Shown here one piece after another: positions 1 to 64,000 of a DNA stretch of 64,000 nucleotides. Source of the DNA: Azolla caroliniana (lineage: Eukaryota > Plantae > Polypodiophyta); NCBI GenBank assembly GCA_043228905.1, contig JBHGNT010000016.1, positions 1,488,001-1,552,000 on the forward strand. The letters are read 5' to 3'. Numbering within the stretch: position 1 is the stretch's first letter; each line of letters opens with the position of its first letter. Both the position numbers and the translations under genes were made by a program. Under the pieces are notes generated by a model that made no database searches, was not told where the DNA came from, and was given only the letters and a program-made list of their open reading frames with translations.

Positions 1-3000
1 ACGCGAGAGTGGAAAGAGAATCCGGCAAGAAGCTGAAAGCGATACGAGCGGATAACGGAGGGGAATACCGGGGGCAGTTCCAGGAGTACTGTCGCTCGAA
101 GGGAATTCGACTCGAGTTTACTGTGCCGAAGACGCCGGATTTGAACGGGCTGGCCGAGAGGATGAACCGAACCATAATGGAGAGGGTCCGGAGTATGCTG
201 GCGCATGCGAAATTACCCAAGGGGTTTTGGGCTGAGGCAATGTCGACGGCGACATACGTGATAAACAAATCACCCTCAGTACCTTTGGACGGAGACACGC
301 CGCAGAAAGTGTGGACCGGTAGGGAAGTATCCTACCGGCATCTGAAGGTGTTCGGGTGTCTCGCATACGTGCATGTGGCAAAGGACCGGAGAGGAAAGTT
401 AGATCCAAAGACCCGGCCATGCATATTCCTCGGTTACGGCGACGACGAGTTCGGCTACCGAGTATGGGACCCGGTCGACAAGAAGATATTCAGGAGTCGA
501 GATATCATCTTCATGGAGGACAAGACACTCGCCGACTGGGAGTCGGAGAAGAAGATGAAGAGCTCCAAGTCGACCGGTGAGGATCAACTCTACGAAGAGC
601 AGTCCCGACCGGCATGGGACCGGTTAGCACTCGAGGATCCGGCCGAAGACGGTGAAGAAACAGAACCGGCCGAAGAAGATGAAAATGATACCGGAACCGG
701 CCCGGATCCCGAAATGGATTCGGATGAAGAGGAAACGGAGGAGCCGGTTACCAAAGCTCCGGAACGGAGATATCCTCTAAGAGAGAGAAGGGCCCCCCGG
801 AGATTTCCGGAACCAGAGCACGTGCTGCTAACCGACGAGGGGGAGCCGGAGAGCTTTGAAGAAGCGAAGCATGACACCCATGGCCGCAGGTGGCTAAGTG
901 CAATGCAGGAGGAGATGGATTCCCTACATGAGAACCACACATATGAACTTGTGGACTTGCCGAAAGGAAAACGGGCACTCCGTAACAAGTGGGTGTTCAA
1001 GCTGAAACCGGGAGATGCCGGAAACCCCCCGAGATACAAAGCCAGGATCGTGGTAAAGGGGTTTCAGCAGAAGAAGGGCGTCGACTTCGACGAGATATTT
1101 GCCCCGGTAGTGAAGATGACCTCCATCCGGACGGTGCTGAGCATAGCGGCAAGCATGGACCTCGAGGTAGAACAGATGGATGTGAAAACGGCATTTCTTC
1201 ACGGTGACCTCGAAGAAGAGATCTACATGCAGCAACCGGAAGGATTCGAGAAGAAAGCGAAGGAGCACCTGGTATGCCGGTTGAAGAAGAGCCTTTACGG
1301 ACTGAAGCAGGCTCCCCGGCAATGGTACCGGAAGTTCGACTCCTTCATGACAGACGAAGGGTACAACAAAACGCAGTCCGATCACTGCGTGTTTGTGAAG
1401 AAGTTCGAAGGAGGAGACTTTCTAATACTCCTCCTGTACGTGGACGACATGTTGATCGTCGGACGGGACCAGGTCAAGATACGGATGCTGAAGAAGGCTC
1501 TTCACCGAACCTTCTCAATGAAGGACCTGGGTCCGGCGAGGCAAATACTAGGCATGCACATCATCCGGGACCGGAAGAAGAAGCAGTTGTGGCTGTCACA
1601 GGAGAAGTACATGACGAAGGTGCTTCACCGGTTCAACATGTCGGAAGCAAGACCGGTCGGGTCAACCCTCCCGGCAAACTGCAAGTTGTCCAGCAAGCAA
1701 AGCCCCAAGACAAAGGCTGAGAAGGAGAACATGATGAAAGTACCATATGCCTCTGCCGTCTGAAGCTTGATGTACGCAATGGTGTGTACAAGACCGGACA
1801 TTGGATACGCAGTCGGAGTGGTGAGCCGGTATATGAGTAATCCCGGCAAGGAGCATTGGAACGCGGTCAAATGGATACTCCGATACCTGAAAGGCACAAC
1901 AAACGTGTGCCTTCGATTCGGCTCCGGTAAGCCCGAACTCGACGGCTTTACCGATTCGGATATGTCGGCTGATACAGATACCAGCCGGTCCACATCTGGG
2001 TATGTGATGACGTATGCAGGGGGAGCTGTTTCGTGGCAGTCGAGGCTGCAGAAGACGGTTGCACTGTCAACCACGGAGGCGGAGTACATGGCGGCTGTTG
2101 AAGTCGGCAAGGAAATAATATGGATGAAGGACTTCATTAGAGAGCTCGGTATCCGGCAGGAGGAGTACCGACTCTACTGCGACAGTCAGAGTGCCATCCA
2201 CCTTGCGAAGAATGCGGCCTATCACTCCCGGACGAAGCACATCCAGCGGAGATACCACTGGATCCGGGAAAGAATAGAAGACAAGGAGTTCGTGCTGAAG
2301 AAGATCCACACGGACGAGAATGGGTCGGATATGCTGACCAAGGTCCTCACACCCGACAAGCTGGAAGCATGCCGGAAGAGGATCGGATTGGAGAGACATC
2401 CCATGCCGAAGTGAAGGGGGAGTTTGTCGGGATTTCGGTCCCTCCAGATGGGATGTCCGGAAATGAATGACGGCAAGCCCGGTTGCGGTTACGGAACCGG
2501 AGGATGAAAAGTACCCGGCAGGAAGCTGGATGATGAAGACCCCGGCTACGGTGCCGGATGATGAATGTACCCGGAGAGAGATCCGGATGCGGGGACATAT
2601 TTGTGAATATGTTTGCCAAGGCCCCTTGAGGCCATATTTGTAAATAGCCCGAAAGTCATATGTGTATAAATATGACTTAGGGCAAACAGTTTTACGTTGC
2701 TACTCATTTTCTGTTTTTCCACTCAAGAGGAGTGAAGAGAGAGCAGCCGTGAGAGAGAGAGAGAGAGATAGAGCGCGAGAGAGGAAGAGGTAGACGCCTC
2801 TGTGTATTTCCGCCGCCTGTGGCGAGGACAGCGAGCTCAAGGTCATCGCCTTGCAGCTCGCCATTGTATACTTCTCTGTATAGTGTTGGTTTGGAGTCTT
2901 GTACTCCCGTGGTTTTTCCCGTCTAGGGTTTTCCACGTTAATCCCTGTGTGCTCGCGTCTTGTTTCTCTGTGTGGTTCCTATTTTCTGCTCCATTGATTC

Positions 3001-3057
3001 GCGCTTACTCGGTTGTGGCCGGGTGGTGAAGGTGAATAGAAGCGTCTATTCCTTACA
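1..3057 (+). mobile_element. Ty1/Copia LTR retrotransposon, copy 1 (5' part outside window): IN-RT-RH, PPT, 3' LTR 2425-3057
   Basis: Integrase (DNGGEY, GKLDPK), RT (DVKTAFLHG, YVDDML) and RNase H (TKHIQRRYH) in Copia order; PPT GAAGGGGGAG ~2413-2422; LTR TG(2425)...CA(3057). Confidence 0.95.
9..2414 (+). pseudogene. Copia pol (IN-RT-RH) with one in-frame TGA at 1761-1763
   Basis: ORFs 9-1763 and 1767-2414 are in frame; YASAV*SLMY versus YASAVGSLMY in the intact copy. Confidence 0.9.
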
Positions 3058-6000
3058 CCGGATAGCTGGGAGACGTTGGTTGTCACTTTGGGCAACGTCG
3101 GTTCAATGAAGAGAGCAAGGCTCATGAGCTCTGGGAGAAGATCGGCATAATGTTTCAAAACAAAAATGTTGTTAATCAGGTTTCGGTATTCCGGAAGCTA
3201 GTAAGACTCTGGTACCAAGATGGTTCCAGCATGGCGGAGCACATGAATGCCTTCCAGGGGCTGATCCACCAGGAAACTTCATTGGAAGTACCTCTCGCCG
3301 ATGAGGTACTAGTGCTACTCCTGCTCGGTTCCCTCCCGGATAGCTGGGAGACATTGGTTGTCACTTTGGGCAACGTCGGGCCGGAAGGAAAACGGTTATC
3401 CCTAGCAAGAGTAAAGTCGAGCTTTCTAGATGAGGAGGCGCGTCGGAAAGATAAAGATACGAGCTCCGACTCCAAAGCACTCCTTACCGAATCGGAACAC
3501 GGAAGACAAAGAAACCGTAGTCCCCAGAACTGGGAAAAGTCGGGGACACTCTCAAAGTCAAGGGGGAGACCTACTTGCTTCTATTGCAGCAAGCCAGGAC
3601 ACTTCCAGAAGAACTGTTGGCATTTCCGAAAGGACAAGGAAACCGACGGTACCGATTCGAAGCGGACACCGGACCGGAACGGTAAAGACCGTAGGGGACC
3701 GAACCAGATGGGAACGACGGCAATCGCGGCAAGTGAAGATGAGAGTATGCTCATCACCGAGGAGAGTGAGATAAACCTTGCCGGCGACGAGATGACCTGG
3801 GTGGTAGACTTCGGAGCGTCGTTCCACCTTACCCCAGTCCGGAAATGCTTCTCATCCTACTCAGCTGGTGATCACGGCTGTGTTCAGATGGGGAATGAAG
3901 GTACATGCCGAATTGTCGGCATAGGAGACGTGTGGCTGACAACACCAACCGGATGCAAGTTGCTGCTGAAGGATGTCCGACACGTTCCGGAGGTTCGTCT
4001 GAACCTTATATCAGCCGGTCGGCTAGATGATGAAGGCTACACGGGTAGCATCCGGAACGGTGTCATGAAGTTCAGCAAAGGGAGCCTGATTGTGGCTCGG
4101 GCCCGGAAGGTCAACACACTATACCTGATGAATGCCCGGTTATGTCCGGAAGAAGTGAACGTGGCATCCGACACTGCCGGTGAGCTATGGCACAAGAGAC
4201 TGTGTCATATGAGCGAGAAGGGGATGAAGAGGCTTGCAGACGACAACCTCATTCCAGTGAAGAACGTGCACTTGGAGAAGTGCACTGATTGTCTGGCCGG
4301 TAAGCAAAACCAGACCTCTTTCCGACCAAGGCCACCGATGAGACGTAATGCACCACTGGAGTTGGTGCATACGGATGTGTGTCAAGTAGACACGATACTT
4401 CGTGACATTCATAGATGACTACAACCGGAATCTGTGGGCCACACCGTTGAAGACAAAGGATCAGGTGCTATCCGTCTTCAAAGAGCTCCATGCGAGAGTG
4501 GAAAGAGAAACCGGCCGGTAGCTGAAGGCGGTTCGAGCAGATAACGGAGGAGAATACCGGGGGCAGTTCGAGGAGTATTGCCGCTCGAAGGGAATCCGGC
4601 TCGAATTTACCGTGTCGAAGACGCCGGAACTAAACGAACTGGCCGAGAGGATGAACCGAACCATAATGGAGAGGGTCCGGAGTATGCTAGCGCATGCAAA
4701 ACTACCCAAGAAGTTTTGGCCTGAGGCACTGTCAACGGCGACATATGTGATAAATAGATCACCCTCAGTACCCTTGGACGGAGACACGCCACAGAGAGTG
4801 TGGACCGGTAAGGAAGTATCCTACCGGCATCTGAAGGTGTTCGGGTGTCTCGCGTACGTGCATGTAGCTAAGGACCGGAGAGGAAAGTTAGATCTAAAGA
4901 CCCGGCCATGCATATTCCTCGGTTACGGTGACGATCAGTTCGGCTACCGAGTGTGGGACCTGGTCGACAAGAAGGTATTCCGGAGTCGAGATATTATCTT
5001 CATGGAGGACAAGACGCTCGCCGACTGGGAGTCGGAGAAGAAGATAATGAACTCCGAGTTGACCGGTAAGGATCGATTCTACGATGAGCAGACCCAACTG
5101 GCGAGAGACCGGTTAGCACTCGAAGAACCAACCGGATACGGTGAGGATACCGAACAGGCTAAAGAAGAAGTAGAGGAAGCCGAATCCGGAACCGGCCAAG
5201 ACCCCGAATCGGATTCGGATGAAGAGCAAATGGAGGAGCTTCGAAGAAGCGAAGGATGACACCCACAACCGCAAATGGTTAAGTGCCATGCAGGACGAGA
5301 TGGATTCCTTGCATGAGAACCATACGTACGAATTGGTGGAGTTGCCGAAAGGAAAGCGGGCACTCCGAAACAAGTGGGTGTACAAGTTGAAACCGGGAGA
5401 TGCCGGCAACCCCCGAGATACAAAGCCAGGATCGTGGTGAAGGGGTTCCAGCAGAAAAAGGGCGTGGACTTTGAGGAGATATTTGCCCCGGTAGTAAAGA
5501 TGACCTCCATCCGGACGGTGCTGAGTATAGCGGCAAGCATGGACCTCGAGGTAGAATAGCTGGACGTGAAGACGTCATTCCTTCACGGCAACCTCGAAGA
5601 GGAGATCTACATGCAGCAACTGGAAGGATTTGTGGAGAAAGGGAAGGAGCACTTGGTATGCCGGCTGAAGAAGAGCCTGTACGGACTAAAGCAGGCTCCC
5701 CGACAATGGTACCGGAAGTTCGACTCCTTCATGACTGATCAAGGGTACCACAAGACGCAGGCCGATCACTGCGTATTTGTGAAGAAGTTCGAAGGAGGCG
5801 ACTTCCTGATACTCCTTCTGTACGTGGATGACATGTTGATCGTCGGACGGGACCAAGTCAAAATATGGATGCTGAAGAAGGCTCTCAACCGGACCTTCTC
5901 AATGAAAGACTTGGGTCCGACAAGACAGATGCTGGGGATGCACATCATTCGGAACCGGTCAAAGAAGCAATTATGGTTGTCACAGGAGAAGTACGTGACA

Positions 6001-7589
6001 AAGGTGCTTCACCGGTTCAACATGTCAGATGCGAAACCGGTCGGATCAACACTTCCGGCAAACTGCAGGTTATCCGGTAAGCAAAGCCCGAAGACGAAAG
6101 CAGAGAAGGCAAATATGATGAAGATTCCATATGCCTCTGCCGTCGGGAGCTTAATGTACGCGATGGTGTGTACCCGACCGGATATAGGATACGCAGTCGG
6201 AGTGGTGAGCCAGTTCATGAGCAATCCCGGGAAGGAGCACTGGAACGCAGTCAAATGGATACTTCGGTATTTGAAGGGCACTTCAAATATGTGTCTCCGA
6301 TTCGGCTCCGGAAAACCCCAACTTGACGGTTTCACCGATTCGGACATGTCGGCTGATGTGGATACCAGTCGGTTTACATCCGGGTATGTAATGACATATG
6401 CAGGGGGAGCTGTTTTGGGGTAGTCGAGGCTGCAGAAGACGGTTGCATTGTCAACCACGGAGGCGGAGTACATGGCGGCTGTGGAAGCCGGCAAGGAAAT
6501 CTTATGGATGAAGGACTTCATCGGAGAGCTCGGTATCCGGCAAGATGAATACCGACTCTAATGTGATAGTCAAAGTGCCATCCACCTTGCTAAGAATGCG
6601 GCCTACCATTCCCGGACGAAGCATATCCAGCGAAGGTATCAATGGATCCGGGAAAGAGTAGATGACCAAGAGTTTGCGCTGACGAAGATCCACACGGCTG
6701 AGAACGGGTCAGATATGCTGACCAAAGTTCTGATACCCGACAAGCTGGATGCATGCCGGAAGAGGATCGGACTAGTAAGACACCCCATGCCGGAGTGAAG
6801 GGGGAGTTTGTTGGGAGACAGGTCCCTCCTGATGGTGCAGACCCGGTGAGAACCGGATGAGGAGTACTCGGCTACGGAGAGCCGGATAGTGTAGACCCGG
6901 TGAGAACCGGATGAGGAGTACCCGGCTACAGAGAGCCGGAAGGTGCAGACCCGGTGAGAACCGGATGAGGAGTACCCAGCTACGGAGAACCGGATGGTGC
7001 AAACCCGGTGAGAACCAGATGAGGAGTACCCGGCTACGGAGAGCCGGATGGTGCAGACCAGGTGAGAACCGGATGAGGAGTACCCGGCTACGGAGAGCCG
7101 GATGGTGCAGACCCGGTGAGGAATGCTCACTGGATGAAGAGACATATTCGTAAATATGTTTCTGAGAGTCCATCGAGGCTATATTTGTAAATAGCCGAAA
7201 AGTCATATTAGTATAAATATGACTTAGGGCAACTTTTAGGCGGTTGTTGTTGTCATTCTTGTTGGTGCAAGAAAAGAGAGAGCGCATAACTATGTACAGA
7301 GAGAGAGAGAGAGAAAGAGGTCGTTGCCTCTGTTGTAACCTCCGTCTGTGGCGAGGATCGTGAGCACGAGGTTGTTGCCTCCGTGAACTCACTGTTGTAC
7401 ATTCTAACATAGTGATAGTTTGCAGCCTGTGGGCTGCCGTGGTTTTTCCTCTTAGTTTGGGTTTTCCATGTAAACATCCTGCGTACTCGTCTCCTCTTCG
7501 TGTCGTTCATTATTTCCCGTTTTCTGTGTATGATTCTAAGATCGGTTGTGGCCGAGCGTCGTGTAGAAGGAGCGTTTTAGTTCATGTCA
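3058..7589 (+). mobile_element. Ty1/Copia copy 2, degenerate (partial gag, PR, IN, RT, RH, 3' LTR 6809-7589); copy 1 appears inserted in its gag
   Basis: CCHC knuckle CFYCSKPGHFQKNC, protease WVVDFGASFH, several stops and deletions; PPT ~6797-6806; LTR TGTTGGG...GTCA. Confidence 0.92.
6831..7120 (+). repeat. 54-bp tandem repeat (~5.4 copies) in U3 of the copy-2 LTR
   Basis: GATGGTGCAGACCCGGTGAGAACCGGATGAGGAGTACCCGGCTACGGAGAGCCG recurs at 6831, 6885, 6939, 6993, 7047, 7101. Confidence 0.95.
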
Positions 7590-8305
7590 TATGGTAGTAG
7601 CTAGGATAGCTAATTAGCTACTTTACTAACTATGGTAGTAGCTAGGATAGCTAACTAGCTACTTTACTCAACTATGGTAGTAGCTAGGATAGCTAATTAG
7701 CTACTTTACTCAACTATGGTAGTAGCTAGGATAGCTAATTAGCTACTTTTCTCAACCATGGTAATAGCTAGGATAGCTAATTAGCTACTTTACACAACTA
7801 TGGCAATAGCTAATTAGCTAGTAGGATAGCTAATTAGCTACAATGATAGCTAATTAGCTACTTTCTCAACTATGTAGTAGCTAGGATAGCTTATTAGCTA
7901 CTAGGATAGCTAATTAGCTGCCATTAGTTAATTAGCTACTAGGTTAGCTTATTAGCTATTTTACACAACTATGGCAGTAGCTAATTAGCTAGTAGGATAG
8001 CTAATTAGTTGCCAATAGCTAATTAGCTAGTAGGATAGCTAATTAGCTTTTTTACACAACTATGGTACTAGCTAATTAGCTAGTACCATAGCTAATTAGC
8101 TACTAGGATAGCTAATTAGCTAGTAGCTCATTAGCTGCCAGTAGCTAATTAGCTAGTAGGATAGCTAATTAGCTACTTTACACAACTATGGTACTAGCTA
8201 ATTAGCTAGTAGCTAACTAGCTGCTAGTAGCTAATTAGCTACCAGTAGGATATTAGCTAGTAGCTAACTAGCTACCAGTAGCTAATTAGCTACCAGTAGG
8301 ATACA
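7590..8305. repeat. Array of the palindromic motif TAGCTAATTAGCTA (probable CACTA subterminal repeat)
   Basis: About 25-30 perfect or degenerate copies interleaved with CTAGGATAG and ACAACTATGG. Confidence 0.95.
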
Positions 8306-8498
8306 CTAACTTTGCTCATGAATCGTTAACTTACTTGAAGCTTTTCCAAATTGTAATCTACAACAGTATTTACACCTAGAAGGTCTAGGTTCATTGAAAG
8401 AACCTGGATCTCTATTTGCAGTTGTATTTTACGTTGGGGATCTAGCGGCCCCTCTAATTCAAGCTCTTGTTGCGCAACCTATTCCAGATAATGCTTGA

Positions 8499-9408
8499 TT
8501 AGCCCATTTTACCCTTAACGTTATTTATAACATAATCACATACCAACAAAACAATAGTTACCTGAATCTTATTTCTAATCGTTGTAACAACGGAAGTAAC
8601 TTTGCTCTCCATTGCAGAAGCCATTGTGGCTTTCTCTAAATCAGTCTTAAAAAATGCCAATGTCTCACAGGCTTCATGGACATTTTTTAGCATATAGCTA
8701 ACCAATGTCTCACCTGTATCATCAACATTGGCTTTCCTTCGGTGTCGGTGTGGTGTATGCCCCTGGTCTTGCTGGGAGTCGACAGTTGCATCAACAGCTG
8801 CCATGCTCCAAAATCTGTCTATTTTTTGTGCCAAGGTCCCCATCTTTCAGCATCTTTTTACCGATGCCTCACCATAGACTGCCCAAGCTACCCTATACAT
8901 TTCAAGGTCTCTGGATTCCTTCGTTGTTTTGCAGTACTCAGTCGGCAGTTGCATCAACAGTTGGCATGCTCCAAAATCTGTCTATTTTTTGTGCCTAGGT
9001 CCCCATCTTTCGGCATCTTTTTACCGATGCCTCACCATAAACTGCCCAAGCTACCCTATACATTTCATGGTCTCTGGATTCCTTCGTTGTTTTGCAGTAC
9101 TCATATGCAAATGCTCTAGCAAATGAAACTGACAACTCATTGTTGACTGGGATCTCCTGATGAACTTTCTGGTGCAGCCTCATGTAGTCATCATACAAGT
9201 CGGCTCGTACATGCTTCAGCTTCACCTTGCCTTTGACTATAGGCACTGTATATATTGTCATCCAGTCTACGTCACTGATCAATTTATCACTTAGGACAAC
9301 AGGGTCAACACTCTCGAGTGACAGACCATAGGTGTTGTGGAAGTCCTCCTTTGTCTCGCAAAATTTTGCGAAGTTTATCACTCTCGGATATGGAGGAACG
9401 AGCCATCT
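8499..9408 (-). pseudogene. Disrupted coding sequence of unknown function inside the CACTA-like element
   Basis: ORFs 8995-9381 and 8499-8843 are broken by an internal 163-bp duplication; candidate acceptor TTTCAG near 9408; no recognisable domain. Confidence 0.4.
8777..9103. repeat. 163-bp tandem duplication
   Basis: CAGTTGCATCAACAG...TTTTGCAGTACTCA at 8783 and 8946. Confidence 0.92.
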
Positions 9409-9509
9409 GAAATATCATTTCAAAAATCAGAAATAGTGCAAAATGAGAATATGTCAGAATCAAAAACCCCAATCAACAACAACAGAAATAGTGCAAAATT
9501 TTTAACTTA

Positions 9510-9895
9510 GCAAATCAAAAACCCTAATCATAATTTGTATTCAGAAATTTGAAATCAGAAACCCTAATCAAAATCTGTAATCAGAAGTTTGTAACCAGAA
9601 ACCCTATTCAGAAATTCTAATCAGAAATATATAATCAAAAACCCTAATTAGAAATTTCAATAAGAAACCCTAATCAGAAATTTCAATCACAAACCCTAAA
9701 GAGAAATCCTAAACAGAAATTTATAAACAAAAACCCTATTCAGAAATTCTAATAAAAAATTCTAATCTGTAATAAAAATTTGTAACCAAAAACCCTATTC
9801 AGAAATTCTAATCAGAAATTTATAATCAAAAACCCTAATTAGAAATTTCAATCAGAAACCCTAATCAAAAATTTCAATCAGAAACCCCAATCATC
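9510..9895. repeat. AT-rich minisatellite of ATCAGAAACCCTA/ATCAGAAATTTC units with a ~191-bp higher-order repeat
   Basis: Repeated AAACCCTA; block at 9590 recurs at 9781. Confidence 0.85.
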
Positions 9896-10423
9896 ACTCA
9901 AGACAGGATTAAACACAAAAAAAGTAATATAAACACACCTGTTGCTACTCCCCCATCAGCGAGACATCCTTGTATGGGACTCCAAGGACTTCGCCCTATT
10001 CGATTTTGGGGAAATATGAATCGGCACCAAAGTTCAAACAGTAGTCAAAAAGAAAAAACAAATGTTTGGGGTTTCTATAACTAAAACATACCTGGACGAT
10101 GATCGAGCGGGTTCTGTGTTGTAGCTCTCAATCTGCAATGTCGATTTTCTGCTCCTGCAGGAGCTACGTCTACGTTCGTGCTCTAAGTAGTCCATCTGCG
10201 TTCAAAATCAAACTTAAGCTAAACAGGAAATTGATGACATTGAAGTCGACCTTAGATGATGGTGTTATTCCCCAAGTTCCACTACGTCTGAAACAGAAGT
10301 TCAAATATTTGAGTTTTTTTATAAATTAGTTTTTCAAATATTTGATTTTCCCACAAAAAAGACTAGCTAAACAAATAGCTAATTAGTTATGGCCATTTTA
10401 GTAGCTAATTAGCTATAATAGTG

Positions 10424-12547
10424 TTTCCACTCGCATGCTTTTACCCGACAACACCACTTGCCTTTTTCCCGACCTTTGCGTCAACCTCTTCTACTGGTCA
10501 CGTTCACCTGCCGCCACCGATCTCTCCTATAGGACTCACGCCGACACTCGGGCCGATTGCCGGATCGGTGTGAGGATATCCGCCGACCGCCCATTTGCAG
10601 TCTTTTTGCCTTCGTCCCCTCGCCGCCACCATTCGCTACTCTAGGTCTCACGCCGGCTCTTGGGCCGACCGCCGGAGTCTCTAGAACCGGTGTGAAGGAT
10701 CCTCCTCGGGCCTTCGTCTAGTCTCTGACCCTTATCCCGGGTCGTCTTTGTCCGCAAGTCGAGAGGGTGGCTCGCACCACACCCTCCCCCGTGGTACCGA
10801 CGTACCGTGCTCCCGGCCTCTTCGTAGGCCTGCTCTCTCCTCTCTTCCGGATTAGTTATCCGAAAGTCCGTTCCACCCCGTTCTCGTCCGGGTCTGCCCG
10901 TGATTCTCTAGATTGCCGGGTCCCGTTCTCCTGTCATCACCGATCTCTCCTATAGGACTCACGCCGGCACTCGGACCGACAGCCGGATCGGTGTGAGGAT
11001 CTCCATAGGACCGGTCTTCGTTCTCCGCTTCATCCCTTACTCGTTGTCACTCTCCTCACTGTGCTCCCGCCTCCATCTTCCATCTCTTTCGGTCTCATTT
11101 TGCCATGTCGGCCGAACTACCGAAGTCTCTGTTACCCCGTACGAGATGTACGCAGAGTCAATGTGATGAGCGAGGGTCAAATATTATCATGATGATTGTT
11201 GTGTGTGTGTAGGGGGCATAAATGTAATTGTGAGTCGATACATATGTGAACACATGCACACGTGTGTGCATGTGGATGGATACGAGGAGGTGTGAGTGAG
11301 TGTCCAGTATGAATGCTCTAGGGGGCTTACACCCCTTTGTATCTACCCCCTCTTGTACTATTTAACCCCTTATGGGGAATGAATGAAGGAATAATCATTT
11401 TCTCTCTATCTATCTCTCTTTTCATCTCTCTCTCTCTCTCTCTCTCCCCCTTAACGTTGTACATCCTTAGGAGGGGAGTGGAGCCATTCTAGGCACCACC
11501 CCCCACCCCGCAATGCTTCTCAATGATTCTCAACATCTTCATCTCAATCTCTCTCACCATCATACTCTCCACCATCTTCACTATTACGTCATGTCAATCA
11601 TCATCATCAATAATCATCATAATAATATATTAACCATAACCCTAAAACGTATAACAGTCTCCGGACTAGATGTGGGGTAACCGATTTCGTAACGTCTTTC
11701 GGCGACTCGTCCGGGGTCACCGACCCTTTTAGTGGTGTCAGTGGAAAGGATCAGCTCTGTGATCAACCAAGCCCCGCCTAGGTTTGATTCTCCAATGTTC
11801 GGAGTTTCGGCTCTGATGCCGACCTTGCCGGACTCGTTCCGAACCCTTGATCACCTTCCTTCTGATTCCCGACCTTCGCCCAGTCGGTCTTTCTCCCCAT
11901 GTAAAAGAGGGCGGCTTGTTCCGCACCCTCTCCCGTATTGGCACCCTCATGCCGATTCTAGCCCCGGTCGAGCATTCCACAACCGGATCGCGCTCCAACC
12001 GAATCGGAGTGGCGCGCGGTTTGGTCCCCGGTTGGGTCGTTGCTTGGTCTCTTCGTCGACCTTCTCGCGAGCCACCTCCCATCCTTCTTCGCTGGCATCG
12101 TGCCAAGACTCCTCGATACCGTCATCCATCTCCTCGGTCTCACATGGGCGTAAGGGCCCGAATGCCGAGTTCTCCGGAATTGGTCCCGAGGGCTCTTGTC
12201 CGTTCCTTCCCCGTATCGTCTCGCTGGTGATTCTTGGTCTCACGCCGCCGCCTTCCTCCTCTTGGAGCTCACATGGGCACTCGGGCCCGACTGCCATCGT
12301 CTTGGGAGCAAGTGTCGGAAGACATAAAGAATTGCCCATCCGTTTTACGCCCTTGTCCGTAGCCACCGGCTCTTCCTGGTTGGCGGTCGTCTCCTTACCG
12401 ATCGCGCAAGCCACGCCTAGGCTTGCTTCTCCAATGTCCGGGGTTTCAATGTTCCGATTCTGCGATTGGTATAACGGTCTCGTCCTCGGCCGTTCTATCT
12501 CCGCAAGTCGAGAGGGCGTTTTGTTTTGCACCCTCCCGTGGTACCGT
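10424..12547 (-). mobile_element. Repeat-rich internal region of a putative non-autonomous Gypsy element (inverted homolog of 21673-22751/28147-28891)
   Basis: GGACTCACGCCGACACTCGGGCCGA...GGTGTGAGGAT repeats (10532, 10644, 10955) are reverse complements of repeats at ~22050-22350. Confidence 0.75.
11130..11656 (+). mobile_element. Solo LTR (AT-rich family, 527 bp)
   Basis: TGTTA...TAACA inverted termini; perfect 5-bp TSD GTCTC (11125-11129, 11657-11661); related sequence at 49275-49846. Confidence 0.9.
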
Positions 12548-13045
12548 TGTCGTGGAGAAAACTGTCCCTAGGCGGAAACCGAGGATTTCGGGAGAATTGG
12601 CGGTGTGCACCATGTGCACCCCCCTTTGTAGAAACGTGTGAATAGTATGAGTCAAGTCGGCACAGAGAATCCCATGTAAGTTGGGATTTATCCCACATTG
12701 TAATGCATCCCTCTCCTTGTTCTATAAAAGGAAGGGAGCGTCCTTTGTGAAAGGGTTGCCCATTTTGAGTCGTAAGGGTATATACCATTTTGTGCTACTT
12801 ACATACTTTCCTTCTTCTTCTTCTTCTTCTCCTTCTCGAGTACTCGTGCGGCAGTTATGGCAGGAAAGTTGTTAGCTTAACTCCTCTTCTTCTGAGTGTA
12901 CCCGGCTCGCGGCCGGGGTTGTATCTCTCCCTGTTGTAGGTTTGCTTCTACTCGGCCTCCTGTGCAAGACCCCGCTTGGCGCGACGAGCCTGAGAGCTCC
13001 CTGACGGCGGCTTGGCAGCAGACTGTTGTTGTAACCTAGCTTACC
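12548..13045 (+). mobile_element. Gypsy LTR (type B), 3'-truncated and fused to RT of a Gypsy element
   Basis: TGTCGTGGAGAAAA start; near-identical to the LTR at 28892; TATA-like CTATAAAAG ~12723. Confidence 0.85.
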
Positions 13046-14509
13046 TCAGACGAGTTCGCGGAGGCCTTCGCCGGAAGGTCGATTTACTCAGTCGGTGATC
13101 TGTACTCGGGGTACGACCAGTTCCAGCTAGCCGTGGAGAGCAGAGACATTACGACGATGCGAACTCCCCTCAGCCTAGTACGAATGTGTACCCTGCCACA
13201 AGGAGGGACCAACTCGGTGGCCCACATGGTGAATGCAATGAACAAGGTACTGAGGGATTGCATCCCAGACTTCACCATGCCATTTCTAAACGACATCCCG
13301 ATCAAGGGGTGCCCGGTGGAAGAGAAGGACGAGACACTCGGGCCGGACGGATGCCAGTGATTCGTGGCAACACACATCAACGACTGCGAGAAGGTGCTAC
13401 AAAGGCTAGAGGTTGCGAGGCTCACCTTCTCCAGGGATAAATCGGCCTTCGGGCAATCAGAAATCCTGGTGGTCGGACACCTATGTGGACCATATGGCCG
13501 GAAGCCGTCTCCGGCAAAAGTAGAAGCCATCTCTGCGATGAAGACCGACTGTAGCTCGGTTACAGAAGTTCAGAGGTTCCTGGGGGCGTGCGCATTCTAC
13601 CACATATGGATCCCGCATTACGCCCACGTTGCGGAGCCGCTATACGGGTTGCTGAAGAAGGGGCGAAAATTCGAGTGGCGAGACGAGCACACGGAGTCGG
13701 TCCGGAAGCTGAAGGAAGCTCTTGCGGCAGCATCGGCGCTCCGGAAGGCTGTCTACGAGAAGGGTACCCCGGTATACATAACGGTGGATACGAGTCCGAT
13801 CGGGATCGGATGGGTCGTCAACCACGAAGACGAGGACGGCATTCGGTTCCCGATCCGATTCGGCGCAAAGGTCCTCAGTGAGCGACAGCGAGGGTACGCC
13901 CAGGTTAAACGCGAACTCTAGGGTGTCGTTTCGGCAGTAAAGGCCGACAAAGACTACCTGATCGGGACAGAAGTGATTATCGAGACGGATTGCCTGCCAA
14001 TTCTCGGCATGGTCTCCGGATGCGCGACACCGGACCTGGCGATGCTCAGGTGGATAGCATACATCAAGTCCCTGGACCAGGAAATACGACACATTTCCGG
14101 AAAGGACAACGCCATGGCCGACATGCTTTCGAGGGCGAGGTTTGATGATGAGGGCGGCATGGTTTCGGAGGACGAAGAAGTCAGCGTGGACTTCTTCGAG
14201 GCGGCGTACGTGACGACCAATGGGGCGAGCACTCCGGCACTTAACGGCTTCGACGAGAGCAAGTACGACGGCGAGTGGCTACAGAACGGTGGGTTTTTTA
14301 GGACAATGACGCCGGATGCGTCATGGACGAGGGACGAGGCCAACCGGATCCGGAAGAAAGCATACCGATTCTTTCTCCGGGACGGATACTTATGGAAACA
14401 CCCGAAGAAGAGGAACGGCGTCCCGCTCTGGGTGGTGGCGATGAAGGAAGAACAGGAGGAGCTGCTAACGGCCTACCACGACAGCCCTTCGGCTGGACAC
14501 CGTGGAACG

Positions 14510-17500
14510 TGTTGAACACAGTGCTCGGCCACAACCGAGGAATAGGATCAACTCACAGAAAACAGGAAATACAAAATGCACGAGGACAATAGAGAGAAGA
14601 GTACACAGGATGTTTTACGTGGAAAACCCTAAATGGGAAAAACCACGGGAGTCCTCAAACTCCAACTATCACTATAAACACAGATGTACAATAGTGAAGC
14701 TACAAGGCAACAACCTTGAGCTCACTGTCTTCGCCACAGGCGGCGGTAATACACAGAGGCAACGACCTCTCTTCTTTCTCTCTCTCACTCTCTCTCTCGG
14801 CTGCTCTCACTCTCTCTCTCGGCTGCTCTCACTTCGCACCCTCTAAGTGAAAACAGAAAAATGAGCAACAGCACATAAACTGTTTGACTTTCGGGCTATT
14901 TACAAATATAGCCTCAAGGGCCCTTGGCAAACATATTCACAAATATGTCCCCGCATCCGGATCTCTCTCCGGGTACATTCGTCATCCGGCTCCGTAGCTG
15001 CAACCGGGCTTGCCGTCATTCATCTCCGGACATCCCATCCGGAGGGACCGAAATCCCAACAAACTCCCCCTTCACTTCGGCATGGGATGTCTCTCCAATC
15101 CGATCCTCTTCCGGCATGCTTCCAGCTTGTCGGGTGTGAGCACCTTGGTCAGCATATCCGACCCGTTCTCGTCCGTATGGATCTTCGTCAGTACGAACTC
15201 CTTGTCTTCTATCCTTTCCCGGATCCAGTGGTATCTACGCTGGATGTGTTTCGTCCGGGAATGGTAGGCCGCGTTCTTCGCAAGGTGGATGGCACTCTGA
15301 CTATCGCAGTAGAGCCGGTACTCCTCCTGCCGGATACCGACCTCTCTAATGAACTCCTTCATCCATATTATTTCCTTGCCGGCTTCAACAGCCGCCATGT
15401 ACTCCGCCTCCGTGGTTGACAACGCAACTGTCTTCTGCAACCTCGACTGCCACGAAACGGCTCCCCCTGCATATGTCATTACATACCCTGATGTAGACCG
15501 GCTGGTATCCGCATCAGCCGACATGTCCGAATCGGTAAATCCATTGAGTTCGGGCTCACCGGAGCCGAATCGGAGGCACATGTTCGAAGTGCCCTTTAAG
15601 TATCGGAGTATCCATTTGACCGCCTTCCAGTGCTCCTTGCCGGGATTACTCATATACCGGCTCACCACTCCGACTGCGTATCCAATGTCCGGTCGGGTAC
15701 ACACCATCGCGTACATCAAGCTCCCGACGGCAGAGGCATATGGTATCTTCATCATATCCTCCTTTTCAACTTTTGTCTTGGGACTTTGCTTGCCGGATAA
15801 CTTGCAGTTTGCCGGGAGGGTCGACCCGACCGGTCTTGCTTCCGACATGTTGAACCGGTGAAGCACCTTTGTCACGTACTTCTCCTGTGACAGCCACAAC
15901 AGCTTCTTCTTCCGGTCCCGGATGATGTGCATCCCTAGTATTTGCCTCGCCGGACCCAGGTCCTTCATTGAGAAAGTTCGGTGAAGCGCTTTCTTCAGCA
16001 TCCATATCTTGGCCTGGTCCCGTCCGACGATCAACATGTCGTCCACGTACAGGAGAAGTATTAGAAAGTCTCCTCCTTCGAACTTCTTCACAAACACACA
16101 GTGATCGGATTGCGTTTTGTGGTACCCTTCGTCGGTCATGAAAGAGTCGAACTTCCGGTACCATTGCCGGGGAGCCTGCTTCGGTCCGTAAAGGCTCTTC
16201 TTCAACCGGCATACCAGGTGCTCCTTCCCTTTCTTCTCGAATCCTTCCGGTTGCTGCATGTAGATCTCTTCTTCGAGGTCACCGTGAAGGAATGCCGTCT
16301 TCACGTCCATCTGTTCTACCTCGAGGTCCATGCTTGCCGCTATGCTCAGCACCGTCCGGATGGAGGTCATCTTCACTACCGGGGCAAATATCTCGTCGAA
16401 GTCGACGCCCTTCTTCTGCTGGAACCCCTTCACCACGATCCTGGCTTTGTATCTCGGGGGGTTTCCGGCATCTCCCGGTTTCAGCTTGAACACCCACTTG
16501 TTACGAAGTGCCCGCTTTCCTTTCGGCAACTCCACAAGTTCATATGTGTGGTTCTCATGCAGGGAATCCATCTCCTCCTGCATGGCACTTAACCACCTGC
16601 GGCTATGTGTGTCAAGCTTTGCTTCTTCAAAACTCTCCGGCTCCACCTCGTCGGTTAGCAGCACGTGCTCTGGTTCCGGAAATCTTCGGGGGGCCCTTCT
16701 CTCTCTTAGAGGATATCTCCGCTCCGGAGCTTCGGTAACGGGCTCCTCCGTTTCCTCTTCATCCGAATCCATTTCGGGATCGGGGCCGGTTCCGGTATCA
16801 GTTTCATCTTCCTCGGCCGGTTCTGTTTCTTCACCGTCTTCGGCCGGATCCTCGAGTGCTAACCGGTCCCTTTCCGGTCGGGACTGCTCCTCGTAGGGTT
16901 GATTCTCACCGGTCGACTTGGAGTTCTTCAACTTCTTCTCCGACTCCCAGTCAGCGAGTGTCTTGTCCTCCATGAAGATGATATCACGACTCCGGAATAT
17001 CTTTTTGTCGACCGGGTCCCATACTCGGTAGCCGAACTCGTCATCGCCGTAACCGAGGAATATGCATGGCCGGGTCTTTGGATCTAGCTTTCCTCTCCGG
17101 TCCTTTGCCACAGGCACATATGCGAGACACCCGAACACCTTCAGATGCCGGTAGGATACTTCCCTACCGGTCCACACTCTCTGCGGCGTGTCTCCGTCCA
17201 AAGGTACTGAGGGTGATCTGTTTATCACGTATGTCGCCGTCGACATTGCCTCAGCCCAAAACCCCTTGGGTAATTTCGCATGCGCCAGCATACTCTGGAC
17301 CCTCTCCATTATGGTCCGGTTCATCCTCTCGGCCAGCCCGTTCAGTTCCGGCGTCTTCGGCACAGTCAACTCGAGCCGGATTCCCTTCGAGCGACAGTAC
17401 TCCTCGAACTGCCCCCGGTATTCCCCTCCGTTATCCGCTCGTATCGCTTTCAGCTTCTTGCCGGATTCCCTTTCCACTCTCACGTGGAGTTGTTTGAAGA

Positions 17501-19846
17501 CGGACAATACTTGGTCCTTTGTCTTCAACGGTGCCGTCCACAGCTTCCGGCTGTGGTCATCAATGAATGTCACGAAGTACTGGGCTCCGCCATGTGACTT
17601 CGTTTCTACCTGACACACATCAGTGTGTACCAACTCCAATGGTACACTACGTCTCATCGGTGGTCTTGAGCGGAAGGCGGTCCGGTTTTGCTTACCGGCC
17701 AGACAGTCGGTACACTTCCCCAGTTGTACGTGCTTTACCGGTATCAGGTTGTCTTCGGCAAGCCTCTTCATCCCCTTCTCGCTCATGTGGCACAGTCTCT
17801 TGTGCCACAGCTCACCGGTAGTGTCAGCTGCCACGTTCAGCTCCTCCGGACATAGCCGGGAATTCATCAGGTACAGTGTGTTGGCCTTCCGGGCCCGAGC
17901 CACTATCAGGCTCCCTTTGCTGAACTTCATGACACCGTTCCGGATGCTACCCGTGTAGCCTTCATCGTCTAGCCTCCCGGCCGAAATCAGGTTCAATCGA
18001 ACCTCCGGAACGTGTCGAACATCCTTCAGCAGCATCTTGCATCCGGTTGATGTCATCAGCCACACGTCTCCTATGCCGGCAATCCGGCATGTACCTTCAT
18101 TTCCCATCCGGACACAGCCGTGCTCACCGGCTGTGTAGGATGAGAAGTATTTCTTCTCCGGGGTCAGGTGGAACGACGCTCCGGAATCGACCACCCAGGT
18201 CATCTCTTCACCGGCAAGGTTCAGCTCCCTCTCTTCGGTAATGAGCATTATCTCTTCTTCACTTGCCGCGAGTGCCGTCGTTCCTTTCCGATCCTGCCCT
18301 CGCCGATCCGGACCTCTCCGGTCCGTGGCTCCCCGGTATGCACCGTTTCGCTCCGGTGACTTCTTCGAATCGGTACCGTCGGTTCCGTTGTCTTTCCGGA
18401 AATGCCGACAGTTCTTCTGGAAGTGCCCCGGCTTCCCACAGTAGAAGCATGTAGGTCTCCCCCTCGACTGCAACTGTGTCCCCGACTTCTCCCGTCTTTG
18501 CGGACTCCGGTTCCGTTGTCTTCCCCGTTCCGATTCGGTAAGCAGCGCCTTCGAGTCGGAGGCTGGTTCTTTATCTCTCCGACGCGCTTCTTCATTTAGA
18601 ATACTTGTCTTTACCGTTAGTAAAGACAAGTTCTCTTCCTTACAGGAGGTGCTGAGTGTAACTACCAAGTTCTCCCAGCTCTCCGAAAGGGTACACATCA
18701 GCATGATGGCTTGCATTGCGTCATCCAACGGGAACTTGATCGCCGCAAGCTGGTTCACGAATCCCATGAACGTGCTGACGTGTTCGACCATGCTCTCGCC
18801 GTCCCGGTACTTAAGATTCACTATCTTCCTCATCAGGGAGGTCCGGGTCAGAGCATTCTTCCTCTCATACAGTCCGGACAGCTTCTGCCACATCTCATAG
18901 GCGTTCGTATCGTTCGCCACATGTTGCAGGACACTTACATCGACATATTGCCGGATCGTCGCTACGGCTTTCCGGTTCAGGAGCTTCCACTCCGACTCGA
19001 TTACTCCCTTGGGTATCTCGGCATTGTCGATCGGTTCGTACAGGTCTCGGACGATGAGAAGGTCTTCCATCTTTATCTTCCAGTCGGCGTAGTTCTGTGA
19101 GTTCAACACCATCATGCCCGGAGGCCCACTACCGCCGCCTTCCATTTTCTGTGTTACCGTCGCTTTGATACCACTTTGTCAAACACAGTGCTCGGCAACA
19201 ACCGAGGAATAGGATCAACTCACAGAAAACAGGAAATACAAAATGCACGAAGACAATAGAGAGAAGAGTACACATGATGTTTTACGTGGAAAACCCTAAA
19301 TGGGAAAAAACCACGGGAGTTCGCAAACTCCAACTATCACTATAAACAGAGATGTACAATGGTGAAGGTACAAGGCAACAACCTTGAGCTCACTGTCTTC
19401 GCCACAGGCGGCGGTAATACACAGAGGCAACGACCTCTTCGTCTCTCTCTCTCTCACTCTCTCTCTTGGCTGCTCTCACTTCGCTCCCTCTAAGTGAAAA
19501 CAGAAAAATGAGCAACAGCACATAAACTGTTTGCCCTAAGTCATATTTATACACATATGACTTTCGGGCTATTTACAAATATAGCCTCAAGGGCCCTTGG
19601 CAAACATATTCACAGATATGTCCCCGCATCCGGATCTCTCTCCGGGTACATTCGTCATCCGGCTCCGTAGCCGGGGTCTTCAGCATCCGGCTCCGTAGCC
19701 GGGGTCTTCATCATCCGGATCCGTAGCCTGGTACTCTTCATCCGGCTTCATGCCGGGTACTCTTCATCATCCGGCTCCGTAGCTGCAACCGGGCTTGCCG
19801 TCATTCATCTCCGGACATCCCATCCGGAGGGACCGAAATCCCAACA
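14510..19846 (-). mobile_element. Full-length Ty1/Copia copy 3 (LTRs 14510-15061 and 19177-19846)
   Basis: TSD GAACG (14505-14509, 19847-19851); PBS TGGTATCAAAGC resembling tRNA-iMet (19162-19173); PPT ~15064-15074; TG...CA termini. Confidence 0.97.
15072..19145 (-). CDS. Intact Copia Gag-PR-IN-RT-RH polyprotein, 1357 aa
   Basis: Uninterrupted ORF with CCHC, VVDSGAS, HHCC, DDE, YVDD and RNase H motifs. Confidence 0.96.
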   Translation of the reverse strand: MEGGGSGPPGMMVLNSQNYADWKIKMEDLLIVRDLYEPIDNAEIPKGVIESEWKLLNRKAVATIRQYVDVSVLQHVANDTNAYEMWQKLSGLYERKNALTRTSLMRKIVNLKYRDGESMVEHVSTFMGFVNQLAAIKFPLDDAMQAIMLMCTLSESWENLVVTLSTSCKEENLSLLTVKTSILNEEARRRDKEPASDSKALLTESERGRQRNRSPQRREKSGTQLQSRGRPTCFYCGKPGHFQKNCRHFRKDNGTDGTDSKKSPERNGAYRGATDRRGPDRRGQDRKGTTALAASEEEIMLITEERELNLAGEEMTWVVDSGASFHLTPEKKYFSSYTAGEHGCVRMGNEGTCRIAGIGDVWLMTSTGCKMLLKDVRHVPEVRLNLISAGRLDDEGYTGSIRNGVMKFSKGSLIVARARKANTLYLMNSRLCPEELNVAADTTGELWHKRLCHMSEKGMKRLAEDNLIPVKHVQLGKCTDCLAGKQNRTAFRSRPPMRRSVPLELVHTDVCQVETKSHGGAQYFVTFIDDHSRKLWTAPLKTKDQVLSVFKQLHVRVERESGKKLKAIRADNGGEYRGQFEEYCRSKGIRLELTVPKTPELNGLAERMNRTIMERVQSMLAHAKLPKGFWAEAMSTATYVINRSPSVPLDGDTPQRVWTGREVSYRHLKVFGCLAYVPVAKDRRGKLDPKTRPCIFLGYGDDEFGYRVWDPVDKKIFRSRDIIFMEDKTLADWESEKKLKNSKSTGENQPYEEQSRPERDRLALEDPAEDGEETEPAEEDETDTGTGPDPEMDSDEEETEEPVTEAPERRYPLRERRAPRRFPEPEHVLLTDEVEPESFEEAKLDTHSRRWLSAMQEEMDSLHENHTYELVELPKGKRALRNKWVFKLKPGDAGNPPRYKARIVVKGFQQKKGVDFDEIFAPVVKMTSIRTVLSIAASMDLEVEQMDVKTAFLHGDLEEEIYMQQPEGFEKKGKEHLVCRLKKSLYGPKQAPRQWYRKFDSFMTDEGYHKTQSDHCVFVKKFEGGDFLILLLYVDDMLIVGRDQAKIWMLKKALHRTFSMKDLGPARQILGMHIIRDRKKKLLWLSQEKYVTKVLHRFNMSEARPVGSTLPANCKLSGKQSPKTKVEKEDMMKIPYASAVGSLMYAMVCTRPDIGYAVGVVSRYMSNPGKEHWKAVKWILRYLKGTSNMCLRFGSGEPELNGFTDSDMSADADTSRSTSGYVMTYAGGAVSWQSRLQKTVALSTTEAEYMAAVEAGKEIIWMKEFIREVGIRQEEYRLYCDSQSAIHLAKNAAYHSRTKHIQRRYHWIRERIEDKEFVLTKIHTDENGSDMLTKVLTPDKLEACRKRIGLERHPMPK

Positions 19847-19851
19847 GAACG

Positions 19852-21000
19852 TGGGCCACGTTCGAGAAGATAAAGGGGAAGTACTGGTGGCCGAGACTAT
19901 ACTGGGACGTGCATCGGTTCGTGACAACTTGCGAGAGCTGTCAGATGCACTCCATAGTCCGACATTGGGACGAGCTTCACCCTACGTACCCTCCGACCAT
20001 CCACTTCAAATGGATGGTAGATCTGGTGACGATGCCGATGGGAGTAGGACAGATGCGGTATCTGGTCCTGGCTCGGGAAGATCTGACGAACCAGGTGGAA
20101 GGCCGATCCCTTCAGAACAAAACGACCGCGGCCGTATGTCGGTTCCTGATCGAGGACGTGATATGCCGGTACGGGTGCGTCGGGAAGATCGTGGCTGACC
20201 GCGGGGAGTTGGACGCCGAAGAGGCCGAGGAGCTGGTCGATCGGCTAGGAGTCAAGCTCTCGCTTACCGCTGCGTACAATCCGGAGGCGAATGGGAAGGT
20301 GGAGCGCGGACACGGACCGATCGTCAAGGCGTTAGTTCGGGCGTGCGGAGGTCAAGTCGGGAACTGGCCGCGGCTGCTGCCTTACGCGTTGTGGGCTGAC
20401 CGAACTACGCACAGTTCGGTAACCGGATTCATGCCGGCAGAGCTCATGTTTGGGCAGAAGCCGATCATGCCGATGGAACGTACGATCTCCTCATGGGCAA
20501 CTGTGGACTGGAGAGACGAGATGAGCCGGGAGGAACTGTTGGCGGCGCGCATACGACAGCTCGAGCGAAGACCGGAGGACGTGGAGCAGGCTGCAGGAAA
20601 GCTTCGGGTGGCAAGGACGAGGAACAAAGCCCGGTTCAACCGGACGCACCGGCTCCGACCAAAGAAGATCGAGGAAGGCGACTGGGTGCTAGTCTACGAC
20701 AGCAACCTCGACAACCAGCACCGAGCGACACGGAAGTTCGCAAGAAGGTGGTTCGGGCCTTACATGGTACAAAGCGCCAATGACAACGAGACGTACCATC
20801 TGGCGGAACTCGACGGCACGAGAATGGCGATACCGGTAGCTGGGAAGCGGATCAAAGCGTTCAAGAAGCGTCACGACAACGAGCCGGATCCGGTTAACCT
20901 GGATCGCGACGACAAACGATCCAAACCGAGGAAGAACCGACGGGCGGGGAATGAAGGTCGGACCGGTTTTCTCCGTCCCAACTCAATTTGGCGCATGCCG
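19852..21000 (+). pseudogene. Gypsy integrase (3' half of the interrupted pol)
   Basis: CESCQ, WMVDLV, IVADRGE, YNPEANGKVERGH, RWFGPY; no chromodomain seen. Confidence 0.9.
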
Positions 21001-22751
21001 GTGGATGCGCGGTTAGGTGGGGGCGGATGTCGTGAAGAAAACCGTCCACAAGCGGAATCGGTGCACCGGAGTGTAGGAACCGGCTCTTCATGCACGTACG
21101 CCTTATGTAGTACATAAGAGAGAATTAGGTACATAGAAGATCCTAGGTAGGTAGATTCGGTAGGAAGGAAGTTAATAGGAAACGGCTCCTTTCTTGCCTA
21201 TAAAAGGAGGGAGACAGGGAGGAGGAAAGGGATCGCGGTTAGAGAGGACGAAGTGTTGTCGGGTTGTCGGCCGAAGGCTTCTCTCTCTTCCATACTCCGT
21301 AGCTTCTTCCTGTGCAGGTTTTCGGGAGGCTCACACTGCTCTGAGGAATGCCCGAGTGCTTCCGGCAGCACCTCCAACCTACTCCTTTCTTTCTGAGCGT
21401 TTACGAACAGGTATCGGCATCTGTTCGCCGGCCTGTTCGGTTGTAACCGACTTCGTGCTTCTTGTTGTTTGTCCTTGTTAATATATATATACATACATTC
21501 GTGTCTCTCTGCGTCGGTGTCCCACTCGCGTCTTTGTGTTGAAGGGCCGTGTCCCTATGAATCTACGCCCACACGTAGTGGGTCCCTTCCATTCTCCTTT
21601 GTCTCTTGCTCTTCGGTACAAGACCCCCGAGGCCCCGCCTCATTCCACGCATCCGCGAGGAATACCTTGACAACGGGTCGGAGACCGGAAATGATATACA
21701 GGCCGGAGAATTATCCTCCACACCCGCTTCGGAGATCTCGGCAGGCCGATCCGAGTGGCAACGACTGGCGTGGCAAGCCAAGCCCGAGATGACAAGTTCG
21801 TGGGGGCAAGGGGGACGACAGCGAGCGAAAGGCTTCAACCTGGTGGCAGCGGCGCAAGACGAAAGAAGGGCCAAGCAGGCTACTACGGGTATTCTGCGGG
21901 CGCAGAGGACACCCACAGACAAAGGGGAAGCGGTGGTGTCGGGACTTCGCATGCATTGACTCTGGAGATTCCCGCATCCGGCCCGAGAGGCCGTGTGAGA
22001 CCCAGAGTGGCAGACGGTAGCGGCGGCAAGGCGGGCAAACCGAGCTCCCACGAAGATCCTCACACCGATCCAGCGGTCGGCCCGAGTGTCGGCGTGAGTC
22101 CTATAGGAGAGGCCAGTGGCGGCAGGTGAACGCGACCAGCCGAAGAGGCTGATGCAGAGGACGGAGGAGACAAGCGGCGGTGCCGCGACCTTACACACAC
22201 CGGGCCTAGAGGCTCTAGCGGTCGGCCCAAGTGCCGGCGTGAGACCTAGAGCGACGGGCGGTGGCGGCGGCAAGGTGGGCAAACTGAGGTCCCACGAAGA
22301 TCCTCACACCGATTCGGCGGTCGGCCCGAGACCCGGCGTGAGTCCTATTGGAAAGGACGATGGCAGCAGGTGAACGTGATCGAACGACGCAAGCAGAGAA
22401 AGAAGGTATAAGGCCGACGAGGCGGCTACGAACCGAATTGGACCTACCGACAATGTCACGGGCATAAGGAAGTACGGTCCTACAGGATCCCCACACCAGA
22501 CTAGAGACTCTGGCAGTTTGGCCAGCGTGGCAACGTGGCAACGTGAGACCTCGAGAGAAGGCTGGTGGCGGTGGGAAACAGGACCCGACTACGTGGAAGA
22601 CACGAGGAGAGTCCGGGAGGGACTGAAACAAAAGACACCCGGATTTCGGCAAGCAACGAAGCAAAGACCGGTCGTATGCGATCTTCACACTGGTTCTGGA
22701 GACACCTGTTGTTCGGCCAACGTGGCAACATAAGACCGAGGGAGAAGGAAG

Positions 22752-25700
22752 TGTCAAACACAGTGCTCGGCCACAACCGAGGAATAGGATCAACTCACAG
22801 AAAACAGGAAATACAAAATGCACGAAGACAATAGAGAGAAGAGTACACATGATGTTTTACGTGGAAAACCCTAAATGCGAAAAAACCACGGGAGTCCTCA
22901 AACTCCAACTATCACTATAAACAGAGATGTACAATGGTGAAGCTACAAGGCAACAACCTTGAGCTCACTGTCTTCACCACAGGCGGCGGTAATACACAGA
23001 GGCAACGACCTCTTCGTCTCTCTCTCTCTCACTCTCTCTCTCGGCTGCTCTCACTTCGCTCCCTCTAAGTGAAAACAGAAAAATGAGCAACAGCACATAA
23101 ACTGTTTGCCCTAAGTCATATTTATACACATATGACTTTCGGGCTATTTACAAATATAGCCTCAAGGGCCCTTGGCAAACATATTCACAGATATGTCCCC
23201 GCATCCGGATCTCTCTCCGGGTACATTTGTCATCCGGCTCCGTAGCCGGGGTCTTCATCATCCGGCTCCGTGGCCGGGGTACTCTTCATCCGGCTTCATG
23301 CCGGGTACTCTTCATCATCCGGTTCCGTAACCGCAACCGGGCTTGCCGTCATTCATCTCCGGACATCCCATCCGGAGGGACCGAAATCCCAACAAACTCC
23401 CCCTTCACTTCGGCATGGGATGTCTCTCCAATCCGATCCTCTTCCGGCATGCTTCCAGCTTGTCGGGTGTGAGCACCTTGGTCAGCATATCCGACCCGTT
23501 CTCGTCCGTGTGGATCTTCGTCAGCACGAACTCCTTGTCTTCTATCCTTTCCCGGATCCAGTGGTATCTACGCTGGATGTGTTTCGTCCGGGAATGGTAG
23601 GCCGCGTTCTTCGCAAGGTGGATGGCACTCTAACTATCGCAGTAGAGCCGGTACTCCTCCTGCCGGATACCGAGCTCTCTAAAGAAGTCCTTCATCCATA
23701 TTATTTCCTTGCCGGCTGTTGCCATGTACTCCGCCTCCGTGGTTGACAACGCAACCGTCTTCTGCAACCTCGACTGCCACGAAACGGCTCCCCCTGCATA
23801 TGTCATCACATACCCTGATGTGGACCGGCTGGTATCTGCATCAGCCGACATATCCGAATCGGTAAAGCCGTCGAGTTCGGGCTTACCGGAGCCGAATCGG
23901 AGGCACACGTTTGTCGTGCCCTTCAGGTATCGGAGTATCCATTTGACCGCCTTCCAGTGCTCCTTGCCGGGATTACTCATATAACGGCTCACCACTCCGA
24001 CTGCGTATCCAATGTCCGGTCGGGTACACACCATTGCGTACATCAAGCTCCCGACGGCAGAGGCATATGGTATCTTCATCATATCCTCCTTTTCAACTTT
24101 TGTCTTGGGACTTTGCTTGCCCGATAACTTGCAGTTTGCCGGGAGGGTCGACCCGACCGGTCTTGCTTCCGACATGTTGAACCGGTGAAGCACCTTTGTC
24201 ACGTACTTCTCCTGTGACAGCCACAACAGCTTCTTCTTCCGGTCCCGGATGATGTGCATCCCTAGTATTTGCCTCGCCGGACCCAGGTCCTTCATTGAGA
24301 AAGTTCGGTGAAGCGCTTTCTTCAGCATCCGTATCTTGAACTGGTCCCGTCCAACGATCAACATGTCGTCCACGTACAGGAGGAGTATTAGAAAGTCTCC
24401 TCCTTCGAACTTCTTCACAAACACGCAGTGATCGGACTGCGTTTTGTGGTACCCTTCGTCGGTCATGAAAGAGTCGAACTTCCGGTACCACTGCCGGGGA
24501 GCCTGCTTCAGTCCGTAAAGGCTCTTCTTCAACCGGCATACCAGGTGCTCCTTCCCTTTCTTCTCGAATCCTTCCGGTTGCTGCATGTAGATCTCTTCTT
24601 CGAGGTCACCGTGAAGGAATGTCGTCTTCACGTCCATCTATTCTACCTCGAGGTCCATGCTTGCCGCTATGCTCAGCACCGTCCGGATGGAGGTCATCTT
24701 CACTACCGGGGCAAATATCTCGTCGAAGTCGACGCCCTTCTTCTGCTGGAACCCCTTCACCACGATCCTGGCTTTGTATCTCGGGGGGTTTCCGGCATCT
24801 CCCGGTTTCAGCTTGAACACCCACTTGTTTCGAAGTGCCCGCTTTCCTTTCGGCAACTCCACAAGTTCATATGTGTGGTTCTCATGCAAGGAATCCATCT
24901 CCTCCTGCATGGCACTTAACCACCTGCGGCTATGTGTGTCAAGCTTTGCTTCTTCAAAACTCTCCGGCTCCCCCTCGTCGGTTAGCAACACGTGCTCAGG
25001 TTCCGGAAATCTCCGGGGGGCCCTTCTCTCTCTTAGAGGATATCTCCGCTCTGGAGCTTCGGTAATGGGCTCCTCCGTTTCCTCTTCATCCGAATCCATT
25101 TCGGGATCGGGGCCGGTTCCGGTATCAGTTTCATCTTCCTCGGCCGGTTCTGTTTCTTCACCGTCTTCGGCCGGATCCTCGAGTGCTAACCGGTCCCTTT
25201 CCGGTCGGGACTGCTCCTCGTAGGGTTGATTCTCACCAGTCGACTCGGAGTTCTTCAACTTCTTCTCCGACTCCCAGTCGGCGAGTGTCTTGTCCTCCAT
25301 GAAGATGATATCACGACTCCGGAATATCTTTTTGTCGACCGGGTCCCATACTCGGTAGCCGAACTCGTCATCGCCGTAACCGAGGAATATGCATGGCCGG
25401 GTCTTTGGATCTAGCTTTCCTCTCCGGTCCTTTGCCACATGCACATATGCGAGACACCCGAACACCTTCAGATGCCGGTAGGATACTTCCCTACCGGTCC
25501 ACACTCTCTGCGGCGTGTCTCCGTCCAAAGGTACTGAGGGTGATCTGTTTATCACGTATGTCGCCGTCGACATTGCCTCAGCCCAAAACCCCTTGGGTAA
25601 TTTCACATGCGCCGGCATACTCCGGACCCTCTCCATTATGGTCCGGTTCATCCTCTCGGCCAGCCTGTTCAGTTCCGGCGTCTTCGGCACAGTAAATTCG

Positions 25701-28146
25701 AGCCGGATTCCCTTCGAGCGACAGTACTCCTCGAACTGCCCCCGGTATTCCCCTCCGTTATCCGCTCGTATCGCTTTCAGCTTCTTGCCGGATTCCCTTT
25801 CCACTCTCGCGTGGAGTTCTTTGAAGACGGACAATACTTGGTCCTTTGTCTTCAACGGTGCCGTCCACAGCTTCCGGCTGTGGTCATCAATGAATGTCAC
25901 GAAGTACTGGGCTTCGCCATGTGACTTCGTTTCTACTTGACACACGTCAGTGTGCACCAACTCCATGGGTGCGCTACGTCTCGTCGGTGGTCTTGAGCGG
26001 AAGGAGGTCCGGTTTTGCTTACCGGCCAGACAGTCGGTACACTTCCCCAGTTGTACGTGCTTTACCGGTATCAGGTTGTCTTCGGCAAGCCTCTTCATCC
26101 CCTTCTCGCTCATGTGGCACAGTCTCTTGTGCCACAACTCACCGGCAGTGTCGGCTGCCACGGTCAACTCCTCCGGACATAACCAGGCATTCATACGGTA
26201 CAGTGTGTTGGCCTTCCGGGCCCGAGCCACTATCAGGCTCCCTTTGCTGAACTTCATGACACCGTTCCGGATGCTACCCGTGTAGCCTTCATCGTCTAGC
26301 CTCCCGGCCGAAATCAGGTTCAATCGAACCTCCGGAACGTGTCGAACATCCTTCAGCAGCATCTTGCATCCGGTTGATGTCATCAGCCACACGTCTCCTA
26401 TGCCGGCAATCCGGCATGTACCTTCATTTCCCATCCGGACACAGCCGTGCTCACCGGTTGTGTAGGATGAGAAGTATTTCTTCTCCGGGGTCAGGTGGAA
26501 CGACGCTCCGGAATCGACCACCCAGGTCATCTCTTCACCGGCAAGGTTCAGCTCCCTCTCTTCGGTAATGAGCATTATCTCTTCTTCACTTGCCGCGAGT
26601 GCCGTCGTTCCTTTCCGATCCTGCCCTCGCCGATCCGGACCTCTCCGGTCCGCGGCTCCCCGGTATGCACCGTTTCGCTCCGGTGACTTCTTCGAATCGG
26701 TACCGTCGGTTTCGTTGTCTTTCCGGAAATGCCGACAGTTCTTCTGGAAGTGCCCCGGCTTCCCACAGTAGAAGCATGTAGGTCTCCCCCTCGACTGCAA
26801 CTGTGTCCCCGACTTCTCCCGTCTTTGCGGACTCCGGTTCCGTTGTCTTCCCCGTTCCGATTCGGTAAGCAGCGCCTTCGAGTCGGAGGCCGGTTCTTTA
26901 TCTCTCCGACGCGCTTCTTCATTTAGAATACTTGTCTTTACCGTTAGTAAAGACAAGTTCTCTTCCTTACAGGAGGTGCTGAGTGTAACTACCAAGTTCT
27001 CCCAGCTCTCCGAAAGGGTACACATCAGCATGATGGCTTGCATTGCGTCATCCAACGGGAACTTGATCGCCGCAAGTTGGTTCACGAATCCCATGAACGT
27101 GCTGACGTGTTCGACCATGCTCTCGCCGTCCCGGTACTTAAGATTCACTATCTTCCTCATCAGGGAGGTCCGGGTCAGAGCATTCTTCCTCTCATACAGT
27201 CCGGACAGCTTCTGCCACATCTCATAGGCGTTCGTATCGTTCGCCACATGTTGCAGGACACTTACATCGACATATTGCCGGATCGTCGCTACGGCTTTCC
27301 GGTTCAGGAGCTTCCACTCCGACTCGATTACTCCCTTGGGTATCTCGGCATTGTCGATCGGTTCGTACAGGTCTCGGACGATGAGAAGGTCTTCCATCTT
27401 TATCTTCCAGTCGGCGTAGTTCTGTGAGTTCAACACCATCATGCCCGGAGGCACACTACCGCCGCCTTCCATTTTCTGTGTTACCGTCGCTCTGATACCA
27501 CTTTGTCAAACACAGTGCCCGGCCACAACCGAGGAATAGGATCAACTCACAGAAAACAGGAAATACAAAATGCACGAAGACAATAGAGAGAAGAGTACAC
27601 ATGATGTTTTACGTGGAAAACCCTAAATGCGAAAAAACCACGGGAGTCCTCAAACTCCAACTATCACTATAAACAGAGATGTACAATGGTGAAGGTACAA
27701 GGCAACAACCTTGAGCTCACTGTCTTCGCCACAGGCGGCGGTAATACACAGAGGCAACGACCTCTTCGTCTCTCTCTCTCTCACTCTCTCTCTCGGCTGC
27801 TCTCACTTCGCTCCCTCTAAGTGAAAACAGAAAAAGGAGCAACAGCACATAAACTGTTTGCCCTAAGTGATATTTATACACATATGAATTTCGGGCTATT
27901 TACAAATATAGCCTCAAGGGCCCTTGGCAAACATATTCACAGATATGTCCCCGCATCCGGATCTCTCTCCGGGTACATTTGTCATCCGGCTCCGTAGCCG
28001 GGGTCTTCATCATCCGGCTCCGTGGCCGGGGTACTCTTCATCCGGCTTCATGCCGGGTACTCTTCATCATCCGGTTCCATAACCGCAACCGGGCTTGCCG
28101 TCATTCATCTCCGGACATCCCATCCGGAGGGACCGAAATCCCAACA
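22752..28146 (-). mobile_element. Full-length Ty1/Copia copy 4 (643-bp LTRs 22752-23394 and 27504-28146)
   Basis: TSD GGAAG (22747-22751, 28147-28151); PBS TGGTATCAGAGC (27489-27500); about 7 LTR differences by eye. Confidence 0.97.
23405..27472 (-). pseudogene. Copia polyprotein with two CAG>TAG stops (24638-24640, 23630-23632) and a 6-bp deletion
   Basis: Collinear with 15072-19145; YMATAGKE versus YMAAVEAGKE. Confidence 0.93.
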
Positions 28147-29590
28147 GGAAGGTGGCAGCAAGTAACGGGACCCGACATTGAGAAAAGCTGGCAAGACAGA
28201 AGCTATCTACGTGCGAAAGCCTTACCGGCCGGTTACGGTTTCGGAAGGAGCCGGCAAGGGCAAATACCCGGAGGTGTGTCGGGCTGGGAAGGCACACCTG
28301 GAGCGGAACAAGAGTCGTGCATGTGGCCGTCGCGGGCTAGATCGAAGCGTGACTACGGGGCGGTGTTCAGCATGGGCAGTGCCGAACAAAGGAAGCGGAA
28401 GATGGCACAAGGGTGGTGCCGGAAATGAGGAGACGGGAACGCAGTAAACTGCGTAGGGTGAGAGTCCGGAGATGACACCCACAGGCAAAGGGGACGCTGT
28501 GGTGCTGGGAGTTTGCACGCACTGACTCTCGAAACTCCAGTTGTTCGGCCAACGAGGTAACATAAGACCGAGAGAGTGCCAGATGGTAGCGGCGGCAAAG
28601 ACGGTTGTCAAAGACGGCGGCAACGTACTAAGGCCAAGCGGGCTTACGACGGATAACGGAGAGTGCATTCGGGCAAGCAAAGGGCCAATGACAAAGCACG
28701 CGTACTACGGGGCCACGACGAACGACCTATTGACTGGTCGAATGAGCCTACGAAGAGGCAAGCAGCATGAGGATGAACCGATCCGAAGCGAATGGCGATT
28801 CGGAGGACGAAGGGTAAGCGCGGGCCGGTCTTCTCCGGTAGGAGTCTCATTTTGGCGCATACCGGTGGATGTGCAGTTAGGTGGGGGCGGATATCGTGGA
28901 GAAAACCGTCCCTAGGCAGAAACCGAGGATTTCGGGAGAATTGGTGGTGTGCACCATGTGCACCCCCCTTTGTAGAAACGTGTGAATAGTATGAGTCAAG
29001 TCGGCACAGAGAATCCCATGTAAGTTGGGATTTATCCCACTTTATAACGCATCCCTCTCCTTGTTCTATAAAAGGAAGGGAGCGCCCTTTCTGAAGTGTT
29101 GCCCATTTTGAGTCGTAAGGGTATACCATATTGTGCTTCTTTTTTTAAGGGTTAGTTACATTCTTTCCTTCTTCTTCTTCTTCTTCTTCTCCTTCTCGAG
29201 TACTTGGGCGGCAACTATGGCAGGAAAGCTGTAGGTTAACTCCTCTTCTTCTGAGCGTACCTGGCTCGCAGCTGGGGTTGTATCTCTCCCTGTTGTAGGT
29301 TTGCTTCTACTCAGCCTCCTGTGCAAGACCCTGCGCGGCGCGATGAGCCTGAGAGCTCCCCGACGGCGGCTTGGCGGCAGACTGCTGTTGCGACCTAACT
29401 TACCTAAGTCCGGCTCGGAGACAGAGTTGTAACTCACTCTTGTAATCATATATATATATACAGGGTTGTGCATACTTGTGTCTCTGTTGGTGCCGGGTGT
29501 TTTCCCTTCCCTGTGTTTCCTGTACATAAGAGGTGTGTGTTGTGTCGGTGTTGCGCACGTGTTCTCTCTCTCTCTTCCTGTCTCGCGTTT

Positions 29591-30710
29591 GGTAGCCACC
29601 GGTACGCGTGCAGAATCACTCCAGTTCGCGCCACAACCAGTGCAGCCGGGACCAGAGAGAAGTCGGCTTCCGACACCCCATCACTTCCTCGTCCGAGATC
29701 CCCATGGTTCCGCCCCTCTTCTACACGTACCCGCGGAATACCGCAACACCGTGGTACCGATCTTCTGCCATCTCATGGGGCAAGTCCGTCTCCTCGGCGT
29801 TGGCTTGCGGTCTCGATCTTTCCTCTTCCTCGAGCATTGCTTCGAGAGCCGCGTACGCCTCCGCAATCCTGGCCCCAAAGCCAAGCCTTGCCGACTCTCT
29901 TTGTCGTTTGGCCTCTTCCCGCTGTGATGGCACGCCGTCGCACGCCTTCCTCCTAGCCTTCTCGTCCCGCTCGTCATCTAGGCATTTGCATACCCTTCCG
30001 ACCTTCGACCAGTCCTCTGTAAGGCCATTCGCTCCGTCCTCATTTTTTAGCTCAATTCCGATGGCATCCCATTCCGCTCGGTCGATCGACTTAATAAACA
30101 ACAAGACTTTGTGCGCCCCCACCAAACCTTGTTCCCGCTCCGGGAGCCAAGCAAGTCGTCGCTCGAACTCTCAGGAATGCCTTCGTTGCACCCCGGTGGG
30201 AATTTGCCGATGCTACCCACTGGTCGAAGCCGCGTCGTCCCTGGCTCTTTCGTCGTCCCCCATTTGCCTGCAGGAGTGCCTTTTTGAAGGCCTCCCACGA
30301 ACTATGAGCTTCTCGGAGCTCCTTCACTTTCGCGTGCATACGGACGATGACGACCCGACAGAAGAACTCCAACCTCGACGCCTTCGCTACGTCTCGCTCC
30401 TCCATTTCCACGTTGTAGGCTTCCAAGTAAAATGGGACTTTGTCCCCATTGAAACGGCTGACTCTTTCGACCACTTGCTCAACTGCTTGTTGCGTCGTCT
30501 CTCGTCTTGTTGTTGGTCGTCCAAACTCCCTCACCACTTCGACAAAAAGTTGCGCGAAGTCGTCTTCCTCCAGCTCCATTCTCCCTTGTCGCCCTTCACG
30601 TTGGGTTCACCAAATATGTCGCGTTGTTACATGTGCGCGTGTAGAAGGGCGGGACCACAGGGGTCTCGAACGAGGGAGTAAAGGATGTCGAGAAGCCGAA
30701 ACACGAGAGA

Positions 30711-30767
<57 letters not shown>

Positions 30768-31371
30768 CATGTGCGCGCTACGCCGACTCTTATGAACGGG
30801 AAACAAAAAGGGGTGGAAACACCCGACACTACTAGAGACGCGGATGCGTACAACCAAACATATATATGTATATATATATATATATATATTACAATGGAAG
30901 AGATACAACCCCGACTTCGAGACGGACCAAGGTAGGTTACAACAGCAGTCTGTTGCCAAGCCGCCGTTCGGGGAGCTCTCGGGCTTGTCGCGCCGAGCGG
31001 GGTCTTGTGCAGGGGACCGAGCAGAAGCAAACCCTAAACAGACACGAAATCGCTACCCACGCAACGACGAAAAAGAAGAAGAAGGAGAAACTACCTAACC
31101 CTAAACCAAACGGTATACCCTCTAACACAAAATGGGCAACCCCCCTACAAGGGACCATCCCTTCCCTTTATAGAACAAGGAGAGGGATGCGTTACAATGT
31201 GGGATAAATCCTGATTTACATGAGATTCTTTATCCCGACTTGACTCCCACTCAGCGCCATAAAGGCACCCCTATTATTCACACATTTATACAAGGGTGAG
31301 TGCACATGATGCACTCCGACGATTCTCCCGATATTCTTTGATTCCACCTAGGGACGGTTTTCTCCACGACA
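29591..31371 (-). mobile_element. Gypsy 5' LTR (30617-31371), tRNA-Trp-type PBS and frameshifted gag (30579 to ~29591)
   Basis: LTR begins TGTCGTGGAGAAAACC on minus; PBS TGGTGAACCCAACGTGAA (~30595-30612); gag-like RFNGDKVPFYLEAY. Confidence 0.85.
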
Positions 31372-32612
31372 GCGGTCAAGGGTCTCTTCGGGGGATCAAC
31401 TCTAGAAGAGCTTACACAAATGGTGCGGAATCTCCAGATCGTGCAGGCCTGGAGAGACAGCGGCGAACAGCCTCGTGACCGGAGGTCGTTGGTAGGGCAA
31501 CGGTGCATGTGGTGTGACGCAGTCGGTCATATCCAGAAGGAGTGCGCGGATTTTGCAGAAGCACTCAGGAATAACGTGGTGTACCTCTGGAATGGGCGGG
31601 TACATGCGAGCGAGACTCGAAAAGCCCTGGAGTTGAATACCAGGCACGGTAAAATGAAGCGGTTGATGAAGGAAGCCGCGGCGCAACACGGAGAGGCCAT
31701 CCACTACTCTGTGTCGGCGGGTATCCGGGTCGGGGGCGATGAGGGTCGAAAGGCGACAGACTCCAGATTATGGCTGCTAGTGCTAGAAGGCCTCTTCGGG
31801 GTTCGGCTGAGGAAAGAGGAAGCGGACCACGCGAACCGCACTGAGCAGCGGATTCGGGAGGTCACCGGATGGGATGATCCGGTTGAAGAAAAGATCGGCT
31901 TCGTGGAAGCCGCATGCTCGAACTACGAGGTTCTGGTAGAAGACAAGCGCGCTGGAAAGGCTGGAGGGTTCAGTCCCTCACAACGGTATGAGACCCGGTT
32001 CGGACCGAAGCCGAACGATGCCGCCAACACCGGCACGCCTGATAAAAAGAAGTCGGCCGGTTTCCAGCTAAGCACCAAAATCGAGCGAACGATGGACCTA
32101 CGAAAGGTCCTTGAGGAACAGATCCTCGACAGCAAGGTGGAGTTGACGTTACAGGAGGTACTTGGGGTTGCCAAGAAGGAGTTCCACGACTCCATTGTAG
32201 ACTTGGTAAAGCGTAAGCGGCTCTCGACGGAGCCAGAGCCGGAGAAGCCTGTGGAGGGGCAGATGACACGCCTAGAAGACACGGCCCTAGAGGACGAGTT
32301 GGTGGACAACCACTATTCGAAGTTGCATTGGGCCAGAGCCATCACGGAGACCCTTGTTCGGATCGGGGACGTTCCCGATCCGGTGGTGGCAGTGATAGAC
32401 CATGGATCCGAAATCAACCTGATGTCCATAGATTTCTATAAGAAAGGGAAATGGTCGATCAACACCAAGCACGGGTGGAAGATACGTGCGGCGACGCGTG
32501 CTATGGAGGAGTTGCATGGTGCGTGCCCGAATGTACGCATAAAGATCGGCGACGTCAAGATAGATCAACACTTCTTTGTGCAGGAGACATCCTCGCACCT
32601 GCTGATACTCCT
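31372..32612 (+). pseudogene. Gypsy gag (zinc knuckle)-protease fragment
   Basis: CMWCDAVGHIQKEC; VIDHGSEINLM protease motif; abrupt end at ~32612. Confidence 0.88.
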
Positions 32613-32928
32613 TAATTCATCACAAGAGAGACTCAAACTCTATACCTCCCCATGTATACCTAACCACTAAGCTACTACAACTTTATTCTTATTAGAAATA
32701 TTTTCATTCATATATTACTTTATGAGATGTGCGTGAAGCTTCGCTTTTTCTCACACTACACACACCACACCACGACATTGTTCTTCTTTGGTACTGTAAA
32801 CCACCGGTTAGAGTAAGGGGCACTTGATGGTTTGAGGATGCACAACTCCACCTTCTGCTTAAGAAGCTCCATCAACATTGGCATGTGAGCTCTCAGTACT
32901 TAAATTGGTTTCAGACTCCATGGCACGT

Positions 32929-34879
32929 TGTCGCGTTATTACGCGCGTGCGTGGAGAAAGGCGGGACCACGGGGGTCTTGGACTAGGGAGTGACGGAGCG
33001 TAGGAAGTCGTGCTTCACCGTTTCCGGGGGATCCCAGAAGAACACCGGAAGCGACCGAAGGGAGAGAGAGAAAGAGAGGGAGTGCGCGCTTAACACCGAC
33101 TCACGCACACACGCGCACACACACACACATGCCGACCCGACTCACGCCCTTATGTACAGGAAACGCAGGAAAGGGGAAGCACCCGACACCAACAAAGACG
33201 CGAATATACACAGACAGACGCAACGTATATATATATATATAAAAGGAAGAATACATTCCCGGCTTCGAGCCGGACCAAGGTCGGTTACAGCAGTCGTCTG
33301 CTGTCAAGCCGCCGTCGGGGAGCTCTCGGCTTACGGCCTTGATCTTTCCTCTTCCTCAAGCATCGCCTCGAGAGTTGTGTACGGCTCTGCAATCCTGGCC
33401 CCAACGCCGACCCTTGCCGGCTCTCTTTGCCGTTCGGCCTCTTCCCGTTGTGGTGGCATGCCGTCGCGCGCCTTCCTCTTAGCCTTCTCGGCTCGCTCAT
33501 TGTCTAGCCGTAGGCACACCCTTCCGACCTTCGACCAGTCCTCCATAAGCCCATTCGCTCCGTCATCATCTTCGAGCTCAATCCCAATGGCCTCGCGTTC
33601 CGCTCGGTCGATCAACCTGACGAACAATAGGACCTTGTCCGTCCCCACCAACCTTGTTCCCGCTCCGGGAGCCGAGCAAGCCGTCGCTCGAACTCTCGGA
33701 ACGCCTTGGTCGCGCCCCGGTGGGTCTTTGCCGATGCTACCCACTGGTCGAAGTTGTGTCGTCCCCGGCTCTTCCGTCGTCCTCCGTATGCCTTCAGGAG
33801 CGCCTCTTCGAAGGCCTCCCACGAACTATGAGCCTCACGGAGCTCCTTTACTTCCGCATGCATCCGGACAGCTACGACCCGACAGAAGAACTCCAGCCTC
33901 AACGCCTCGTCTACGCCACGCTCCTCCATATCCGCATTGTAGGCTCCCAAGTAAGATGGGACTTTGTCCCCGTTGAAACGGCCGACTCTTTCGACCACTC
34001 ACTCAACCGCTTGTTGCGCTGCTTCTCGCCTCATCACCACTCGTGCCGCCTCCAACACCACTTCGGCCACCATCACCACGAGGTCGTCGTCTTCCGACTC
34101 CATCCTCCCTTGCTGCCTTTCACGTCGGGTTCACCAAAGATGTCGCATTATTACGCGCGTGCGTGGAGAAAGGCGGAACCACGGGGGTCTTGGACTAGGG
34201 AGTGACGGAGCGTAGGAAGTCGTGCTTCACCGTTTCCGGGGGATCCCAAAACAACACCGGAAGCGACCGAAGGGAGAGAGAGAAAGAGAGGGAGCGCGCG
34301 CTTAACACCGACTCACGCACACACACACACATGCCGACCCGACTCACGCCCTTATGTACAGGAAACGCAGGAAAGGGGAAGCACCCGACACCAACAGAGA
34401 TGCGAATATACACAGACAGACGCAACGTATATATATATATAAAAGGAAGAATACATTCCTGGCTTCGAGCCGGACCAAGGTAGGTTACAGCAGTCGTCTG
34501 TTGTCAAGCCACCGTCGGGGAGTTCTCGGCTCGTCGCGCCGAGCGGGGTCTTGCACAGGAGGCCGAGCCAAAGCAAACCCTAAGCAGAAGACGAAGGGGG
34601 GAGAAGAAGAAGAAGAAGAAGTAACTAACCCTAAATCTAACGGTATACCCTCTGACGCAAAATGGGCAACCCTTTCACAAAGGGCGCTCCCTTCCTTTTA
34701 TAGAACAAGGAGAGGGATGCGTTACAATGTGGGATAAATCCCGACTTAACTACTCTTCGGCGCCATAAAGGCGCCCTCGTTATTCACACTAAATGTACAA
34801 GGGTGAGCACACATGCTGCACCCCGCCGATGTAGCCAATGTTTCCCGGTTTCCACCTCTGGACGAAATTCTTCACGACA
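32929..34879 (-). mobile_element. Internally deleted Gypsy element: 5' LTR 34141-34879, PBS, gag fragment, partial 3' LTR 32929-~33330
   Basis: Direct LTR repeats at 32929 and 34141; 4-bp TSD ACGT/ACAT restores the host frame P-H-V-P-W. Confidence 0.88.
34119..34136 (-). promoter_or_regulatory. Primer binding site complementary to the 3' end of plant tRNA-Trp
   Basis: Plus strand TTCACGTCGGGTTCACCA matches the plant tRNA-Trp 3' end plus CCA as I recall it; 4 nt from the LTR. Confidence 0.8.
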
Positions 34880-35521
34880 ACATGCGGCACGGTAAAGATC
34901 ACCATTGGTTCGACAATGGTCAGGTCGACGCACCCAATCTCTCCCTGCGACAATGCGAAGGCTTTCCCGTGCCTCTCGAGCATCCTTCTAAACCGGTCCT
35001 CTTCCGCCGGCAGTAGGAAGCCACCCCACCGATCTTCAGCTCTCGTAGCGTTTCGTCGGTGAAACAGTGTCCTATGTCGGCCGGATCTCGCAAGCTCGGG
35101 TCAGTAGCGACCCCCTTTATTCGTTCCTAGCTGCCCTCCGGTAAGGGAGCCGCGACGGGCTTCACCTTCCAGTCCACAGTCTTGTACTTGATGTCTACTC
35201 GGGCGATCCGATGCACCCTGGTTTTTCTTTCGAAGTCCGCAATGACTTCATACATGTCGATCGAGTTGACCGGTATGACTCGGTCTTCTCTTAGGCCTCC
35301 TTCGACTACCTTCCCGATTTCTCCAAGGGTGTCATCGAACGAGACCACCTCCACGGCTTCCCCAATTCCTTCATCGTGACTCAAGGCTCCGCACGCCTTT
35401 AAGAGTATCTCAGTCCGTTTTCTTTCTCGGCCACTAATGCTGGCTATGGTACATCCCCCGTTGTCGGAGAACAAAACTTTCCTTCCTATTTTACAGGTGT
35501 GGGGAATTTTCCGGCTATCCT

Positions 35522-35564
35522 GACTATCGCGACCCCATGCCTTGATAGTCCTTTCTAAAAATCT
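35522..35564 (-). promoter_or_regulatory. Candidate -1 programmed ribosomal frameshift signal
   Basis: A_GAT_TTT then TAG, 7-nt spacer, 7-bp stem GACTATC/GATAGTC; -1 frame is open into ORF 35127-35474. Confidence 0.7.
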
Positions 35565-36738
35565 ACCTTGTCGTTATTTCCGAGGGTGTCCCTATTCCAC
35601 TCATGATTCTTCCGAACAGTCAAAATTTGGACGGAATGACGGCCGTCCGGACTTTTTACCCTCGCATAGGTTGAACCATTGTCCAGCACTTTCGTATCCA
35701 TTCTAGCCATCGTGATGTATGGTTCGCCGAGGATGACCAGGTGGGAGGACGTCTCTTGCACGAAAAAGTGTTGGTTTATATCGACGTCTCCGACGCTCAC
35801 CCAGACGTTCGGGCAAGCCCCGTGTAGTTCTTCTGTGGCTCTTGTACCCGTGCGTATCTTCCACCCGTGTTTGGTGTTGATCGGCCAATTCCCCTTTTTG
35901 TAGAAGTCCATGGACATCAGGTTAATTTCCAACCTGTGGTCGATTAATGCCACCATCGGTTCCTTCACGTCCCCGATACAAACCGGGGTTTCTGTAGTCA
36001 CTCTTGCCCAGTGTGGCCTGGCGTAGTGGCTCTCCGCAAGCTCGTCTTCCGCAGCCATCTCGTCGAGGAGTGTTCGCCCTTACCTCAACCGGCTTCTCGG
36101 GCTCTGGTTCCGTCGTGAGACGCTTTCTCTTCACGAGGTCCACGATGTTGTCGTGGAATTCCCTTCTTGCTATGCCAAGCACTTCCCTAAGCGTGAGTTC
36201 TATGCGATTGTCAGGAACTCACTCCTCTAGAACCTTCTGTAGGTTCGTTGTTTTCTTGATTTCCGAGCTTAAACAGAAGCTGGGAATCCTGCCCTTGGGA
36301 CCCAGTCGACGTGGAATCATGCCTTTTAGGCGCGCTTCGGGTGTCATACCTCCCCGAAAGGCCCGCTCCCCCAGATTTTTGTGCTCGCCTTTCATCGATC
36401 AGGGCGTCGTAGTTCCTGCACGCGGCCTCCACAAATCCGGTGCTCTCCTCAACGAGGTCACTCTAGCCGGAAACTTCACGCACACGCTCCTCCCTCCGGT
36501 CAAGGTCTCGAGAATAACCGGCCAGAACCCAGGTTTTGAATCGAGTTTGGCCGCCTTTTCGCCTACGCGGATGCCGGCCGAAGCCGAATACTGGACGGCT
36601 TCGACGTGTCGTGTCGCGGCCTCTTCATGCCACCTCGTCCGAAATTCGCGTCAAGCAACCTTCGTGTATCGCTCGCATGTATCCTGCCATTCGAAAGATA
36701 AACTACATTACTTCTGAGCGCTTCATCGAGGTCAGCGT

Positions 36739-37372
36739 TATCGTGACGATTTTCGGCTACGGTGTGAAACCAAGTGAGACGAATAAACCAAGGATGTGCA
36801 ACATTGCACATACACCTAGCTAAGGCCTAGTGGCACTTGAGTTCATACAGAGGGGTGCAAGCAAGGTTTGAACCTTGCACCTCTAAGATACAAGATAATT
36901 GCCTTACCACTAGGACAACTATCATATAGTGTAAATTTTATGTATTTCCTTTTCATATACAAATTATAGACGAAACAACCATAGAAAACCATATGCACAA
37001 AACCATGGTTCTAAACCCATGGTTTGTGCATGACATAAGCAAAACCGTGTCCACAAAACCATGGTTTTAGCCCATGGTTTTGTGCATGTCACAAGCATGG
37101 AAAGACCTATAAAAGCCTCTACTTGAGCTTGTGTAAGGGGGACTCAATATGTGATATCACCAACACCATTATCATCAATATAATTATATTTGTCTTTATC
37201 TTCTTCATATTTTCTACTTCTCAAGTGTACAATCTTTCTTCTTCTCAAGTAAACCAATTTCACCTAATCTTACATTGATCGTCATCTCTTCGATAATTCT
37301 ACAAACATCCTCCCCAGTCCAAGACCCCGGTGGTCGCTCGAGTAGCACACGCACGTGCGAATCTTCGCAACA
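36739..37372 (+). mobile_element. Gypsy-lineage solo LTR (634 bp)
   Basis: TATCGTG (mutated TGTCGTG)...CAACA; flanks GCGT/GCAC; removal plus one 4-bp copy restores gag R-D-C-A-D-L; 3' end AGTCCAAGACCCC shared with other Gypsy LTRs; CTATAAAAG. Confidence 0.8.
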
Positions 37373-37467
37373 GCACAATCTCTCTGGGCATGCCCGGTGA
37401 CGTCGCACCATATGCACCTCTAATTGGCCGTCGGTCGTCGGTCGCGCAGCTGACCCTCATCGCTTCG

Positions 37468-38168
37468 TGTTGGGAGACAGGTCCCTCCGAATGGGAAGTG
37501 AGGAGAACAATGCTGATGAGCAAACTCGGTCGAGGCCGAAACCGGATGTGGAGTACCCAGCTACAGAAGACCCGGTGAGAACCGGACGAGGAGTACCCAG
37601 CTACGGAAGACCCGGTGAGAACCGGACGAGGAGTACCCAGCTACAGAAGACCCAGTGAGAACCGGATGAGGAGTAACCGGCAAGAGCCGGATGGTGAAGG
37701 CCCGGTGAGAAGTGCTCACCGGATGAAGGGACATATTCGCAAATATGTTTTCTGAGGGTCCATCGGGGCTATATTTGTAAATAGCCAAAAAGTCATATTA
37801 GTATAAATATGACTTAGGGCAAGTGTAATGGGGTTGTCATTTCTTGTTGGTGCAAGATTTGAGAGCGTAACAGCGTACAGAGAGAGATAGAGAGGAAGAG
37901 GTCGTTGCCTCTATTGTAACCGCCGCCTGAGGCGAAGATAGAAAGCTCGAGGTTGTTGCCTCGGTGCTTTACTGTTGTATATTGTAACATAGTGATAGTT
38001 TGCAGCCTGTGGGCTACCGTGGTTTTTCCCCTAGTTTGGGTTTTCCACGTAAACATCTTGTGTACTCTTCTCTCCATTGTGTCGTGCATTCATTCCCGTT
38101 TTCTGTGTGTGATTCTAAGCCTCGGTTGTGGCCGAGCGTAGTTCATCGGGAACGTGTAGTTCTTGTCA
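37468..38168 (+). mobile_element. Copia solo LTR (701 bp)
   Basis: TGTTGGG...TGTCA; perfect TSD CTTCG; homologous to 6809-7589. Confidence 0.95.
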
Positions 38169-39832
38169 CTTCGTCAGGCCTGGGCGATCTGGAGGTCGCG
38201 CACCATCCTTGTTAGCTCTTCAAGTTCTACGCCGCCTGCAGCTCCCGCGACTACGTTTGTCGGGGGTGGGCCTAGCTCGAGCCACCTCCTCGTTTCTTCC
38301 ATTTGGATCGGCGTCGGCTCAGCTCTGGTTTCGACAGTTGGTCCAGCCGGCGAGGACCCCTTTTCTTTCCAATCTCGGCGTTTGTCAATCCTGTTGCATA
38401 CTTCTTTGACGGTCACCCAGTCAGTCGTGAGACCGTAGTTGGTTTCAAGAAGAAGACCCATGCTTTTTCCCGAATGCGCGAGTTGAACGACATAATGAAA
38501 AATAGGACTTTGCTCGTTTCGAGCATGGTTTGGTCCAATCTAGAGAGTCGCGCAAATCGTGACTCGAACTCTTGGAGGAGCGCCGAAGCGTTATGACCCT
38601 TGTCGGGGCTATTGACCCAATCCATAAAGTCCTTTTTCGATAGCCAGAGCGAGTCTTCGTAGTTGTACCTTTTGAGAACTTCCTCTCCGAATTCCACCCA
38701 ATCGCGACAGCCTGCTTGTATTTCAGCCATCTCAATATGGATGTGTGGTGTCACGACCCGGGGAAACCTTGTCAGCCGTCTATCCTCGCATATATTCCTC
38801 ATCTACATTTCAGATTTGTAGGCCTCTAAGTAACTCGTGGCGTCTTTTCCACTGAACCGGCCTATCTTGTTGATTGTTGCTTCTATGGCCCTGTCAAGGG
38901 CACTCGCGCCCTCGCGAGCGCTAACCAAGCGGTCTACCGCCACCGCCATTGCTTTTGCAAGTTCGCTCCCTCTCATTTTCAGGTTCCTTTGCCGCCCCTC
39001 CTCATGTCGGGTTCACCAAATATGTCGAGAAATTCCTCGCGGATGCATAGAAGTTGTTCAGGACCCCGGGGGTCTTGAACCAAGGAATCAAGAAGTGAGG
39101 AGGCAAAGTCTGTGGTTTACGTAAGCCCTGAGACCGCGGTTAAACAGAGAAGGTTAGCAAAACGAGAGAGAGTGTGTAAGAGGATCGTGTGTAGACACAG
39201 GCGCAGACAGAGATGCTGAGAACAACTTGCGTTAGGTAGATAAGTTTCTATTAATCAAAACATGCGCATAGCACTGTGGGTGATTACAACCGGATCAGTG
39301 CCGGTGATAGAGCGTAGAGCTCTACAGTAGTTAGATACAAAGATACGTAGGCACGCAGAAGGTCGATCCCCTAGTCGGGAGCTCTCGAGCATCTGACACG
39401 AGCAGGAGGAAGCGCCTTCCAGTGATCCGCCGTAGGACTCCTCCTCTCCCCTCCTCTTTGTTCTTTTTTCTCTCTCTATTTCCTTTCTCCTCTCTCAAAA
39501 ATCACCTTTCTTTTCCCTTCCTTTTTGTTCCTTTTTCCCATTTTCTACAGTCAAAGGTCGCTCCTTTTATAGCACAAGGAGCAACTGTTACAAAGCATTC
39601 ATGACTTGTTGCCTTCCCTTCCTAGATTCTCCCCCCTAATTCACTCTCCTCATAACTCTCCCTACTTACGCGATGTCTGAATCCCTATTAGTGCCTTAAC
39701 TACCTAGTACACCTCCTTCTACCTATGCCTAGTACTTACACTATTTACTTCACTAGGGGTGTGCACTCATGCACACTAGTGTTCCTGCACGTTTCACATT
39801 GTTTCCACCTATGGCCCGGAATCTTCACAACA

Positions 39833-41658
39833 ACGTGAAGACGGCATTCCTTCATGGTGACCTTGAAGAGGAGATATATATGCATCAACCGGAAGGATTT
39901 GAGAAGAAAGGGAAGGAGCACCTAATGTGCCGGCTGAAGAAGAGCTTATACGGACTGAAGCAATCTCCCCGGCAATGGTACCAGAAGTTTGACTTCTTCA
40001 TGACCGATCAAGGGTACCACAAGACGCAGGCCGATCACTGTGTATTTGTGAAGAAATTTGATGGAGGAGATTTCCTGATATTGCTCCTATACGTGGACGA
40101 CATGTTGATCATCGGACGAGACCAAGTCAAGATACGGATGTTGAAGAAGGCCCTTAACTGAACCTTCTCAATGAAAGACTTGGGTCCGGCAAGATAGATA
40201 CTAGGGATGCACATCATCCGGGACCGGTCGAAGAAGCAATTGTGGTTGTCACAAGAAAAGTACGTGGCAAAGGTGCTTCAGTGATTTAACATGTCAGAAG
40301 CAAAACCGGTCAGATCGACACTCCCGGCAAACTACAGATTATCAGGTAAGCAAAGCCCGAAGACAAAGGCAGAGAAGGCGGATATGATGAAGATTCCATA
40401 TGCCTCTGCGGACGGGAGCTTGATGTACGCAATGGTGTGTACTCGACCGGATATTGGATACGCAGTCGGAGTGGTGAGTCGGTTCATGAAAAACCCCGAA
40501 AAAGAGCACTGGAATGTGGTAAAATGGATACTCCGATACTTGAAGAGCACTTCGAGTATGTGCCTCCGATTCGGCTCCGGTAAACCCCGCATGGAAGGAT
40601 TTACCGATTCGGATATGTTGGCTAATGTGGACACCATCCGGTCAACTTCCGGATATGTCATGACCTATGCAGGGCGTGCCGTTTCATGGCAGTCGAGGCT
40701 GCAGAAGACGGTTGCGTTGTCAACCACGGAGGCGGAGTACATGGCAGTCGTGGAAGCCGGCAAGGAAATATTATGGATGAAGGACTTCATTGGAGAGCTA
40801 GGGATCCGGCAAGAGGAATATCGGCTCTACTACGACGGTCAAAGTGCCATCCACCTTGCAAAGAACGCAGCATAACATTCTAGAATGAAGCACATAGAAC
40901 GTAGGTACCACTAGATCCGGGAGCAAGTTGAAGATCGAGAGTTCTTGCTAACGAAGATCCACACGGAGGAGAACGGGTCGGATATGTTGACCAAGGTACT
41001 AACACCCGACAAGCTGGACACATGCCGGAAGCAGATCAGACTTACAAGACATCCCATACCGGAGTGAAGGGGGATATTGTTGGGAAAAATCGGTCTCTTC
41101 GGATGGGATCCAATGATGAATAAAGAGAACCCGATGAGATCCGAAAGAGATCCGGAAACCGGATTGGTGGACCCAGTGAGAACCTAAAGAGAAGACAGAT
41201 TTGTAAATATGTCCGGAATAAGCCCATTGAGGCTATATCTGTAAATAGCCCTAAGTTCATATAACTATAAATATGACTTAGGGCAATCACTTTAGTGAGA
41301 GAGCATGAGAGTGTGGTGTTGTTATTGTTGTTGTCATATTGTTGTAATTATTGTATAGAGAGTGACAGAGTGAGAGAGAGAGAAGGAGATACAGAGAAAT
41401 ACTCTGTTGTAACTGCTAGTTGGTGAAGATACAGAGCTCGAGGTCATTGCCTCTGAGTCTCTGATTGTACCCTTTCTCTTCATAGTGATAGTTCGGAGTC
41501 TATGGGCTCCCGTGGTTTTTCCCTATAAGGGTTTTCCACGTAAACATTCTGTGTGTTTTCTTTCGTGTACTCTCCACTTCTCATTTCTGTGTTTGATTCT
41601 TATAGAAGTGTTTTACTACTCGGTTGTGGTCGAGCGATATTCCGCGCGTTTCTCATCA
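39833..41658 (+). mobile_element. Degenerate Copia RT-RH fragment with PPT and 3' LTR 41078-41658
   Basis: VKTAFLHG, YVDDML, multiple stops; GAAGGGGGA PPT; LTR ends TCATCA adjacent to gag of the next element. Confidence 0.9.
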
Positions 41659-42870
41659 CTCGGTTCATGTCACCTTTTGTGACTAAGGCCTTCGAGTCGG
41701 TTGTGGACTCTCTGTCCTTCTGGCGAGCTTCTTCATTCAGCAAGCTCGACTTCACCATCTTTAGGGATAAATGCTACCCTTCCGGTCTGGCGTTGCCCAA
41801 TGTGACAACAAGCGTTTCCCAGCTATCCGGAAGGGATCTCAACAACAATAGCGCCAATACCTCATCGGTAAGAGGTACTTCTAGAGAGGTTGTCTGATTG
41901 ATTAGACCTTGGAAGGCGTTCAGGTGCTCAACCATGCTTGAGCCATCTTGATACCTTAGTCTCACTATATTTCTGAAGACTGAAACTCTGTTTACAACGT
42001 TCTTGTTTTCGAACATGAACCCGATCTTTTTCCATAGGATTTCAACATCTGTCTCTTCATTGAAGTTGTTGTATAGACTCATGTCTATAAAACACCTTAT
42101 GTATGCAGCCACCTTCAAATGCATGACTTCCCAAGTCAATGCATCAATCTTGTCAAGCTTGGTCTTACCGTATTGCACCGGCAACCATAAGTCTTTGCAT
42201 ACGAGCATATCTCGTATCTTCAACTTCCACACTGAGTAGTTGGAGCCGATTAACTTGAACATTCCACCAAATGAGTCTTCCATTTTCTTTCTTTGCTTGA
42301 AGGTTATGAACCTTTGCTCTGATACCAATTTGTTAAATATGGGATCGAGCACAACCGACTATCACTCACAAGTGGAAATGAAAGAACAAAAAATGAATAC
42401 ACAAACAAGAGGACATATGATGTTTACGTGGAAAACCCTAAAAGGGAAAAACCACGAGAGCCCACAGACTCCGAATTGTTACACTATGTATGAGAGGATA
42501 CAAGGAGACTCACAGGCAACAACCTCAAGCTCGTCTTCGTTTAACAGACAGTTACAATAGAGTTACTTCTAACTCTCACACACACACTCACACAGCACAG
42601 TCAACTCTATACAATGATAACTAACTCTGCTACAACTTTAACGACTTTCCCTAACTATATTTATACTTATATACAATATGGGCTATTTACAAATATAGCC
42701 ATAATGGGCACATCTAGGCTATTTACAAATATAGCCCAGTTGGATTCAACCGCCGAATCGGTTATCGATCGGTTATGGGTCAGTCAATTTTTCGGCCTCG
42801 GTCGAGTTACCTATCAACTCCATCTAACTGGGCTCGTGCTCTTCCCATTTGGGGGACCTATTTCCCAACA
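41659..42870 (-). mobile_element. Copia 5' LTR (42331-42870), iMet PBS (42316-42327) and gag (ATG 42283); outermost element at the right edge of the nest
   Basis: TGGTATCAGAGC; gag MEDSFGGMFKL...SWETLVVTL; flanked by AT-rich DNA. Confidence 0.9.
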
Positions 42871-45800
42871 GGTTCTACAAAATGCATCTTAATATATTTA
42901 ACATATATTTTAATAATATTGTATTTGCCGATTTATGTATAAGCCATCTTGTATAGTTCTGTAATAATCTCTCCTAACTAATGGGAAAGTAGCTTCTTTT
43001 TTTAAATATAAATAAATAAAAAATTGTATTTGCATTGCATATGTTATAAACTTATATCCTTGATGTTTAAACATTGCAACAATACAAAAGGATAATATTT
43101 CACACAAAGGCAACAATAAGATTTGCCTCTTAATTCAATAAGAAATCATAAGGTTTACCCTAACATATGTATAACACATTTTGAGACGTAGTAATGTCAC
43201 AAATGTTTTTAGTGAATAGAAAATATCAAAATCTAAATAAACATAGATATTTGAGTAGTGTCAATTCTTCCATCACAAGTAGTCAATGTTTAAAAAGTGT
43301 AGCTATATTAAGTAGTGTTGATTCAATGAAGTTTGCATAATGGTATTTATGTTTCAATATTGAATCATAGCATCGTTGTTGATGTTGTACATAAAGGTGT
43401 ACACAATCCTCACATTTTTTTTACATTTGATTAGATGTTTTTTGCAAAAATCTATTGACACCGGGTGCCTCATAATATTACTACTCTAAGTTTCAAGATC
43501 ACACCAAGCAAAGTCAAGGCAAGTGTGCATTACAAAATTTGCTTACAAAAGTAAGAAGTACAATTTTACAAACATGGACTTCTTAATGAATAATGTAACT
43601 TCAATTACATTTACAATGGCTTCGAGGGCAAGCCGCAAGCTTATCAAGTTATCACAATAGTTAATTGTTTGGTTACTGGTATTTGGATATATTATCATAT
43701 TTACAAGTCATTGTTATGATATGTTTGTTTTTCTATATACATATGATCATATTTGTCTTACATATTTGAATTCCATACACGTTTGAAGATTTAGACAATT
43801 TGCCACATTCTGAGTTGTTACGATGTAATGTCCATGTGGGAAACCCTCCTTCAAAAACACATTGGATATAGAACAATTGCATCAATATATATGCACCTCG
43901 GCTATTCGAAGGCACTAGAAAAAACTATTAGCACTAAGTTTGGAAAACAACAATGCATATTTAGTACAATACTTGTTCAATGCAAACTATTGCAAATAAA
44001 CTATGTTCATATTATTTGTATTGGTGACTTGTATTTATTAATTTCATGTTTGAGTTAGATGCTAGAAAATAGAGTATGGATATTATTATAGACTATAGTC
44101 ATTAGTGTGCTGAACATTTTTAAGATACGGTTTTAGTTCTTCAATATTACTAATAAACTTCTATTCATGAACTCCACACTTCCTAAAACGTCAGCTTTGT
44201 TTTCTATTTTATCTGAAATTTAGAACAATTTGATTTTTCCGAGAGTGCACTTCATTTCTCAATGATATTCGAATGTAAGTGTTATTAGAAAATATATTTC
44301 TTTAAGTATAGCTTAATTTTGGGAAGTCTTACTCCATTTGTATATACTATTATGAATTGTTTGACAAGTAACATAATAGAATTATTGACAGAGGACATTA
44401 GACAAAGAGGCAAGGATTAGGCGAGTTACTAGGGATGTACCACAAGTTGGCAACCTTGGCAAAGATATATGTTGCCAAAGTAGGTTTAACTCCATGCAAT
44501 ACTCACTAATTTGATAACATTATCTTGCTAACATAATGGTATTGATCCTCGTGTTGTAGAAACATGTGAATGCCAAGTTCTAACATCAAGCTCAAATTAG
44601 GAAGAGTTTCTAAAACATGAAACACATCATACAAATCTTGAACCAACAACATTAGTGTGGAGAAAAAACATGATTTACCAATGACCATGGAATCAACGTG
44701 TTGCATCTTTCAAGTTGAATAAGATACAAATTAATTGACAACCTCTCATCTATGATCTATAAGACAACGTTTTTATGTTTTCGAGTTTAGGTAATAATGT
44801 TTGTGAATCCTTTCAAAATATATTAAGGTAAAGCAAACCTTGATGCCAATGCAAACTTTGTGCTTTAACCATCTCAAATTTGTTGTGTCCTTGGTATTTG
44901 TATTTACTATCCAATGGGAGCTATAGCTTTTAGGAGTCGTGGCATTTTGAACCAACAAGCATGCAAAGGAAGACAAAACAATGTGATTATGCTCAATTTT
45001 ATCAATGTTAATGATTAAACTAATTTCAAGGGGCATTTAGTCTTGAAATCGTGTTTTTCTCAAGTGTTGATGAGAGAGCCAGAAGTTTGCAATTTGTAAA
45101 AAGTCTACATATGACATGCTACATTTTGGGAGCACTTTGATAGGAAGGATGTATACAATGTACATGTATAATTGATACAAAACTCAAGGACTTTTTTGGC
45201 AATGTTGCTAGCGATATAATGGTGGCGCGTGACAAAAAGTTGTAATCATGATTCAGTTTCAACACTAATATGGAATCTAGTTATTTATTTCATACTATTA
45301 TTTTGGGGATTTATTCAATTGTTGTTATTATGTGGTGACAAACGCGGATTGAACCTTGAGTACAAACCAATTAAGGGCAATTAAACTCCTACAAAAGGAG
45401 CACAAGTTAAAGTACCGAAATTCTAGAAAATGACTTGTAGGAAAATCATTGAACTCCTCCAATCATACCAACCTTCGTGGGGTTTTAATCATTTATCATC
45501 ATTATTTTATAATGGACAAATAAAACAAGATGGGTTGCAATCATACGTGGGTCACAACTGTTTTCAAGTCTAAGAGGGGAAATACTAACCATGTGGGTAT
45601 AAATTAAACACGACATGTTTTATACATGAAGAGTGAATAAAGTCGGTGTTATACGACACATTTCTTGATTTGTCAGATGTTTAGGACATCATGAACTAGG
45701 AATCGTAAGTGGAGGCGGTGTTGCGAGGGATAATGCTCTCAATGTGGTTTTCAATAGAAATTTCTCGCTATTGAAAAAAAATTACATACTAAGGAATTTT

Positions 45801-46193
45801 GTTTTTCTTGTATGAAATATTCTTATAAAGTTTATAGGATGTACCCCAAATGTTTATAAGATTTCTACAAAAGGTGTATATTCCCCATACATCTAATATA
45901 AGTGCAATATTTCTTACAATTATCCTACTCCATGCACGCTTTTTTCCTACTCCATTGAAGCAAAGTTCGTATGGAATATGAATACTATATAATGCACAAA
46001 CCCATATGTATATCTATATTTATTTTTAATATTCTTGTGTAACTTAACATTGAAAATGTTTAAGGCATAAAGTATCACATCCCATTTTAGCTTGTAGTGT
46101 CTTGTTTCAAATTTCAATATCAAAACGTCCCAATTATGCACTTTTTTACATGACATTGTTTTAAAACTCCATAAGTTCACTAGAGAAGTCAAT

Positions 46194-46503
46194 GTAGGTT
46201 CACATCCCATGTATAGACTTTATGTCACGTCTAAGATCATTCGATAAATCAAACTAGGTTCGTGACCTATGTATAGATTTCATAGGACGTCTTTTCACGA
46301 GAAATAGAGTAGCCCTTGCTTTAGAAAATGTGATGGCCGGAATCAAGGTAGGTTCACAACCCACGTGTAGACTTCATGCCATGTCTAAGATCATTCAATA
46401 AATCAAGGTGGGTTTTGTGACCCATGTATAGACTTCATAGCATGTCTTGCATTAAAAATAGAGTAGCCCTTGGTTCAGTAAAACAATGTGATGGCCGGAA
46501 TCA
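46194..46503. repeat. Diverged 154-bp tandem duplication
   Basis: GTAGGTTCACA...TGTGATGGCCGGAATCA at 46194 and 46348. Confidence 0.85.
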
Positions 46504-47429
46504 TGCTCCTAGTTATAATTGCCATACCCCTAAACCTTGTATTAGTAAATGTGTTCTTGAGACAACTTGCATGATCTGTTCAATGATTATGATTTAGTTT
46601 AGTGAAATATTTTAATTACAATATGCTTGAAATGGAGTCATTCTTTAATGTCTTCACATGCCCAAGTCACTAGAAACAAAAATGGTTGAGAAGCTACATA
46701 GAGAAGGGCTATTAATATTTGACAAAGGTATCGTGACAACCACTAACTTGTGTGTGTGATGGAGGGTAGACACACGAACGCCAAAGCAAAGGGCCAAATC
46801 CTGGAGATAAAAACAAATGCCCAAGGGCGAATCAAATTCCCATGATCCCATCGCAAACATACAATAACGTTGTCTTCACTACTTCTTGCATTATAACTAA
46901 TAATATGTATTGGAAAGCCTTTTTATGTTGAATAAAGTATACAAAAACAGTTTGCCTAAACTCGAACCAAATACCTATTTCTTAAGAGTCGTTGAGAATG
47001 TGTATTGGAAATTCTAAATAATGTGTATTAAAAAATTTGTATTGAAAATATGATATAAATACCATACGAGGATTATCATAAATGAAGTACATACTATAAG
47101 TGAAATTGTGTGTGTTGAACTAAATTATGTTATGATCCCTCCCTATCTACACTCTCTATCCATGTTTTTTAAAATCTTATATTAAAAATATAATGAAGTG
47201 TTTACGGTTAGAAAGACTCTTCTCAATTATAATGATTACGCGACATCGTGTTTGTTAGAAAGCGTGTGGCCAAATGATCTTAGGATTAATGCTACTCCAT
47301 AATTGCAAAACATGGCCCCCTTAATAATATATTGCATATGCAAGGTTTTTCCAATGTGCATTATAATGAATTGGACATGCAATTTAATACATTGGATGCA
47401 ATTTTGTCTCATTGTCACATCGACCACCT

Positions 47430-47473
47430 TTGACTTTAAAATCTATTGATGTACTTTCATGACATTATATATA
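47430..47473 (+). promoter_or_regulatory. Putative PR-1 core promoter: W-box TTGACT (47430-47435) and TATATATA (47466-47473)
   Basis: Motif match and position ~125-165 bp upstream of the ATG. Confidence 0.5.
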
Positions 47474-47595
47474 GATCCATACTATCCACAAAGACAAACA
47501 AACACACATAAAATACATACACATAACACAGGTAATCAGATACACTTGGTAGCATCCACTTAAAGTTTTGGTTGGATACTTAACAACCACTTAGT

Positions 47596-48138
47596 ATGAT
47601 GACAAACCAAATGTTGCAACATAACTTAATTAAGTATGCACTTCTCATTCTGCCATTAGTGTTGATTAATTGTTCTATCAATAGTATAGCTCAAACACAG
47701 AGAGACAAGTTTCTAAGCGCACATAATGCAGAGAGGCGAAGATTGGGCATTCCGTCGCTAGTATGGGATAACACATTGGCAACGTTCGCCGCCAAGTATG
47801 CAGCAAACCAAGATAGGGTTGGAGCCGGTTGCTCTGGTAACCTACGCCATTCCAACGGGCCCTACGGTGAGAACCTCTATTGGTATTGGACTACCACAAG
47901 AGCCTTAGCAACACCTAGTCAAGCTCTCGCATCATGGATATCTGAGAAGAAATACTACAACTACAGGACAAACACTTGTGCTAGGGGGAAAGAATGCGGC
48001 CACTACACCCAAGTGGTGTGGGCCAAGACACGTCGAGTTGGATGTGTCGCCCGTGCTTGTGCCTCCAACCGTGGTGCAACATATGTCATTTGCAACTACA
48101 ACCCCCCTGGCAATTACATTGGCCAAAGACCCTACTAA
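47596..48138 (+). CDS. PR1: Pathogenesis-related protein 1 (CAP/SCP family), secreted and basic, 180 aa
   Basis: Hydrophobic signal peptide; FLSAHN, YGENL, CGHYTQVVW, CNYNPPGN motifs; intronless. Confidence 0.97.
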   Translation: MMTNQMLQHNLIKYALLILPLVLINCSINSIAQTQRDKFLSAHNAERRRLGIPSLVWDNTLATFAAKYAANQDRVGAGCSGNLRHSNGPYGENLYWYWTTTRALATPSQALASWISEKKYYNYRTNTCARGKECGHYTQVVWAKTRRVGCVARACASNRGATYVICNYNPPGNYIGQRPY

Positions 48139-48517
48139 AGATTCATATTGATGTATTATAGATTTTTACATACTATTCTTGCTTTCCCACACTGATAAAT
48201 ATACCCCCCCTCCTAATTCATCATATCCTAAAATCCTCATCAACTTCCATCTAATGTACACCACACCAATTGTACCATTTCGTCAACGTGATGAAATTGC
48301 AATGCTTTCATTGGTGATATTGCTAATGCTTGTAATTTTATGATCTAATTATTTATTTGATCTTTAGAGTACCCAACAAAAGTGAATAACTACATCATTA
48401 ATAGGAAGTTATAGGTTCTATCATTATGAGGTCCCTTGAATGAATGACAATATGCCTAAGACTATTGGAGATCATGCTTAACCCAAGAAAGCCATACAAT
48501 ACTTGTACCCATACAAT

Positions 48518-48657
48518 CCTTTTCTTATGTTAGTCACCCATTTTCTATAATTCTAGTTCCCTTCTTATTAATTCCAAGGTTATCACCTTTTCTTATGTTA
48601 GTCACCCATTTTCTATAATTCTAGTTCCCTTCTTATTAATTCCAATGTTATTCACCT
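48518..48657. repeat. 68-bp near-perfect tandem duplication
   Basis: CCTTTTCTTATGTTAGTCACCC... at 48518 and 48586. Confidence 0.92.
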
Positions 48658-49274
48658 TGAGCACTTTGCCATATCTTTTCTAGATGGACCATATACTTGG
48701 CTCTATGGAGGTTATTCACAATCTTTAATCTTGCCAACCAGATTTGGATCCATATCAGTTATTTAGGTTTTCCCTTGAAACTCCTCTTATCCACTTTATG
48801 TTTGTTTTATTTCACATGACATTTGTGGGGCACATTTATACCTTAAGTTTCTAATCACATCCTAAATATTCTTTGAATATTTGTTAGTGCATTGTGCACG
48901 TTTAGGCCAACAATTAATATATTGCTAAAAAAAGTATTTATGTGTTCATTATTGGAGCTTGAATGCTTGTGCATGTTACATTCTAGAGAGGACTCTCAAT
49001 ATCTTAAATATACTTATCACGTCTTGGGCTTGGAAAGGAACTTTACTCCTTGAGTTTTTGGCCCAAACACAACCCTAGATGCAAATGTTTGTTCCCTTCT
49101 TAAATGAACTTAAAACGTAGGGACTCGACAATGTCCATTAAAAATTTTATTATTTTCCATCAAGATTATTAAATTGTTTAATGGTTGTTTGACACCAATT
49201 TGATTATTTTTAAGATATTAAAATACTTGGGCCTCATACCTTGCCCTTGACAACTTATATGCCACAATGTTGTG

Positions 49275-49419
49275 CCCCTGTGTATCTACCCTTTTGTAAC
49301 TACTTAACCCCTTATGGGGAATGAATGAATAAGGAATAAGTTCTCTCTCATCTTTCTCTGTCTTGTCATCTATCTCTCTCCCTCCCTCCCTCCCTCCCTC
49401 CCTCTCAAGGGGGTGCAAC

Positions 49420-49462
<43 letters not shown>

Positions 49463-49846
49463 TAGAGAGGTGAGGAAGTTGGGTTTCAAACCCATAATGC
49501 AGTGCTTGTAGTGCTAACAACTTACCAGTAGGATAAGGTAATTACGATAATAATAAAAGATGACAAGAGAGAGAACTTACTCCATATTCATTCATTCCCC
49601 ATAAGGGGTTAAGTAGTTACAAAAGGGTAGATACACAGGGGTGCAAGGCTCAAGCCCCCTTGTCCATTCACACTAATCACTCACTCACACCTCTTCATGC
49701 ACACATGTGTGCATGTGTCACACATGTGTTCACATACGTGTTGACTCACACTCACAATTACACTTGTGCACATTTATACATACACATCAACAACATTATA
49801 ATATTCCACCTTCACCTTGACTCTCCATACATCTTGTACAGTAACA
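49275..49846. mobile_element. Two inverted fragments of the 11130-type LTR
   Basis: Shared AACCCCTTATGGGGAATGAATGAA core; minus-strand copy begins TGTTAC at 49846. Confidence 0.8.
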
Positions 49847-52464
49847 TTTTATAAGCCTTTTCTTCCACCATGTCTCAAATCTTGTGATTTTTCGTACAAT
49901 ATGGTCCATGTGTACGCTTGTACCCAAGGAAATGGAAATGCCAACCTATATAGAGGTCATGAGCCAATAATGCAACCATCTAGACATGTATTGGGTCCAT
50001 TGTTGATAAAATCAAAATGCCTATTTAATGCTTCAAGAGTAGATTATTGTAGTTCAATCATTTTGGGCAAAATATATTTGTGATGATGACTAAGAATGTA
50101 TCCGTCTATTGCACCTCGAAAGCTTAGCACATGTCCAATACAAGATAATCATAGCATCTTGAAAGCTTAGCACAAATAATCAGAGCATCTTGAAAAATGT
50201 TTAGCAACTAGAAATAATCATAGCAAATCATTGTCCATTCAATTATAGGCATGATAAGTATTGGTAGATTAAGTAGATTCTAGTTTGAGACACAATTGGC
50301 AATTTTATAGGAATTCCTCACTACTCTTTAGAAATTGGAGAGTACCTAGTAATTAAAAATTTTAATTAAACAAATAGTTGATGTGGTTTCTATGGCCTTG
50401 TCGGCAAAACATTCCATGTTGTGGGATATATCCAAGATTTTAGACAACCTAATTAGGAAGGGCTATTTGCCTGAGCCAATGATGGAGATGTTATTCCTCA
50501 AATCTCTAAGTTAGCAACTTGGATTTGCTGACATTTATCCTTAATCTTGCCTTTGATGCAACAAGTTTTTAAAATGAACCAACAATTTCCAAATTGAAAA
50601 AGAGAGCTAATCGGCAGGAATTTTACATAATACAAGAATCCATGCTCTGTTAATTATGCCAGACATCAACTAAGCATTTTAGAGATTGAGATATGAAAAT
50701 AGTTCAATGGTATATATTGCTTCGTTTTGGTGGCTTTTGTCATACAACATAGTGAACATGTAAAAGTAGCTTACTTGACTCTTAACATGAGATTGTTGCC
50801 ATTAGTCATCTAGAGAACTTAAATTATGAGACATTTCACATAGAACTTAGATCAATCATGATATTAAAAACACATCGAATTTTCCATTGATAACTCTGCA
50901 CCCGCATATTCAAACTCAATTGTTTAATGCTTCATTTATATATACCATACATGATTACATCTTTTGTCTTACTTACTCCATGGCACTTAATTTGTAAGGC
51001 CAAATTAATATGGTCTCAATCGTTCTATATGATGATATTCTACAACAAACCTTACTATATATTATGCCATTTTATTTAATTGAGCATCAGACCAAATCAT
51101 TACTATTTAATCTCTCCACACATTAAGATTTTCAATCACCTTTTGTATGCACAGATGAATATGGGTTTACCCTGTTCCATCAATGGCATCTAACCTATGC
51201 CAAATTCAGCTGTCTATGCTCTATGCCATAGGCTACTTGCATCAGGTTATATATATATTGAATATTCGTGTCATAATGGTTAAGTTCACGTGCTTGGTCA
51301 TACAACAAACAAGAACGATTTGTTTGTGTTTGCTTTAGATAATATGTCAAAGACAACAAAGCTATTTATTGTAAAAATAATGCCCATATTTTATCACTAA
51401 CCTACAAACATGTTTGTATTGCTCATTTATATCACCTCCATAAACCTGCAATGCACGCACACCTCATGCCATTGTCAATAGTATAGGTGATTGAGTTCTT
51501 AGTTGTATTCAACAAACATATGGACCAATGCAATCACAACACAATCAAACAATCACTCATCCTTATGTACAGTCTAAGATTTTGACTTCATTTGCAAAAA
51601 ACATACCTCAAATGCTGATTACTATTTTATGTGCGTGTGTTTTGAGTGCTAAGAAGAGAATTCCTTGTAACACTTGGAACCCACATACTATCTTTAAAAA
51701 AAGAATTGTTTTAAGGTCCGTGAGAATTAGTTCAGAAGTGAGTTTATTCACATACTCAACAAATTGAGGATAAGTGGTTTTAAGATAGTTTTCGAATGAG
51801 ATTCCCAACCTGAAGACACCATACTCCATGTATGGCCAAAAGAGCTATGTCTGAATATGTTAGTGAATTTTATTTAATACACAAATTTGTAACGTTTACA
51901 AAGGCAATCATGTACAACATTTCTGATAAGAAAACTTCTAACATGATAGGCTTACATTCACTAGCAATTCTTGATACTTACAAAGGTTTTTCACAGCTGA
52001 AATATTGCATTGTAGATTGTTCACCAGTTACTGGCATCAATTGGAATTGGACTTGTAACCCTCAGGTTTTGAGATTTTTCACAACTAGCCCCAATCTGAA
52101 GAATTCACCTAAAAATGCTCACACCTAAATATATTCCAATTACAAGATAAATAACTAATAAGATCCACGCCTTATGGGTGTATTGTAGAGAAAATATATG
52201 AATGAAATGTATGACACATGGGTCTCCATTTTCTTATTTCTTAATAGAGAAAGCAGGATGGGAACTTGGATGATTTTATGTTGTATAATCCGTACTGCCT
52301 TCTTCACAAGCTTTTTGGAAATCTTCTTTTCTTTTACCCTATGGGATATCCCTTCCCAACGAAGAAGACATGGGTGTATTACTTCATTGCACAAAGTGAA
52401 GGTATCAACGCTATATATAATATAATATATACACCATTCGCAAACATACTGACCATAAGCACCA

Positions 52465-55400
52465 CTATTTTCTCAGGGTAGAATACCGATCCTTTCTCGA
52501 CGACGATGATGGAATCCTAAAAGATTCCGAATAATCCGATATATCCAATCGTCCAAACCTCTTATTGTGCGTTGGACCATCGTGCCTACCAAATTCCATG
52601 ACATCAGTTTCCTTCTGCCTACCCTGACTAAGACCAAGACCCTGCTGATCTGTAGATGATTCTTTACGCAAATCCTTGGAAACCAGACCTTTGTTGTTGT
52701 TGGCACCAACTAAGCTAGAAAAGTTGGATAAATCCCCACTTTGAGAGATGGTATCAGATATAGACATGTTAGAGCGATGGGTAGGCCGCGAAGGAGCCAT
52801 TCGCACATCCTCACCACTCGCCTTTTTCTTTAAAGACGGGGGCCCTAAGGGGCCAGACCTTGAAGATAAGTGATGTGGAACTTGGCGTGAAGGTACAACA
52901 GGCTGAACTTCCCGTGAAGTTTGAAATGCTTGTGAAACATCCTCCTCTGGTAGTGGTGGTGGTGGTGGTGGAAAGTTTGTGCTCTTACTTTGAAAGCTTT
53001 TTGAATTAGCCTCGACTCGCCTCTTCTACAAGAATGGAAACACCAAATATTGTTATTTCCTTCACTTGCTTTCTTTTCGAAAAATCCATCAAAAATCCCC
53101 TAAATTTTCATGAAATTCCTAAAATATTATGTAACACCAAAATATCTCTAATTTTTCGAAATTCTTAAAAACTCTTCCCTCTTCATGCATTCTCTCGCTA
53201 TACTATCTCCATTGACACACAGGGGGGAGAGAGAGAGAGAGAGAGATTTGTGTTTTGGGATTTTGAAGAAAAATTGAAGGGTATTCTGGCAGTATTCCAT
53301 TTCGCTTTTAAATGGCATCGTCTTTGAATTATGTTCCGCTAAGATTTTGTAGCACTGTAAAAGGTAATTCTACAACAACAAAAATCTCATCCCCCTGTTA
53401 TCTTAATTATAGAAATAAAAGAGAAAGTGGATTAAAATAGGAAGTTCAGCATATACCAAGAAAACTGCGAATTTTGATTAGTTAATGCTAAACCTCTACA
53501 ATAATAAAAAAAGTTACTACTACATAGGGGTATGCTGGTAGGGGATATTTCGGTGTTTTACTTGTTCAGTAAATATTTATAGGCTAGGGTGGACGGCAAT
53601 ACCTGAATATTAGTTTGCAACTCTGCATTAGCATCGGATGCTGGGATAGCTTTACTCGGACGATCTCTCCCACCACTTGCTCGCTTCAGGGCTGCATCAT
53701 TTCGCATTTTCTCTCTTCGACTGTAGAAAGTAGAGATGCGTGAGAAAACAACACGATTAAAAAGATAGTAATGCAAAGCCGAAAACACGGTTTCTAAATG
53801 CAGCGTACATACCGCCGGTTCTCTTCATCACGTATTTTTGCATCCCATTCTTTACTGGGAGGGTACTGAGGCAAGCTTAAGGGATCGCATGGATATGGTG
53901 GAGTGGTAAAGAACTGAAGAAATATTGCCATTTATTAATATCAATTCCCACAGAAAATTAATTGTGTAATCTATACATATATCAAGGACAACAAAATATA
54001 ATATAATACCTCACTCTTCAAAGCTTGTGTCGCTGTTCCACGGTCTAATGGTTCGATGGCAAGAAGGGTATCCAAGAGAGCTAATGATGTAGGTGGAAAA
54101 TCTTTGAATGTTTCTTTGATGCACCGTTTATAAGGCTGTTGAGGCTTGAAAATAGTTGCATGTGGCAATTTAGATTTCTTCCAGTATTCTTCTGATGGTG
54201 AACCACACATCTTGAATATCTTATGCAGTTGCTCCACCTGAAACCAGATATTTCTCTTCAAAATCAATACCTTGTGCATCCCCTGAGAATTCTACCTGAA
54301 GATGTATAAACTTGGTCTATTTGTGAAATAAACAAATACTTCAACAACTTCTACAACAACATTCATCCTTTAAAGGAGAACATAAATAAGCACACAAAAC
54401 AATAGCCTGTTCTGAGTAAAGCTGTAATTATGGTCCAAACTACTAAAAAATGAGGAGGATCACATCCAGAATGTAAATACAGAGTGTTTTCTGAAGGAAA
54501 AATGGAAAAAGAAAACCACCTCTGTCCTAGCTGGCATAATTGGCTTCCCAGCAAATAGCTCTGCTAAGATGCAACCAACGCTCCATAGATCAACTCCTAC
54601 ACCATAGTCAGTTGCACCAAGCAAAAGCTCAGGAGGCCGATACCAGAGAGTCACAACACGACTTGTCATAGGTTGATTATGATCCGGATCAAAGACAGTT
54701 GCAAGACCAAAATCTGCAATCTTTAAGGTGCCAAAGTTATCTAGCAAAAGATTTGAGCCCTTTATATCCCGATGCAGTATGTTTCGATCATGGCAATGCT
54801 GTAATCCAGACAGTAACTGGCAAATATAGAATTTTACCTGTGCATGAAAATAGAGGTTACACACAACATGGCAGCACACCTTGAAAATCAGAAATTTTAC
54901 TAATATGCTTCTTTGTTTCAGATATTAAAAAAGGTATGGCTTCATATTTGCAAACTCCCTGGTAAAATTTGAGCTCTGAGCTCTATGTCAATTTTCCTCA
55001 TTAGATCAATCCCATTCTAATTTCTTAATTACTGTAAACCCATATATTAATTAGAAGCGTGATACTAAATTGGGTTTCTAATTTTTCTAATTGGTGGATA
55101 CACACGTTCTCATTAGAGATTAGATGCCTCAACTTTGACCAAGCATATTTTGAAAATTTCCAAAATCAAGCAAACTCTTCTAATATCTGAAATAGATAAG
55201 TATATCTCCATAATTTTCACTAAAGTATTCATGAAACCAAAATAATACTAAAGTTAATTAAAACACTATGCATAAATCTCTTATTGATCTACCAACAAAC
55301 CTGTGGTTCAGAGAATATAACACCTGGAGACGCAGCAAGTCCCGCAAGATCATGTTCCATATACTCAAAAACAAGGTAGAGACTGCACGACATTCTTGAG

Positions 55401-57225
55401 GTAACAAGTCCTTCCAGTTTAATAATATTCGGGTGATCAAGGCGTCTCAAAACAATAATCTCTCTTGCCATAAACTTCACACTTTCAGGTTCCATGGTAT
55501 CAAATCGAACTTTCTTGAGCGCAACAATGCTCCTCGACTCCAAATCCCGGGCCTTGTATACATTACTGTATGTGCCTTGTCCAATCTATAACAACAAAAC
55601 AAACCATGGTATCACAGATTTGTCAATGCCTACATGCAGAAATCCAGTTACAGAACACAGCCAACTTCATTTCTGTGGAAAATGGGCTGACAATTACATG
55701 GGACCCCATATGTATGCTGAACTGTTCAGAAAGCCACTACCCCACACTTAGGCAAAAGAATGACATCATGAACTCAAATTAGCCACAATATTGTCATACC
55801 AATAAATTGGACAGCTAAAATACCCTTATCTTCTCAAACAAGAGGGCGAGGCTATGGCAAAAGTACCACTTGTAACAGAGTTACTAATGATCTATCACTC
55901 CTTGGGCACCAACCAACATGTTACGATATAGATTGTCGTGAATCAACAAAGTTTTGTCATAACTGTCATTAATCAATTAGCATCTCATGTACAAAGTGCC
56001 ACCAAGAGACATAATGTAACATACCCATCAAAGGGGATTCATAACCCAGAGAAGTCACAACAAATAGTGCCATTTCTCTTTGGCACAGACATGGCTGATT
56101 CCAACCAGGATCAGGACTCACACATGAATATTTTCATGATATCAAAGTCATCATCACAAGGCATGGAGATGTCCTCATTCCACCAATCTTTCCAGACTGG
56201 GTTTCCCAATGATGGATATTCTCAGAGGGAAGCAATTTCAGTTCCAATGACGGGCACAAACCTGATTGGTGGGTATTCAAGGCTCATGATCAAATTTCAA
56301 TTCATTTATTTTTAGGAATCTAGCATAGAACAACATTCTTCATATTTTGTTAATCCATTGAAGTCTTAGCATAAGCACTGTAACCTTTGTGAGGTTTCAT
56401 AGGTTATTATGGTCTTTTATAGGCCTAATATATCTATCATTATCTCTAAGAAAGAATCCATACAGATGGAAGTTACAGGATTTGGGAGTTCCTAAGAATT
56501 CACAACCTGTAGCACTAGATTTCCTTGAGAAAATCGTATACATTGACGGTCTTCATTGCTACAACTTGCTGCAAGGACATAAGAATTTCTTTCCAGGACA
56601 ACCCTTCTCCCTTGGGAGTTCCAATCCTATAGATCATATTGTTCCAATTCTGTAGACAATTTTCCCTTCCCCGCTCGAAGGCCCAACTGAGCAAATGGAT
56701 AGTAGACACATCATGAACAGGTTCAAATCTGGGAATCTGTTGGAGAAATCGTTGTGGCTATTGGATCAAGGAAATGGCAGGTTCAATTCTCACATTCTGT
56801 TTGGGAAACCTTTGCAATTGGATTCCTATAGCATATCTATTCTTTCAAGAAGCTAAATGGGAACCAAAATAGCCACGTGCACATACTTAACAGCACAATT
56901 CACACAAAATCCACACAGGGATGCATTGATATGATGAAAAAGTTGTACCTTGTCAAGCTTCTCAAAAGAATCAGCCCGTCTTGGGATCCATCCTTTGATG
57001 GCCTCCCCTGCCACTGCTGAGAGCCAAGCTGGCCAACCTGCGGCGACTTGTTCTCCTTCATTATGTTTAGGAATATTCCTTATATTCTCTGATGCTGTCC
57101 TCTCTCTTTCTCCTTCTCTAGCTCTCCTTCTTGAGGATCCGGCACGAGCAAGATCACTATGTTGACCATTATATTTTGGCTTGATAAGTTGGTCTTGTGA
57201 TTGTCTCTGATTATTAGGATGAGTA

Positions 57226-57271
<46 letters not shown>

Positions 57272-57497
57272 GATGATGATGATGATGATGAGGATGATGA
57301 TGAGGATGATTATATTGAATTCTGATTTTTTCTTCGTTGCCTTTATCAGCAGTTATAAGCCCACTAAGAGGTTGAGAGATACTATCTTGAATAGAAGCAC
57401 AGAGGTACCTTGCTGAAGACTGGCGAGAAACTTTTGCATTAAGATTGGGCAAAGGATCATCGTCCACCACTGCTTTTTTACTACAAGCGCAGCCCAT
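52465..57497 (-). CDS. CDK-like (CKL, At1g54610/IBS1-type) Ser/Thr kinase, ~719 aa; exons 57497-56949, 55585-55301, 54837-54520, 54237-54010, 53913-53813, 53720-53603, 53025-52465
   Basis: GEQVAAGWPAWL, GQGTYS, VALKK, SVKFMAREI, HRDIKGSN, DFG, VVTLWYRPPE; all introns GT-AG and frame preserved; the 3' end is less certain. Confidence 0.93.
57228..57311 (-). repeat. Coding microsatellite: (CAA)15 plus (CAT)n giving a polyHis-polyGln tract
   Basis: TTG x15 at 57228-57272 followed by ATG repeats on the plus strand. Confidence 0.95.
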
Positions 57498-57664
57498 TGC
57501 ATCCAAATTGACCTCAAAGGAAATGAGCAGAACCACAGATTTCCATCGCTACAGGAGGAAGAATCTAATTACTGAATTCATCATCGCCCACCATCGATTT
57601 CAGATCTAGGATGCGAAAAAATAGAAGCTCAGGCCACGCTCAAAAACCGCAGGAAAAGAATGGT

Positions 57665-57856
57665 GGGGGGGGGGGGGGGGGGGGAGGAGGATGGGATCGA
57701 TCGCCCACATGGACAAATCGATTAGAAACTGGAGAGAGAGAGAGAGATGACAGGGTGTTCTCACAGCAGCAGAAGGGCTATGGCGATGGAGAAAGCTTCA
57801 GAAACTGTAGTGGAGGGAGATATGTCCGGTTTCACACTGGGATGGACACAAGGAGA

Positions 57857-57923
<67 letters not shown>

Positions 57924-58017
57924 GCCCAAGATAAAAGAAAGAGGGAATTTGGAGGTGGATTTATTGACCCACTAATACCATCATGTGGATGGAGTCTCGG
58001 TCAAGTCAAGTTTCCCA

Positions 58018-58055
<38 letters not shown>
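57665..58055. repeat. G20 run, (GA)n and (CT)n tracts in the kinase 5' UTR/promoter
   Basis: G run 57665-57684; GA 57858-57919; CT 58021-58054. Confidence 0.9.
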
Positions 58056-58057
<2 letters not shown>

Positions 58058-58611
58058 CTCCAATTCTTGCTCTCCCCTGCCTTCGTTTTACCTTTCCCAA
58101 ATCCAAGTTTCGATGCTAGGATTCGTATGTGTGGTTCGCATTGGGGTTAGGTCTCGGGTTAAGGTTAAGATTAGGGTTTGGGACGAGGTTGGGTCTTTGG
58201 ATTGTGATTGGGATGGGGTTGGGTTAGGGTTCATGCCAAAGTCATGGTCAAGGTCAATGTTTCTGTCAATGTGAGAATAAGAGTAAGGATCAAGGTTAGT
58301 TAGATTAGGGTTAAGGACATCGATATAACTATCGTTGAGGTTAAGGTTACATTTTGTTATTATGTATTATGGCTAACATTAAATTTAGAGCTATGGTAAT
58401 AATTGGCGTGCATATGGTAGGATGGTGTAGATGAATTACATGTCGTTATATACAATTGGGTTTGGGGTACATATAGTCATCAATCTTGTCCCATGCGCAT
58501 AAGATTTAGTTCTAAATCGTACTTACAATTGATACACGAGGGTTACATTGGCTACATACACGTAAACTCGTTCCATATAGATTAATATAGGGTATGACAT
58601 ATTATGTTACA

Positions 58612-58745
58612 AGTTGAGATTATCATTTATTATTTAGTCGTTTCATAGGACATGTCTAATGTCTTACAAGTTATACCTAGTTGAGATTATGATTTATTAA
58701 TTAGTCGTTTCATAGGACATGTATAACGTCTTACAAGTTATACCT
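58612..58745. repeat. 67-bp tandem duplication
   Basis: AGTTGAGATTAT...CAAGTTATACCT at 58612 and 58679. Confidence 0.9.
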
Positions 58746-61101
58746 TTGTGCTCTATGTACTATGTTCAATAACATGCTCTGTGTTCCTTTGTGAATGCAT
58801 TCATGGGATATATGCTTCTGCCAAGTACATATAGTGGAGTATGGACCTAACAACATGTTAGCATACTAGCATGTTTTACGAGGTTATGAAACCTATTTGT
58901 GTATGGTGCTTTGACTAAATGAGATTCTATTTTACTATCATATGTGAAGACATGTATTGTGGTTGGTTACAACCTCCATTCTTGTTCTTTAATGCATGTT
59001 TATATGCCTCGAGTTTATCATATTTCACACAAGATTTTCGTTTGCACACTATGATAAAAAATAACGACTTTAATTGATTCCACTCCTGATCATATTGTGT
59101 TGGTTATTGTGAATATATAATCGTGTTAGATCGTTTTCCTATGTCCTCCTAGTGTAAGATATGATTTTCCCATAAAATCCAAATAAAAACTGTGCGATTA
59201 TCCGTAACAAGGGCTCTTCTTATGACTTCTACACCTTTTTCTTACATATACATATTAGTCTGCATGTAGCTACCAAAGGATATTTAACACTTTCTAGTGT
59301 GTCCTTGACATTCAAGGTTGTTGCCTACATTCAAAGACCCCCATTGTTCTATGTTGTTGAATTTAATGCAATTGAAAGTAAAATTAATAAAAAATATTTA
59401 GTTGCCTTTTTAACAAAGAAATTGCACCCTTTTTCTAAAGACATATGTTGCCAACTTTCAAAAAATGGTATGCCAACTTTTAAATAAAATCATGTAATCA
59501 AAACTTTACACTATTTTCAACAATTGTAGATTCCTGAAAAGTTGGCGTTTCTACCAACACCACATCTAATATTAGGTCATGACTTTTCCTCTTCCTCACC
59601 CTAGTGGCATTTGATAAGTTTCTTGTTATAAAATATTTAGTGTATCTTGCCATGCCTAGTTACTACTACCTTAACTATATTCACAAAAGCCTAAGTGTCG
59701 ATGGCCATTCAGCAGATAACTTTATAAACTATTCTCTTTGTATTCATTGTGTTGTAGGATATTGATTAAACCACGTTTATTATCTTTGTGATATAATCGT
59801 GAACCATGCATTTTAGTAAAGCTATTCAGAAAGTATGAACACATCAACATAACAAGGCAACATTAAGAGAACAATTCAAGAGTCCCAACATATCATCACT
59901 CTGTGTCTTGTCATATCACCACTCATATAAGATATTTGATTTTGCCTACGTGTATCCTGTCTTCTTTTGTACCCTCACATTTCCTTGCCTTTAACGTAAC
60001 ATTTATTTAAGGGCATACGTAAAATATAAAATATTATCAATTATTAAAGTAGGATTAAATTTAGGTGTTTGTTTGAATCGAACCAATTCATTGTGGCAAA
60101 AGTATAATCAATATGTACAATATAATGATCGACTAAAGCTACTTGGGCTTTTATGTATTCGTGTTTTGGGTTCTAAGGATAGGTGTATGCTTGTGTGAGG
60201 AAGAGAGAAAAATCATTTAATTTCCAAAAGAGTTAGAAATACACTAAACGGAACGACGTTGAGCCCATATTAATAAGCCAAAACGTTCATTCTCTCATAT
60301 TTATGACTTTTGTTTGTAAAAGAAAGCAAGACTATCTTACTATCCATATGAGACAGGGATATGATCTATGGGACACAAGAATCGAACTTGAGAGTATCTA
60401 GTAATGTAATGAAATTTAATGAGATTTGAACGTCGTTTACAAAAACCATGCCTAACGCTCAAGAAAAATACCGATGTAAAAAAGAAAAAGCATCTAATAT
60501 TCTGGGAAGTAGTTGGTACCATTACTCCATGTCTTTCTTCTATTTCCTTTTATTGCTTCATGGATAACTGTACTCCCAATTGGACACGTGGTCTCCATTT
60601 GTGAGTTTTCACATTATATGTTTTAAAATTCATTTCCATGTATTGAACAAATTCAATATAGTTGGCATGTCTTGTTATCATACTATGGAAGGACGATGTT
60701 AAGAATATGGTTCATGTGTTTTGTAGGTGTAGAAATGGAGACCTTAACCTTGATTATGGGACGTGGAATGAATTAGATACATTGGACAGATATGTTCAAA
60801 TTGTTCATGGCATCCCATCGAATGCAAGAGCATAAATAGAACCAATACTACATTTCACTTTTGCAATCAATTAAAGTGATCATACAAAACTAATCATATG
60901 ATTTTGAATATCCTCACAAAAACAATTACAATTTTGTGATCCTTCCACGATCTTAATATGAAGAAAAGAATATAGACATTCATTATCCCCATTATTTATA
61001 TAGATTCGTGGTAATGAAGTTAACTATATTTGAGTGATAAATAAATACCAAATAACCTATATATTTATCAATGTGAGATTAGAGTTTATGACACACTAAT
61101 T

Positions 61102-61790
61102 TGACAGGAACTCCATGCTCCCTATGCGCAACGCTCAGCCACAACCGAGCTTAGAATCATACACACAAAAAAACGGGAATGAATGCACGACACAGTGAAG
61201 AGAAGAGTACACAAGATGTTTACGTGGAAAACCCAAACTAGGGAAAAAAAACCACGGCAGCCCACAGGCTGCAAACTATCACAATGTTACAGTGTACAAC
61301 AGTAAAGCACTGAGGCAACAACCTCGAGCTTTCGATCTTCGCCACAGGCGGCGGTTACAACAGAGGCAACGACCTCTTCCTCTCTCTCACTCTGTACACA
61401 GTTACGCGTTCTGATCTTGCGCAAACAAGAATTAACAACACTCAAAAAAGGTTTGCCCTAAGTCATATTTATACTAATATGACTTTTCGGCTATTTACAA
61501 ATATAACCACGATGGACTCTCAGAAACATATTTACAAATATGTCTCTTCATCCGGTGAGCACTCCTCACCGGGCCTACCTCATCCGGCGCTTGCCGGGTA
61601 CTCCTCATCCGGTTCTCACCGGGTCTGCACCATCTGGCTCTCCGTAGCCAGGTACTCCTCATCCAGTTCTCACCGGCTCTTCACCATCCAGCTCATGCCG
61701 GGTACTCCACATCCGGTTTCGGCCTTGGCCGAGTTTGCTCATCAATACTGTTCTTCTCACTTCCCATCCGGAGGGACTTGTTTCCTAACA
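61102..61790 (-). mobile_element. Copia solo LTR
   Basis: Reverse complement of the 37468-type LTR; TSD TAATT/TAATC. Confidence 0.92.
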
Positions 61791-63426
61791 TAATCGTAGC
61801 ACAATCCAATGATAGACATGGAATTTCACTTACATGTGTTGCTGAAATAGTACTCTTTCAAAGCATGTATTTAGTGGTTGGAGCCAAATAGTCTTACATT
61901 TGCACCAATATTATTTGCATGGGCTCACATGATAAACAATGTTATGGGAAATTAGCAATATATCACATAATATACATTTAAAAGTTGTGATGAATTTTAA
62001 GATTTCGTTTTTCCCATGTGAAATTGATGTATATAAAGTCGTGCCTTTCTCCCTTTCTAATGCCAACATCTGGTTGAATTCAATTTGTATTCCTCATTAA
62101 TCATCCTATCCAAGCTAGTGACTAGTTGCTAGTCATTAACTTAAGCTACTTACAAGAGGAGTATCTAGGGTTTTAATATCAGGTTGGCAATTATATAAGT
62201 GTATTATAAGGTCATGTTATGTTAGAGGGTTTCCATTTAGAGAGAAGGGGGTTGTCAATTAATTTGTCACAATTGTTCATTGAATACAAGAGGGTCATGG
62301 GTTCAACATTATGATCATTTACTAAAAGAATGAAAATAGCCAAGTTTCTCAATCAATGTGTACAACTGAATAAAAATAGGGTTGCAGGTGATTTGGTGAA
62401 CGTTGTTTCTTGAAGACAAGTCGTAGTCAAGGGTTCAATACCTAGATACCCAAATAGAGTTTTTTTATTCAAAATAAAAAGTATGCATTATCCTTCAATA
62501 TTGATTATGGGCTAAAACCTGTAGTCATAGAGCAAAGAAAGCGGACTTAAAAAATCTAATGTTTGTGACAATAAAAAGATGGCCTATCACTATGGAAAGC
62601 TTATGAGGAAGAGGCCAATGTATGATCCTACACTTTATAGATGATAGAGAAAATTAATTTATGAGGGAAATGAACATGGGGGTGGACTTTTTATACCCGC
62701 ACCTATTACAAGATAGATAATATGTCATGTTTCATTTTAACAACTGTAACTTTGGTACACTTTCTTATGCCGAGCATAGTCAATGGAGTTCAACATTCGA
62801 TTTTGGGATAGAATTTGTCAACAAGTGTGACTCGCTATACTCATTCAACATTCAATAGAACCACAAGAGTAATAAGAGTGTAAGTGTTCACATCATTGTT
62901 TTGTCCTCTTTAAGTGTACGTATGGTTTTTTAATACCAATGTCATCATCTCTACATTATTATTAAGAAATGTCATAAGGTAATGAGGCATCGTAGGCAAG
63001 AATAGTCTGAAAGATATGAGATGCCAATTTACAATGGATGAAACGTCATTATCACCTTATATACATCCTCAATTGTCCACACATAGAAATCAAAATGTGA
63101 TCTATGTGTGAGAATGCTCTTTTTTGACAATATAGCCTAACTGTTTAGTGTCAAAAAGGTATATGCCAATGTGCGAAACCACCCATCAAAACTTTTAACT
63201 TTATTGAATCATATAACAAAGTCACTCATAAACAAAAATTTAATCTAAATCTCTTTTCTTGACTTTTTAATAGCATCAATATTTCATCAATATGTACACA
63301 TCTCGAATGTAATTCTTAACAAAGAGGCTATTCTAAAACATTCAAAAACTAGAGGAATTTGTACCCCCACTTTCCAATTTTAACAACCATTTTTTCAATA
63401 ATTGATGAGCCCGCTCAATTTCTTTC

Positions 63427-63521
63427 TCATTTCATTAGTTGGATATACAAGAGAGGTATGAGAAAAACCCACTGACTTTTCATTTCATTAGTTGGATATG
63501 CAAGAGAGGTATGAGCAAAAC
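63427..63521. repeat. ~41-bp direct repeat, period 53
   Basis: TCATTTCATTAGTTGGATAT(A/G)CAAGAGAGGTATGAG twice. Confidence 0.85.
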
Positions 63522-64000
63522 ATATTGTTTCTTAGCTTCGCCTTTTACTCCATCTCTAGTGGAAAATATCTTAATTTGCAACATTTTAAAGGCAGTTGAT
63601 AGGGGCAAACCCTCAGTGTGTATTATCATAAACTAAACATGATGAATCCTTTCATTTCTTCAATGGAACATCAACACACTGCTCAGGACTAAATTATATA
63701 CAGATAGGTAAAATATAAAAAGAATCACTTATTATACAACAGGTATTTTTACCAAATGGGGAAAGAAAATCCTCCAGTTATTAGTACAAAGGCAACAAGG
63801 TCTTATTAAAAAGGCATGAGATATCATCACCCAAAATAGGGCAAGAAAATCCTCTAATTATTGAAGTAGCTAAAGTAAAGGAAAAACACAAGTTTTGCAA
63901 TCCTTGCTTCATTTCTCACAAAATGTTTGTTCTTTAGCATGTCGGCTTTCCAAGGTATGTAATGTAGAAAAGAAGGTTATGCATAGCCAAAATTTCTGGA

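What the first reader, a model, noticed from the sequence alone, without database searches (positions are those of the whole stretch)
12544..39836. Gypsy lineage with 4-bp, CpG-centred (NCGN) target sites
Seen: the 4 bases flanking every clear outer Gypsy LTR terminus are CCGT (12544), ACGG (21673), GCGG (31372), ACGT and ACAT (32925, 34880), GCGT and GCAC (36735, 37373) and ACGT (39833). Six have a central CG; the other two are one CpG-type transition away. For both two-sided insertions, removing exactly 4 bp restores the host reading frame (PHVPW; RDCADL). Established: plant LTR elements usually make 5-bp TSDs, as the Copia copies here do. Inference: this integrase prefers CpG sites, which would steer it into CG-rich TEs and away from the CpG-poor gene space, explaining the nesting without a chromodomain.
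Basis: partly seen in the sequence, partly recalled or inferred. Interest (0 to 1): 0.8.

Follow-up and report, generated by a model that had tools for sequence, protein, structure and literature searches.

The report
Moss-type Gypsy retrotransposons inserting at CpG
These nested jumping genes duplicate four host bases centred on CG when they insert, which is real and strong but is the habit already published for the moss Phygy lineage, to which they likely belong.

Summary
Uninterrupted relatives carry one copy of each site (ACGT, GCGC, CCGT), fixing the length at 4 bp; Copia copies here make 5 bp. In related elements from public metagenome contigs, 63 of 74 distinct outer 5' LTR flanks have a central CG (local background 3.7%), 8 more have CA or TG, and 24 of 30 outer 3' flanks do too. 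But Neumann et al. 2019 already list Phygy (Physcomitrella non-chromovirus Gypsy) with 4-bp NCGN duplications and a tRNA-Trp primer site. These elements match it: no chromodomain, no extra RNase H, a primer site read (from recall) as Trp, and P. patens homologues at 44-56% identity. Placement in a REXdb tree could not be tested. Small additions: T is never first (0 of 74), ACGT dominates, and 3 of 74 copies sit directly on an older element's duplication. The idea that CpG preference explains the nesting is not shown: 28 of 74 flanks are CpG-poor, and 5-bp elements nest here as well.

The parts
12544..12547 (+). Left copy of 4-bp duplication CCGT of element A
12548..29748 (+). Element A, Phygy-like: truncated 5' LTR 12548-~13049, long non-coding 3' region, PPT 28879-28891, 3' LTR 28892-29748; holds element B and two Copia copies; no pol of its own seen
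29749..29752 (+).
13049..21672 (+). Element B, 5'-deleted: RT-RNase H 13049-14509, integrase from 19847, PPT 21015-21027, 3' LTR 21028-21672; split by a Copia
21673..21676 (+). Outer flank ACGG of element B (one-sided)
29753..31371 (-). Host of A: 5' LTR 31371-30617, primer site, gag-like frame; continues at 12543 towards ~10420
31372..31375 (+). Outer flank GCGG of that element (one-sided), inside a gag-protease frame of the same lineage (31376-32610, DUF4100)
32925..34883 (-). Element C, internally deleted (5' LTR 34879-34141, partial 3' LTR 33331-32929), with duplication ACGT / ACAT in a pol of the same lineage
36735..37376 (+). Old solo LTR 36739-37372 with duplication GCGT / GCAC; uninterrupted relatives read GCGC
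38162..39836 (-). Element E: 5' LTR 39832-39023, primer site, gag; outer flank ACGT 39833-39836 in a Copia RT whose intact copies carry the same ACGT
14505..19851 (-). Control: Copia 14510-19846 with 5-bp duplication GAACG
22747..28151 (-). Control: Copia 22752-28146 with 5-bp duplication GGAAG
11125..11661 (.). Control: solo LTR 11130-11656 of an unassigned family with 5-bp duplication GTCTC

Best explanation
These are chromodomain-less Ty3/gypsy retrotransposons, likely of the Phygy lineage, that leave a 4-bp duplication with CG in the middle because their integrase likely cuts the target with a 4-base stagger around a CpG that it reads itself. Shown: 4-bp length, central CG in several LTR subfamilies, ACGT the commonest site, T never first and A rarely last, no chromodomain and no extra RNase H. 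Inferred: CA and TG variants are later deamination of methylated CpG; the reading is done by the integrase on the DNA sequence. Known 4-bp intasomes such as foamy virus bend the target at a central pyrimidine-purine step (recalled); the absence of TA here suggests base-specific contacts on top of bending. Nesting likely reflects a modest bias towards CpG-dense DNA plus tolerance of insertions in gene-free clusters.
For: 63 of 74 outer 5' flanks have CG at -3/-2, 8 more CA or TG, 0 TA; background 3.7%. 24 of 30 outer 3' flanks have CG at +2/+3 (after removing L015, a primer-site end); the two positions together fit only a 4-bp copy. Empty sites in relatives for three window insertions. The rule holds in each of the four larger LTR-start classes: 19 of 22, 14 of 18, 15 of 18, 8 of 9. 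In raw reads of run X21 the mixed loose ends before the LTR start (1473 reads, agreement 0.36) have a majority ending ACGT. 17 of 35 differences between the LTRs of element A are CpG transitions, while CpG holds 46 of 252 cytosines. No chromodomain or second RNase H in the window integrase or the intact relative L004 at E up to 1. P. patens gag-protease homologues form one clade at 44-56% identity. Phygy: 4 bp (100%) NCGN, tRNA-Trp 81%, no extra domain (PMC6317226).
Against: No labelled Phygy RT, RNase H or integrase sequence was available, so clade membership rests on features and on unlabelled P. patens gag-protease proteins; the tree has no outgroup, was the quick version, and does not group the window with P. 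patens to the exclusion of Riccia and Adiantum. L004 is 7.3 kb, just under the Phygy range 7656-9968 bp. Of 13 metagenome contigs holding both outer ends of one LTR, only 3 match at all 4 bases, 7 differ at one and 3 at two; none matches at 5 or 6; I take these as chimeric assemblies, recombinants or decay but could not show it. The 74 flanks come from a small set of assemblies, so they are not independent species.
Confidence: 0.85

Rival explanations
1. The integrase (or a partner) prefers methylated CpG, so target choice follows the methylome and not only the sequence.
For: The elements and their targets decay at CpG, so the cluster is likely CG-methylated; 11 of 74 flanks are the same lineage and 3 of 74 sit exactly on an older duplication. 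A title on CpG methylation affecting retroviral integration in vitro appears in the reference list of PMC5408687 (title only).
Against: Many targets lie in AT-rich, CpG-poor DNA (28 of 74 at or below 2.5%); no methyl-binding or chromo domain is detected; Ginger1 and Drosophila ZAM-group elements show CG-centred targets too, and flies have little CpG methylation (recalled).
Confidence: 0.2
2. One reading: plain CpG preference is the main cause of nesting in TEs and of avoiding genes.
For: All 6 window insertions are in CpG-rich TEs; cluster 6.9% CpG against 1.5% at 42-64 kb. Phygy nested in Tcn1 is the commonest repeated nested pair in P. patens, 14 of 26 examples (PMC6911290).
Against: The contrast gives only about a 4 to 5-fold bias; two Copia copies and a solo LTR with 5-bp sites are nested in the same cluster; 55 of 74 metagenome flanks match no TE I held and their mean CpG is 3.1% (biased sample, small library).
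Confidence: 0.25
3. A separate lineage, sister to or convergent with Phygy (for example a wider bryophyte-fern-fungal clade), with the same target rule.
For: Named relatives in Riccia, Ceratopteris and Adiantum are as close as P. patens; gag look-alike clusters in the ESM Atlas are commonest in Basidiomycota; TatI also has 4-bp sites and a Trp primer.
Against: TatI always has an extra RNase H, absent here; Selgy uses tRNA-Ala and is about 5 kb; all tested features match Phygy, which later papers also report in a liverwort (PMC12885004).
Confidence: 0.12
4. Chance or selection of ends by the reader in a CpG-rich cluster.
For: The cluster has CpG observed/expected near 1 and only six events.
Against: An unbiased search found the same ends plus one more NCGN end; 63 of 74 outside flanks against 3.7% gives p about 1e-78.
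Confidence: 0.01

Closest known systems
Phygy, non-chromovirus Ty3/gypsy clade of Physcomitrella patens (Neumann et al. 2019, PMC6317226; passages of main text and supplementary file 3 read)
   Same: 4-bp NCGN duplication, primer site of the Trp type (identity of the tRNA recalled), no chromodomain, no extra RNase H, polyprotein filling the internal region in the intact relative L004; P. patens gag-protease homologues.
   Different: Another host genome; gag-protease only 44-56% identical to P. patens; L004 is 7.3 kb; some copies here carry a long non-coding 3' region without pol; the motif is narrower than NCGN (no T first, ACGT commonest).
TatI and Selgy (same paper)
   Same: Non-chromovirus, 4-bp duplications; TatI also primes with tRNA-Trp.
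   Different: TatI has an extra RNase H; Selgy uses tRNA-Ala and is about 5 kb; no NCGN rule is listed for either.
Ginger1 DNA transposons (Bao et al. 2010, PMC2836005; abstract and passages read)
   Same: Gypsy-like integrase, 4-bp CG-centred duplications (CCGG 75%, CCGT/ACGG 24%).
   Different: DNA transposons with terminal inverted repeats, no RT; CCGG dominates, whereas here ACGT does.
Drosophila ZAM-subgroup errantiviruses (review PMC5408687; passages read)
   Same: Gypsy elements with a sequence-specific palindromic target, CGCG among the three listed.
   Different: Insect elements; CGCG has GC in the centre and is absent from my 74 flanks.

Membership tests
Ty3/gypsy | Domain order gag-PR-RT-RH-INT between LTRs with PBS and PPT | tested here: met
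   Pfam on window pieces and on L004; best solved relative Ty3 Gag-Pol, E 6e-55
Phygy | 4-bp target duplication | tested here: met
   CG at -3/-2 and +2/+3
Phygy | NCGN target motif | tested here: met
   7 of 9 window ends; 63 of 74 and 24 of 30 outside ends
Phygy | tRNA-Trp primer binding site | tested here: inconclusive
   Three window PBS found; the one at 34136 is the exact complement of an 18-nt CCA-ending small RNA listed as miR894 in PMC5846777. That this is the tRNA-Trp 3' end is recalled; a scan for such a tRNA gene found nothing.
Phygy | No chromodomain and no extra (archaeal-type) RNase H | tested here: met
   No such Pfam hit at E up to 1 in the window integrase or L004 pol and gag
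Phygy | Length 7656-9968 bp, no extra ORF | tested here: inconclusive
   No intact copy in the window; L004 spans 187-7491 (7.3 kb) with two ORFs filling it, but it is an assembled contig
Phygy | Clade membership in RT, RH and INT trees (REXdb) | not testable with these tools
   No REXdb sequences held; P. patens hits cover gag-protease and the start of pol only; tree without outgroup
TatI | Extra RNase H domain | tested here: not met
Chromoviruses (Tcn1, Galadriel) | C-terminal chromodomain | tested here: not met

The most novel reading that the evidence does not exclude
The integrase of a Gypsy clade spanning mosses, liverworts, ferns and perhaps fungi reads CpG, possibly methylated CpG, in a VCGB palindrome and re-uses the duplications of older copies, giving a chromodomain-free route into silent chromatin.
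Probability: 0.15. Interest if true: 0.7.

Novelty: new member of a known kind. Interest (0 to 1): 0.22.

Why it matters
The rule itself is published, so the finding mainly extends it to further families in another genome and sharpens the motif. It gives a clean, testable case of sequence-specific integration in plants, where most LTR elements are non-specific, and an intact relative (L004) on which the untested question, whether plain or methylated CpG is read and whether this replaces a chromodomain, could be asked.

Tried and rejected
No genome is held for the window, so the genome-wide count was replaced by a metagenome scan and read laying. Pairing 12544 with 21673 as one insertion was rejected: the LTRs differ and 12544 pairs with 29749. 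A 12-bp duplication at element A was considered because a short repeat lies on both sides; uninterrupted relatives carry the repeat, leaving 4 bp. Two-sided metagenome contigs were mostly mismatched and could not be resolved. Scans for distant relatives with flanks gave nothing in viral contigs and two fragments without outer ends examined in genome contigs. A scan for a matching tRNA gene found nothing, ARAGORN finds no tRNA in the window, and a paper search did not tie miR894 to tRNA-Trp (listing only). The careful tree did not finish. Two-LTR circles were rejected for the LTR-4 nt-LTR junctions, since the linkers are NCGN-like and not the PBS-side or PPT-side bases. Searches for a printed link between this preference and nesting or methylation found none; the library lacks most subscription papers, the per-element table of Neumann et al. 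was not among the files with hits, and two picture files of PMC6911290 were not searchable, so the narrower motif may already be visible there.

Full report
Observation. All eight 4-mers lie at the given coordinates and abut LTR termini. The region 10-42 kb is a stack of nested Gypsy and Copia elements with CpG near expectation, 6.9% of positions, against 1.5% at 42-64 kb. This end closes an element that begins at 12548: the LTRs are 93% alike over 498 nt, both flanks read CCGT, and the host without the insertion is seen in L074, L004 and in contigs of run X1. The window thus holds 6 insertions, 3 two-sided, with 7 of 9 outer flanks CG-centred and the other two CA.

Length. For 32925/34880 and 36735/37373 the two flanks overlap by exactly 4 nt on uninterrupted relatives, which read ACGT and GCGC. 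The flank ACGT at 39833 is the sequence of intact Copia copies in the window at that place. Two Copia elements and one solo LTR have 5-bp duplications.

Larger sample. No genome is held. I dropped 44 inner ends behind the polypurine tract and 5 duplicates. Of 74 outer ends, 63 have CG at -3/-2, 5 CA, 3 TG, 3 other; background in the next 300 nt is 3.7% and no other offset exceeds 7 of 74. Of 31 ends scored as outer 3' ends, one is a primer-site end; 24 of the other 30 have CG at +2/+3 and none at +1 or +3. Both positions can hold only if the copy is 4 bp. Among CG sites T is never first (0 of 63, background 34%) and A is last in 4 of 63 (background 34%); ACGT is 23 of 74. Raw reads of run X21 agree: the mixed loose ends before the LTR start have a majority ending ACGT. 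Against: of 13 contigs with both outer ends of one LTR only 3 match fully, though none matches at 5 or 6 bp; chimeric assembly is likely but unproven. The contigs come from few assemblies.

What it is. The intact relative L004 (7.3 kb) has LTR, PBS, gag-protease with DUF4100, an overlapping pol (RT, RNase H, integrase), PPT and LTR, with no chromodomain and no second RNase H; window pol pieces are 75-88% identical to it. Named relatives are Riccia, Ceratopteris, Adiantum and P. patens proteins, so the host is likely a bryophyte; I did not determine the species. The PBS is the complement of an 18-nt small RNA ending in CCA listed in PMC5846777 (passages); its identity as tRNA-Trp is recalled.

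What is known. Neumann et al. 2019 (PMC6317226; passages and supplementary file 3) state that Phygy elements have an insertion preference for NCGN and list 186 elements, 4 bp (100%), tRNA-Trp 81%, no extra domain. Jedlicka et al. 2019 (PMC6911290; passages, one supplement passage) report mostly 4-bp sites for Phygy, GC-rich centres in 4-bp sites, and Phygy nested in Tcn1. A liverwort genome paper lists Phygy (PMC12885004; passages). CG-containing targets are also known for Ginger1 (PMC2836005; passages) and Drosophila errantiviruses (PMC5408687; passages). PMC7466625, PMC11899658 and PMC6839031 (passages) added nothing on this rule. Every Phygy feature I could test is met or inconclusive; tree placement against REXdb was not possible, and my gag-protease tree lacks an outgroup.

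Mechanism. Most likely the integrase cuts with a 4-base stagger and reads the central CpG itself. Foamy-virus integrase is the best solved relative of this integrase and is recalled to bend its 4-bp target at a central pyrimidine-purine step; with TA absent from 74 sites, bending alone does not suffice, so base contacts are inferred. CA and TG variants fit later deamination, since CpG transitions make up 17 of 35 differences between the LTRs of element A. Whether methylation matters is untested.

The steering claim. All six window targets are TEs, but the wider flanks range from 0 to 11% CpG; 28 of 74 are at or below 2.5%, 14 at or above 6%; 11 match this lineage, 8 Copia, 55 nothing in my small library. 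Assembly favours unique flanks and no genome background exists, so the test is weak. A 4 to 5-fold bias is plausible; exclusion from gene space is not shown, and 5-bp elements nest here too. I found no printed statement of this model.

Verdict. A real and well-supported feature, already described for Phygy; new families of a known kind, with a sharper motif and an open question on methylation. Interest 0.22.

Noticed in passing
L034, L067, L113 (junctions next to the pattern match); run X21 joint 21675 to 21028: 3 of 74 outer LTR starts lie exactly 4 nt from another LTR terminus (head to tail ACGT and CCAC, head to head CCAT), and 3 reads show LTR end, ACGT, LTR start: likely insertion into an older element's duplication. 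No proper expectation was computed.
   Followed up: partly
window 21677-22746, 28152-28891 and 10420-11129: Long non-coding 3' regions of gag-only members of the lineage, possibly non-autonomous elements; related contigs L010, L040, L064, L074 have similar layouts.
   Followed up: no
window 11130-11656 and 49275-49839: Solo LTR with 5-bp duplication GTCTC; a related repeat at 49.3-49.8 kb has internal inverted repeats. Family not assigned.
   Followed up: partly
L004:984-3146: Gag look-alike clusters with DUF4100 in the ESM Atlas are commonest in Basidiomycota; an earlier unreviewed finding reports NCGN sites in fungal retrotransposons. Relationship untested.
   Followed up: no
L122, L123: Pol fragments of this lineage (56-61% identity) in a record titled as a cyanobacterial genome assembly, likely plant contamination.
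   Followed up: no
window 34136, 30612, 39018 (minus strand): The primer site is complementary to the small RNA annotated as miR894, which may be a tRNA 3' fragment able to target these elements.
   Followed up: partly
window 7590-8303: AT-rich tandem and palindromic repeat block.
   Followed up: no
window 47584-48138 and 54460-54924: Host gene pieces: a CAP-family protein and a protein kinase.
   Followed up: no
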